The translations under genes were made by a program, and so were the position numbers. Shown here piece after piece: positions 1-64,000 of a stretch of 64,000 nt of DNA. The stretch covers positions 435,457 through 499,456 of the forward strand of contig MU054831.1 in NCBI GenBank assembly GCA_013239625.1. Reading direction: 5' to 3'. A model generated the notes under the pieces. It saw only the letters and a list, made by a program, of their open reading frames with translations, was not told the DNA's origin and searched no databases. Each line of letters starts with the position of its first letter. The stretch's first letter is position 1. Origin of the DNA: Lama guanicoe. Lineage: Eukaryota.

Positions 1-122
1 GGACAGGCGCTCACCTGGAGCTGTCCCTCGCCAAGGACCAGGGCCTCTCCATCATGGTTTCAGGGAAGCTGGACGCCGTGATGAAAGCTCGGAAGGACAT
101 TGTTGCTAGGCTGCAGACCCAG
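1..122 (+). CDS. HDLBP: HDLBP (vigilin) coding exon, 5'-truncated by window (approx. human exon 5)
   Basis: Frame from nt 3 reads TGAHLELSLAKDQGLSIMVSGKLDAVMKARKDIVARLQTQ; donor CAG|gtgagt. Confidence 0.95.
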
Positions 123-2054
123 GTGAGTATCCCCAGGCCAGTCCCCCCTGGGGCTGCACTCACGCTGCCGGCCGCTGGGGACGTGGCTCGGACTTCACGA
201 GACTCTGTCCACCAGTGGGCAGGCCCATAGCCCCCTGGTGTTTCTATTGGAAAAGCGCTAAATCAGGAGTAGAACTGGGGCGCCTGCCTTTTGTGCTATT
301 TGGATGAATGAACTGAAAGTTGAAGGCTTATCCCAGAGTTGCAGACACTTGAATTAGTGGAGTAAGGGCCCCGGTGGACAGACCGGTAGCTCCCAGCTTC
401 CGCGTGACAGCCAGGGGGTACCTTCGTTGTTACACACATTTCCAGGCCCCAGGCTCGGGCGGCTACAGATTCAGAGTTTGTCTGTTCTTTAGCCCTTGGC
501 CAGCTGACACCAGTGTCAGAATTTATTTGGGAACCACTGTGATAAATGTCAGTTAGTGATGCAGTCTTCCTGGGGCAGCATCACTATAGACCAAGATAAA
601 CACAGAGAATCTCACTGAAAGGTCGTGTGACGCTAGAGCCTTAGAGGGCCTGGTTAGAGACGAGCAGCTCTTCCCACCTGCCGCTGCGCTCTTGGGGAAG
701 CTGGCCTTAGGGGTGGTGGTTGGAAGGTGGGGATCTGATGCCAGAGGGGCCAGGGTGGGTGCGGAGGCAGGGTCTTGGGGAGGGAGCACTGCCCTGTGAG
801 ATCCCAGCTCGCATACTCACTCAGCCCCCTGGGGCCCGCCCTAAGCCCCTAGCTCCGGGGAATTAAGTCACCAAGTGTAGGAAGTGAAAAATGTGTGTAA
901 TTGTTTCACATCGTGGCTGGTGTGTGGATTATCATCTACTTGGGGACTGTTTTGCGGCTGAGCAGCGGGCAGGGAGGGAGCACTCCCAGTGCGTCTGCAG
1001 CCCTGGCCACCACCCTCCCCCCACCCCCAGGGCCTTAAAGCAAATCCCACAGTATTCACCTATCAATAATTCCCTTTTAATCCCCCTTTTTAAATACAGC
1101 TACTGTGTCAGCTCCCTCGTTAAAATTATTAGTAATTTCTTGACACACCTACGTTGAACCCAGTCTGTACACAGTCTCCCCCAGGTTTCTGAGGTGCTCC
1201 TGCGGCTGGGTTTTTTTTTCCTTTCAGTACATTCAGCATCTGGGTGAGGCCAGCGCACTGCCGTGCTTGTCAGACCTCGAGTCCCCTTCACTCCGCAGCT
1301 GTGCCCTCTCCTTTTTTCTTAATGCTGCTAGTCTGTTGACTTGGGGGGACAAGCAGGTGTTTAGTCTGTGCCACTGTCCCTCGTATGACGGTCCCTGTGA
1401 ACTGGCAGTGCGACTGGGGGCTGGCTCACGCTGGTGTTGGCTGGTTTGGCAGGAGACGTGTGGGTGGTGCTTGTACTTTGAGTTGATTCCACGAGGGGTC
1501 AGCAGACGGTGGTTCCTGCCCCCCCCCCCCGATTCACTGGTTCTCCTCTGAAGAACTCTCCTTTCGGGTGGGAAGTACAGGGTAGATAACTGACCCCTTT
1601 CCTCTTAACTTCCAGACCATATTGGCTTCCCGGCATCTTTGGTGGTGATCCATGAATCTTTAGTGTCGTTGCAAACTTCTGATGTGTCTGTTAGGTGTTC
1701 TTCAAGCAGAAGTTGCCTCATCTTTGGCAGGTGGGGCCTCCTTCAGGCTGGCATCCTGCAGCATTCTGACAGAATGATTCCAACAGGACCGTTGTCTTGG
1801 ATCACTTCCTCATTTCTAACGCAGAGAGATGTGTGGACTGACCTGAGCCGTTTCCTCCCACAGACCTGAAGTCATCTGTTAGTCCGAGAGCTCTAGACGT
1901 TTACAGCAGGAAGTTGCTTGAGTTCAAACTGCACTTCTAATGCAGATGAAGGATCTTAAGATGGGTTTTGAAGTCACTGAAGTCATTTTCTCTGTTGAGG
2001 TCACACCGTCACTTTGTATACAGTCGGGTTCAGTTGTTTTAATTTATTTTCAGG

Positions 2055-2235
2055 TTTTTTAAACGTTTTTTACTGAGTTACAGTTTACAGTGTTACGTCA
2101 AATTCCAGTGTAGAGCACAATTTTCAGTTTTACATGAACATACGTATATTCATTGTCACATTTTTTTTTTGCTGTGAGCTACCACAAGATCTTGTGTGTA
2201 TTTCTCTGTGCTGTACAGTATAATCCTGTTTATAT
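2055..2235 (-). mobile_element. L1 3' UTR terminal fragment (same family as the 37-kb copy)
   Basis: Reverse complement resembles 37710-37780 and continues into the terminus seen at 12568-12614. Confidence 0.75.
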
Positions 2236-2949
2236 TTTCGATTTTTTAAAAGTACGTACAGATTCCAGGGTTGCAGAGTCAGTCATGTGTGGTTCATTCG
2301 GAGACGGCCTCTTCACCCCGGCCTCCCTGCCAGGGACCATTCTGAGTCTTTGGTGTATTTTTCCATTGTTTGATTTGAGAACAGAAGCAGGATGACTCGC
2401 TGTCAGTCTTCTACACCTTGTTCCTGGAGGTGTCTGCGTGGAGGCAGAGGGTGGCTTCCTTGTGTCTGCTCACCTGCCTGCGCTCAGCTGCACAGTGATT
2501 TACTCAGGCATTCCTGCTGGTGGGCGCTGGGGAGGCTTCCAGACTTCTGCTCTTGTAAATTGTGTCACGGTTAAAAACCTGGGGCATCTGCTGTCCTTTG
2601 TTTCACCCAGTGTGTCTTGGGGTGGATCTCCCAGAGGGAGGTGGCCAGGTCAGAGGGAAACTGTGTGTAACTTGCAGCTCCCCCGCCAACACGTGTGTCC
2701 ACACACCCACCCACTCCCCCACCCCCTGCGGCCGCACCAGGGTCCTCGGGCTCTGGGCTGTGTGTTGGTTTTGGTCTTCACTCTGCAAGGCAGCTGGGTG
2801 TGCTTGTGGTTTGTGTTTTCTGCTGGGACAGCTGAGTCTCTCTCCGTTTCTCTTCGTTGTGCGAGGACCACGTGTGTGTTCTCTGCACTGTTGTCCGGCC
2901 CTTTGCTACTGAGTTGAAGTTGTCTGTCTTGTTCAGTCAGTTAGGCGCT

Positions 2950-4300
2950 TAAAACCCTCCAGCAGGAATAGATGCTACAAACAGTGTTCCCGGTTTGCCA
3001 TTTGTGCTTTGATCTTGAGGTGTTCTGCAATGTGAGTTTCGTTCTTGTGGGGTCAAATTCATTAATCTTTTGCTTCTTGAGTCACTGTTGGGAAACGGTT
3101 TTATTTTTGCTTCTGGGTTGTGAGAAAGTTTACTCGTATTTTTTCTGTTCCTGTCAGAGTGTTCTTACATTTCAGCTCCCGATTCGTTTGGGATTTACTG
3201 TGAATGGTACGACGTGCAGATCCAGTTTCATCGTTTTCCACGTGGCTGTCAAGTCATCAGCGCCATTTTTAAAGTTTCCCCCAGTGATTTGAATGGCAGT
3301 TTTTATCAAGCCTTGAGTTTTCATATTAACTTGGGTCTGGTCCTAGATTTTCTGTTCCGATCTGTTGGCCTGTCTCTCCCTGTCTCGCGTCCTCTGTCTG
3401 GTGGTGATGGCTTTATGCTCCAGCATGCAGCATGGTTACCACCTCTGCGCCTGCACGGTCCTTGTCTGGGAGTTCCTGTCTGTCCTCTTTCGTTCTGCGT
3501 GCAGCCTTTATCTTCAGCTTTTCGCTCAGAGTGGCGCTAGGTCACTTACCAGGCGTGTTCTGATCTGACGCGCGCAGCCCAGCTCCTCTGTTGGTGTCCA
3601 GCAACTCTCTGTACAGTCTTGTCTTTTTCTTTTTCTTTTTGGAGATGGGTGGTCTTTCCATCCCCTAACCAGTGCTGTTAGTGTAAGTCAGAGCTGCTGG
3701 TCTCTGGGTTCTCAGCTTCTCTTCCTGTGGGGCAGTGAGAGTTTGGTAAAGAAGTGGTCCCCTGGTCCCGGGCGTGCTGTCTGCTCCCCCGTCAAGGACA
3801 GCCCTTGTGCTGAGGTGTGCGAGTGTGGTGGTCACGTTAGACATATACGTGTACACTGAATTCTGTTTTCTTGCAGATTTTTGTCATGAGAGGGTGTAAA
3901 TTTCTTAGAGATGATCATTTCCCGTCTCCCCTTCAATCTAGCAATGTAACGAATTATATAAATAGGTTTCCTAATACTGAGCCTTTTGTGGAATAACCCT
4001 CACGTGGTCGTGATGTGTCAGCCACAGGTCTGACTTCCCGTGAGGGCTCTTCATGGCTGCTGGGCGCAGTGCAGCGTCTCTGTTGTGAACGAGGAGTGGT
4101 TGCTATGAAACCGCGTCCCGTGGGGAAGAAGAGCAACTCCTTGGTCTGTGGTTCCTGTTCCACTCATGATGGAGCCTTAGCACTTGCCGCCTTTCTTTCA
4201 GTTTTCTTGGTTGATGGCTTTCCTGTATAAATTTAGGAAGACGGGAAACCCGTCTTCCTCTCAGGTCTCCCTGTGGCCTCAGAAAGCTGCACAGTGTCTG
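2950..4300 (-). mobile_element. Old degraded L1 ORF2 fragments
   Basis: T-rich tract with L1-antisense motifs (gatccagtttcatcgttttccacgtggctgtc; ggaataaccctcacgtggtcgtg); boundaries approximate. Confidence 0.5.
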
Positions 4301-4863
4301 GCAGTTTGACTCAACGGATGAAGGGTTTGGACGATTCTCATTTTCTTTCCTCAGATGAGTTGCCTATTTGAACTGGTTGCAAGAGAGACAGGGGAAAGTG
4401 CTTCTTACTGCATTTGAGGCTTACGTCTGAAAAAAACATAGCTTACTGTTCCCAAAACAGCAGCTCGGCTGGTCAGCAGCTCGCGTCTGCTCTCCCGCTG
4501 GGGCCTAGCGCAGTGTGGGGGGCCACTGGGTGGGAGCAGGATGGTCATCATTCTTGAATGTTGCCATCCTCGTGGCGGCTGACAGCTAGGCTGAGAAGAC
4601 ACAGGACAGACTGTCACCCGTGCGTAATGACGACAGCTGCAGGGCGGACATGGCCCTGGGAGCAGGTCGCACTTGAACTTACTGTAGCCTAGGGTTCGGG
4701 GCCTGCTTCCCCAGGAACGTGACCTTTGACCTGAGACTGTTCCGAAGGAGGGCTGGGGTGACCAGGCAAGGACAGGTGAGAATGGCGTCCCAGCCGGAGA
4801 GTGCAGTGGGGAGACATGCCTTCCCGGAACCTTCCATTTCCTTCGGTTCTTTTCCTGCTGTAG

Positions 4864-5070
4864 GCCTCAGCAACCGTTGCCATCCCCAAAGAACACCATC
4901 GCTTCGTCATTGGCAAAAATGGAGAGAAACTGCAAGACCTGGAGCTGAAAACTGCAACCAAAATCCAGATCCCACGCCCGGATGACACCAGCAACCAGAT
5001 CAGGATCACCGGCACCAAAGAGGGCATCGAGAAGGCTCGCCACGAGGTCTTGCTCATCTCCGCCGAGCAG
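4864..5070 (+). CDS. HDLBP: HDLBP exon (KH domain)
   Basis: tag|ASATVAIPKEHHRFVIGKNGEKLQDLELKTATKIQIPRPDD...ISAEQ|gtgagg; 207 nt; GxxG loop. Confidence 0.96.
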
Positions 5071-5157
5071 GTGAGGCCCCACCCGGGCCGCTGGCAGTTC
5101 CGGTCCTCCTGGGCCCCGCCCGGGGCCGTGCCCTCACGGTTCTGTCCTTGCCCCCAG

Positions 5158-5373
5158 GACAAACGTGCTGTGGAGAGGCTGGAAGTGGAGAAGGCGTTCC
5201 ACCCCTTCATCGCGGGGCCTTACAACCGCCTCGTCGGTGAGATCATGCAGGAGACAGGGACCCGAATCAACATACCCCCGCCCAGCGTCAACCGGACGGA
5301 GATCGTCTTCACCGGAGAGAAGGAGCAGCTGGCTCAGGCAGTGGCTCGCATCAGGAAGATTTACGAGGAGAAG
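5158..5373 (+). CDS. HDLBP: HDLBP exon
   Basis: cag|DKRAVERLEVEKAFHPFIAGPYNRL...IYEEK|gtagcg; 216 nt. Confidence 0.96.
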
Positions 5374-5820
5374 GTAGCGGCGGCGAGGAGGGAAGCCCCC
5401 CCGGCGGGAGCAGAGGACAGGCCTTGCCAGCCCAGCCCCACCCTGTGCCCTGGGTGTCCTTCTGTGCCTGGACAGCCTCGGTCTCTGGCCGGAAGGTGGT
5501 GCCCGTGCTCCCCGTGGCTGTCGGGCAGAGGGCAGAGCGCTGTGCAGGGCGGCTGCCCCCACGCCAGCCCCCTGCCCTTGATGCCCAGGGCACCCCCTCG
5601 GGGCTGATCGGGCTCTGAAACTTGGTCCCTAGTTGAGGGAGAGCACTTGGTGTTCTCACTTCCTCCTGGTTGCAGTCATCAGTCTCAAGTGGGTCTTCTG
5701 AGGAGAAAACCTAGTTCTTGAGGACTGGAATTTCTGGAGGGGGCTGCTCATTGTCTTCCCTTAGCTTGCTCTGGAGCCCCCCTTCCTGCCCTCTGACACC
5801 CGCATGGTGCTCTCACTTAG

Positions 5821-6027
5821 AAAAAGAAGACCACGACCATCGCGGTGGAGGTGAAGAAGTCCCAGCACAAGTACGTCATCGGGCCCAAGGGCAACTCCCT
5901 GCAGGAGATCCTGGAGAGAACAGGCGTTTCTGTGGAGATCCCGCCTTCGGACAGCGCCTCTGAGACCGTGATCCTCCGGGGCGAGCCCGAAAAGCTGGGG
6001 CAGGCGCTGACTGAAGTCTATGCCAAG
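5821..6027 (+). CDS. HDLBP: HDLBP exon (KH domain)
   Basis: tag|KKKTTTIAVEVKKSQHKYVIGPKG...EVYAK|gtaact; 207 nt. Confidence 0.96.
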
Positions 6028-6150
6028 GTAACTGCTCCTTGCGGGGACAGACTCCGGATTAGCGATTCCCAGGGCCAGTGCAGGGGCGCGGGGGGCGGGG
6101 GCGTTGGCGTGACCAGACTCCGCAGACCCACTCGTTACCTGCTCTCCCAG

Positions 6151-6258
6151 GCCAACAGCTTTACAGTCTCCTCTGTCTCTGCGCCTTCCTGGCTTCACCG
6201 CTTCATCATCGGCAAGAAAGGGCAGAACCTGGCCAAAATCACTCAGCAGATGCCAAAG
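6151..6258 (+). CDS. HDLBP: HDLBP exon
   Basis: cag|ANSFTVSSVSAPSWLHRFIIGKKGQNLAKITQQMPK|gtgagg. Confidence 0.96.
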
Positions 6259-7125
6259 GTGAGGGAGCCTTCACCTGCTGCTTTGAGGTGGCCTCTGTCG
6301 GCCCTCCCCGCACGTCTGGTCCTGTGGGTGCCTGTGAAGACTGGGGTGCTGCGTGTTTTAAGCATCAGTTGTTGTGTGGCACTCAGCTGTTCCGCGGTTA
6401 GCTGAGCAAGAGCAGAGTAAGTTGTTTGAAGTACCTGTGCCATGTTTTGGTCTCTGTAACAAGAGGAAGCGTGTGTATTGCTGGGTTTCATGACTGTCTC
6501 AGGGAACATCTCATTCGGTGACATGGAGTGCTTGCTTCTGAGCGGTTACGTCTGCGGGCTGTGTGGAGCTGGGGCCGCCCGTCCCTGCGTCTGCCCTGCA
6601 GCCCTTTAAGTTCTGCGAGGAGGCAGGAGGGCCGCTGGGCTGGAAGGGCCGGAAGGGCTGGAAGCAGCAGGGACCACACGTGCTGTCTTGCCCCCCCGCC
6701 GGCCGTCGTGCGTGTTAGGGGCCGTGCCCCGGCTCACGCTGGCTGGGGTGCCTCTTGGGCTTCACTCCTGACCTGGCGTCTTGGAGCTGAGCAGCAGGGC
6801 CTGTCTGGACCGCGGTCGGGCAGCTGTGCTGGGTTGAAGCTCTCCCTGTGGCCACTCGTCCAGCCCCCTGGTCCCCGGGCGGCGTGTGCACCTCACACCC
6901 AGGGTATTGGTGACGCACGGTGGGAGGGCCTCCTTCTCCAGGTTCCACACTGTATTTCCTACCAAAATCACGCTCGCCCCCAGACCCCCGTCCACCTCAC
7001 TGGTGCCGGTGGATGCACGTTTGTAAAAGCGTTTGGGATCTGCTGCTGCCCTGGAGAACGCTCACGGGTTCTCGGAGGTCACCGGTGCCTGCTGTCTCAG
7101 TGGACGACTTGTTCTGGTGTGGCAG

Positions 7126-7230
7126 GTTCACGTCGAGTTCACAGAGGGTGAGGACAGGATCACCCTGGAAGGCCCCACGGAGGACGTCAGCGTGGCCCAG
7201 GAGCAGATCGAAGCCATGGTCAAGGACTTG
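7126..7230 (+). CDS. HDLBP: HDLBP exon
   Basis: cag|VHVEFTEGEDRITLEGPTEDVSVAQEQIEAMVKDL|gtaggc. Confidence 0.95.
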
Positions 7231-7526
7231 GTAGGCATCCCTGCAGCCCTCTGGGTGCTGGCCGAGTGGGGCGGGGCCTGATCTTGCCAGTCAGACCTGC
7301 GGTGGGTGGGTTGGAGGCGCCGAAGGGTGGCCCCTGGTGAGCAGAGGAAACCCTGTTTTGAAGGACGCCTGCAGGAACACCTTGCCGCAGCTCCTGCCAG
7401 CTCAGTGGGGAGGGAAAGGGGCAGCTGTCGGCTTCTGGGCCTCGCTTCTGGCTGTTTGCATGTCTGGGCACGCTCCTTGGGCTCAGATGCCTGTGTCCAC
7501 GGGCCCGCTCTGTGCCCCTCCCGCAG

Positions 7527-7605
7527 GTTAACCGGATGGACTATGTGGAGATCAACATCGACCACAAGTTCCACCGACACCTCATCGGGAAGAGCGGAGC
7601 CAACA
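7527..7605 (+). CDS. HDLBP: HDLBP exon
   Basis: cag|VNRMDYVEINIDHKFHRHLIGKSGAN+A|gtgagt; phase 1. Confidence 0.95.
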
Positions 7606-9263
7606 GTGAGTGAGGCGGACAGGGCGCGGGAGAGATGAGTCGTGGCCTGGCCCAGCCGGGTCTCCCCCGGGGCCGTGGTGGGCCTGGAGCTGTCTAGCCC
7701 AGAGGTTCCCTGCGTGCCCAAGGGTCGTGTGCTCACATTTCAGCCAGAGCTGTGGGGTGGAGGCCGCTGGTTCTGCAGTCCTCGGTGTTCACCACCGAGC
7801 CCGCCCCAGCCTGCAGCTCTCCCAGGGGTCAGAGCTTTGCACTCTCGGGCCCACATCACGCGGCGCAGGGAGGGTTCTTTTGGGCGAGCAGGGATCTGTC
7901 AGCCCAGGCTCAGCCTTGGACTGAACTGTGTCGGTTGTACAAGTGTGGGGCGTCGGGAGTGTGCCAGGTGAGCACTCTGCTTTAATCCGCAGGTGTGTTT
8001 GAAAGTCCACTCCTTTGCTTAGTTTGACTGTAAGGCCATCCCACACATCACAGGCTCACCAGTCCTGAAAACAGCCCTATCCCCGGGGAGCGACCTTTGG
8101 TGGAAGGTGGGAGCGCTGGGTCCTGCCCGAGGTCACAGGGGCCCGCGGCCTGGGGAGGATACCGCTGTGAGCGAGCCCTGTGCAGCCATTCTTGTTCAGA
8201 GTAGACGGAAGGCGGTCCCTGCTGCTCTGTTCTGGGGTAGGAGCTCACACAGCCGTTCCTCTCAGTGCCCACCTGTGCGCGCTGCTTGAGCCCTGCACGC
8301 GCCATAGATCTGCTTTTGTGTTGTTAATTTGCTTTTGCTTTGGTGAACTGTGATGTTTCCTTAACAACACAAGGAGGTGCAGTTCTGGCATTAGCTTCTG
8401 GGTTCTGCTCTCGGGACGCGCAGGACCACTTGGCTTGGTTCAGGGAGTTGCGTCTGTTCCATTTTCTTCTGGTTCTGCGCCTAGTCCTTGCTTCCCTTCA
8501 CCTGAGCCCTGCTGCCCGGCGTGTGTGTCCCGGGCTCTCATCCCACGCGGCTGCCCAGGACCAGCACGTCCTCACGTTCGCCCCGCGCTCCTCCGCTCAC
8601 GGCTGTCTCTGTGTGCTCAGAACCTTCCTTAGTGACCCTGCACGGAGCTTGGCTCCCCTTGACGACACAGTGGGCGGAGTGCCGACCTCACTTCCTGGCG
8701 ATGAGGTTTCTCCAGGCTGGGGGCCTGGCTCTGTCCAGACGGGGTAGCCGTGAGGCGCTCGGGCTGGACCTGAGCTGACGACGGAGGCCCTACGCAGCGT
8801 GGCCTCCGCAGGGCTCTCAGGTGGTTGGGGGGGGCCTCTTTCTTCTTTAGCTAACCCGAGGGCTTGATTTTTAACAGTTTTTTATGGTTATTTTTTTGAG
8901 TGGGTTTTGACCTGAACAGGAGTTCCCGTACTTGTCCGTTTCCGCTTAGCAACGCCCGGGACCTTTAAAACATTCTAAAGCCCCGGCCGTGCCCAGAGCA
9001 GCTGTACCGCGGAGCTGGAGCGGCTGTGGCTGCTGGGCGTCTGAATTCCCGGGAAACGCCTGGACGTGGCCTGCTGGGGTGGCGGCCGCGCCGGCCCGCC
9101 GTAGGCGGTGGCAGGGCTTGCCTTGAAGTGTGAAGGCCTGCCCGTCCTTCTGCCCATGGGTGGCTGACGGGGGCGGGGGCTGTCTAGGGCTTTAGCCCTG
9201 CCCTGCTGCACGGGTCAGGGGGTACGTTCTGGTCCGAAGCGTGTTTCCTTTTGTGTCCTGAAG

Positions 9264-9403
9264 TAAACAGGATCAAGGACCAGTACAAGGTGTCCGTGCG
9301 CATCCCTCCTGACAGTGAGAAGAGCAGCCTGATCCGCATCGAGGGCGACCCGCAGGGCGTGCGGCAGGCCAAGCGCGAGCTGCTGGAGCTCGCCTCCCGC
9401 ATG
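9264..9403 (+). CDS. HDLBP: HDLBP exon
   Basis: aag|(I)NRIKDQYKVSVRIPPDSEKSSLIRIEGDPQG...LASRM|gtaagc; with the previous exon 79+140 nt restores frame. Confidence 0.94.
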
Positions 9404-10404
9404 GTAAGCCCACAGCCGGGTCCACCTGGGCAGCGCACCTGTGCGTGTGCCGTCCTGGAGGGCGGGAGGCGCCAGGTCTCCTCTGCATCGGGTTGGTGTG
9501 ACTTGCAGGGGCTGCATTTCCTTCGTCCTCCCCAGGACCCCAAGGTCACGTGCTATGTAAGGGGGTGCTGTGACCCTGCAGCAGGGTTCTTAGCCTTGGC
9601 CAAACCCCAGAGTCCATGATGCCTCAGTCCCAACTGTGGGGACTTCTCTGGACTCTCAGAGCCGCCCAAGTGGTTCTCACGTGCAGTGTAGGTTGAGGGA
9701 CTGCTGTGTGGTTATCTGCAGGCCTGGGGTGGGGCGCGCCCTGCCCCCTCCAGGCCAGAGTCTTGCACACTCTCCTCGGTTCTCAGGGTCAGGTACAGTA
9801 GCTCCTTGCCCTGGAGTGTCTTGTGTCTGCCGGATCACTGAAGGCTCGTCTCTGTCATCCTGATGCCAGTCTGGTCCAGAGTCTTGCAGAATGTTTTTAA
9901 TGTTTGGTTGGCTATTAACTGTTCTTCTCTAGGTTTTGGCTCTGCTTGTTCTTTTGTGTTTCTCCTGACATCTTGATAGGACCTCTGGAGGAGGTTGAGA
10001 ACCATGTGGATTCCGTGCCCTATGCTGACATGAACCACTCTTTCTTCACCCTGCGCATGGGGCGGCGGTCCCTGCCACCCTGTGTTCAGGAGGGATTGCT
10101 CCCTGCTTTGCAAAGCGCTAAGCCTCACAGGCTCTCTTGTTAGCAGAAGTGCTGAATGGGCTGCTTTGGTATGACCGTGGCTGCTGTGGTAGCACTTCTG
10201 GGCAAAGGCCCTATGCCCCATTTTCTAGTTCTTTGTTCAGGAGAACATCCACCCACGTGACAGGAGTGTGGCCGCTGGAGGGAGTGGCGCCCTGTGACGG
10301 GTGCCCTGCTGGCTGCGGCGGCGGGGCTGTGCCACTGTCCCAGGGCTCCCGTGCCTCCTGGCGTCAGGAGAGATCGCTCACCTCACTGGCAATTGTGTTT
10401 TTAG

Positions 10405-10509
10405 GAAAATGAACGCACCAAGGATTTAATCATTGAGCAGAGATTTCATCGCACAATCATTGGGCAGAAGGGTGAGCGGATCCGTGAAATTCGGGACAAA
10501 TTCCCAGAG
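10405..10509 (+). CDS. HDLBP: HDLBP exon
   Basis: tag|ENERTKDLIIEQRFHRTIIGQKGERIREIRDKFPE|gtaaag. Confidence 0.96.
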
Positions 10510-10635
10510 GTAAAGGTTTCCCAAAGGCATCCTTTGGTCCCTGTGAGTGGTCTGATTGGCACTTGGGGGTGTTCGGTATTTTGGAATCCAGTACTGGCCA
10601 GTGATTGAACTTGGTCTCCTGATGGCTTGTTCTAG

Positions 10636-10749
10636 GTTATCATCAATTTTCCAGACCCAGCACAGAAAAGTGATATTGTCCAACTGAGGGGGCCCAAGAA
10701 TGAGGTGGAAAAATGCACAAAGTACATGCAGAAGATGGTGGCAGATCTG
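10636..10749 (+). CDS. HDLBP: HDLBP exon
   Basis: tag|VIINFPDPAQKSDIVQLRGPKNEVEKCTKYMQKMVADL|gtgagg. Confidence 0.96.
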
Positions 10750-11393
10750 GTGAGGGGGCTTCTCCACCCTTCGTTGGGTGGTGTGGGGGCTGGGGTTCCC
10801 TGGAGTGCTGGGCCCATCCGCCCTCTCAGGACGCTCCCCACACTGTGAGGCCTTGTCCACACGAGGTGCCGTCAGAGCCCTGGTGGAGAGACTCGTGTCT
10901 GGGAGGCGAGGTCTGCGCCCGCTGCTTGAGGGTCTCAGGCACGGGGACGAAGGGGGTCTGGGAGCTGCTGGGCTTCTCACGGGGCTCGGACTTGGCCCCT
11001 GCCCGCCTCGGGGTGCTGGCGGGGCGGGCCTCCCCGAGTGCTAGGGGCCGCGGCCAGCTCGGGCCCTGGGTGTGGCACCGACTCCCTCCTGCAGGGAGAG
11101 GGGGGAGGGTGGGGGGGCACCTGGCCTGACTCGCCCGCTCCTGCGTAGAGCCTGCGTCCGAGGGAGCGCGGGGCTGTTGCACGCCACCTGTCAGGAGGGG
11201 CTTGGCGTCAGTGGCCTGTGGCAGGTTAGTTAGTCGTCGGATAGGTTACCTCCCCGTCCTTGCTTGTGGGAGAAGCAGGACTGTGCCTGTGCTGCCCGAG
11301 CGTGGAGCCCTGTCCCTGCACCCCGCCTTCAGGGACAGGGACGCTTCCCTGTCTGGCGTGACAGCTCATGGTGCTGTCTCTCTTGTTTTTAAG

Positions 11394-11480
11394 GTGGAAA
11401 ATAGCTATTCAATTTCGGTTCCGATCTTCAAACAGTTTCACAAGAACATCATTGGGAAAGGAGGTGCAAACATTAAAAAG
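11394..11480 (+). CDS. HDLBP: HDLBP exon
   Basis: aag|VENSYSISVPIFKQFHKNIIGKGGANIKK|gtgagc. Confidence 0.96.
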
Positions 11481-11576
11481 GTGAGCCACCGGCTGCATCC
11501 TGGGTCTTGGCTCTTCCCACGCGGCCCTGGAGCCCCGTGCTGCTCTCACTTCTCATGGTGCCCTCTCTCCTTGTAG

Positions 11577-11708
11577 ATTCGGGAAGAGAGCAACACCAAG
11601 ATTGACCTTCCAGCAGAAAACAGCAACTCAGAGACCATCATCATCACGGGCAAGCGAGCCAACTGCGAGGCCGCCCGCAGCCGCATCCTGTCCATCCAGA
11701 AAGACCTG
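11577..11708 (+). CDS. HDLBP: HDLBP exon
   Basis: tag|IREESNTKIDLPAENSNSETIIITGKRANCEAARSRILSIQKDL|gtaacg. Confidence 0.96.
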
Positions 11709-12567
11709 GTAACGGGACGCAGCGGGATACGGCGGGGCGGCGCTCACGGGCCGCCTGGCGTCCCGGGGGTGGGCCAGCAGCCTCACAGGGTCGCTTCCCA
11801 CGGCTCCTCCCGGCAGAGCTGGCCCGCTGCAGGCTCCTGCCGCGGTCCCTGCCAATACTTTCCAGTGCACCCCAGCTCTGGTTTGACTCGAGTGCTTGGA
11901 AATCATCACATTCGATTTCTGTTTCCAGTTTTAAAAGAAATTAACAGGCAGGAAACGGCACGTGTGTAAATGTGCAGTTTAAGTTTCGGCATGTGTGTAC
12001 GTCACTGAGTCACCACTGCAGGCAACAGTGCACGTGTCCATCTTGTTCCCTTCCAGCACCTCCCTCCGCCTCACCGGCCCTGCCAGCCCCTCTCCCCGCG
12101 CAGCGCGGTGTGGATCCGCTCCTCGCCCGCCCTCCGGTTTGCTCCTCCGTGCTGTCGCGGCGTCACTGCTGCTCTGGCTTCATCAGAGGAGACCCTGTTC
12201 CTTCGGGGGTTTCTCTTACCTCTTGTTGAGCTTATTACCGTAGTTCCCAGAGCACTCCTGTTGCCTTTTCACTGTGGGGATGTCGTGTTTCTCACTCGTG
12301 GCACGTGTAACTTGCGTCTCTGTAAAGCGACCCCCTGTTAAAAGACCTACTTTTTCTCATGTGAAAGTGAGTTTCTTCCAGGCAGCTTGCTGTTTTATTC
12401 AGTCTGAGACTGTGCCTGTTAAACAGAGACGTTTACATCCAGCTACCTTAGTGGTGATACGTCTGTATGCTGTTATGTACCTTGTTTTGTTACATACACT
12501 CAATAATTACACTTGATGTGATTATAATTTTTTCATTTTCAAAAATTGCAGTAAAAGTTACTAAGTC

Positions 12568-12614
12568 TTTGACACAACATTGTAAAATGATTATAAATAA
12601 AAAATTTAAAAAAA
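12568..12614 (+). mobile_element. Ultra-short L1 3' end insertion with A-tail
   Basis: tttgacacaacattgtaaaatgattataaataaaaa plus A-tail; TSD aaaagttactaagtc / aaaagttaccaagcc. Confidence 0.75.
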
Positions 12615-12738
12615 AAAAGTTACCAAGCCAGGTCGAGGCCCTAACCGTCGGTGGGCAGGCGGGCGGCGCTCGCCTGGTGCAGCCTCACCACGTCTTCCCA
12701 GACCCTCCCATCCACCCCCTCCCAGCCCCTGTGCCGCC

Positions 12739-12785
12739 GCAGTGCAGCAGTGCAGCAGTGCTGCAGTGCAGCAGTGCACTGCTGC
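12739..12785. repeat. (GCAGTGCA)n minisatellite ending in an 18-bp palindrome
   Basis: About five 8-bp units; gcagcagtgcactgctgc at 12768-12785. Confidence 0.8.
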
Positions 12786-13189
12786 CCGTTCAGCTCCACC
12801 GTGGTGGGTTCAGAGCTCACAGCTAGCTGTTGGTTTTCAGTCGCCCCGTCTGCTTTGTTTTCTTCTGCCTTTTGAGCAGTTGCACGTTCCTTTTGTCCCC
12901 TATGCTGTGTTGGGTATGACTCAGCGTGTTCATCGCCAGCCAGTGCAGCGCAGCCCACCTCTGGGTCTCCCGCTACTTGAAGTGGAGTGTGGGAAGCTGG
13001 GGGGGCTTCCCCCGCCAGCCCCGCCCCCGTGCTTGGTCGCGTTACCTTTACTCTCAGAGCTCATGAATCCCACGTGCATCGTTAGCCGTTTTGTTTAAAT
13101 ACCCAGTTTTTAAAGGAGGTTTAAATAACTGGGAAAAGCGACTGTACGCTGCCTGCATGAATACTGTGTGTGCCCGTCTGCTCACCCCC

Positions 13190-14250
13190 ACCCCCAGCCC
13201 ACAACCACTAGCATCTTTCCACTGGCTCCATAGTTTGCCTTTTCCAGAGTGTCAGATAGTTGGAATGGGACCACGACACGTGACGTGCGCAGCCTGTTCA
13301 GGTTGGCTTCCTTCACTTAGCAGTAAGATGGATCTTCCAGTAAACGTACTGTTTGGTTCTGTAAGAAACTGCCAGACTGTCTTGTCTCCAAAGTAGCTGC
13401 ACCATGTCACATCCCGCCAGCCGCAGGCTGATGGGTTCTCGTTCCTAATGGAGATCTGGCTTCGGTGTCGTGTCTGACGCTTCTGATGAGACACCTGGTG
13501 CCACCCTTGCTCCCCTGCGCAGGCTAGTTCGTCCTCCTTCCTCTGGCTCGTTTACACCTGTGCCACCCGTTCCTGGCAGGTCACGGCACGTCTTGGGGTA
13601 GCTTCACTCATGTTTCTTTGTTTGGAGTTCATTGCGCTTCTTGAATGTGTGAGTTCAGAGTTGTCATCCGATCTGGAAATACTTGGGTCGTTGTTCCGTG
13701 GCATGTTGGCTGTCCTGTTTCAGAAGCTCGGGCTCCCTGGTGCCGGGCAGCGGGGCGTCCCCTCCCTCGGTTTCTCTAAACTCGCTGATTGTCTGCGGTG
13801 TCTGATCTGTCTGCGGTCACACCTCGTGTGCTTCTCTCTCCAGGTGTTCTCACCTCCAGAGGGTCAGTCTGAACCCGTGGTTTTCAGCCTATCCTCTGGC
13901 CATTTGGCGTGTGTAGCACCGTGAAAACCCCCGTCTCAGTGGCCTTGTCCTGCTGTCGCTGCAGGGTTGTGTTCCATTGTTCATTCCTCATTACGGGTTG
14001 TTTTTCCTATTTCGTTGCATGTCTGGTTTTTTGCTTTGCTTGTTTTTATTGGATGCCAGGTGTTAACGAAGTTTACTTTGGTGGGTGATGGATATTTTTG
14101 TATTCCTACACCTATCAGCCTTATTAAGTCACTTTGAAACAGTTTGCTCCTTTTTGGACTTGCTTTTAAGATCTGTTAGGTGGGACACAGAGGTGCTTAA
14201 TCCAGGGCCAGTTATTTCCTGCCACTGGGGTCAGACTCCCGGACACGGCA
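13190..14250 (-). mobile_element. Old L1 fragments
   Basis: L1-antisense motifs (ttgccttttccagagtgtcagatagttggaat; ggcttccttcacttagca; tgtaagaaactgccagactgt); boundaries approximate. Confidence 0.5.
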
Positions 14251-14649
14251 TCCCACATCCCATAAACTCAGGCAGTGGGCTGGGAGCTGCAGTGCCTGCT
14301 CCCTCCCAGCCTTGCCGTGTGCACTCCCCGCCCAGCAGCTTCCTGCGCATCAGTGTGGCTGCCAGTGCTTGGGGCTGCTCTCCCGGACAGCCAGGTCATG
14401 TCCCCGATCTGGGGACTTGGCCAGGCAGCTTCTGGGCTGGGAGGCCAGTCCAGTCCCTGTGGCTCCACCTTGACTGGAGCCAGGTCCTTACTCATGGGGC
14501 TCTCGTGGGAGGCTTGGTCCTGAGCATCTCGGACCCGTCTCTGCGGCCGGCACTGGAGAGAGTCCTCTGTGGGACAGCTGGCTCTCCTGCACCACGTGTG
14601 CCCTTTCCTGCACACACACACCGCGCCCCCTCGTGTTGTGTGATTCCAG

Positions 14650-14868
14650 GCCAACATAGCCGAGGTGGAGGTCTCCATCCCTGCCAAGCTGCACAACTCC
14701 CTCATCGGCACAAAGGGCCGCCTGATCCGCTCCATCATGGAGGAGTGCGGCGGGGTCCACATTCATTTCCCCGTGGAAGGCTCGGGAAGCGACACAGTGG
14801 TCATCAGGGGCCCTTCCTCGGATGTGGAGAAGGCCAGGAAACAGCTCCTGCACCTGGCGGAGGAGAAG
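14650..14868 (+). CDS. HDLBP: HDLBP exon (KH domain)
   Basis: cag|ANIAEVEVSIPAKLHNSLIGTKGRLI...LAEEK|gtgagc; 219 nt. Confidence 0.96.
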
Positions 14869-15049
14869 GTGAGCCCGCCCCGGGAGGGCTCCCACCTGCC
14901 CTCTTTGCGGGGCACCTCAGGTTGGGGGGGGTGCTGCGCAGCTTTTCTTCTCTGGTCTTGCCAGCACCGGAGGGCCTTTCCAGGTCAGGTGCCCCCATAT
15001 GCAGAGCAGGAGGTTTGCTCTTGGGTCTTTTATTTGGGGTTGTTGGCCT

Positions 15050-16200
15050 GTTAAGTATGATTCATGTATTTATGAATCATGAATCTGAGTTTGGACAGGT
15101 GTGCATTCATTCACATGACCACCACTACAGTAAAAATGTTTTGACTATTCCCTCCCCTCACCAAGGTTCTGCGTCGAATCAGTCACCGTTGCCCCCTTGT
15201 TTAAACCATCTGCCGGTCCGTCTCTGGGCTCCGCTCTGTTGCAGTGGCGCCGCGGGGGGCCCCTCGGCTTTATGCTTCCTGAGGTCCCTCTGGCTGCTCC
15301 TGGCCTTCCTGTGTGCGTTTTGGAACCAGCGTGTGGACTTTGGCTGAGGTCGTGTGGACTCTGAAGCTCACACTGGGGAGGCTGCCGCCCCAGCAGTGCT
15401 GCCCTCCATGCATGTCTTCCCAGGCTCAGCGTCTTGGACTTTGCTCTGGTGTTTGTAGCTCGTAGCCTGGAGAGCGTGCTGGCGTTGTGTTCACCACATG
15501 CCGGGTCTGTTTGTGGTGCTCTTGGCAGCACCTCATGCGTTTCGTTTCCAGCTGCTGCAGAACGCAGGAGCACATCCGGTTCTTGTGCGTTGGCCTCATT
15601 TACGCATCCGGTCTGAAGGTCACGTCTTGGTTCCCGTAGCTTTTTTGGTGGATTCTTGGGAGTTTTATATGTGGAACAGCGTCTGTGAATGGACGGCGGC
15701 GTCTCTTTCTCTCTGGTCTGCACCCCTGTGTGGCGTCTGGCATTGCGGGGGCCCAGCCTTGCCTTGCTGGTGGCCTCCAGGGGAGTCCTCAGTCTCCACC
15801 ACGTGGCGCGAGCTGTGGGTCTCTCACAGGCACTCCTTGTCAAGGTGAGGGAGCCCCTCTGTCCCGAGTGTGCCGAGTCTTCGTCAGGAATGGGTCTTGG
15901 ATCTTTTGAGATGATCACCTGGTTTCTTCCTTTGGTGTAAATATTAGGCTGACTTGGTGTCTAACCAGCCTGGCATCTCTGGGGTGAGCTCTGCGCGACT
16001 CTGATGTGGTAGCCTTCATCGCGCTGCTGCGTTGGGCTTGCCTGACTTGTTAGCTTTTTAGTAACTCTGCTGTTTGTGATGTCTGTCTGCAGGGTTGAAG
16101 GCTCTCAGTGGTGTTTTGTGAAACCAGCATTTAAAGATGACAAAATTCAGTCGTTTACTATTGGGCATGCTGGCAGATTTTCCTTCCCTGTGTGTTTTTT
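15050..16200 (-). mobile_element. Old L1 fragments
   Basis: T-rich degraded L1-like motifs; boundaries approximate. Confidence 0.4.
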
Positions 16201-16792
16201 CGCACTTTGGGGAGTTGGGTTTCAGGACAAGAGGAGGACAAGGCCCTGTGTGGGGTCGTGTCAGCCTGGAGGGGCATGTCCCACACTCTCAGGCCCGTCT
16301 GCCAGAGGAGCAGGCGTCAGCAGGGAGGTCACTGTGCAGAGTCTCTGCTGGGCCCTGGTCTCCGCACATCAGGCGAGGGCCTTTGTTGGCTTGGGTGTCT
16401 CTGGGCTCACTGGTGGTGAGGGGTCACCCGAAGCTCTAGGGGAGAGCCTGAGCCAGGGCGAGGGGCCAGTGTGGCGTGGGCTTCCTGCTGTCCGGTGCCC
16501 CCTAGGCCGCACTCAGGCGTCCACTCTACAGGTGGACAGTGGCTTGCAGCGGTCTGGTCACCGCTGGGGAGCGGCAGGCCTGGGGCTCTAGGTCCGCAGG
16601 CTGTTATCTGCCCGGTGCCTCTGGTTGTGGGGAGGGCACTGTTTGGGTGTCTGTCGTGTGCCTTGGTCAGGTTTGAGTAGCCCTGTCTGGGGGACATTGG
16701 TGACAGTGTAAGGAGACCTCACCCTACACCGTAGTCCCAGAGGCCAGGCAGGTGGCGTCTGGCCAATAAGTGTGTGGGGTTGGTTCCCGCAG

Positions 16793-17014
16793 CAAACTAA
16801 GAGTTTCACCGTTGACATCCGCGCCAAGCCAGAGTACCACAAATTCCTCATCGGCAAAGGGGGTGGCAAGATCCGCAGGGTGCGAGACAGCACCGGTGCC
16901 CGCGTCATCTTCCCAGCGGCTGAGGACAAGGACCAGGACCTCATCACCATCGTAGGGAAGGAGGATGCTGTAAGGGAGGCCCAGAGGGAGCTGGAGGCCC
17001 TGATCCAGAACCTG
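16793..17014 (+). CDS. HDLBP: HDLBP exon (KH domain)
   Basis: cag|QTKSFTVDIRAKPEYHKFLIGKGGGKI...LIQNL|gtgagg; 222 nt. Confidence 0.96.
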
Positions 17015-17103
17015 GTGAGGCCTGGTGGCAGGGAGCGGGGTCCCCGGGTGGCCTGGGAGTCCCGGCCGGCGGGGCTCATTCACGCCCCTTCTGAACACTG
17101 TAG

Positions 17104-17322
17104 GACAATGTGGTTGAAGACTATATGCTGGTGGACCCCAAGCACCACCGCCACTTTGTCATCCGGAGAGGCCAGGTCCTGCGGGAGATCGCAGAGGAGT
17201 ATGGTGGGGTGATGGTGAGCTTCCCACGCTCCGGCACGCAGAGCGACAGAGTCACCCTCAAAGGTGCCAAGGACTGCGTGGAGGCGGCCAAGAAGCGCAT
17301 TCAGGAGATCATCGAGGACCTG
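17104..17322 (+). CDS. HDLBP: HDLBP exon (KH domain)
   Basis: tag|DNVVEDYMLVDPKHHRHFVIRRGQVL...IIEDL|gtagga; 219 nt. Confidence 0.96.
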
Positions 17323-17905
17323 GTAGGAGCCTGGGAAGCTTGGGCGGGCTCTCGGCCCTGACGGCCACGCGGGCAGTGTGGGTGTGTGCCTGCTTCCTCC
17401 ACACCCCGTGGGCTGGCTGCCAGGCCCATGTGGCCCCGAGATAGACTCAGGTCAGGTTCTGGAGGCTTTGGTTCTGTCTTCCTCCTCAGCCTGTGCGGCC
17501 GCCTTCCACATGGGGTGGGAGTCCCTGCCAGGAGCCCACTTCCCTCCCGCCCGTCCCAGCTCATGCGGCCCCTTCAAGGGCGGCGCGTGACGGGCCACCT
17601 GCTGTGTGGCAGGGAGGGCCTCCTTTGTGTGCAGAGAAACTGCTGTTGCTGTGGGCAGGTTCTGGGTGGTAGCGAGCATCCACGGGTTCTGTGCTTTCTC
17701 AGTCTTGCTGGGAGGCGTTTCAGAAGGAGGCCTCCCCTTGGGCCTGCCATCTGTACCCCAGCTCTGGATTCACACAGAAGGGGCAGGGGCTGTGACACAC
17801 TGGGCCGTGGCTGTAGAAGGCTGAGATGAAGATGGTGAGCATGTGACTTGACTCTCAGCGGATAACCTTTGCCTTTTTTTTCCCTTATCGCCGTGTCTGC
17901 CCCAG

Positions 17906-18044
17906 GAAGCCCAGGTGACCATAGAATGCGCCATTCCCCAGAAATTCCACCGGTCTATCATGGGCCCCAAAGGTTCCAAAATCCAGCAGATTACTCGGGA
18001 CTATAACGTTCAGATTAAATTCCCAGACAGAGAGGAGAACCCAG
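17906..18044 (+). CDS. HDLBP: HDLBP exon
   Basis: cag|EAQVTIECAIPQKFHRSIMGPKGSKIQQITRDYNVQIKFPDREENP+G|gtgggt. Confidence 0.96.
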
Positions 18045-18669
18045 GTGGGTCCCTGCGGTGAGCTCTGCCGAGTGGGAAGGGGAGGCGTGGATGGCCCCAA
18101 CCTGGGGAGAAGTGTGGCGGGTGGCGGTCAGGGTCCTGGTGACGCCCCAGTGCGGGTGTGCTGCTTGGACATGGCCCACTGTCCTGGGGTGTCCAGAGGT
18201 CTCTCAGAGGCAGGCGGTGGCAGTTGCTCCAGGGTGATGAGGTGCCTTTCAGGTGTTCTAGAAGTTTTCAGAGGCTGGTCACAGGCTGGGCAGAGCACGG
18301 CGCCAGCAGCCACCTTCTTGGGTACTTGCAGTCCCACTGCTTCTCCCAGCCCCCGAGTGCCCGCCGTGTGATGGGCCGTGTCGGCTCCGTCCACAGCAGC
18401 ACCCTCTTTTCCCGGCCGTGCCCTCTGTGAGGGCACCGCCTGAGTGGCTGGTTGCCCTTCCAGGAGGGCCCTTCAGCTCCAGGGGTCCTGCTTGTCACTG
18501 GGTTGTGCTTGTGCCCCCAGGGACCGGGCGGGGAGGCGACCCTGCGATCGTTCCTCTGTCTTTTGTGTGGCTTGTCATGGCCACTAATGCTCGTTTTCCT
18601 GAGGACGCAGGCTGTTTTGAGGGGACAAGTAGTTAAATCACACCTGTTATGTTTGTTTCACATCTGAGT

Positions 18670-19150
18670 ATTTTTTTAAGTTTGATATAATTTCATGTTA
18701 AGAAAAATGCAGAATAGCGTGAAGGTACCCCAGTTCACCAGTTCTGCTTCCTCACCCACCCGCCCCTTTACACGCACGCCTGCCCGCACCATGTCTTGAG
18801 TCGCTCCAGTGTAACTTCCAGACCTAGGCCTGTAGCGGCTTCTGCCTGAGAATCAGGACACTCCCTTTTGTCACTTGGGATGACGGCGCGTTCATCGGGA
18901 CAGAAGGCCCAGTGTTACGTGGCACTGCCATCGAGCGCACTGCCAACGTTCAGATCTTGCTGGTCTTAGCAGCGTCCTCCCGAGCCCCCCGCTCCCCAGT
19001 CGGTCCTGGACCGTGACTTCTGTAGGCAGCTGTGTGTCTGTACGTTCGCTCGTTTGTTGATACCATGTGGACGCCTGGATTGTGTCTTGCTCCACAAATA
19101 GCGTTATGTTTATTTGGGGCACTCGTCCCCCGTGTGGGCCACCGGCCGTT
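18670..19150 (-). mobile_element. Old L1M 3' end fragment
   Basis: tttttaagtttgatataatttcatgttaagaaaaatgcagaatag motif typical of L1M 3' ends. Confidence 0.45.
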
Positions 19151-19489
19151 TTCCACGTCCCGTGTCATGTCCTGGGGCTCTGGGAGCCGGCCTCTTCCTG
19201 GCAGAGCCCCCCGCTGCTGCCAGCTCTCCCTCATCCTCCCAGGTCATTCTCAGGCCCGCGTCTCCCTCTGTCTGGACGCGCGGGCCCTGCTCTCTCTGTT
19301 CTTCCCGCCGGCCGGAGGCAGTTGACTCCGTTCTGAAGGCTCGGAGGTGGGTCTGGTCAGCTCGCTGGGCCTAGACCACAACCTCCTGACTGCCCTACCC
19401 CTGCCGCCCAGCGTTTCGTGGGCGCTTGACGGCAGGTGAAGCTGGGTGGGGTGTCAGTGTCTTCAGATCGAGCAGCCCTCTCTTCCTAG

Positions 19490-19641
19490 TGCACAGCGCG
19501 GAGCCAGCGGTCCACGAGAACGGCGAGGATGCCGGGGACGGGAGGGACACCAAGGAGGAGCCCGGCTCTCCCAGGAGGTGCGACATCATCGTCATCTCCG
19601 GCCGGAAGGAAAAGTGCGAGGCCGCCAAGGAAGCCCTTGAG
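19490..19641 (+). CDS. HDLBP: HDLBP exon (variable loop and KH remainder)
   Basis: tag|(V)HSAEPAVHENGEDAGDGRDTKEEPGSPRRCDIIVISGRKEKCEAAKEALE|gtgtgc. Confidence 0.94.
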
Positions 19642-20242
19642 GTGTGCTCAGACCCTCCCCAGCCTCCTGGGGGCCGATATGGGCTGTGTCCCTTTAGCCC
19701 TGGGCCCTGGGCTTGCACTGCAGGCGGTGCCGGGCCGGCGGTCTCAGCTCCTCTGTGACGCGGGGACAGCTGGGCCTGTCTGCAGCTCTGTCCCAAATGC
19801 CGCTCCAGCGTAGTGGATGGAGAGGCGAGTGGGAGACCGTCGGGGTCACGTCTGGAGGGAGCTGTGGGGAGAGCAGGTGGCAGGGGTGACGGGCGTGGCT
19901 GAGGCTGGAGGTGGGCCGGGCCGGGCCTGCGTCCCTGGTTCCCGCTCTCCTCCTCCGAGGGCCCAGATGCCATTTCCCGTGAGCTGGGCTGCTTTGCTTC
20001 TGCGCGGGGCCTGCTGCACCCGGGGCCACAGGCTCGGGGTCTGAACGTCTGCTTTGCCAGCACCGACCTGGAAGCTGGGTCCACGTCCTTTTCCCGTGTT
20101 CCCTGTCGAGTCGGAGGTCTGGGGGGAGCCGCGCGGAAGGCTCTGGAGATCACGCTGACGTTCTTCCAGGGCTCTCCCCAAAGCTCCGTGGAGGCCCGCC
20201 GCCAAGCCCACTCCCAGACCTAAGCCCAGCCTCTCCCTGCAG

Positions 20243-20347
20243 GCGCTGGTGCCAGTCACCATTGAGGTGGAGGTGCCCTTTGACCTGCACCGGTACATCA
20301 TCGGGCAGAAGGGCAGCGGGATCCGCAAGATGATGGATGAGTTCGAG
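20243..20347 (+). CDS. HDLBP: HDLBP exon
   Basis: cag|ALVPVTIEVEVPFDLHRYIIGQKGSGIRKMMDEFE|gtacgg. Confidence 0.96.
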
Positions 20348-20470
20348 GTACGGGTCCCACAGGCCCCTCCCGGGACCAGGGCGGGCTGCACGGCCCACCC
20401 ACCTTGTCCTGAGCCTGCGCTTGTCCGTGCCACGTGACACCGTGTGCATCAGGCGCCTGTCTCCATGCAG

Positions 20471-20605
20471 GTGAACATACACGTCCCGGCCCCAGAGCTG
20501 CAGTCCGACATCATCGCCATCACAGGCCTTGCTGCACACTTGGACCGGGCTAAGGCGGGGCTGCTGGAGCGCGTGAAGGAGCTGCAGGCGGAGCAGGAGG
20601 ACCGG
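20471..20605 (+). CDS. HDLBP: HDLBP exon
   Basis: cag|VNIHVPAPELQSDIIAITG...AEQEDR|gtgggt. Confidence 0.96.
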
Positions 20606-21662
20606 GTGGGTGCCGGGCGTGGCTCTCAGATGCCGTCACCCTCCAGAGCCGCCGGGGCTGCTGAGACGTCAGGGGCTGGAGGAAGAGCCGGGGGCGTGCG
20701 GAGCAGCCCGCGTCCCGGGCACTGGGGGCCTCTCTCAGAAGCAGTGTTGGGGTGTGGCGCTCTCCTCTCTGCATGACAGGCGCACGGTTGGGCTTCCACG
20801 TGGATTAGCTGTCGCTTAGTAAACATGACATTTTGGCACCTGCTTCCTCACGGGAAAGGAGAATGGGGAGGCTTGGGGGCTGTTAAAGCTGAGAAAGACC
20901 CCCAACGTGGGAGTGCGGCTGGGCAGGCTCCCCGTCATCCTCTGCGGTCTCCCCGCAGTTGCCTCCGCGTGGAAAGGTGCCTTGCCCCTCTGCAGAGCTG
21001 GCGTGGGGGGGCTCACATGGGTGATGCTTGCCTGGCCAGGTGTCCTGGAAACTTGAAGCACCGTTACCAGTCACATGGGAGTGACGGCCTCCTCGCTGAG
21101 GGGAACCTTCCTGGGGTTGGCGATGGGGCGGCGTGGCCCTCGTGAGTCCAGTCCCCGTTGGCTCAGCCTTGGCACAGGCTTCGGGTCTGCTCTCCGCTCA
21201 GGTCGCCGCCTGAGCCTCTGGCCATGGGCATCCCTCTGTACTTGTCCCCTTTGGGGTTTGGGGGTTTGGCCTGTTCTCGTGCCTCTGCTGTGGGAGACCC
21301 AGGACTCCTGTGCTTACCTGTTAGGTCCCTGTTTCACGACTTAGTGGGGAAAGCAGAGCCCGGGGCCCACCCTGCAGTGTGCTGCCCCGCCCGGGGGATG
21401 CCAGCGTGTAGCTTGCCTCTTCAGGTCCTTTCCTGAGGGGTTTGTGCTGGTGGTCACGGAGTGGGCTCGGGTTCCCGTCACTGGTGGGCGGTGGAGGGCC
21501 CGGAGGCCAGCAGGCACGCCGTGTCTCGCTCTTGTTGCTGAGGCGACGGCGGACGCCTTCCAGGATTGGGATGGAGCCGGGGGCGTGTGGATGCGCCTGA
21601 TGGTGGAGGTCAAGGCCGCAATGCCCTCCCCTTGGCCTCACTCCCACTTGTTTCATCTGTAG

Positions 21663-21806
21663 GCTTTAAGGAGTTTTAAGCTGAGTGTCATTGTAGACCC
21701 CAAATACCACCCCAAAATCATCGGGAGAAAGGGGGCAGTGATCACGCAGATCCGCTTGGAGCACGACGTGAACATCCAGTTTCCTGACAAGGAAGACGGG
21801 AGCCAG
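21663..21806 (+). CDS. HDLBP: HDLBP exon
   Basis: tag|ALRSFKLSVIVDPKYHPKIIGRKGAVITQIRLEHDVNIQFPDKEDGSQ|gtaagg. Confidence 0.96.
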
Positions 21807-23404
21807 GTAAGGGTGGCCACCGGGTCGGCCCCGCGGCTGAAGTATGTCAGGGGCAGGGGGCCTCTCGTTGACCTCTGTCCTGACCTGGGCACGTGACCAG
21901 AGTGGCAGTGAAAGTGCAGAGTTCAGAGCAGCCGATCTGAGGGTCTGATCGTGGCTGGGGGTTTGGGTCCATCTTAGTCCATGCCAGCTGCCTGGGCTTT
22001 CCCTGACAGAGTTGTGTCACCGTGTGGACGTGGGGCGTTTCGCCTGCGCCCTCCTGGTCACTCTTGGGGTTCGGCGGGGTCCTTCTTGTGCAGTTGCGTC
22101 CACCAGAGCAGCCCTGCAGAGGTGCGCCCTCCGCCCTCTGCACTCAGAAGGCAGCCTGCTCCCTGGGCACCGCCTGCTGGCCCGTCCCACGCCGCTGCAC
22201 GTCCTCTCTGGCCCTTTCCGCCCCCTGGCTCTGCCTGGGTCTCCTGCAGTCCTCGGTCCGCAGCACCGCGCCAGCAGCAGCTCCCCAGAGCCCTCTGGCC
22301 AGCAGGCCCCTCCGGCCTGCCACGCCTCCTGCCCTCCCCGGCCTCTTACTTCTGGGGTCTGACGCTCTGCCCCTCATGCCGAGCCTCCCCAGGCGGTTTC
22401 CGTGCAGTGCCTTTTACTGGCTCTGTGTCTCTAAGGGCGTTTATGCTGCTAGGTTTTTAAACTCTTTTGAGTATCTTGATCTTGAGAACTCAGTTCTCTC
22501 ACACGCCTCGTTTTCTCTGCCTTTTACTTCCCTCAGTTCTTCCACACAGTCGTCAGTTTCTTAAGTCGTTATTTGGCGTCTGGATGTTTCCGTTGCTCGC
22601 GGGGTCGCGGGGTCATGTGTTCTGCACGCACAGCTTTCTCCTGTGAGTCTGTTCCGTGGCTGCTGTGTATTTGGTGGGCGATGGGCTCATCAGCTGGTGG
22701 AGGCTTCTGGGCTCTGCGGGGCTGGGCTCACACTGTCTGCATTTGCTCCATCGGGACAGGAGGCACCTGGTGCTGCCCTGGTGTGTCCTAGAGTCTCTCT
22801 CGTCTCCCCTGGGGCAAGCCCTTGCGTCCCTGCTTTGTCTCCAGGCGTGCGCATTTGCCCTCTGGTCTTTCTGCACCATGTTCTCGTCTTCCTGCATGGG
22901 TGTAGTGTGTCTTCCTGTCCTGAGGAGTGTGGCTTCAGGCTGTGCTTTGTTTCCAGGTTTTCTTCTCTGTGTCTCGGACTACCTGTCTGCTCCACTCTCA
23001 CCTGTTCATTTGAGGGGGGCGGTGCTGAGCTGGGAGCCCCGGTGGGTGTGGAGCGCCGGCCGCGGAGTCTGGCCCCTTCTCTCCGGGTCTGTTTCCAGCG
23101 GAGGGCCCTTCCCTGCGCCATCGCCTGCCTGTCTCGTCTCACCTCTGGCCGGGCTCCTCCCCTTCCTGCGGCTCTCTGTGGTGGAGCTGGGAGGGGCAGC
23201 AGCTGAGGGACGTCGTTTACCTGTCGTCATGAATCGGTCACCTGGTGTGCTCGCACACCTCCCTTCTCTCCTGAGCAGGCTGGGCTTTCCCCCGTCGGTG
23301 GGGCCTGCCTCACTCAGTCCTTGGCCAGCCAGCCCCTCCAGTCGGTGCTCGAGGTCAGGGGTCCCTGGGGCACTGCCTCTTCTGACCCGCTTTTCCTTTC
23401 TCAG

Positions 23405-23590
23405 CCCCAGGACCAAATTACCATCACAGGATACGAAAAGAACACCGAAGCCGCTCGGGACGCGATACTGAAGATCGTGGGCGAACTCGAACAGATGGTT
23501 TCTGAGGACGTCCCGCTAGACCACCGTGTCCACGCCCGCATCATTGGTGCCCGGGGCAAAGCCATCCGCAAGATCATGGATGAATTCAAG
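23405..23590 (+). CDS. HDLBP: HDLBP exon
   Basis: cag|PQDQITITGYEKNTEAARDAIL...IIGARGKAIRKIMDEFK|gtgcgt. Confidence 0.95.
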
Positions 23591-23896
23591 GTGCGTTCCA
23601 GCCTGGCCAGAGGGATGTGGCGGGGGGCAGGGCCGGGCTTCCCACACCATTGAGGCATCTCCTTCCATGAGGGCCAGTGGAGGGAGCCCCAGGACCACCA
23701 CAGGTCTCGAGCCTTCCTGCCTGGGCTCCCGACCACCCTCGGGGGTCGGACTGGGGAGGTATCTTGAGGCTCAGGGGCCCGTTCCTAAGGCAGTGGGGTC
23801 ATGTGAGTCATAGCTGTTTGTACCAGGGTGACCCTTTGGTCCAGAGCCCCTGGGCGGGCTCTCGGAGCCACCTCAGCCACTGCATGCCCCTTCCAG

Positions 23897-24013
23897 GTGG
23901 ACATTCGCTTCCCACAGAGTGGGGCCCCTGACCCCAACTGTGTCACCGTGACGGGGCTCCCAGAAAACGTGGAGGAGGCGATCGACCACATCCTCAACCT
24001 GGAAGAGGAATAC
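23897..24013 (+). CDS. HDLBP: HDLBP exon
   Basis: cag|VDIRFPQSGAPDPNCVTVTGLPENVEEAIDHILNLEEEY|gtgagt. Confidence 0.96.
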
Positions 24014-24093
24014 GTGAGTCATGGGTGGGCGGAGGCCCATGCTGGGGGCTCGCATCCCTGCTGCCACACACTGACCCTCCCCTGTACCCCCAG

Positions 24094-24222
24094 CTGGCCG
24101 ACGTGGTGGACAGCGAGGCACTGCAGCTGTACATGAAGCCCCCAGCCCATGAGGAATCCAAGGCACCGTCCAGGGGCTTTGTGGTGCGGGATGCTCCCTG
24201 GACAGCCAGCAGCGGCGAGAAG
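24094..24222 (+). CDS. HDLBP: HDLBP exon
   Basis: cag|LADVVDSEALQLYMKPPAHEESKAPSRGFVVRDAPWTASSGEK|gtgagc. Confidence 0.96.
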
Positions 24223-24321
24223 GTGAGCCGGCTCTGCCCCCGCCCCACGTGTGCGTGCCGGGCCGCCAGCACCAGGATGAGCATGGGCGGCCCTCACTGA
24301 AGCTGTGCCTTCTCCCCACAG

Positions 24322-24408
24322 GCTCCCGACATGAGCAGCTCGGAGGAGTTTCCCAGCTTTGGGGCTCAGGTGGCCCCCAAGACCCTCCCTTGGGGCCCCA
24401 AACGATAA
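24322..24408 (+). CDS. HDLBP: HDLBP terminal coding exon
   Basis: cag|APDMSSSEEFPSFGAQVAPKTLPWGPKR then TAA(TGA); the vigilin C-terminus. Confidence 0.96.
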   Translation, partial: APDMSSSEEFPSFGAQVAPKTLPWGPKR

Positions 24409-24770
24409 TGATCAGAAAGCAGCCGCTCCCCAGCCTGCTGACCCCAGCCCACCACACAGTGGTTTGTCTCGATCAGACCCAGCGGCTGGACCCTCCGTAA
24501 ATTGCCGACGCCCCCCTTCCCCGAGGTCTCACAGCGAAGCCGGCGCCCGCGCTGCGTGTGGCGGGTTCCCAGGCTGGCCAGCACCCAGCGTGGCCCAGGA
24601 CCTGCCCACAGCCTTTGCTCCGGGGCGGCTCTATGCAGTCGTGAACACTAAACGAGGTCACGGGACGTCTCACAGTAAGCCCCTGGCCCACCCAGCATGT
24701 CGGAGGCCCCGGCCTCCATGAGGAGGCGCCACACTGTGCTGAGTCTGCTTCCTGTGTCACGACCTCAGGA

Positions 24771-24776
24771 AATAAA
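24771..24776 (+). terminator. HDLBP: HDLBP proximal poly(A) signal
   Basis: AATAAA ~360 nt after the stop, followed by a pyrimidine-rich tract. Confidence 0.75.
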
Positions 24777-26547
24777 TTTCCTTGACTTCATAAAAGCCAA
24801 AATGTTTGCCCTCTTCCTTTCCCACCCCCTTGTTCCCCCGCCTGCCATCCAGGTCCTCCTTCCAGCTGCCAAGGCCCAAGCAGCCAGCCCCCGAGGGGGG
24901 TGCAGTGGAGAGCCGCATGGAGCCAGGGCAGAAGGGTGGCAGGTCTCGGGCGGCCCTGGCTCTGCCCATGTTGGGGCTCCGCCCGGCCATGCACCACTTG
25001 AGGTACGCTGTGGCTGCCGTGGCGTTGGGGCCCCACCCGAGAAGCGCGGGGCAGGGAGGAGTGGCCAGTGGGGCTCTCGTCTGCACACACTGCCTTCAGC
25101 GCCCTGGCACCTGCTCCCCCGGACGCCATGCGTTGAGCTGCCTTCTTCCTACCTCGGAGCCAGCGTGGGCGCGTCTCGTGCTTGGGGGGTGCGCCCCCAG
25201 CACTCGGCCTCTTGGCCCGGGCTTCTCCAGTGGTCCGTGCCTGCTGTGTCCCTGGGGCTGCAAGCCGTGTGTGCCTGGGCTCCTGGGCTCGAGGCTGCAC
25301 CCGCCCTCCCCTGCAGGGCCCAGCCCCAGGCTGTCCTTGGACGCAGCCTTGGAGGCCGTGCACAGGCCTGTGGCAGTTGGCCGGAGAGTCAGGCGTCCTG
25401 GTCTGGGGTGGAGAGAGGCTGTCGCTGTGGGGAGGCTCTTCTTTCTCAGGTGGGTGTCGGTCCCCAGACTTGGCGAGTCAGGGTGCCCCAGCCGGCTTGG
25501 CTGGGCCCCTCTGGAGACAGAAAGGTGGGGCCCAGGCAGCACAGAGGCCCCTGTGTGTCGTTTTGAGTGAGAACTGAGGACTAGCCCTTGTCCTGGGCTG
25601 CTGGTTCCTGCCCTCAGGGAGGTGACTTGGGTCACTCTCGAGTTGTCCCTGTTAACCTGCCAGAGTCCCTAAAGAAGCCAACTCGAGCCCTGGGGAGTCA
25701 CTTCTGCTTTGACCACCTTCCCCCTCTCCCTACCCCCTCAGGTTTTCACTCAATTTAATAACTCAAGCTTGGTGACCTTTTGACTCAAATTCCTGCGCAG
25801 ACCAGGCACCGCTCGCTCAGCCCAGCCTAGCTCAGCCACCTCTGCAGGCCCCATTAGCTCGAGCAGTCTTGAATGTGCCCGGGTGTGAGTGTGAAAACTC
25901 GGGTAGGACAGAAGGAACGTTTGCTTGAGTGCAGTGGGCCGGGTGACCCTAAATTAGGCCGAGCTGATGGGAACAGCGAGGGAGAAGGAAAGGCCTTTCT
26001 CAGGGACCCGTCCGTCAGGCACCTCGCAGGGAAGGGGCCGCTCCTCTTTCCCGCCTGCTTGAGTTGAGGAGCCGCTCCTGTCGGCCGGCTTGCTTCCTCC
26101 CCCTCCCCGGCTCCCTCCGGTTTCCACCCAGACCTACCCTTTGTCTTGTCTACAAAATCCTGCAACATCTAGCCTTGCCCTTCCCTGAAGGTCAGTTTTT
26201 AATTCTCACAACAGATTTTTGCACATGTGCATTTGTTACAGAAAGTCATAGATGCAAACTCCCCTTCCCTGAATTGTTTGGGGTCTCGCTTGCTCTGTCT
26301 TTGGTTGTTGTTAAAGGTTACATGATGACTGTGCCCGGGCCTGTGCCCTGCGCCTCTGATGCTGCAGAGAGAGCCCTGGCGGGAGTGGGGCGTGTGTGTC
26401 CATCCCCTCCTTGTCCAGCGTCTTCCACATCGTGTGTGTCCACAGCTACAATCCGTCCCTTGGCCTTAACTTGGAATTTGGAGATTATATGCAAACATGT
26501 GTAAAAGCTCATGAATATGGATGACACTGGAATTTTATAAATTCTAA

Positions 26548-26553
26548 AATAAA
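26548..26553 (+). terminator. HDLBP: HDLBP distal poly(A) signal (long 3' UTR)
   Basis: AATAAA at the end of an AU-rich block with upstream TGTA and downstream ctgtgctggattcctttt. Confidence 0.65.
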
Positions 26554-27288
26554 ACCTGAAACCAGATATACTGTGCTGGATTCCTTTTAAGACGCCGCGC
26601 GCGTGTCCTCGGTCTTGTGACACCAGGGTGTCTTCACCGCGCTCTCGAGTGGCAGCTGGATGTCCACAGGAGGTTCTAGTCTTTGGTGCAGCTCTCCCAG
26701 CTGGCACGTGCGTCTCAGCCCGGTGTCTGCTGCCCCCGAAGGAGCCACGACGCTGGGAGGCCGGCGGTGGGCACGGTGAGGCTGCCTGCCTGTCCATGGG
26801 CTCCTGTCACCATCAGGGGCGGGGGCAGTCTCCTTGGTGCCCTGGCCTCACTTGTCCCCACTGTGTTACAGCCAGATAGTTGGCCCAGTGACCCAGTAAT
26901 TCCACCCCTAGACATGCACCCTGGGGGGGCACCAGGCAGTGTGGACGAGAGTCTGATGGCAGCGTTATACCTAAGAGCCGGGCAGAATGGGTCACTTGTC
27001 GTCCTCACTCGGGGAGCCCGGCGCGGCAGCCAGGACAGTCCGTCTGTGCAGGATGCTGTAGGGGGGCCCGTGGTCATGGGGTCCCAGGGAAGAGATCAGG
27101 CCTGTGGGTTCCAGTGTCCCAACCTTCCAAGGCCAAGGTGGTGCCTACTGGAGGCGGAGAGGAGCGCTGTGGGGAGGGACCCGCCAGGCATCGCGTCCTG
27201 GGCCATGTCTTCATTTGAACGCCAGTTACATCAGTGTTCAGTTCACAAAAGCCTGAGCATAAAGAGCGTTTTCTTGTGTTTCAGTAAA

Positions 27289-27294
27289 TTTACT
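27289..27294 (-). terminator. Candidate ANO7 poly(A) signal (AGTAAA variant)
   Basis: AT-rich patch downstream of the ANO7 remnant; AGTAAA followed by a U/GU-rich tract on the - strand. Confidence 0.35.
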
Positions 27295-28486
27295 TTGAAA
27301 TTATAAAGTGGAAGACAGCAGCAAGAATGAAGCAGCTGGGAGAGGAGCCCGAGGGCCTGGCGTGGGCACAGCGCCTGCCGCCCACCATCCACAGACCACA
27401 GGCCGGCTCCTCTCCAAGCAGGTCCAGAAAACGCCGGGGCCCCAAACGCAGCCTCAGCCTCCCTGCCTGTCAGGAAGCTGCGTGGAGGGCGCTGGGTGCC
27501 GCCGGGACGAGAGCGGCGGGCCTTTAAAGAACGGTACCGTGTCAGCGAGGACGCTGCTCCAAGGTGTTGCCTGGCGATTCTGGGGAGAAACTGGGCCATA
27601 TGTGTCAAAGCCTTTTTGACCCCGCTGTCCACACTGAGGAGGTCCCGCAAGGGAGTCGGGGGCCAGCAGAGTGGATTTCTGGGCGAGTGTGCCAGCGGGG
27701 CTCCCAGCAGTCGAGGAAGGGAACAGGCCGCTGAGTCGGGAAGCACGGTGTGAACCGACCCAACAGAAGGTCAGGGCGGAAGAAGGCCGTGAAGCCGGTC
27801 AGCGGACGAGGACAGGCTGCAGGCACGGTTACGCCCCCAGTTTTGAAAACAACCACGTGGAAACCCCGAGCATTATAGGAATGTCTTTTCCTCCAAGTGT
27901 TCACCGTCAGCATAAAGCTGTCTCCTGCCAGACCAGCCCCACACGGGTGCTCGTGCTGTGAGGCCTGGTGGGGGGAGCCCAGTGATGGCACAGGAAGAGG
28001 CAGAGGCACGCCCAGAGGCTGGGGACAGTGGCCCGAAGGGAAGGGAAAGATGGCTGGGGTCAAGAAGAGAGAATCGAAGGGCCTGGGCGGGAGATGGGGC
28101 TGGGACAGGCACGCAGAGGGCGTGGCAGGGCAGGAGGGCGGGGCTGCCTCAGAGCGGACACTGCCACTTGAGGGAGAGCAGGTGCAGGGAGCGCCGGGGG
28201 GAGGGCAGGGCCCACGTCCACTGACCTGACTGGAAACAAGCCTCGTCGAGGGGCCGTGTAAACCGGGAGGCAGTCGGGGTCCAGTCAGGGATGAGGGGCA
28301 GGGAGCCGGCAGAGGGCGGTGGGTGACGGAGGCAGCGTCTCAGGTGTGGAGCCATTCCACCCTGCGTTGAGTCAGGAGACTGGAGAGGGGACGGCACAGG
28401 GCAGCTACCCCACAAGCCGCGGGTGCGGGATACCCCTGGCCCCCCTGGGCACAGTGTGCCCCAGCCCTCAGGTGGTGCTGCTGTAG

Positions 28487-28541
28487 TCAGCTGGCCTGGG
28501 GGACTCCCACAGGACCTGGGACAGGGCACAGGAGCAGAGGC
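28487..28541 (-). pseudogene. ANO7: Probable ANO7 terminal coding exon remnant
   Basis: Acceptor cctcag followed by sequence ending VPQAS*, resembling human VPKAS; weak similarity. Confidence 0.4.
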
Positions 28542-28770
28542 CTGAGGCGGCCAAGGGCCTGGCAACTCTGGGCCAGAGGGCCAGGGACTGGGCTGTGGCC
28601 TCTCCGCGGGTGAGCCTCGGACCGCTCCCCATCCCTCTGCCCCCAGCTGGGCTTGGCTGCAGGCCCCTCAGCTGCGGGTCTCCGATGAACCCTGTGACCT
28701 TGGAGGGAGGGTGCTGGGGAGGCCCTGCTGGCTGGCTCCTGGCAGCCTAGGCTTGTGGGCCCAGACTCAC

Positions 28771-28821
28771 CTCTGAGCCTGAGGGCTGGTCCACTTCGCC
28801 TCCGTCTGGTCCAAAAAGAGC
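28771..28821 (-). pseudogene. ANO7: ANO7 exon ~24 remnant
   Basis: cag|ALFGPDGGEVDQPSGSE|gtgagt, similar to human VLFGTNGTKDEQPEGSE. Confidence 0.8.
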
Positions 28822-28919
28822 CTGTTTCCAGGAAAGGGCAGAGGAGGAGGAGAGTGGTTGGACGGACTCCTCACTCCCTCGGGACGGCAGCAGGGCGCCA
28901 GGCTGGGGTCGGCACTCAC

Positions 28920-29019
28920 CTCATTCCCGGCCAGCGCCTGCTCGGCCAAGCAGCACTCCCATTTCACCTCGATCTCCACAGACTCAGGGATGTTGGGGAC
29001 CACAAGGTCGAGGACCCGG
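28920..29019 (-). pseudogene. ANO7: ANO7 exon ~23 remnant (~20-nt 5' deletion)
   Basis: cag|C RVLDLVVPNIPESVEIEVKWECCLAEQALAGNE|gtgagt; HVVFSVG missing. Confidence 0.88.
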
Positions 29020-29493
29020 CTGGCGGGAGCAGGGCTGGTGTGAGTGGTGGGAGAGGGCACCCCCACCCCTGGGCAAAACAAGTGCCTGAGTGGCCTTCAT
29101 GGGGCCAGGGGTGGGCACCTGCTCCCCAGGTGTGGGCTGAGCTGGACAGCAAGCATCAGTGCAGAAAAGGAAACTCCTGGGAGAGGCAGAGGCCATGGCC
29201 AGAGACTGGCCAGAGACCACCCCAGCTCCAGTGGGACGCTCTGCAGTGCCCAGAGCATTCTGATGTCCACACAGTGGGCGACAGAGGCCAGCAGGGAAAT
29301 GAACATGCAAAGAACTGTGAGCTGACCCAGGTGGCAGAACGGTCAGCACTGGGCCCCGCGCCCTTGGTCATGCCGACCCCCACACACCACACGGCGAGGT
29401 CAGGCAAAGCACTGTGGGCGTGGGGACCACCGCGCTGAGGCCAAGAGCGCCAGTGGGGGACATCGGCGGAAGAGCTGAGAGGTGCCTCGGTAC

Positions 29494-29566
29494 CTCACAC
29501 ACGATGACGAAGGCCAGGCAGACGGCTGGGGAGCGGTGTCCCGCATCCTCCCTGGAAGCCTGGCAC
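29494..29566 (-). pseudogene. ANO7: ANO7 exon ~22 remnant (18-nt deletion)
   Basis: cag|G CQASREDAGHRSP------AVCLAFVIVCE|gtaccg; TYWNLL missing. Confidence 0.88.
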
Positions 29567-30049
29567 CTGCAGGGGACGTGGGGCTCCGGGCGCCAGATGC
29601 GCCTCTCAGCTTCCTCGCCGCCTCCCTCACCCGTCCTGAGATTCTGGGCCTGGCTCACCACTGAGGGTGTGTGAAGTGGACAATGTTCCCAAACAGGCTG
29701 CTCTGACAGCACCTTCAGCTTTACCTTGTTGGGGTTTCAAACAGGTAGATGGGCTGGACTGTAACTGAGCCCCACAGTGGCAAACGCCTCATTATCTGGT
29801 AGGTGTGACAGTCCCATAAGTCCGTGCTCCAACAGGTAATGTCAACCCACTTAAACCATGAAAGTGTGCCTTCACGGGACCAGCGGCCACTCTGCCAGAC
29901 ACTGCCCACCCGCCCGCCCAGGGAGCTGCCCAACTGTCACAGCGTGACATTGGGCTTTGCTGCTGTCCGTGTTGCAGGAAGGTGTGACGTTCCATTTTGT
30001 GCCATAGACTTACACGTTGCACTCCTTGGAGAGCATTACCGGGACCAAG

Positions 30050-31650
30050 TTTGCAAGAAAAAAAAACAAAAAATCTTGAAAATAAAAAATACCATCATTG
30101 AGAAAAACTCCTCAGCAAGCAGGGTAAACTTTAAGTGGCTAACTAGACACAGCAGAGCACCATGGGAGCCGGGGACAGTCATGAAGTCGCCCTGCATGCA
30201 CAGAGGGTCACAGAGATCAAAAGGCAAAAGCACTCCAGACAGGTGGAGACATGAGGAGGCCCCAGCAGACAGGGACTTCTGGAAGGGAGGCTGGAAGGGA
30301 GTGTGGAGAAGCATGTTTGAAGGAATAAAATGAGTTGTTTCTAGAACAAAAGAAGAAATCACTCCAGAGCAACAGCACATTGAGTCTCAGCGAGAAACTT
30401 CTGAAAAGAACCGAATCTGTTGGTGATGCGGATCAAAGGAAATGAGAAAAAACTTAAATGCTACAAATGCCTCTGGCAAGAAAAGCCATGTCACAAAAGA
30501 GTAATATTTAGAAGGAGCCTAGGGAAAATATCCCTTAACCCAGAATTTCATACCTGCTACTTGGAGAACAAAGATGGAAATATTTTCAGACATGTAAAAA
30601 CGAACATACATGTGAGTTCACCAGCCACAACATTCCTATAAGAGCTACTAAAGGATCAACTTCAGAAAGAAGAAAAACGAACCCAGAGGGACAGCAATGC
30701 CTAAGAAGCTAGTGTAGCCACAGACGTTAATAAAATATACCAAAGAGTTGGGATTCACAAATGACTGAAAATGTTTTGGTGTGTTTTTCTAATAGTAAAG
30801 TTAAAATTAAGAAGGCTGACGTAGTGGATATGTGTAGAACCTTGCTCCAAAATCAATAAAGATCCTAAGCTCACCTGAAACATGCAAAAGTCTATTGTGA
30901 CCACATCATAAAGGAAGACTCATCGAATGAGAGACTTACATCACATCAACTCCCCCCTCTCCCCCCAAGTAATTCAGACCAAAGTCAATGATTTTTTTTT
31001 GGTAGCATATCAGTGTTTTCCAAGTTGAAAATCTTTTAATGATTCATTCTTCAGTGACTCATGTAACACCAGGAATTAAACACTAACATTTTCATGACTA
31101 TCATAGATTAATTATTCTGATGGTAAATAACTGTTCTCTAGGGTAAAAAAAAAATACAATGTAAATCACAAATATTTTAAAACTAGAGGACACGGATGAG
31201 TCAAAACAAGGATACAATTTACCAAGAATGATCTAGAAGTGGAAATTTGATATAAAAATGATCTCAGAGCCAATCAGAAAGGTAAGGATTTATAGCTGAA
31301 ATGTCATTAAGGTCAGATATAAAGATTCCTACATTAATGGTGTTTTAAGTAGCAAAAAGGAGAAACTCCACCTGTTTGAGAACTTAGTCTTCTAAATAAT
31401 TAATGGATAAATAGGCAAATCACAATTGGAGTGATGAAATATTTCAGAAGTAAAGGAAAGAAGTATTAAGTGGAACGGAGGTTTTAAGCAGTACATTCAA
31501 ATAAATGTATAGACAAAAATTTGTTTATTAAAGCCCAAGAAAGTCTGAAAACAAATGAGTCAACTCCAGAAAATTGCTTTTTAAGAGGAAAGAAAGGATA
31601 GAAACTATCTGGAAAGAAAGTAGGGCCACAGCTACAAGAACAGGAGAGCC
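30050..31650 (+). mobile_element. A-rich ancient L1-like block in ANO7 intron
   Basis: Abrupt A-rich composition; ORF1-like cccagaatttcatacctgc motif. Confidence 0.45.
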
Positions 31651-31819
31651 TAAGAAAATCGTGAGAGTATGACGCGCACGTTTGTGTCACTGCGCCCTAA
31701 AGCTCATTTGAAACAGTCTTCTGCGAGAAGTAAGTACCAGAACTGACTCGGGAAGAAACAGGAAAAGGAAAGAAGCCTGGACCCATGAAAAGAACGGGGC
31801 TGGTACTCACGGCCCCTAC

Positions 31820-31986
31820 CCGCACCACCGCGGTCCCCGGGGTCCCCGCACGGCGGGGTCCCCGAGGCGGGAAAGGGGCGCGGGCCCCGCAGGCTGTGCC
31901 CCCACGCAGCGGCGCAGGGCGCGGGCGCTGGTCCGGCCGGAGGGGGCGCGCGGCGGGAAGTCGCACAACAAGGCCGGCAGGGAGGC
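31820..31986 (-). pseudogene. ANO7: ANO7 exon ~21 remnant (heavily degraded)
   Basis: cag|ASLPALLCDFPPRAPSGRTSARALRRC, similar to human AFLLAFSSDFLPRAYYRWTRAHDLRGF; 3' end approximate. Confidence 0.7.
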
Positions 31987-32061
31987 CTGGGCGGTCTGCG
32001 GGTCAGCGCCCCTCCCCGCCCGACCCCGCGCAGTCGCCGGGCCCCGCCCCAGCGCGCTCAC

Positions 32062-32223
32062 GTTGCCGGTGACCGCCAGGTGCGTGACGCCCGCCAGGAC
32101 GTGAACCCAGACGCCGGCGCTCGCAGACGAACCTGAGCGCGTCCACCCAGTTGTTGAGCGGAGCGAAGAGCGGCGCGAGCGGGCGGGCGGCCACGAAGAT
32201 GGTGATGAAGCCGAGCTGCAGCG
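32062..32223 (-). pseudogene. ANO7: ANO7 exon ~20 remnant (12-nt and 32-nt deletions)
   Basis: LQLGFITIFVAARPLAPLFAPLNNWV----DALRFVCER-(32-nt deletion)-GVWVHVLAGVTHLAVTGN|gtgagc; 162 vs 206 nt. Confidence 0.92.
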
Positions 32224-33506
32224 CTGCGGCGGACGCGAACAGTGTCACCCACCGCCAGGACCCTCCGCCGGCCGCGGCCCGCGAACCATGACTCCTGCCC
32301 GCCCGGCTTCAGCTGGTGGTAAGGGCCACCCGCGCCTGCAACCGATGGCCAACAGTGCCCACCGTAAACCCTGACATCGCTTTTCCGGGAGCCCTTGGGA
32401 GCACCCCTGCCCATCAGCAGGGTCCCAGCCTCTGGTCACTCCTGCAGACTCAGCTGCAGGGCCCCTTCCCTCAGGAAGCCTCCCCTGACTGCTCTCACAG
32501 AGCTGGATGCGTTTCTGGCTGGACATTCAGCCTCCTTATGTAACTGTCCTCTCCGGTGCTTGGCCCACCCTGTGGGCTCCTGGCAGGAGCGACAACAGAA
32601 CCTGCTTCCGACATTAGGGCTGATTTTAGGAAATGGCTCCTTGAAAGGACGTAAAATTCCTAAGGAAAACATCAGGTCCCATTGCCTGTTGTCCAATGGA
32701 GTGGAGACACAAGGTCCACCCCATGCACGTTATCATGGAAAAGCGTGTGTCTCCCTTGTGAACTCTTCTGCCCCCTGTCATCCATAGAACAATGCAGCTA
32801 CTGTCACCCTTTTTGCTTTGGCTGCCAGGGAGCTCAGGGCAATGCATTGGCTTAGGTGCAGCCCTTCAGATTAAGAGTGTGCCATCATTCTTTCTCCTCT
32901 GTTATCGAAGAGTAAGACCCTGGCTGCAGGGACTGGTGTCTACACTGGGCACAGACCCTGCCCTCAAAAAGTGCAATTGCCCCATGTGGGGAACAGCCCC
33001 TACCTGGCAAGAACACGTGCTGAGGGTCAGCCAAGAGTGTGGGCATCGAGAAACTGTCTAGAGAATATCAGCTCCCCAGGCCTATCGCCTCCCAGGTGTA
33101 GCCTTGCCTCTCGGGGTTCCTTAGCCCCCAGGGCCTGAGCACCCCACTTCTCACTCCCTACAGGAGGCTCTGGCCCAGGCTTTCCTGGGTAGGGGAGATT
33201 AAGGCCACTGCAAGAAAGCCCCATCAACTGGCCCCAGGTCTTTTTCCAAACCCTTGTGCCCAGGGTGCTGCCCCTTCCTGCCCTCAGCCAACCTTTCTTG
33301 AGCACTCCCCACTCTGGCCTCCTCAACTCCTTTCCTGATCTTTGTGGGCCTTACTCCACCAGGGAACCTCTGTCATGCTCACCCCTACAATCATGCTTCA
33401 AGGTAGATGAAGACAGGAATGCTGAGGCTGAAAGCCTTTCGGGTGTGTGGCTGCCCCTCCCACCCACGGTGATAGCCACGGCTGCCGCCACCACTAGGGC
33501 GCCTAC

Positions 33507-33652
33507 CCATCCCTAGATATTCGTCAAACAGGTCCTCGCAGGGTAGAAGTTTGTAGTCCGCCTCCCAGGGCACCTGGCCAGCCACCATGGAAGCCCCCAC
33601 CCTCCTCTTCTTGGAGCGGAGCCAGAATTTCTGCCACCAGTCCTCTAGCTTC
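33507..33652 (-). pseudogene. ANO7: ANO7 exon ~19 remnant
   Basis: KLEDWWQKFWLRSKKRR...PWEADYKLLPCEDLFDEYLGM+G|gtaggc; EYLEM changed to EYLGM. Confidence 0.92.
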
Positions 33653-34743
33653 CTGGAGACAGAGCACCCAGGGAAATGCCCCCGTTCTAACAAGTCAGGT
33701 CCTGGGCACCCTGCAAGTAAAGGGCACCAGGAGGAGGAGGGCCTGGGGCCACTGGGCAGGCAGAGCGAGGGGCGACGCTTCGGCCCTCTGGGGCATCACC
33801 TCCCCCAGCAACCCTGCAGTGCCCTCAGGAAAGTCTGCCTCACTCACAGGAGATCTGGGGACAACTGATCCCTCCTGGAAACTGCAAAGAGGTGTCAAGA
33901 GCTGCGTCAAGCTTGGGAGGGAGGGAGGAAGGGAGTAGATGAGGACAGTGGGGCTCATGGTATTACTTCCCCATGCTGCCGCTCGTCCAGCGACACCCTG
34001 CACTTTGGAATCCTGAACTCAGCTTCCCAACACCACCTGCCCTGAGAGTCAGGGCCATGCCCAGTGAGGGCACATGGCTTGGCCAAGGTCCCACAGCTAC
34101 CGTCTGAGGTTCCCCCGGGGAGTCGCCAAGGAGCTGCCATCACGGGAGATCAGGTGTGGAGAGAGATGGTGGAGGGCATCCAGCCTCCGGCCAGATAAGA
34201 AACCACGCCTGGGCAGGCCATTGAAGGCTCTGGCCTAGGACAGGGTCCTAGTTGCCTTGACTGGGGCCACAGTGGTGCCAGTGGGTGGCACTGGGGAGTT
34301 GGGACCCCAGTGGTCTGGGTATTTCTGTTAGGGCAGGTGAAACCAGGGGCCTCCCCTTGCTCCTCCCTCTAGTGTTGTGCTGGGGCCAAAAAACTCGATG
34401 GTCCATCCACAGCAGGCTGCAGACAGGATGGACTGGCATGGATGGGACAGGGCCCAGGAACCCAGGCTTCCTCCCCTCCAAAGTTATCCCCGGGGCGAGA
34501 GAACTCAGTAAGTGTCTGCAGCAACTCTGTAGTGTGGGGGCATCATAGATCCTGCGGGGCAGGTGGCTGGGGCAGAGCCTCCCCTACATTGCACATGAGT
34601 CGCTGAGGTCCACGAGGGGCCAGACCTTCCTTCTGTCCAACCTCTTCTCCCAGCTGGGGCTGGACTGGGGCTGCTGCCCCAGACACTCCCGGGTCCCACA
34701 GTCCCTGGATGCTTCCCAGAGCGGGGTGGGGTGGGTGATTCAC

Positions 34744-34841
34744 GGAACAAGAATCTCCTGCACGTTGTTGATGATCTGCTTTCCCACTGTGATGACCAGG
34801 AGCTCCTGTGCCAACTCAATGAGGCAGCCTCCAGCTACACA
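34744..34841 (-). pseudogene. ANO7: ANO7 exon ~18 remnant (open, TM6)
   Basis: cag|CVAGGCLIELAQELLVITVGKQIINNVQEILV+CC|gtgaat. Confidence 0.92.
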
Positions 34842-35329
34842 CTGCAGCATCAGGGCCTCAGATTAGCTTGTGGGAGGGACCAACCTCATGTCCACCCAGC
34901 TGTCTCTAGGCCTCAAAGGTGGCCCCCACCATGCCCTCATCGCCTTTTCAGACATGCAACAGGCACCTTGAGGATGGCCGAAACCCTCCCGCCTTCCTCC
35001 CTCTTCCCTATCTCACTCAAGCCCCCTCCCCAAGCCTTCCCCAGGACCAACTGGCAGGCTGTGCATGGGAGTGACCAGAGGCACTATCGTATGGCACCCT
35101 GGGTTCTTTTTGGGAACCAACGGGTCAAGCCTAGCCTCTGGCTCAAGAGAGGACCCAAGATGCAGGCCTCAACAGTGACTTGGTCGAGCCAGTGAGGGAT
35201 GGGCCTGGGCTTTCAGGGGGAGCTCGTGGGGCAGCATGCCTTGCAAGGGGGTACCAAGCTAAAGGGTGTCATCCACTGCTACTGGGATGTCAGCCCACAC
35301 TGCAGGATGTCTTCCCTACCAGGTGAGGA

Positions 35330-35495
35330 GAACCTGCCCGAGAGCACAGCCAATGCTGGGGAAAGCAGCGCAACATTGTTTAAACACCTGGATCTAGCCG
35401 TACCTGAGTCCACAGGGCCCTGTATTTCCAATACGGGAGCCAATGAAATTCATTTTTGCTTAAGCCACTTTGAGTTGGGAACTTTTCCCACTGAT
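35330..35495 (+). mobile_element. MaLR (MLT1J/K-like) LTR fragment
   Basis: cacctggatctagccgtacctga...gagccaatgaaattc...gcttaagccactttgagttggg. Confidence 0.55.
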
Positions 35496-36459
35496 AACTG
35501 AAGGCTGCCGGGCTGATGTGCATCGTGTGCAGTCATGGCCCTGAGTTGTGGTCCCATCTGCCCTGTCCCTAGAAAGCCCCTCCCCTCTTGTGGGAAAATG
35601 GAGAGTGTCCCTTGGGGGCAGCCACTCTGCAGGCAGCTGTCAGGCTGGGTCACAACCCAGACCCATGGGAGGTTGCTGTTCTCCCTCCTTCTTCATCAAA
35701 AAGAAGAGGGTCTTTGAGGTGAGGTGCTCAGCAGGAGCTGTTGGACCCCCACCTGTGTCCCCTTGGCCAAGCCCAGAGGCCACTTGTGGACTATTCCAGA
35801 CACAGCCACTCATGCTGCCTCAGGGCGAGCCTGGCCCTCCGCCAGTGAGGAACCAGATGAACCGGGACAATCTGGGGGGTTTTCTACAGTGTCTCAGAGA
35901 GTCTGCGCAGGGTTGAGCCCACACGTCCTCAACGGCGGCCCCGCACTTAAGTGCTCGCAGGTGCACCTCCTCCTGCCATCCTCCTCCGTTTGCATGCTTC
36001 CCGGGGTGACACCTCCACCAATTATGCGCACTCCAGTCTGTTGGGGTCAGCTTTGGGGGCACCCCACACACAGTGATGCTTCGTTCTGCACAGAAGCAGC
36101 TTCTGCTTCTTGAAAAAGCAGGCTCACACCTGGCTCTCAGAGCTGCTGGGCCACGCAAGGGAGCCTGCTGTGCTGGCGGGGGTGGAGGGGGCCAGCCCGG
36201 GAGACGCTGAGCCCCGGAAGGGCCGCCAGCCCCTGCACGCAGTGTGCCAGCCGAGTTCGCGGCAGCGGCATTGCCTCACGGTCCACCCCGATGACTGGAG
36301 CTCCGCTCAGGTGGGAATCGGGAGCCTCTGGGGACACGCGGATTGTGAGTGTTTTGTGGACGGCTGCGAGGGGGCAGAAGCCGTGCGAGGAGGCCGGCGT
36401 GGCGGTCCTAGGGGGCAGGAAGGGCCGTCAGCGGCTAGGGCCGGTCTCCGCGGGCTCAC

Positions 36460-36514
36460 CGCCTGGTTGCGGACCCCAAGCAGGATGTGGCCGTTGCCCG
36501 GATAGCCCACGAAC
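36460..36514 (-). pseudogene. ANO7: ANO7 exon ~17 remnant
   Basis: cag|G FVGYPGNGHILLGVRNQA|gtgagc; human ends RNEE. Confidence 0.9.
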
Positions 36515-36830
36515 CTGGGGGAGAATCAAGGTCCAGAGGCAGCGCGTGACCAGCCCCGCCTGACGTCGGGCCGCGCTCGCCGCACCTGTGCTCCCGCGGC
36601 CACCCGGAGACCACCTGGCGAAGCGCGAAGCGGGGCGGGGCCTGGGGTGGGCGGAGACAGATGGGGGGAGGTGGCCCGGCGGCGTGGGGGCGTGGCCAAG
36701 GCGGGTCGCGCGGGTAGGGCGTGGCTGAGGTGTGGGGGCGTGGCCGGATAGGTCGTGGAGGGGCGGGGCGGGATGTAGCTTGGGGCGGGGCAGGGCGGGT
36801 CGCTCCGAGGGCGGGGCCCAGGGCGCTGAC

Positions 36831-36930
36831 CTGCCCTTGCAGAAGGCGATGCAGATGGGCCAGGAGCAGGAGTTGATGAACACCTCGAGGGGGAAGGCGT
36901 CCTCGAACTTGGTCTGGGTCCGATGCATCT
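36831..36930 (-). pseudogene. ANO7: ANO7 exon ~16 remnant (12-nt deletion in TM5)
   Basis: EMHRTQTKFEDAFPLEVFI----NSCSWPICIAFCKGR; FQFV missing. Confidence 0.92.
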
Positions 36931-37021
36931 CTGTGGCACAGCGAGATCCCGTCGTAAGACCACCTCACCCATGCAGAGATGGGGAAAAGGTCCGGATATT
37001 CTAAAGAAATTCTTTCAAGAA

Positions 37022-37778
37022 AAAATGCTCAATATCACTAATTATCAGAGAAATGCAAATCAAAACTACAATGAGGTATCACCTCACACCAGTCAGAATG
37101 GCCNNNNNNNNNNNNNNNNNNNNNNNNNNNNNNNNNNNNNNNNNNNNNNNNNNNNNNNNNNNNNNNNNNNNNNNNNNNNNNNNNNNNNNNNNNNNNNNNN
37201 NNNNNNNNNNNNNNNNNNNNNNNNNNNNNNNNNNNNNNNNNNNNTTACCATATGACCCAGGAATCCCACTCCTGGGCTTGTATCCAGAAGGAAATCTACT
37301 TCAGGANNNNNNNNNNNNNNNNNNNNNNNNNNNNNNNNNNNNNNNNNNNNNNNNNNNNNNNNNNNNNNNNNNNNNNNNNNNNNNNNNNNNNNNNNNNNNN
37401 NNNNNNNNNNNNNNNNNNNNNNNNNNNNNNNNNNNNNNNNNNNNNNNNNNNNNNNNNNNNNNNNNNNNNNNNNNNNNNNNNNNNNNNNNNNNNNNCATTC
37501 TAAGTGAAGTAAGCCAGAAAGAGAAAGAAAAATACCATATGAGATCGCTCATATGTGGAATCTAAAAAACAAAAACAAACAAACAAACAAAAACAAAGCA
37601 TAAATACAGGACAGAAATAGACTCATGGACAGAGAATACAGACTTGTGGTTACCGGGGCGGTGGAGGGTGGGAAGGGATAGACTGGGATTTCAAAATTGT
37701 AGAATAGATAAACAAGATTACACTGTATAGCACAGGGAAATATACACAAAATGTTATGATAAATCACAGAGAAAAAAA
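37022..37778 (+). mobile_element. Young 5'-truncated L1 (ORF2 C-terminus and partial 3' UTR) with 19-bp TSD; contains two N gaps
   Basis: [17 protein letters not shown]...LPYDPGIPLLGLYP...ILSEVSQKEKEKYHMRSLICGI; perfect TSD aaagaaattctttcaagaa at 37003-37021 and 37779-37797. Confidence 0.92.
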
Positions 37779-38554
37779 AAAGAAATTCTTTCAAGAAGGG
37801 GCAACGTGTGGCATTCCTGGATTTCTTACCTCAAAACCATCTAAAAACGTTCTGTCGGTAAAGGAGGAACTGGGGCAAGAGATTCTAGGAAGTCACATGA
37901 TGTAGCTCAGTGGGGCAGACAGGGCATAGTTGTGGGGGCCTGGGCAGTGGAGGTGCCCAGGAAGCAGGTGCTGAGATGGAGGTGGGAGCATCAAAGGTTA
38001 ACCGGAGGTAGCACCTGAGACCAGAAAAGGGGGACACAGCCCCACTTGCAGGAACACTGAGTGGCTCCCCCAGGGCCCTGTCCCTGGGTCCCCTCACCTG
38101 GAGCCTCTCCCTGGGCACCCACCCACCTCCCACTGCCCCCCTCCATTTTGTCTGCAGAATGCTGCCCACCCCACCCTCCTCCCTAGGTGTGCTCTGAGCT
38201 CTGTCCCTCTCCTAGACCAGGACTGCAGTTTGTGGGATGGATGGATTGGCTCATCAGCACTCGTCCTTAGGAAATGGAAAGGGGTCTGAGGAAGGTGTGG
38301 TGAGGCAGGCGAAGAGGGGGAAAGAGAGGACTCACCTGCGAGGGGCAAGGATTCCTGTTGACCCAGGGTGAGGCCTGGAGTACCCAGGAGGGCCACTTCC
38401 TCTCCCGCCATCAAGGCCCTGCTCACTGCTATTGGAGGGACTTTTGGGGGTGGATGTGACATGTCCCATCTGGGCCTCGTTCAGACATGAAATAAGTCGT
38501 GTTCTGATGTGATGCAGCTGGGCTGGGTCAGTGCCAGCCAGCCTCGGCACTCAC

Positions 38555-38663
38555 CCCATTTTGTCAGGACATGGGCCAGGGCCACGGCCACATAGGTCTT
38601 GGAGAGGATGAGGGTGAAGATGAGGTTCAGGATGGACCCCATGAGGCTGGTGATGCATGACGA
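38555..38663 (-). pseudogene. ANO7: ANO7 exon ~15 remnant (6-nt duplication)
   Basis: cag|SSCITSLMGSILNLIFTLILSKTYVAVALAHVLTKW+G|gtgagt. Confidence 0.9.
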
Positions 38664-38754
38664 CTGAGGAGAGATGGCAGGTCAGAGCAGGGTGACAGGG
38701 GGTGGGGGGACCACAGCCCCACCCACCCAGCAGGAGCAGACAGTGGAAGCTCAC

Positions 38755-38853
38755 CCAGGCTGTGAGGAGCGTGTTGTTTGACCTGGACACCAGGATGGCC
38801 AGGATGGCCCTGTACAGGATGACGGACACCAGGCACATGACCACCACGGCCAC
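38755..38853 (-). pseudogene. ANO7: ANO7 exon ~14 remnant (open)
   Basis: cag|VAVVVMCLVSVILYRAILAILVSRSNNTLLTAW|gtgagc. Confidence 0.92.
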
Positions 38854-39523
38854 CTGCGGGCAGCCAGATGCCTGAGCCGCCGTGCTGCTGTCCTGGCACC
38901 CCAGCACCCTCAGGCCACAGCACCCACAGCAGTACCACCACTGCTGCGTGTCTAGACCAGGCTGTGCTCCGTGCCTCCTCTTGCTGGGGTTGCGGGGCAG
39001 TGCAGCATGGTGGGCAGGGAGAGGTGGGGAAGGGTGGTCATTTAGAATTAGAGATGGGCAACATTTGGGTGTCAAAGGGCCCCTGTGCATTGTTAGCCCC
39101 AGGTGCTAGAGAACCCACCCCACTGGCTCACCAGCCCCAAATGGGGAATTCCTGACATCTTGGAAGGGGAGGGAGTGGGTCAGTTAGGAAGCCTCTAGGG
39201 CTGGAGGGCAAGGCAGGGTGTGAGGGGCCCCTGTGCTGGGATTGCCCCCCCATCTTGAAGGATGCCCAAGCCCACAGCTGGAGAAGCCTTCCCAGAGGCC
39301 CCTGTCCAACACACACCCACCTCTTACCACCCGGACCCCTAACTTGGCTGCAGGCTTTTCCCCCTCCCTGGAGCCCAGGTAATGGGGGCCCTTCTGGTGA
39401 CAGCAAGGGTCTTGTGGCTCCCAGAGGAAGCATGAGGAGGATGGGAAGGAGGACACAAGCTGACCCCTGAGGCTCAGGAGGACAGAGGCATGGGGGGCGG
39501 GGAGGGCAGTGGCGACCCCTCAC

Positions 39524-39660
39524 CATCGTCATGACCACCACGGAGCCGGCCAGCACCGGCACAGGCGGCTCCTCTTGGGGAAGTAGGGCTCGTCCTCACC
39601 GGCGGTGGGGCTCAGGGCTGTTGTGGGAGCTGAGGCGGCCACCTGAGGCCACGGCCTCTC
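39524..39660 (-). pseudogene. ANO7: ANO7 exon ~13 remnant (-1 frameshift)
   Basis: ERPWPQVAASAPTTALSPTAGEDEPYFPKRSRLC-(fs)-VLAGSVVVMTM|gtgagg; 137 vs 138 nt. Confidence 0.9.
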
Positions 39661-39719
39661 CTGGAGGGAAGCCAGTGCTCAGCGGGGGTGCGCGCTCCGT
39701 GAGCGACCAGACCACCCAC

Positions 39720-39867
39720 CACGATGTCCTCACGGTTGGAGCAGCCCCAGGGGTGGGCCTGCATGGTGCTCTTGCACTCCAGCATCCCAAGAGGACACGG
39801 CCCACAGCGCCATGAACAGGCTGAAGAAGACGGTGCCACCATGGTCGTGGTCCAAGGGCTGGCCAGC
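39720..39867 (-). pseudogene. ANO7: ANO7 exon ~12 remnant (frameshifted)
   Basis: AGQPLDHDHGGTVFFSLFMALWAV, two 1-nt losses, then ...WGCSNREDIV|gtgggt; 148 vs 144 nt. Confidence 0.9.
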
Positions 39868-40074
39868 CTGTGGGCGGGGCGGGGAGGGGGGGTTCTGGCT
39901 CATTTGGGGCTGGTGGCCCCTGCACTCCCTCCCTGTCCTCCCTTTAGGGATGGCCCCGCCTGGTCTGTGTCTGCCCATCATTGTGTTTCGGCAGCAGGTG
40001 ACTTGTTCCCTGGCACAGGTAGAGAAGATGTCGCCCCAGGAGGGCCCATAGCCAGTCCCACCCGCACCTGACTT

Positions 40075-40660
40075 AGACGATGCAGATGAAATTTGAGACT
40101 TCTGAGTTGTCGGTATCTAGGTGAGATTTTGGACTTAGAGTTGATGCTGCAGTGGGTGAGACTTCAGGGACACTGGGTTGGGGGGGAATGTATTTTGCAC
40201 ATGGATGGATATGAAGTTTTGGGGGCCAGAGGGTGGACTGTAGTGAATTGAACTATGGGCTCCCCAAAGATGCGTCCACCTGGGACCTCAGAATATAATG
40301 CTATTTGGAAGGAGGGCCTCCGCATGTGTAATTAGGATAAGGCTCTCTAGATGAGCACACCCTGGATTAGGGGAGGGTCGAAACCCAATGACACAGAAGA
40401 GGAAACAGACACAGAGACACGTCGAGGGAGGGGCCACACGAAGATGGAGGCAGCAGGGGGAGTGACGCAGCCCCGGACCAGGGAACAGGAGGATCCCTGG
40501 CAGCGACCAGGAACCAGGGGGCGTCACGGACCCGGTTTTCCAGAAGAAGCCAGCCCTGACACCACCTCAGTGTTCGACTCTGACCTTCAGAATTGTGAGA
40601 AAACCGCTTTGTTGTGCTAGGGCCCCCCTTTTGTGACAATGTGTTACAGCAGGCCTAGGT
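40075..40660 (+). mobile_element. MaLR: 3' internal segment and MLT1-type LTR (LTR starts TG at 40239)
   Basis: Polypurine tract gggggccagagggtggac, then tgtagtgaattgaa...tatttggaa...gaccttcagaattgtgagaaa...gttacagcag. Confidence 0.8.
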
Positions 40661-41138
40661 CCCCAGGAGTGCGGCAGGGGGGCGTCTGTCTGTGGGTCTG
40701 TCCTGGCAGCAGGGCTCCAGGCCTGTGTGTGGGGCATGCTGGCAAGGCCGCTGTTCCCATGGAGACGACGACACACCGCGCGGTGCCCGGGGCTCAAGGA
40801 CTCCAGGGAGCCGCCCGTCCCGGCCTCTTGAGTTGGGAGCTCTGCGCAGCCCGTCTGTGCCCGAGAGGTCTGCCTGCCCTGGGCCCCCAGCTGACCTTGG
40901 CCAGCCACACGCAATAGCACAGTCATAGTGAGAGTGAGGAGCGGGCGTCTCCGGGCGCAGGCCCTCCGCTGAGCGCCGCGCCGTGCTGGCCAGTCGTGGC
41001 CCGGGGTTGGGGGGCATGGTGCCGTGGGGGTTACGTCACTCACAGGGGGCTTGCCTTTGACAGGGACCGAGCTGGGGGTGCAGGCAGGGCAGGACCCAAC
41101 CCGGGGGAGCTGCCGCTCTCACTTTGGCCCCCTCGTGC

Positions 41139-41234
41139 CTGGACCAGGGCACAGGCGCTGGAGAGCAGCCAGAAAGGGCAATCATGGCAGAGCAGGCACA
41201 TCTGGAAGCTGCCCTGCTGCCACACAGCTCCTGC
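41139..41234 (-). pseudogene. ANO7: ANO7 exon ~11 remnant (-1 frameshift, GAG acceptor, GC donor)
   Basis: QELCGS-(fs)-GSFQMCLLCHDCPFWLLSSACALVQ|gcacga; 96 vs 97 nt. Confidence 0.9.
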
Positions 41235-41690
41235 CTCAGGGCGGTGGGGGCGTGCTGTGGGCGCCATGGAGGGCCTGCCCTCCCCTTGCCCTCTCCCTCC
41301 CCAGCACTTCTTTTAAAGATGTGCACCATGATGATTTTTAGGTAACTTTTGGAAGTTTCAGCTCCACAATAGGGTAAAACGCAAGCCAGTCATTTATTTA
41401 TAAAAAAAGCTTACACTATTGTAAGAAGCAAGGACGAGTGCCAGTGACACTAGCCTGAGAATACAGCTGTCCCCCTGTCAGTCCGGGGGCACACCTGTCC
41501 ACCTGTGTCCGCTTGGGAACAGCCGGTCTACGTACCAGCCTTTCAGCCAAGTCCACAGGGCCCCCCGTGCCACCCTGTGGGCAGGGGTGTGCTCAGTGTG
41601 CACCTCCGTCCCCAGCTCTGCACAGGGCCTGCACACCCACCTCAGGAGACACCGGGGAGGCCTGGGAGCTGAAGGGGAGAGGACACTTAC

Positions 41691-41786
41691 GTAGGTGTGC
41701 CTGAGAACACCACGAAACAGCCCGCCAGGAACACCACACCAGTGTGCCCACCACTGCTGCTGGCAGGAGCCAGCCTGTGCAGAGCC
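41691..41786 (-). pseudogene. ANO7: ANO7 exon ~10 remnant (5-nt duplication)
   Basis: LCTGWLLPAAVVGTLV[TGGTG duplicated]FLAGCFVVFSGTP|gtaagt; 96 vs 91 nt. Confidence 0.9.
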
Positions 41787-43221
41787 CTGCAGAGGGGGCA
41801 CTGGGGTCAGCTGTCAGGGACCTGGTGGCCCGTGCCCCCAGTGCTGGGCTGAGCCTGAGGTGGGGGTCTCCACAGCCACATTTCTCCTCCAGGGAGCACA
41901 CTCAGCCAATGCTGAGTCTTCTAGGAGGAAACTGAGGGGACCGGTCCTCAGGGGTGTCCCCTGGCAGCTCTGGGTACAACTCCTCGCTCCTGGCCTCTGG
42001 CCCTCCCACCATGCTGACTTGGGCACCAAACCCAAGGGCTCTACCCAGGTGCTTCCTGCCCCCTGGACACCCCTTTCCTGAGCCCTATCTGCCTCCAACC
42101 AACTCCTGGGGTGGGTGTCCCCTCTTTGACAGGCATATCGCCCACCCATTCCCAGTTCTGGGAGCCTGGGGGTCATTCTGGATGCCTCCGGCTCTGCACC
42201 CAGCCCCACCATGGCCAGGTCCTAAGGTGCCCCCCAGTCCCTCAAGTGTGCACCCTGTCTGCCTCCCAAAGGTCTAGCCCAGGTCCATCCCAGCCTGGTG
42301 TCCTGTCTCCCCTGCATTGGCCAGTGACTTCTATAAAATGCAAGTCTGTCTAGAACCCAGCCAAGGACCCCACCCATCGGCCATCCATGGCCTGCACCTG
42401 GCCTTGCTGTCCCGGGGCCCTGCTCCTCCTCGGCCCCAGGAAGGAGCCCCAGGTCCTTGTGCACGTGGGCTGTGCCTTGGGCATCAGTGCTCTGGCCCTG
42501 CGCACCCTGCGTGGCAGCCCCCGACCCCGTCCAGGTCCACAGCAGTTGTGGATGGCCTCCCTTTCTGTGTCACCCAGAGCTGGGACACTCCACAAAGGCA
42601 GGACCCCCTGCCTCGCACAGCACCCTGACACGGCTCACAGTTTGAACGGAGATGTGCGCAGCATGAGTGCACAGGCCCGGGGGGGCAGGCACACTTGCTG
42701 TCTTTGGGGGCAAGACAGGACTTCAGGTGACTAGGGCACAGAACTCGGGGGAGGTGGAGGCTGTGAGGAAAGCAAGGAGCCTGGGGCTGCCCAGGGCAGA
42801 TGGCCATCCCAGAGGTGCCAACCTGTCTGGAGGAGGGGAGACAGTGGACCCCTGGGCCTTGGGCAGGGTGACCGCTGTGCCAGGAGTTCCTGGGGTGGCC
42901 CAGGACTTCACTGGACATGTCTGCTGGACCAGGGACATTGAGGACTGGGGTTGAAAGGGGCTCTTGCTTGCAGAAAGGGGTTCCCAGACCCGCACCAGAG
43001 CATTACGAGGGCCCCAAATGGTCACAGTGCTCGGGTACCTTACTGAGGCCAGATGGCTGGGCAGAAGCAGGGTTCGGCCAGGGAACGCTGGCCTAGGAGG
43101 GGTTGGTGTGGCCAGTGGCTGAGCCCCATGCATGGCTCCCCTCCTGGGGACATCGGTTAGCAGACTGTTACCCAGAAGACCAAGCTGGGGCCCAGAAGTC
43201 CCTGAGGGGCACGGGACTCAC

Positions 43222-43386
43222 CGAGCCAGGTGAAACGGGCAGCCGTCTTCTCCCCAGGCACCGGCGCACCTGGTCCAGAGGCTGGTGCTCGTTCCACTGG
43301 TGCCCGCGGGCCCAGCGCTGGAGCAGCACCTGTTGCTGGCTGAGGCCCAGAGCCCGCGGACTCTCTAGGGGCACCACCAAGGGGCC
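43222..43386 (-). pseudogene. ANO7: ANO7 exon ~9 remnant (-1 frameshift)
   Basis: GPLVVPLESP...QPLDQVRRC-(fs)-GEKTAARFTWL+G|gtgagt; 165 vs 166 nt. Confidence 0.9.
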
Positions 43387-44363
43387 CTGGGGATGAGAAG
43401 CCATCGGGCAGGGAGATCCCAGGATGGTCCGGGCATCCTCCCCCACCAGACACTATTCTAGGTCTGGGGGCTTCAGCACCCCCACTGTGGGCAGACGGCC
43501 AGACAAACCCCGGGACTCAGGACTGCTGAGGACAAAAGGGTCACGCTGGGGGCTGGCGTCCAGGAAGGCCCCTCTGAGGAGCGCACATCTGTGTTAAGCC
43601 CCCTGGCCTGGGGCTCCCAGGTTCCAGGTCCAGGGCAGTGGAGGGGCCTGGAGGGCGGCCCTGGGAGGAGCTGGTGGCTGTGGTCAGTCGGATCCGTGTC
43701 TCCAGGCAGGGATCTGGCAGTCCCTGGCCATGGCCAGGCCAGTGGGGCAGGCCGTCCCGGCCCCGGCCAGCAGGGAGAGCATGCCCCTGGGTGAGGGGGT
43801 GCCGGGCGTGGGCACTGGGCCACTCCCTGTGCACGCCCTCACTGACCCCTCGGTGGCATCTCAGGGTCACACAGCAGTGGGTGGGGGACTGACCTGGGGC
43901 CCTTAGGCCCCGTCGCCCCTCCCTGAAACTCTGAGGGCCTCATGGTGGGCGGCTGCAGGGGCAGGGAGTCAACAGCCTCCAGACCCAGAGGGGGGACATT
44001 TTGTCAGGGGTGATGGTAAGGCTGACGAGTCTGGTACTGTGGCCGCTGGCGAGGTGAGCACCCCTCCCTGGCGATGCCTCGGTTTACCTCGCTATGTGAC
44101 AGGCACATGAGACCTCCCCCTCCTCCCTGAGAGGGAAGCCGCCCAGGGAGACTGGGCCCGTGGCGGGCGCGCCGCAGGCCACACCGGGCCCAGTCATGCA
44201 CAGGGGTGCTGCTGACCACAGCTGCCGTCGTGGGAGGGCAGGGCCCGCTGCCTCACATGCCTGGGCAGGACCTGGGTTCCTCCTCATCCAGACACTCACC
44301 CTCTGGCAGCAGCCTGAGCCTCCCGCCCCAACCCAGCTGGGCCCCTCCGGCCCCAGGATTCAT

Positions 44364-44474
44364 GTCGTGCAGGGGGAGGGCTGCGCTGAAGACAGCCTCC
44401 CCCAGCAGCTGGTTGATCCCAAGCAAGCCTTTTTTCTTGTGGCCATAGGGGGTCTTGGCCAGGATCTCAAACAG
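44364..44474 (-). pseudogene. ANO7: ANO7 exon ~8 remnant (dead donor)
   Basis: cag|LFEILAKTPYGHKKKGLLGINQLLGEAVFSAALPLHD|atgaat (GT to AT). Confidence 0.9.
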
Positions 44475-45301
44475 CTGGGGGTGGTGGGGAAGGCACCAGT
44501 CACAGGACAGCGGGGCAGGGACATCCTGGCCCTCCTGTCTTGGGACTCAGCCCACGGGTGGCCTCTTGGGGCCCCTGGTGACAGCGGTGAAGACACACCC
44601 AGGTCCTGCTCATGTCACCGGCCCACATGGCACGACCCCTCTTTGTAGACGGGAGGCCTTGGCTCACGGCAGTCATGTCTGGGTTTGAACCCACGCCCTG
44701 GCCAAGCGCAGCCCACTCTGCATGGACCCTCGGTCTGGGCAGGGGTCAGCCTCCACCTGGAGGCCTGTCTTGGGGGGGCCTGGCCCCTGAGGGGCAGCCC
44801 ACGTGGCCTGGGCCTTCGGTTGTCAGCAGCCGGTTCTGCTGGGCAGTCCCATCCCAGCCGCTGCCCCAGCACAGGCCCCCGGGGGGCCCAGCTCTGCCCG
44901 CCCCTCTCAGGCTGCTGCAGCTGCTGGTCTGCTCTGGCCCTTGGCTCCCTGCCTCACTGGCCAACAGGGCCCCCCGCCCTCTGGCCCAGCAGTCTTGGCT
45001 GTCTGTCCCACAAACCCTTGAATGTGAGACCCAACTGGGTCCCTTGGGTCCCCGAGAAGCACGGGCCAGCTCTGCCTTTGCAGCCTGGGGATGTGCTCCC
45101 CTTGTGGAGAGAGGAGGGGTGGCCTCTGAGCCTCTGGCCCCACCTTGGGGTCTCCGGCCGGGGACACTGTCCCTCTGGTCAGTATGCAGAAAGGTCTTCC
45201 TGTATCCACGGGGGCCTCTGCTCCCGGGGGGCAGAGTTTCTGGGGCTGCAGCCTTTCAGGCCTGGGTCAGGGCGCGGGGCTTACGGCAGGACCCTGCTCA
45301 C

Positions 45302-45360
45302 AATGTGGTGCCTTGCAGGTGCTGGGGAAGAAGGCGTCCAGGTCGCCACTGCCGAGGACC
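45302..45360 (-). pseudogene. ANO7: ANO7 exon ~7 remnant (+1 frameshift)
   Basis: cag|G VLGSGDLDAFFPST-(+1)-RHHI|gtgagc, similar to human FLGSDNQDTFFTSTKRHQI; 59 vs 58 nt. Confidence 0.82.
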
Positions 45361-46278
45361 CTGCAGGGTGAGGGGCGCTGGGCCCAGGCCTACCCCATGC
45401 CTCGGGCCGCAGCCGCGGGCCCTGGGCAGCACGGGCAGCTCCCGTTGTGCCTCTTCTTTCCCAGAGGCAGGAGCACACGGCAGGTTCTCTGGCTGCAGCA
45501 GAACCCCTCACAGGGCAGAAGGAGTGGACTGCGCTTGGGCAGAGGGTCCCATGGCCACCTGTGTGTCTCCTGAAGCTCCGAGCTCGGGGCCACAGGCCTC
45601 TCTCTGGGAGGTGTCTGATGGTGGCCTGTGTGTCCAGAATGTTGACCCGAGGGCCCTCCCTGGGACACCAGAGTCTTGGGAAGCCCTGGGGTAGGGCAAA
45701 AGTGAGGAAGGCTGAATCTCCCCCCAGCCCAGAAAGCAGGTGTTCTCAGCGTGGGCAGTGAGACCCTGAGGGAGTTTCTGGTGCTGGTCACCCACGCGGG
45801 TCCCCACCAGGCCTGACGCCGCCCTAACCTGCATGCTGGCTGTGGCTGTGTGACTCGCTTTGGCCAGTAACAGGTCCATGGAAGAGGCGTCTCCAGCGGG
45901 GCCTCCAGGAGCCAGTGTGGACACGCCACCTGCACTTTCTGTGTGAGAGGGAACCTCCACCCTCCCGGGCCCACCCACCACAGACCCATGGCTGAGCAGG
46001 AAGCGGAGCTCTGAGTCCAGCCACTGAGCTGGGGGGTGCTCGTTCCACACCACAACCTGACTGTTCTGACTGATACGATGACACGTAGGTGAAGCGGACA
46101 TGCATTGAGAGCTTGCACACCTGGGACTGATGGCCTCTAGTTGAAAAGCTCTGGAAAGGAGCGTTTAGGCGGAGAGCCCCACATTTTAGTTCTCACTTGT
46201 TCCTTCTTCATCCCTGGTTCTTCGTCAGGCCTGGGACCCATGTGAGTCTGCCCGGCTGGCCGGGTGGGGCCATCTCAC

Positions 46279-46415
46279 CTTGACAGCTTACTGGCTGTGA
46301 ACTGGCAGGAGTAGGACTCGGGGGACACGTCAGGCACTTCCTCCAGAAGGATGTTGGAGACGCCCAGCTGCTCCAGTGGGCTGGCCATCCAGTTGGAGGC
46401 CTGGCTGGGCAGCTC
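46279..46415 (-). pseudogene. ANO7: ANO7 exon ~6 remnant (open)
   Basis: cag|ELPSQASNWMASPLEQLGVSNILLEEVPDVSPESYSCQFTASKLS+AG|gtgaga; 137 nt. Confidence 0.88.
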
Positions 46416-47087
46416 CTGGAAGGGGACACGGATGCCATGCGGTGGGGTTGGGTGTGCGGGTTTGCAAACAGGGCAATGGGAGAAAGGGCTCCAGCCGAGG
46501 GAACAGCACCGCCCTCCCCGGGCCATGCTACAGACCCTGTGGGGAGACCAGGCAAGCCCCTTCCCCTCTCTGGGCCTCAGACTCTAGGGCTGCTCTGCTG
46601 GTCAGTTTGAGGCCCAGAACCTCTCATGGCAGAAGGGACAAAGGGGTGGTGACTGTCTCTTTGTCCAGCCCCAGGCCATGCTGGGCCAAGGGAGCCCACA
46701 GACTGGGTGCAGAGCTGCCCTGAGCCTGCCATCCTGAGTTCAGCCGGGAGCTGCAGCCCCTCCACCCCGTGTCCCCTGTCTGCAAAGCTGGCCCTCAGGG
46801 GGCGGCCTGGAGGGGGTCTGCGCCTGGAGGGGTCCAGGTGGTCAGCTCAGAGCCTTGGCTGCCGCACTGCTCCCCCCTCCCCGAGCCACCACGGGTGCCA
46901 CCCCTCATCTGACTTGCCAGCGAGGCTTCTTGGAGCACCGTGTGCTGGGGGGAGCAGAGACGGAGTGGGGGCCCCGGGCTTCCCAGCACTGGCAGTGGCA
47001 CTGGGACACGGGGTGCAGTCACGAGGGACCCTGGCTCCTGGGAGCATCTCCAGGCCCTCTCTCTGCCCGCCACAAGGCCCCAGGTAC

Positions 47088-47195
47088 CTGCAGGGGCAGC
47101 TGCAGACGCAGGTCCTCTGCGCCAACAGCAGAGCACGGACCGGGGGCGCCGAGGAGGAGGTAGTGCACTGCGCTCTCCTCATCCTGGACGTCACG
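47088..47195 (-). pseudogene. ANO7: ANO7 exon ~5 remnant
   Basis: cag|RDVQDEESAVHYLLLGAP...AEDLRLQLPLQ|gtacct; apparent internal -1/+1 indel pair. Confidence 0.85.
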
Positions 47196-48035
47196 CTGCG
47201 GGGACAGGGGCTCTGTGAGAGCCTGGGGCACACGTGGGCTTGCACATGCATGTGTGCGCAGGTGTGGTCATCTTTATGAACTTGTGTGCACATGTGAGTG
47301 TGCACATGTGTATGTATGCCCATGAGTGTGTGTGTCCTTTCACACTCAGGAAGAGAGGCTTCCTGTAGCCACGGTGGCAACTGACCAGCACTGGTTTTAA
47401 ACTATTTGATGAATGACAAGTTCCTTCTGTGGTCCTGCTCCAGGAAGTCGACTGTCAGGGCTGCTCCTGTTTGGAAGTCAGCCAAGGAGGGACAGACAGA
47501 CACCGCGAGGCTGCCAGCTGCCCCCCGCCCCCGCCGGTGCCTGCAGCACGCTGACCTCAGTGGGAAGTAAACCCAGCTGCTTCAGTGAACAGCGTCTCGG
47601 CCTTCGACAAGCCACCAGGTATCCGGGGGCGTTACGCACATGTGATAGAAGTGAGCACATGGCTGTGCAGATGTGGGTGGGCATGGCAGTGCACACGTGT
47701 GCAGACGTGACAGGCTCTCCCGGAGCCCAGAGGGGCAATTTTCATTTCCAGGGTCTGCTGTCTCTCTGTGTGCACCTGCTTCCCAAATCAGTGATTCTCA
47801 GCCTCAGGGGTTCCCTGACTGTCCTGGGCCAGATGCCTGCTTCGGCAGGAGGAGATAACCTGGCCTGCGGTCAGTGGTTCCGCAGCTGTAGGGGGCTCAG
47901 GGAGGAGGCCCCCCGCAGGACTCTGGGGCTTGATCTGTTGCAAGGCTCTGGACGCCACACCCTCAGGCCCTGTGGGGCAAGGTCACAAATCACTGAACGA
48001 GTGCAGAGCCAGGGCCTACAACCAGCCCCACGTGC

Positions 48036-48175
48036 CTGCTCCACGTGCAGCCCAGCCGCAGGCAGCTTACCCAGGAAGGCGCGCCCCCCGCCCCTGCACG
48101 CCCGTCTTGTCCAGGGTGGCACTGTCCTGCTGCTGACCCTACCTCAGGTCTTCCCCTTGAAGGGCATCTTCCAAA
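48036..48175 (-). pseudogene. ANO7: ANO7 exon ~4 remnant with stop, frameshift and GC donor
   Basis: EDLR*GQQQDSATLDKT (TAG at 48139-48141), 2-nt loss before AFLGKLPAAGLHVEQ, donor gcacgt; 5' boundary not recognisable. Confidence 0.8.
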
Positions 48176-48699
48176 CTTCAGGGCAGGACAACGGAGCCCA
48201 AGAGGGGCAGAGGCATTGCTGGGGGAGGCGTGGTCAGAATTAGGGGCTGCGAAGGGCCCTGGGCTTGAGGGGCGTGGAGGGGCCAGAGCCACAGGCCTGT
48301 GAGGAAACACTGGGCCCTGGCTTGCTTACACACTGAGGCAGCTAAGGGGCTGGTGGACACCAGAGACCCCCTGGAACCGCGGCCAGACAGAAAGGAGGGA
48401 GACTGCTGCGCACCCTGGCTTTCCAGCTGAGGCTCCCGGGCCGTGCCCCAGGAGCACAGTCTGTGCCATAAGAGTAAGAAACGCGCCTTAGGAAGGAGCG
48501 CGGAACTGAAGCAGGCCTGTCCCAGCCCCCAGAACCGAGCTCGAGCAGGCCCAGGCGACCTGCCGGTCACCTGGCTGCCTTTCAGAACAAAACAGCACTG
48601 TATGGGAAGTTCACAGAATGAGCAGAGGCAGACCCAGAGATGAACCATACAGCCAGCAGAAGATGGCTATAAATAATGTCAGTTATTAAGTCAAAAGAG

Positions 48700-50050
48700 G
48701 AAAAGGAGTAAAGAATGGAACAAATGGTCTGAGTAACAATTGGAACATTTCAAGAGAGAATTAGAATTTATGAAAAGGATTCAAACGAACATTCTGAAAC
48801 AGCAGAACACAGCGTATGACATTAAGAACTCGTTGGACAGGTTTCATAATAGACTAGACTCAACAGAAGACAGGGCTGCCAAACTTAAGGCTAGACCAGT
48901 AGGAAAGTGAAGCTCAGAGGAAAAAGAATGGAAAGAGCAGAGCAGGGTGCAAGGCGGTCGCGGTCACGGTCAGAGGGCCAACAGACTGCCCTGAGAACCA
49001 GGAGGGAGAAGGAAGGACGCGACCTGTGAACATGAATGTTTCCAAATGACGGAATAAAGCAATCCAAAGACTCAAAATGCTCAATGACCCCCACACAGGA
49101 TTTAAAAACTGACACGTAGGAAAACCATGGTATAGCGTAGCTTTGCTGTGTTATAGACAAGGCGAGATCTTAAAAACAGCAGGAGAAGCAGCACTAGTTA
49201 CAGCAGCCAAGACATGGAAGCACCTCGACGGTGCCCGTCGACAGATGACCGCATAGAGAAGATGTGGTGTGTTTATACAATGGAGTACCACTCGACCATA
49301 AAAAGAACGAAATCACGCCATTTGCAGCAAGATGGTTGGACCTAGGGATTGTCATTCTAAGTGAAGTAAGTCAGACAGGGAAAGACAAGAAGCATATGAT
49401 ATCACTTACACGTGAAATCTTAGAAAAAGATACAAATTTTATTTACAAACCAGAAATAGTCTAGAGGACATAGAGAACAAACTATGGTTACCAGTGGGGA
49501 GGAGGGGAGGGAAAAATGAGGAGTTTGGGATTAACAGATACACACTACTGTATATAAAATGATAAACAAAAAGGACCTCCTGTACAGCACAGGGAACTAA
49601 ATTCAGTATTTTTCAATAACCTATAATGGGAAAGAATCTGAAAGAAAAAGTGTGTGTATGTACGTATCTGCACAACTGAATCACTTTGCTGTGCACCTGA
49701 AACTATCATTGTACATCAACTACACGTCAATAAAAAATAAAATTGGAAAAAACAGCAGGAGGAAAAAAAAACCACATTATTTTTCAGGGGAACAATAACA
49801 ATATAGGCACAGGCTTTCCCAACTGAAACAGTGGCGGCCAAGACAGTGGACTGACGTCTTTAAAGTGTTGGGGGAAATACTGCAAACTAGAATTCTTTAT
49901 CCAGTGGAAATGCTCTTCAGAAATGAAGGCTAAATGAAGACATTCTCAAACCTTCAAAATCTGAGGGATTTTGTCCCAGCACATCTGCTCTACTGGAAAC
50001 ACTAAAGGAAATTCTTCATGAAAGACATAATTGCAGGTGGAAGTGCAGGT
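48700..50050 (+). mobile_element. Old L1 ORF1 remnant interrupted by a nested L1
   Basis: RILYPVEMLFRNEG*MKTFS resembles the L1 ORF1 C-terminal motif; A-rich. Confidence 0.7.
49186..49747 (+). mobile_element. Nested L1 3' end with 14-bp TSD
   Basis: KKNEITPFAARWLDLGIVILSEVSQ, 3' UTR and aataaa; TSD aaaaacagcaggag at 49172-49185 and 49748-49761; tt/aaaaa target site. Confidence 0.88.
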
Positions 50051-50109
50051 GTGCAAGGATGGATGCACAGACCACGAAGGACGAATACACAGTGAGTGGA
50101 AAGGACAAC

Positions 50110-50390
50110 TATGTGAGTTCATTGCTGCATTAATCACAATAGTCAAAAAAAGGAAACAACCCAAATGCCCATCATAAACCCAGAAGTGGAATTGCTGGAT
50201 CACACGTGGCAGCTCTGGGCTTAACTTTGGGGGACCCACCGTGCTGTCCTCCGCGGCAGCCGCACCAACCCGCGTTCCTGCCAGCAATGCACGAGGGGCC
50301 CGATTTTTCTGCATCTTCACCAGCACCTCTTTTCTGTTTTGTTTTTGTAGCTGTTGTGGTTGTTTAAAGAACAACCATCCTGGTGGGTTC
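50110..50390. mobile_element. Juxtaposed + and - strand L1 ORF2 fragments
   Basis: ttcattgctgcatt...ggaaacaacccaaatgcccatca (+) joined to cccagaagtggaattgctggatca (-). Confidence 0.65.
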
Positions 50391-50789
50391 GAGCTTGGGG
50401 TGTTTACTTCTCACATGGGTCTTCCTGGTGCTGCGTGGGGAGTGGCATTGGCCAGGGGGAGCACAGGTGGGCGCGGCTGCAGGCCCCTGGGGAGATGTCG
50501 GTGGCTTGGGGCAGACGGGGCAGTGGGCTGGGGAGTGAGGAGGTGGGCCGCTCTGTCTGTGGGGAACCCCTTCCTGTGTCTCCCGGGCGTGTCCTGCCCA
50601 CCCCATCCTCCAGCACAGCAGCTGGTGCTGGCGCTGGCTCAAGAGGTGCCGTTGGGTGAGGAAGGGGAGGCCTGGTCACTGAGGACGGTGACCTGGGCCA
50701 CTGTCCTCCTGCCACCCGTGGGCGCCCCACCTGTGTCCCCACCCCCAGCACCAACGTGGGCACAGCTGGCAGATACTGGGAGGGGTCAC

Positions 50790-50847
50790 TGATCCAGGGC
50801 TTGGCAGGGCTTCCCACCTTGTGGGCGGCCACCTGGTGTCCACCTGG
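50790..50847 (-). pseudogene. ANO7: ANO7 exon ~3 remnant
   Basis: cag|PGGHQVAAHKVGSPAKPWI+A|gtgacc, similar to human PGGQQAAACRAGSPAKPRI. Confidence 0.8.
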
Positions 50848-51653
50848 CTGGAAGGAAGGGACAAGGAGTGGTGGCGTCTGGCCACATGGGCAGACACGCT
50901 TGGGGGAGGGCCAGCTGGGCCCTCTCCAGCTGCTCCAGGGGCTGCCACGGCCGCCGAGCGCCCCGCCTGGGCTGTGGGCCGGGCTAGGTCTGAAGGCAGC
51001 CTGGGCAGGACCCAGGGGTGCCCACTGTGCAGCCTCCAGAGTCTGGAGAAGAGCTGGACGGCCCCTCAGTGCCTGCGGACAGGCCAGAGGTGGTCACAGC
51101 CCTGGAAGTGGAACCCTTCGGTTTCTAGACGTTCCAGGTGAGTGAGGCCTGTTTCTCTGAGGCTCAGAGCACCTGTGTTGTGGGGGGCAGGGAGGGGGGC
51201 ACCTTCCACTCTCAGGCCATGGGGGGTGGGCAGCACCCTGGAGGCAGAGGGGGGCCCAGGAAGACCAGGCAAGAGGACACTCCGCAGCAGGGCCTCTGGG
51301 GTCTGGGGCCCAGCATCTCCCCCAGCAGCCTCCGCTAGGGTGTCTGTGGACCCCAGGGATTGGGGGGAGCCCCTAGAGATGGACTTGGGGAAAGAAGGCC
51401 CACAGCAGGTGGGGACTTTTCTGCAGGCCCCAGGAGGTGTGTCCTCCTCTGGGTTTGACCCTGGGGACAAGGCTGACTGGGGGAGAGCCTGAGGCACGGA
51501 CAGAGGCCTTCAGGATCCTTGGGGCCGCACAGTGGCTGCCCTGGGCCCTGGGGATCTGCTGGAGCCTGAGACAAGGTTGGGCCTAGTGCCCTCACCCCAG
51601 CGCTTTTAAAAAGGCATCTGGGCCCCAGGGTGACCCGAATCCCCATGCCATCA

Positions 51654-51791
51654 CTAACCTGGACCCTGACTCTTACGTTGGCCTAAACCTACCCCATCAT
51701 AACCTCACCCTTCCATAGCGCTGACCCTCACCCTCTCTAGCCCGTCTACAATTAACCCGCACCCGCACCCTGACCCCGACCCTGACCCTGA
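51654..51791. repeat. Degenerate telomere-variant hexamer array
   Basis: CCCGCA CCCGCA CCCTGA CCCCGA CCCTGA CCCTGA, preceded by decayed CCCTAA-like units. Confidence 0.6.
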
Positions 51792-52366
51792 TGCGTGCAT
51801 CTGCCCCGGGATCGGGCCCTCCCCATCACCTGTGTGCTGACGACCTGGCAGGCAGCAGAGAAGCAGACGCAGCCAGTGCCCGCTCTCCACCCAGACCTGA
51901 CTCCAGTCCTCTCTGCTGTGCTCGCTCAACCCCAGAGGGTGCAGCCCGCGTCCCTGCTCCTCCCCGGGCCCACCTGCTGCCCCTGGGCCCTTTCAACCCT
52001 CAGAACAGGTAGTCGTGTTGTAAGAATTACGGTTTCAACACACGTTGCACTGATCCATTGCTCTGCAGCCCCTTGCGTCTCCCCTTGCTGGTGGCTCACT
52101 GGCCTCCCTGGAGCGGCCTCATCTGGCCTGTCCCGGGGATCTCTGCTCATCCCGCAGGGTGGTGGCCCGACAGTGAGGGTGAAGGACATCCCCTCTCCCA
52201 TCGCTGGGGCAGCTGAGGGTTTGGGGGTTGCTGAGGAGCAGGAGGGAAGACCCGGTGGGTGTTGCAGGGGCCGCTGTCCCCAGGTCCCTGTGTCCCCTTC
52301 ATACACCTACAGCAGACTGAGCCTGGGCTGGGCAGCAGGGCGGGGGGCCGGGCAGCGGGTAGCTGC

Positions 52367-52476
52367 CTCTGCGGCTGGCTATGCTCCCGTAGGAGTCCCC
52401 CTTCTCTGGCCCGGGGACCACGCTGGTCAGGACAGCACCGCCCTCTTCCGGGACCTGTCTGCGCAGCATCCTGCTC
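52367..52476 (-). pseudogene. ANO7: ANO7 exon ~2 remnant (ATG at 52469)
   Basis: cag|GAGCAGG ATG: MLRRQVPEEGGAVLTSVVPGPEKGDSYGSIA, similar to human MLRRRAQEEDSTVLID...GSYGSTA; donor appears to be GAG|gcagct, 3' boundary uncertain. Confidence 0.75.
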
Positions 52477-55351
52477 CTGTGCCCCTGCAGGGCCCCTAGC
52501 GAGCCCACTTCAGAGCGGACAGGGCTTGGAGTAGGCCCAGGTCTGACCTAGGAGCACTGGAACCCCCCGGGTCCGGCCCTGGCTCCAGACCAGGTAAAGG
52601 AAGGAGCACTTGGGAGGCCGGCCCAGCACCACCCAGGGAGTGCCCACCTGCCCCTCAGCCCTGCATGGGGTGGCAGGGCCTGCAGAGGCCCAGAGGGTGG
52701 GCCCAGAGTGCAGACCCCTCTCCCCTCTGCTGGCTTGCAGGGGCACCGACAACCCTTTAACAGGTAGAGATGGGGCCTGGGCCCCTCCTGGGGGTCCTGG
52801 GCCCGGGGGGAGGATGGCCGGCCGTGCGGGCCCAGTGTCCTTCCCACTGGCAGGGAATCTGGGAGCAGGCGGGAGAGGCGCCTGGCACGGCCGGCCGGTG
52901 AGGGCTCTCCAGCGCCTGGAACAGGATCCGTCTTTGTTGGAGAAGGGAGCGTGGGCTCTGCAGAGACAGCCCGCGCTCCTAGAGCCTTCACACAGTCCAC
53001 AGACGCCACCCCCCACCCCTGGGAGGGACACGGCTCGTGTCTCTCCCCTTATTTGCCCAGAGGTCTCGGCCCAGCAGCTGTCGGAGCTGCAGCTGCAGAG
53101 GGTTAGGGAGACATGGGGTTTGGCAGGGACGGCCAAGGTGTGGGCTGGGGTCACCCTCACCCGGGGGTGTGCTGGGTCTGGGGACATCGGGGACCCGGGG
53201 TGAGAGCCAGCTCTGCTGCTTCCTGGGTGTGACCTCAACCTTATCAGCCACCTGTGAAGGGGGAGCGGCCCTGCCCACCGTGGGGAGGAGGGGGTCCCAG
53301 CCCTCCTTGTTCCCCTTGGCCACTCGCCACGCCCAGCCCACTCCCCTGGTGCCCTCTGCTGCCTGTTGAGTTCCGGAGTCAGACCCTCGTCCTGGCTGGA
53401 GCCCCTGACCCCCATACCCTTCCCGGGGAGCCCTGTCAGCGGGACACGTGTGGCCTGGGGGCGCCTGCACTGAGGACTCTGGGGCCAAACCCTCCGCACA
53501 CAGACCCTGGGCTGCGCTCTGTGTGAGGACTAACAGAGACCAGGGGCGGGGCAGGAGGCACCCCACGGGGCCTGTGTGGAGGAAGGCTTGGCCCCACTGC
53601 GCGGGACCGTCCCTGGAAGAGGCCGGGTCTCGGGGTGCCAGGCGGCCTGCCCAGGAGAGGCAGTGACAGCGGCTGCTAGAGGCCACCGCCGAGCCCAGCT
53701 GGAGCCCTTGGAGGGGACAGGCACAGAGAGTGCTTCAAGAGCTGCTCAGCCCTGGGTTTAACTTTCACTTTACTGCATACAACGTCTTAGGTTTGACGTC
53801 TTCTCAAGGTGCATTACTTTCACGGTTGAAGAAATTAAGCGAGCCACGAGCCGCACAGGTGTGCTGGGACACAGGTGCCAGCCGCTCACCGCCCGCTGCC
53901 ATCCCGTCTGCTTGCCTCTTGGAGTCCCCAGCTTCTGCCCGGTGGGGGCAGCATGTCTGCACGCCTGTCCCCTGCCCTGCCCCTCCTAGGGGACCCCTCT
54001 CTGTGGCTTGCCTGCAGCTCAGCCTAGTGGCTACTCTTCTGCCAGGAGAGGCCCCCCGTTCCCCCCAGGGTCCCGTCCTCCTCTGTGTCCCTGCCTGGAG
54101 CCCTCCCCGCCCCCCAGTCTTCCTGCCAAGGGCCCCAAGCCCACAGCTTGGGGTTTTCAGGCCTTCTCTCTGCTGCCCCTTCCCAGGTGCCCCTCGCCCC
54201 CAGCCCTGAGTACTGGACCCTCTCTGGGGCCACCCCACTGCTGAGACTCCAAAACGCCCGCTTTCTCCCATAGCACGGAGCCCGTTCTGACCGCACACTT
54301 GTCCTGTTAGTGTTTAACCTACACCCCACTGTGCCCGAGGTCTGCAGGGCAGGGCTTCTGGGTCTGTGTGTAGCCAAGTGCCCGACAGAGGGACGAGCAC
54401 AGACCGGGCGCAGGTGCTGGGTGACTGAAGGGGCGGACTCCCCCACGTTGCCGACCTGCCCCCCATGCCCGCCTCCTGAGCTGACCGACGGTCTCCCCAT
54501 CCTGGCGCCACACGTCCGAGCACACGGGACGGCCCCACACAGGCCAGGAGGCCTCTGGCTTCTCTGAGTGCTGGATTCTCCTCTCCTGTGATTTGCAGGC
54601 GCCCCTTCTTCCCTTGCAGGCGTTAGGCCTCTTGTCGGTGGTAAACCTGAAATAGCGCCTAACCTGCCGCCTGTGGTCTGTTCGTGGTGTTCTTTGTTCT
54701 GCACGGAGTTTCACTTTATGCCAACCAACCCATCAAAATCTTATCTGAAGGCCGTGTTCTGGGGCTTAAGAAGCTCTTCTGCACTCTCAGTTCACAGGTA
54801 TGTTTTCCCCCCTTTCTCCTACAGGTCTTCGATTTTACTGTCACACGGAGACTCTGTTGTCAGGTCAGCCTGTACGACGTGAGGCAGGGTCAGTGTCCCT
54901 CTCCCGGCCTGTGCGGCGGCACCCAGCCTGGCTGGGGACAGGCCGCGGCTCCCCGGCCCTGTGGCCGCCCCGGCTCTCTCCACGCTGTTTCCGCTGGGGG
55001 TCTGTAGCTTTGGGAGCCTGGCAGGAGATTGCTTCTCCACTCGTTTTCAAAGTTGATGGAACTTTTACGTTTCACAGTTCAATGTGGATCTTTTTTCTTC
55101 AGAGTTTAATGAGTTTCTCGGAAAATGGCATTTTGATTAGGATTTTGCACACATTTTCCCACCCCTTGCACATTTTTTGGTGTAATTTAAAAACTGTCTA
55201 TTCAAGAGCACATGCTGGATTGTGACCTGTGGCGCCCACTTCTGTCTCCTCGAGCCTTTCTCTCTAGTGCCCCCTCTTTGCTTGCGGCTTTGGGTTTTTT
55301 CCCTACTTGTGAATTGGATGTTTCATAACTTATTTGTTGCTAGTAGTTGCT

Positions 55352-55459
55352 TTTCTTGGAGTTGGGGGAAATTAGGTTTACTTGTTTATTTTAGTGGCGG
55401 TGCTGAGGACTGAACCCAAGGCATCTTGCATGGCTTGTCCACTGAGCTATGCCCTCCCC
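55352..55459 (-). mobile_element. tRNA-derived SINE (Vic-1-like), internally deleted
   Basis: Reverse complement ggggagggcatagctcagtgg...gggttcagtcctcagcacc...aaataaacaagtaaacctaatt; degraded TSD. Confidence 0.75.
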
Positions 55460-55553
55460 CTGTCAGTGGTTGCTTTAAACTTGTATTTTCCTACAAACTC
55501 TATATGCTATTACTTCTTTCTTTTATACCACAGTTAAAACTTGCAGAATCTTC

Positions 55554-55640
55554 GGGGTGGTGGTAGAGCTCAGTGGCAGAGTGCATGCTTAGCACGCATG
55601 AGGTCCTGGGTTCAACCTCCAGAGCATCCACTGAAAAAAC
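55554..55640 (+). mobile_element. tRNA-derived SINE (Vic-1-like)
   Basis: ggggtggtggtagagctcagtggcagagtgcatgcttagcacgcatgaggtcctgggttcaacc with A and B boxes; TSD aaacttgcagaatcttc / aaacttgcacagtccttc. Confidence 0.85.
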
Positions 55641-57048
55641 AAACTTGCACAGTCCTTCCCTCTACTTGCCACTGTCTTACCTCTGGGTTCACAAAAACAG
55701 TAACCTGGCGGCTCAGACCCGTTTTGTGGGGGCACATTCTGTATCGTCAGGAACTCTGTCCCACATTTGCAAAGAGCTCGACAGTCAAGTACATTCTTTT
55801 AAACTGAAGTTCTGCTGGCTTTTGTGCTGCTACTGAAACACCCTCCCTTCCCAGTTCTTATCTGGATTCATCTCTTGTTTGGGTGGACTCCTCCAAATAA
55901 CTTTTTCACCACAGGCACTCAAATCCTGAATCCCTGTGCACCTGAAAATGTCCTCCTCTTGTCCTCAGACAGCAGGTGTCCGAGGGTGGAATTCTAGGCT
56001 CCTGATCTAAAGGCTCTTTCCAGGCCACCCCAACCTGACCCTCTTCCCTTTCATAGGCAGATGCTCATAATTCAAGTCGCAAAATTAATTCTGTTGAAGA
56101 TCCGAGTCAGAAGTTGGCTGTGACCTAACCAGCCCTCAGGCTGGCCGTTGCGTCCGCAGCTTCCCTGGCAGATGGGCGCCCCGGCCGTGGAGCAGCTGCC
56201 CAGGGCCTGCCACAGGGTCCAGTGCAGCACTGACCAGCAGGACTGTCTGTGGGGATGGACGTGGGCTGCCCCTGGCGAGGTGTGGCTACCACTGTGGCAA
56301 GTGCAGCTGAGAAACTGAATTTTTAATTTCACTGTAAAGACTTTACTTTGAACTGATGCAGCCACAGGCAGCCTGGGGGGATCCTGGGCTGGACTCGAGT
56401 GTCTTGGAAGCAGGAGGGACCTTGGGGTCCTGTGATTCGGTCCTCATTCTGCAGAAGAGAAAATCTGAGACCCTAGGAGATGACAAAGTCCTGGTCACAT
56501 TCAGGGTGGCTGTCCATGTAAGTGTATAAAGAACAAGCCACTACGATGATGGGGTAAGACGGAAAGGTGACATTAAAGTGGTCCAGAGGGTGGCTCTGGA
56601 GAAGCCCGTGAAGGGAGACGCAGGTGGGTCGCGCACAGTGCAGGCGAGTGTGGGAGGTGTCTCAACTGCACGGGGACACTAACCCCGAGGACTGCAGGGG
56701 CACTGGGTGGCCCCGCTCTTCAGGACAGTGCCAGGGGCACAGCTGTATTCACCTGAGGCTTTGTTTTTTAAAGTATGAAATTTCAAACCCTGTGGCACCA
56801 GCTGGCGCATTTTAGACTGGAAAGCTCTCGGCTGACAGGCCCTGGGCCCCCAAGCATTCCCGGGCAGCATGCTCCCAGCCCCGCCGTCTCACCCTTCCCA
56901 GCGGGGTTGTGAGAGGAGGAGACAGCACTGGGTGGGGAGCATCGATGTGTGGCTCCAGGGTGAGGATGGCTAACCAGGGGCGCGGGGATGCAGGCAGTAC
57001 CGGCGTCCAGGTGAGCGGCACCACACAGGCAGTTTTCACTCAGTGCCT

Positions 57049-57054
57049 TTTATT
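57049..57054 (-). terminator. PPP1R7: PPP1R7 poly(A) signal
   Basis: AATAAA on the - strand ~115 nt after TGA, with downstream GU-rich ctgtgtggtg. Confidence 0.8.
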
Positions 57055-57168
57055 GCCATTGGGTTTGTGGCTGCTGATACAGTGACGACCTCAGGGGCAG
57101 CAGCTGGATTAAAAAACCGTGGCTGGAGGTTCTTCTGACAAGAGCGGGTGGGGGCGGGGGGGTGAGGT

Positions 57169-57345
57169 TCAGAACCTGACGAAGGTGGCGTCGATCTGCC
57201 GCACGGTGGGGAGGGCCAGCATGACCTTCCGCCGGTACTGGGGGTCCCTCTGCAGGGGGTTCCGCTCCAGGTACACCGTCTCCAGGTTCCTGGCGCCCTT
57301 CAGCTCGTCCAGATCGCTCCAGCTCTCCAGGAGGTTGTCGTTCAT
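57169..57345 (-). CDS. PPP1R7: Protein phosphatase 1 regulatory subunit 7 (Sds22), last coding exon
   Basis: cag|MNDNLLESWSDLDELKGARNLETVYLERNPLQRDPQYRRKVMLALPTVRQIDATFVRF*; final LRR and LRRcap; upstream exons lie outside the window. Confidence 0.95.
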   Translation of the reverse strand: MNDNLLESWSDLDELKGARNLETVYLERNPLQRDPQYRRKVMLALPTVRQIDATFVRF

Positions 57346-58399
57346 CTGGGGGGACACATGTGCACATGTGTGAGGAGAGCCTTCAGAACACACAGCCCTG
57401 AGCCCCCGACCTGGCCCCTCTGGGGCCTCTTATCACCCTGGGAATGTCCTGGCCACCCTAACCCGGCCGTCACCCCGCAGGGCAGTTCTAGGTTCAGAGC
57501 AGCAGAGAGAAGAGGCTGATACCATCCCAGCCCCACCCGGCTTCCCAGCAAAGTGTTAAAGCAGGTTCGACTGAACTTCCTACACACCAGCTCCTAGTCC
57601 TGGTTCCCAAGGCAGGCTCTGTGCTCTGATTACAACACGGTCAGCAGACCAGAGGACAGGCGGCCCAGTGCTCACGGCTCTGCCCCGAGTGGCCCCTCTC
57701 TGGGCTTGCTCCACCAGGACACCTGCTGCCCATTTCTGTGTGCAGAGCATCTTCGATGGCTGAGTTCAGAACATGCATGGTCAGGACGGGCTCAGGGCAG
57801 GGCATATGTCCCTATCCCAGCTCTGCCAAGGCCCACCAGGGCACCCGCCACGGCCATGAAGAGCCTTCTGGCCTTCAGACCACCGTCCAGACTAGGGCAA
57901 GGGCCCTGGTCAGAGCGCCCGTCATGGCATCTGCACCCACGCTCGGGCCACTCCTTCGAGGGGATCCTCCTGCCTCTTAGCTGGGGACTCTGGGTGACGG
58001 CTGCCTTGGTTTCTTTCAGTTTCCAAAGCAACGGCAGAGGGACAAGTGAACAGACAGGACGGCCTCTGGACGCGGGAGAGGTGGGGAGGGGCTCGGCGGT
58101 GCATGGGAGGTGGGGTGGGGGGGTCACCCTGGGCTCCAGGCTCCCAGAAAAGCCGAGACGCCTGCCGGCTTGTGTGGCTGACCCCGTGCCACATGGCGCT
58201 GTGGGCGCGGTGTGGGGCAGAGAGGGGGCAGCGTGGGCTCCCGCATCACTGCTGTGGAGGGCGGGGTGCTGGCCTGAACCCCCACCCGGCTCTGCTCTAG
58301 GAATCATCCTGTAGGAGATGCCAGGCTCCAGCTCCACCCGGAGAAGATCTGACGGGAGCGGTCCACATTGGGGGCTGTGTGGGGGCCCGATCGCTGGAC

Positions 58400-59300
58400 A
58401 GGCACTGGGCTGCCTTGTAAAAGGACCCTGGATTTCACTGCTCTAAGACGACATCGGTCCACATGGAGCCTGGGCTGCTGCGTCGCCTTTGGGCCTGAAA
58501 CACACTGGGACAGTGACTTCTCTGATGCTGACTCGCTGCATGAGGGCCCGACAACCTGCTACGAACGGGCTCTGTTCTGTGTGAGGGGGGCTCAGTGGGG
58601 AAGGCGGTGCAAGGGGGACAGGAGTGGAGGGACAGGACGGGGCAGATTGTGGGGACTCTGGGGACTTGAGTCCTCAGTGGGACAGGAGCCCTGGGCAGGC
58701 TGGACATTTTGGGAGGCCCACTCCCTCCCGCGGAGAGTGGGCTGCAGGCCTGCGGATTAGGTGGCTGCTTTCCCGCGCAGGTGATGGAGGCCGGAAGCTG
58801 GGACCAAGCTGGGAGCAGCAGAGCTGAGAAAGTGCTGGACTCTGGATCAATCTTGAAGGTAGAGTTAAGACGCCGCACTGGATGTGGTGCATAAGAGAAG
58901 GGAGAGATAAAGGAAGATTCCAAGATTTCTGACCCAAAGACTTTGAGACAAGAGTGAATGCTGACTGAGCTTGAGCAAAATGGAGGAGAGCTCGGGGACT
59001 GAAGTCGCCCGGTCAGGTCTGGATGCCTCATGCTCTGGGGGCAGGCGGGCGCCCAGCACTGCCCACGTGGCGTGTGCAGCTGGACTCGCGAGTCTGGGTC
59101 CAGGACAGACACTGGGGTCCACACAGATGTGGGTGCTGTGCGCACGTATGTGGTAGCCAGAGTCACACGACTGGACAGGCTTGTGAGGAGAGAGAAGAGG
59201 GGAAAAGTCCCCAGATCGAACCCCAGGCTATGCCCCAACCCAGGACGGTCAGCAAAGATGGCCGGGGGTGACTGGGTGACAGATGGTGAGAGTGACACCC
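58400..59300 (-). mobile_element. L2 (LINE-2) fragments in PPP1R7 intron
   Basis: tctggatcaatcttgaaggtagag...ggatgtgg...gattccaagatttctgacc is typical L2 antisense; boundaries approximate. Confidence 0.6.
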
Positions 59301-60210
59301 TGCGGGCCAAGGGAGGAGGGCCTCAGGGAGAGCAGTGGTCAAGGGTCCACTGGGAAGTAAGATGGGGTGGCGGGGACACTGACCCAGCCTTGTCTCCACT
59401 GGCGGAGAGACCCTCAAACGGGTCCCCGTGGGAGAGCGCCTGACTACGGGGGGTCCAGGAAAGAGGGTGGTGGTGAGGGGACAGCCAGGCAGGACACCTG
59501 TGGGAGCAGGTGGTGGTGGGTGGGGAGGGAGGGCTCAGACACAGGGGGCTGGCTCAGAGGACCCTCCGCCTGTGGTGGCGGGAGGGTGCAGACAGGGGCT
59601 GCGAATGTGGGGCACCCACTTCAGCAAGAATGTCGGCTGAGGGGAGTCATGAGGACAGAGGAGACCAACCCGGGGAGAGAGGTGGACAGGCGCCCGCTGA
59701 CCTCTGGCTGTGGGGAGCCCCGGGGCAGCACTGAAGTCAGCATGTTCAGGACGAGCCTATCAGCGCCCTCTGTCCCGTTACTGCCGTGTGCAGCGTCTGG
59801 GTGAGTGTGACGGGGCGGGGTGGGCAGTGATGACCACAGGGTCCGGGACCTAAGGGAGGGGAGGAGGGCGGGCAGCGAGAAGGCAGCAGACGGGGGCAGT
59901 AGGGGGGCAGGTCCTGATGGGGCCGGGTTGCTGGAGGTGGCTCCTGGGGCCGGCCGGGTGAGATGGGCACTGGAGGGGGTGGGCGTCCAGCTGTGCTGGA
60001 AGGAGTCGTGGCTTCTCTATAGGTGAGGGGTCATGGGGCGGGTAGCTGGGAAGATGGCCCTGATGGTGCCATGCGGCAGAGCGAGGCCGGGGCTAAGGGA
60101 GAGGCCGGCGGCCGTGGACGAAACTCGCTTACCCCTGAGCTCCTTCCAGTGACACAGGCCTGGTCTCAGGCTTCATCAGGGCGGGTCTCCAGGAGGTCCG
60201 GGCCCTAACT

Positions 60211-60278
60211 CCAAACTCGGCCTCCCCTGGAGACTCTGCTGGAGCCAAACTCGGTCTCCCCTGGAGACTCTGCTGGAG
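60211..60278. repeat. 34-bp tandem duplication
   Basis: ccaaactcgg(c/t)ctcccctggagactctgctggag x2, one mismatch. Confidence 0.9.
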
Positions 60279-63200
60279 CCCGTCTGGGGGCTTTATGAGC
60301 GTGGGCTCAGAGGGGCTGCATCTGAGCCCGTGGCCCACAGACTGCTGGGGCAGCCAGACACCAAGGATGTGAGATCCCTACCCGGGCAGGGATGGGCTCC
60401 ACTGTGCCCCAGCTCTGCTCCCTGCCTTGAGCCGGTGGTCTTGTGCCCAGACTGCCCAGCCTTCGGCCACAGTGACAGGCAATCCCTGGCCGTGGGGCTC
60501 CAGGGCCCTTTTGCACAGCTCTCTGCAGCTTGTCCCGACTCCAGCTGCCGTAAACTCCGGCCTCTGCTTCTTCAGCTCCAGAGCTGCTCATTCCGAAACT
60601 GCTTCAAGGCAGAGAGCGGGGCTCCCTCTGAGCTTCCCTGTTCTCAGGACCTGCCTGCTATCTCTGCCTGAGGAGAGTCGCCTTGCCTCTGTGTTTATGG
60701 TGGGGCCTGGTCTGGTACGAGGTCCACTGTCACAGCCAGACTGTTGTTCACAACTTACTGCAGGCGATGGCTCTCCCAGAGGACAAAGGGCGCAAGGCCT
60801 CCCAGGCTGGCCCCTTTTGCAGGGCTTCACGTGGGTCCAGTGTGCTTTCCTTGAGGACGGCCTGAGCCTGCTTCTGAGGGTGGAGACTTGAGGGACCTGA
60901 CCCCAGGCAGCTCCCCTGGCGCCGCCTCTGGAGTGGGGACAGCTCCTTCAGGACAAACCCTCAAACATTACTTTTCTGGCAAGCGTGAATCTATCACAGA
61001 TCTGGACGACGCGAGCTGTCCCTGCGGCCAAGGTGCCGTGTGTGAAGCCAGAGCCGTGGGAGGGCCTGTCCACATGGCTGTGGTGGCAGCAGGGCGGTTA
61101 CAGGAAGACCCCCCGCTGTGGGGTCACTACAAAGGCCGTGTCCCTTAGACACCGTTGCCTCAAAGCACCCACAGCACGTACTCCTTCAGCGAAAGCAGCG
61201 ACGTCACATTGCTTGGGAGAAGCACAGCTCTGCAGTGTTGCGGTGGCTGCCCCGGGCTCGCGGCCGGCGCCGCCCCTTCCTCCTCCAGTCTCGGGTCCCC
61301 GCCACACACTGTGTGCTCCCTGCTGCACGTCATGATGCTCCCCGCGTCTGCGTCCCAGCCGCCCCCTGTGGTGGCTGTCCCTGCAAACTCCAGGACGTGC
61401 CGCAGTCTGGCCGGCAGAGGTGGCCCTGGGCACGTCCCTCACCACTGACGGCAGCTGTAAAGGATGTGTCCAACACAGAGCTCTGCAGACGCTTATTCTT
61501 GTGTTTTTCCAAAATGGAACTCGAAACCCTTCACCGGTGTCATCTCCACAGAGATTCCAGAATCTCCGGAATCCGCACTGGGGGAAAAGAGCGGCCTTTG
61601 TTTGTCTAAGTTCTTCACAACGAGCACGGCGTTGGGGAGCGACCTTCCAGAGATGTCTGGCTTCTTCCAGAATCTCTCCCCAGAAGGTACAACTTTTATT
61701 TTCTTCTAGTCCAGGCCCTTCCCCACCTCCTTCTCAGTTTTTTTCCTGTTAAATGAAACTGACTTTTAAAGAAACGCAGAGCAGTCCTCATTCTGGACCT
61801 GTCTGCCTGTCTCCTGGCTGTCCCCAAGCTTGTCCCTCTGGTCCCTGTGCCTCCCATAAACTGGAGTCAGGTCTCAATGCCTGGTTAGATCAGATTAAGC
61901 ATTTTTGGCAGGGATGCTTCACAGACGAACCACATCAGAGGACGTGGCATTAGGCTGCCCCACTGTCAGGGACGACAAGCTGGATCCGTGGACAAGCTGT
62001 GACCCTGGGTGACTCTGGGGAGCACACTTCCCCTTTGCAATCAGCAAGTTCTCGGCGGGGTGGCACCTGGTACCTGTGCAAACACGCTGCTCTTCAGTGG
62101 CCCCCGCCTGAATCAGCTGCTGGGTCTCTGTCAGAACGTTGCCCTGGATGGGGTGTTCCCGGCAGACTGTCTCATGGTTCAAAACCCAAACTTCACAGGA
62201 GTGTGTACCTCCCACTACAGTGTTTGGGGGTTTTTGGCAGATATTTACATAGAATTTTTACATCTACTCCTCTCAAGTTCAGTAATATTTTAAGCAGAGC
62301 AGAGTTGTGGAAGAATTCTCAAGATGCATCTCATACAATAAAACCGCCCCGACAAAGGGGGTGTGTGCCTTGTATGTTGCTGGCAGCGAAGGAGGTGCCT
62401 GTTACTTCACATAAGGCTGAGGGTTCGAGAGAGAGCAGGAGAGGGCCCCCTGGGCACAGCCAGTCTTTCCAGGACCCCCGCAGAGGTGGACTCCTGTCCC
62501 TGCTGCCGCATCCGGCCTGTCAAGGACGAGTCACTGAGGCCGGCACGTGCGCGGGGAGCGGAACCCACAGTGGGAGTGCCAGGACCTGGGGGTGGGGGGC
62601 CATCGTTCACCTTGGCTTCTCCTGACGCCATTCCCCCTTGGGACGGGCTGCGTCCCCCTGCTTCTGTGCACACCTGGAGCTGCCCTGCTGCCAGACTCGG
62701 GGACACCACACTGCCGCGTGTCCGGGTCCTGTTGTCCTCCATTAAGAAGCGTCCTTCTGCAGAGCGCCTGGTCCTGCGGAGGCTTCAAGGTGGCGCTTTC
62801 TCCGTCCCCACGTGTGGCTGTGGGGATGTCGGTGGGACACCTGAGGTGTTGGGGGCAGCAACATCACATCTGTTTCAGTGCATTTAAAAAAAAATTAATG
62901 AGGTAAGCAGTGTTTCCTGTAGCTACAAGCACTGTCACTGCACCCTTGTGGCTGCCAGCTCACGCCCTCTGTCCTCCACTGTGAGATGCCATGGTGGGGC
63001 CGCCATCAAGACAAGGACGTTGGCCTCATCTGGTGTCTCTGCAGGCACGTTTCTCCACGTGCTCCCAACTGCCCTGCCATGCCTCCTACGTTCTTCCCCC
63101 GTTCAACCAGGTCTGTGTCAGGCACAACCACACGACTGGTGAGGTGGAGCTTATACTCCACAGAGGCGAGAGTCACAGACAGGCCGTGACGAGTGACTGG

Positions 63201-64000
63201 GGCTGGACTTGCCCTTTTGGTTACACTCTAGAACAGGACACTGTATATGAGACAACTGTCTTCGTACACTGGATGACAGGCAACCCAGGACAGTGCCCGA
63301 GGGGAGGGACACCGATGGCCGTGCTCTGTGCTCACCCTGGCCTCTGCCTGGAGGCACTTTCTGGAACACAGGGAGGGATCCAAGCACAGCCTGGGGGCCA
63401 CGCTGAGTCCAGGGGTGGCTGTAGGTGGGGGAGGCAGAGTAGCTGGAATTTCTGGAGGCAAGTGAAACGGGCCAAAGAGCAGTGGCCCAGAAGCCGTGTG
63501 CCCAGGCAGGGCGTGCTGTGTCTGTTTTCTCACCACCAGTGTGGAGAGCCCTGGGGAACGCCTGGGCGTCCACACAGTCCCGAGAAGGGTCACGGCCTGG
63601 AAGCAGGGCAGCCCGGCCCGAGGGGACAGGCCACTCAGACTCACTGTGAAAAGATCAGGAGAGCTTTCGTAGCCTCAGGAGCATCGAGCAGGGACTTAAC
63701 TGTCTGCCAGATAAAAAGTCCAGCACACTTCAAAGGAAAGCAGCAACAATCCAGACGCTCAATAATCCAACATCACAATGCTCAGCGTCTAAGAAAGCCT
63801 GTCCGCCCACGGGAGGGAGGGAGGACGAGGGAACACGAGGAAAGGAAGAGGATTTACAAAGATGAACCAAATGCTCCCTCAGAGTGGAAAAGCACATCTG
63901 AGATAAAAGCCTGACTCCGTGGGCCTAACGGTGGACGGGCACCGCGGCGGCGGCGGTCACGGCCCGGAGCCAGAGGGACAGAACCACGCAGACGCAGGCA

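What the first reader, a model, noticed from the sequence alone, without database searches (positions are those of the whole stretch)
28487..52476. ANO7 (prostate TMEM16G scramblase/channel) appears to be a unitary pseudogene in this probably camelid genome
Seen in sequence: 24 ANO7-like exons in syntenic order carry many independent lesions. These are an in-frame TAG (48139-48141); frameshifts in the exons near 48.1, 45.3, 43.3, 41.7 (5-nt tandem duplication), 41.2, 39.8, 39.6, 32.1 (32-nt deletion) and 29.0 kb; a GT-to-AT donor at 44363; and in-frame deletions of 12, 12 and 18 nt. The 24 adjacent HDLBP exons have no lesions, which argues against sequencing noise. Established: ANO7 is prostate-enriched and a prostate-cancer risk gene in human. 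Inference: a lineage-specific gene loss, i.e. a natural knockout; any link to camelid seminal physiology is speculation. I cannot tell whether this loss is already published.
Basis: partly seen in the sequence, partly recalled or inferred. Interest (0 to 1): 0.8.

Follow-up and report, generated by a model that had tools for sequence, protein, structure and literature searches.

The report
Dead ANO7 gene in a camelid
The gene for the prostate membrane protein ANO7 sits in its usual place between PPP1R7 and HDLBP in this genome but is riddled with a stop codon, many frameshifts, broken splice sites and a wrecked calcium site, so the animal is a natural ANO7 knockout: a solid but fairly ordinary gene loss.

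Summary
On the minus strand of 52.5-28.7 kb I mapped 23 ANO7 exon blocks in order. Most keep canonical AG/GT splice sites. The locus lies between an intact PPP1R7 last exon and KH-domain (HDLBP) exons.

Alignments with four intact ANO7 proteins give the same lesions:
- a TAG at 48141-48139
- nine net frameshifts, including a 5-nt tandem duplication and a 32-nt deletion
- a GT-to-AT donor at 44363
- in-frame deletions of 12, 12 and 18 nt
- badly decayed C-terminal exons

Apart from the indels, the conceptual translation is changed at 58 of 299 positions that are invariant in 23 intact tetrapod ANO7 proteins (intact species: 0-13). Two calcium-binding glutamates are gone.

The assembly gap lies inside an intron and hides no exon.

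The 31-mers of 39.5-45.4 kb do occur in 20 runs of four organism labels.

I could not test for a second copy elsewhere or for sharing with Old World camels. Hints suggest the loss is wider in Cetartiodactyla.

The scan noted this same stretch once before (s1-857061).

Verdict: a genuine unitary pseudogene, of moderate interest.

The parts
52373..52520 (-). ANO7 exon 1. The open frame runs from 52520. The ATG of the conserved MLRRQ start is at 52469. The upstream MTSE-type start reads VRSE here. There is no GT donor near the expected end.
50790..50847 (-). ANO7 exon 2 (GGHQVAAHKVGSPAKPWISD). The conserved DFVLVWE end of the exon is not recognisable.
48036..48155 (-). ANO7 exon 3. It has an in-frame TAG at 48141-48139, a frameshift in a G run at 48087-48090, and a GC donor (CAG|gcacgt).
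47088..47195 (-). ANO7 exon 4. A -1/+1 pair at 47141 and 47121 scrambles seven codons (WAVLCYY reads GPCSAVG). The net frame is kept.
46279..46415 (-). ANO7 exon 5. The frame is open and the AG/GT sites are intact.
45302..45360 (-). ANO7 exon 6, with a +1 insertion at 45317 that is not in a homopolymer.
44362..44474 (-). ANO7 exon 7 (hits Pfam Anoct_dimer). The frame is open, but the donor at 44363-44362 is AT instead of GT.
43222..43386 (-). ANO7 exon 8, with a -1 deletion at 43257 inside the invariant YFGEK motif.
41691..41786 (-). ANO7 exon 9, with a 5-nt tandem duplication (TGGTG TGGTG) at 41739-41735.
41139..41234 (-). ANO7 exon 10, with a -1 deletion at 41215. My aligner reports a GC donor. 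I did not examine it further or send it to any search tool.
39720..39867 (-). ANO7 exon 11, with two -1 deletions (39795, 39775) and two extra codons (39858-39850).
39524..39660 (-). ANO7 exon 12, with a -1 deletion at about 39561.
38755..38853 (-). ANO7 exon 13, intact.
38555..38663 (-). ANO7 exon 14, with a +6 in-frame insertion at 38591-38586.
37104..37495 (.). Two assembly gaps (37104-37244, 37307-37495) inside intron 14. The flanking exons are consecutive in every reference protein.
36831..36930 (-). ANO7 exon 15, with a 12-nt in-frame deletion at about 36881-36875 (FVFQ lost). Conserved F and Y residues are changed.
36460..36514 (-). ANO7 exon 16, frame open.
34744..34841 (-). ANO7 exon 17 (Pfam Anoctamin positions 246-277). 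It is intact and keeps the NNVQE calcium-site residues.
33507..33652 (-). ANO7 exon 18. The frame is open, but the invariant EYLEM reads EYLGM. This is the loss of the glutamate equivalent to TMEM16A E705.
32062..32223 (-). ANO7 exon 19 (Pfam Anoctamin positions 334-374). A 12-nt deletion at 32144 removes EIRL, which includes the TMEM16A E734 equivalent. A 32-nt frameshifting deletion lies at about 32111-32119.
31911..31986 (-). ANO7 exon 20. It is in frame but heavily substituted, with a GC donor.
29494..29636 (-). ANO7 exon 21. The recognisable part is 29583-29494, with an 18-nt deletion at 29527 and a 3-nt deletion at 29578. The 5' half is in another frame or beyond recognition.
28920..29040 (-). 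ANO7 exon 22. RVLDLVVPNIPESVEIEVKWECCLAEQALAGNE is clear. The first seven codons are barely recognisable, with a probable +1 shift and CA in place of the AG acceptor.
28747..28821 (-). ANO7 last coding exon. It ends ...SLGPQA followed by TAG (28749-28747), at the same place as the armadillo and humpback proteins.
57172..57345 (-). Last coding exon of the upstream neighbour PPP1R7. It is intact, 55/58 identical to the solved PPP1R7 chain, and has its stop codon.
4864..23650 (+). KH-domain exons of the downstream, convergent neighbour HDLBP (vigilin), uninterrupted.

Best explanation
This is the orthologous ANO7 (TMEM16G) locus, decayed into a unitary pseudogene.

Shown:
- Gene order and orientation are PPP1R7 > ANO7 > < HDLBP.
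- 23 exon blocks lie in order, mostly with canonical splice sites.
- There is a premature TAG in exon 3, at least nine uncompensated frameshifts spread over eight exons, one destroyed donor, several in-frame indels, and degenerate C-terminal exons.
- Two of the acidic residues that hold calcium in TMEM16 proteins are lost.
- One in five otherwise invariant residues is replaced.

Inferred:
- No anoctamin can be made from this locus. Any transcript would meet a stop within about the first 80 codons.
- Selection on the gene was relaxed tens of millions of years ago. I estimate roughly 25-60 My from the 19% change at invariant codons and about 20 indel events, using textbook mammalian rates.
- At that age the loss should be shared by all living camelids.
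For: Identity as ANO7:
- Exon 18 alone retrieves only ANO7-type proteins from 1.84 billion representatives (full-length hits are named anoctamin-7).
- Exons hit Pfam Anoctamin and Anoct_dimer.

Synteny.

Lesions:
- Four references give the same lesions; the null scores are.
- Most indels are not in homopolymers.
- Splice-site table, including GAC|atgaat.

Loss of constraint:
- The translation is 71% identical to hippo, where hippo-rhino is 89% over the same codons.
- 58 of 299 invariant positions are changed, against 0-13 in each of 23 intact species.
- EYLEM reads EYLGM and EIRL is deleted, mapped to TMEM16A E705 and E734.

Independent data: 31-mers of 39500-45400 are held at 0.78-0.98 by 20 DNA runs of 4 organism labels and 7 studies.
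Against:
- The shared 31-mers only bound the problem. A run holding 0.98 of the words can lack at most about half of the eight lesions in that stretch.
- Two lesions (48087-48090, 47141) sit in G or C runs, where assemblies err.
- A genome-wide search for a second copy was not possible.
- No RNA data were examined.
- Exons 5, 13, 16, 17 and 18 still have open frames and good splice sites.
Confidence: 0.9

Rival explanations
1. The lesions are assembly or sequencing errors in a GC-rich, hard-to-sequence region, and the real gene is intact.
For: - The window has assembly gaps in this gene.
- Two indels lie in G or C runs.
- No reads could be laid.
Against: - Seven of the nine net frameshifts are outside homopolymers, and they include a 5-nt duplication and a 32-nt deletion.
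- The TAG, the AT donor and 58 replacements at invariant residues are substitutions, far above any assembly error rate.
- The neighbouring PPP1R7 and HDLBP exons are clean.
- Short-read contigs of 20 runs hold 78-98% of the 31-mers.
Confidence: 0.02
2. This copy is dead, but an intact ANO7 (a segmental duplicate or a retrocopy) exists elsewhere in the genome, so the animal is not a knockout.
For: Nothing positive. It simply could not be tested here, because no tool searches this genome as a whole.
Against: - The dead copy occupies the ancestral position, with both neighbours in place.
- No camelid ANO7 protein is among the 120 best relatives of hippo or armadillo ANO7 in a collection that includes NCBI and UniRef.
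- The scan's notes on 585 windows of this genome mention no other ANO7.
Confidence: 0.04
3. The locus is still used in a reduced form: a transcribed pseudogene or lncRNA, or a short N-terminal product like the human short ANO7 isoform.
For: - Most splice sites and polypyrimidine tracts are still canonical.
- Exon 1 keeps an ATG.
Against: - Exon 3 carries both the TAG and a frameshift, so even a short N-terminal product is cut.
- The exon 1 and exon 2 donors are unclear.
- No expression data were obtained.
Confidence: 0.04

Closest known systems
Intact mammalian ANO7/TMEM16G (hippopotamus P0067, donkey P0035, cat P0030, armadillo P0016)
   Same: - Same exon order and intron phases.
- Same neighbours.
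- Same C-terminal stop position.
- Pfam Anoctamin and Anoct_dimer signatures.
   Different: - A stop codon, frameshifts, a lost donor and in-frame indels.
- 71% instead of about 85-89% identity.
- Two calcium-site glutamates lost.
ANO7 pseudogene proposed for oscine and galliform birds (PMC6679542)
   Same: The same gene is lost at a conserved syntenic position in a whole lineage.
   Different: - In birds only a few 3' exons could still be aligned; here nearly all exons are still recognisable.
- That case rests on missing models and ESTs, this one on mapped lesions.
Humpback whale 'LOW QUALITY PROTEIN: anoctamin-7' (P0123)
   Same: - A cetartiodactyl ANO7 changed at 41 of 295 otherwise invariant positions.
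- It has altered calcium-site residues.
   Different: - I only have the annotator's repaired protein, not the DNA, so its lesions were not mapped.
- Whether any lesion is shared with this locus is unknown.
Human ANO7 loss-of-function alleles (splice variant rs77559646, PMC9239746; African protein-truncating allele, PMC11319200)
   Same: Disruption of splicing or of the reading frame of the same prostate-restricted gene.
   Different: Those are single polymorphic alleles linked to prostate-cancer risk. Here the gene is fixed and decayed throughout.
TOP1MT unitary pseudogene reported by this scan in the same genome (note s1-862669)
   Same: Same kind of event in the same genome: a gene in its usual place with stops, frameshifts and broken splice sites.
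   Different: It is a different gene, and I did not check that note.

Membership tests
ANO7 (TMEM16G) ortholog | Sequence belongs to the anoctamin family (Pfam Anoctamin PF04547 and Anoct_dimer PF16178). | tested here: met
   Tested exon by exon. PF04547 gave E 1.6e-08 (exon 19) and 5.8e-06 (exon 17). PF16178 gave E 1.7e-06 (exon 7). Single exons are short, so two of these three are under the whole-protein cut-off.
ANO7 (TMEM16G) ortholog | Closest to ANO7 rather than to the other nine paralogs. | tested here: met
   In one search, all 15 hits of exon 18 are ANO7-type; the full-length ones are named anoctamin-7. In some searches the alignment runs from end to end with four ANO7 proteins. In one search solved ANO1 and ANO6 match exon 19 much more weakly.
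ANO7 (TMEM16G) ortholog | Conserved position between PPP1R7 and HDLBP, convergent with HDLBP (order in human recalled from my own knowledge). | tested here: met
   The PPP1R7 last exon lies at 57172-57345 on the minus strand. KH_1 and KH_Vigilin exons lie on the plus strand at 4.8-23.6 kb.
Functional TMEM16 protein | Intact calcium site: the acidic and polar residues of helices 6-8 (TMEM16A N650, E654, E702, E705, E734, D738; residue roles recalled from the TMEM16A structure papers). | tested here: not met
   The E705 equivalent is Gly (EYLGM) and the E734 equivalent is deleted with EIRL. Both are invariant in 23 intact ANO7 proteins. The N650/E654 equivalents are kept.
Functional TMEM16 protein | Continuous open reading frame across all exons. 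| tested here: not met
   There is a TAG at 48141-48139 and at least nine net frameshifts.
Unitary pseudogene | Several independent inactivating mutations at the ancestral locus, with intact orthologs in other species. | tested here: met
   Intact orthologs are listed.
Unitary pseudogene | No functional copy elsewhere in the same genome. | not testable with these tools
Unitary pseudogene | Lesions present in raw data of several individuals (fixed, not an assembly error). | tested here: inconclusive
The only evidence is the share of 31-mers, 0.78-0.98 in 20 runs, 4 organism labels and 7 studies.

The most novel reading that the evidence does not exclude
ANO7 loss is not a camelid peculiarity but recurrent across Cetartiodactyla. 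Camelids and baleen whales, and perhaps ruminants, pigs and toothed whales, would each have let the gene decay while the hippopotamus kept it. That would point to an order-wide relaxation of whatever ANO7 does in the male accessory glands.

Support so far is indirect:
- Hippo ANO7 finds rhino, horse, bats, cats and even reptiles among its 120 best relatives. It finds no ruminant, pig, camelid or dolphin protein, and only a decayed 'low quality' humpback model.
- A 2010 survey lists only a 685-aa cow model, and no alpaca ANO7 (four alpaca entries, all other anoctamins); the shown and read parts name no dolphin ANO7.
- 'ANO7' hardly ever co-occurs with cattle or pigs in 8 million papers.
Probability: 0.4. 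Interest if true: 0.5.

Novelty: new member of a known kind. Interest (0 to 1): 0.35.

Why it matters
ANO7 is restricted to prostate epithelium in humans, is a prostate-cancer risk and prognosis gene, and its function is still called unknown (PMC7877177, PMC9239746, PMC11319200). A mammal that has lived without it for tens of millions of years shows that the gene is dispensable for male fertility in that lineage. It also offers a natural knockout for comparison.

If the loss proves recurrent in cetartiodactyls, comparing their prostate secretions and membranes with those of hippo, horse or carnivores could point to the gene's role.

For genome annotation, it warns against repairing this locus into a 'low quality protein'.

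Tried and rejected
- Pfam scans of start-codon-delimited ORFs on both strands near the stated places found nothing. Those ORFs were in the wrong frames or missed the short exons. Motif and composition scans then located the exons.
- A metagenome scan for the 5-nt duplication junction gave 0 hits.
- An exact look-up of five window ORFs found none in the collection.
- A word search with the 142-aa ORF spanning the 32-nt deletion found nothing. So I obtained no independent camelid sequences.
- Solved-structure search with exon 18 alone gave only chance hits. Its calcium-site residue was placed through exon 19's alignment and exon contiguity instead.
- Literature searches for a published mammalian ANO7 loss found none. 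Only the avian case turned up.
Searches were exon by exon, by reference.
- I considered that the -1/+1 pair in exon 4 might be an alignment artefact. The DNA supports it, but because the net frame is kept I do not count it as disabling.
Full report
**What is there**

The anoctamin-like exons lie on the minus strand. Motif and composition scans first picked up LQLGFITIFVAARPLAPLFAPLNNW near 32.2 kb, GCLIELAQELLVITVGKQIINNVQEILVP at 34.8 kb, and a clean AG...GT exon at 33652-33507. That exon alone, searched against 1.84 billion representative proteins, returned 15 hits. All are ANO7-type, and the full-length ones are named anoctamin-7 by their sources. Exon-by-exon Pfam scans give Anoctamin (PF04547) for exons 17 and 19 and Anoct_dimer (PF16178) for exon 7.

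**Position**

Upstream on the same strand, at 57172-57345, is the last coding exon of PPP1R7. It is 55/58 identical to the solved human protein and ends in its stop codon. Downstream on the plus strand, at 4.8-23.6 kb, ten ORF pieces hit KH_1 or KH_Vigilin without interruption. This is HDLBP, convergent with ANO7. The order PPP1R7, ANO7, HDLBP is the human 2q37.3 order as I recall it. So this is the ancestral locus, not a dispersed copy.

**Exon map and lesions**

I wrote a spliced, frameshift-tolerant protein-to-DNA aligner. I ran it on the minus strand of 53500-28000 with four references: hippopotamus (P0067, residues 159-1015), donkey (P0035), cat (P0030) and armadillo (P0016) ANO7. The hippo score is 2247, against 272 and 281 for the reversed and shuffled protein.

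All four references give the same 23 exon blocks and the same events:
- TAG at 48141-48139
- a frameshift in a G run at 48087-48090
- a -1/+1 pair at 47141/47121
- +1 at 45317
- -1 at 43257, inside the invariant YFGEK
- a 5-nt tandem duplication (TGGTG TGGTG) at 41739-41735
- -1 at 41215
- -1 at 39795 and -1 at 39775, plus two extra codons
- -1 at about 39561
- +6 at 38591-38586
- -12 at about 36881
- -12 at 32144
- -32 at about 32111-32119
- -3 at 29578 and -18 at 29527

The splice-site table shows canonical AG and GT at most exons, which supports the exon bounds. The exceptions are:
- GAC|atgaat at 44363 (G to A at +1)
- GC donors at 48035 and 31910
- no donor near the end of exon 1

Three segments cannot be recovered in frame:
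- the FVLVW end of exon 2
- the first half of the exon at 29.6 kb
- the first seven codons of the exon at 29.0 kb, where there is a probable +1 shift and CA where the acceptor AG should be

The last exon ends in TAG at 28749-28747, exactly where the armadillo and humpback proteins end.

**The assembly gap**

The N runs at 37104-37244 and 37307-37495 lie between exon 14 (38663-38555, ending ...LTKW plus one base) and exon 15 (36930-36831, starting with two bases and MHRTQ). The two exons are consecutive in every reference and share a split GAG codon. No exon can be hidden in the gap, and no frame argument depends on it. I did not try to fill it.

**Is it noise?**

Seven of the nine net frameshifts are not in homopolymers, and two of those seven are a 5-nt duplication and a 32-nt deletion. 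The TAG and the AT donor are substitutions.

I mapped the matched codons onto an alignment of 23 intact tetrapod ANO7 proteins:
- The conceptual translation is 71% identical to hippo, where hippo and rhino are 89% identical over the same codons.
- It differs at 58 of 299 positions that are invariant in all 23. Each intact species, tested leave-one-out, differs at 0-13, mostly 0-4.
- Exon 19 aligns to solved mouse TMEM16A so that the 12-nt deletion removes E734-L737. By exon contiguity, the Gly in EYLGM stands for E705.
- Both glutamates are invariant in the 23 intact ANO7 proteins. They coordinate calcium in TMEM16A; I recall that role from the structure papers and did not test it here.

The neighbouring PPP1R7 and HDLBP exons are clean.

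The sampled 31-mers of 39500-45400 are held at 0.78-0.98 by 20 DNA runs from four coded organisms and seven studies. Two runs of different organisms hold 0.98, and at most one of them can be the source of this assembly. The eight lesions in that stretch account for about 4% of its 31-mers, so such a run can lack at most about half of them. This is a bound, not a per-lesion check.

**Mechanism and age**

The locus cannot encode an anoctamin. The frame is cut from exon 3 on, and eight exons are shifted. The scaffold of helices 3-8 carries deletions, and the calcium site is broken.

The age is inferred, not shown. A 19% change at codons that are otherwise frozen corresponds to about 0.22 amino-acid-changing substitutions per codon. 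At textbook mammalian neutral rates (about 1.6-2.2e-9 per site per year, somewhat higher in GC- and CpG-rich DNA) this needs roughly 25-60 million years. About 20 indel events in about 2.6 kb of coding sequence point the same way. I therefore predict that the loss predates the split of Old and New World camelids.

**Wider pattern (a lead, not a finding)**

- With hippo ANO7 as query, the 120 best relatives include rhino (91%), horses, bats, cats, primates, rodents and even reptiles and birds at 68-72%. They include no ruminant, pig, camelid or toothed-whale protein.
- The only other cetartiodactyl is a humpback 'LOW QUALITY PROTEIN'. It is changed at 41 of 295 invariant positions and at calcium-site residues.
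- Models shorter than about 590 aa are outside that search's length range. A repaired camelid model at about 70% identity could lie just under the list's cut-off.
- A 2010 family survey lists only a 685-aa cow Ano7 model; its four alpaca entries are all other anoctamins.
- 'ANO7' co-occurs with 'cattle' in 2 papers and with 'pigs' in 3 papers of 8 million, none about a livestock ANO7 gene.
- ANO7 has been proposed as a pseudogene in oscine and galliform birds (PMC6679542).

**Novelty and score**

I found no paper reporting an ANO7 loss in camelids or any other mammal. Genome-wide gene-loss catalogues and NCBI pseudogene calls may already contain it, and those could not be consulted here.

It is a new member of a well-known kind, the unitary pseudogene. 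It matters moderately, because ANO7's function is still unknown and the gene is of clinical interest in prostate cancer (PMC7877177, PMC9239746, PMC11319200).

That the genome is camelid (alpaca or llama type) comes from other notes of this scan. I did not test it.

I made no joined or repaired ANO7 model for any search. All searches were exon by exon, by reference.

Noticed in passing
window 57172-57345 (-): Intact last coding exon of PPP1R7 (SDS22), 55/58 identical to the solved human chain and ending in its stop codon. About 4.7 kb separate it from the start of ANO7 exon 1.
   Followed up: yes
window 4864-23650 (+): HDLBP (vigilin) exons with complete KH_1 and KH_Vigilin domains. I found no interruption in the ten pieces scanned, but the full exon set was not checked against a reference.
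   Followed up: partly
protein P0123 (humpback whale 'LOW QUALITY PROTEIN: anoctamin-7'): It is changed at 41 of 295 positions invariant in intact ANO7, including calcium-site residues (GHLEM, IYNVQE, LNDW). It also carries an intron-like insert. ANO7 looks decayed in a baleen whale too.
   Followed up: partly
(lists of ANO7 relatives): No ruminant, pig, camelid or toothed-whale ANO7 is among the 120 best hits of armadillo or hippo ANO7, although reptiles at 68% identity are listed.
   Followed up: partly
protein P0077 (wolf ANO7): The canid ANO7 differs at 13 of 312 otherwise invariant positions and is only 80% identical to hippo, the most divergent of the intact placental sequences compared.
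   Followed up: no
window 44612-45694 (+) and 47413-48243 (+): Long plus-strand ORFs (360 and 276 aa) lie antisense to the ANO7 remains. They have no Pfam match and are most likely a by-product of 62-66% GC.
   Followed up: partly
window 30001-32000, 36001-38000, 48001-50000: AT-richer blocks (GC 0.42-0.48, against 0.6-0.66 around them) lie inside ANO7 introns, one of them around the assembly gaps. They are probably interspersed repeats.
   Followed up: no
window 31987-32061 (-): The intron between exons 19 and 20 is only 75 nt. Downstream of the 32-nt deletion it is open in frame, so the 3' part of exon 19, the intron and exon 20 lie in one 142-aa ORF (31819-32244, which also runs on past exon 20).
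   Followed up: no
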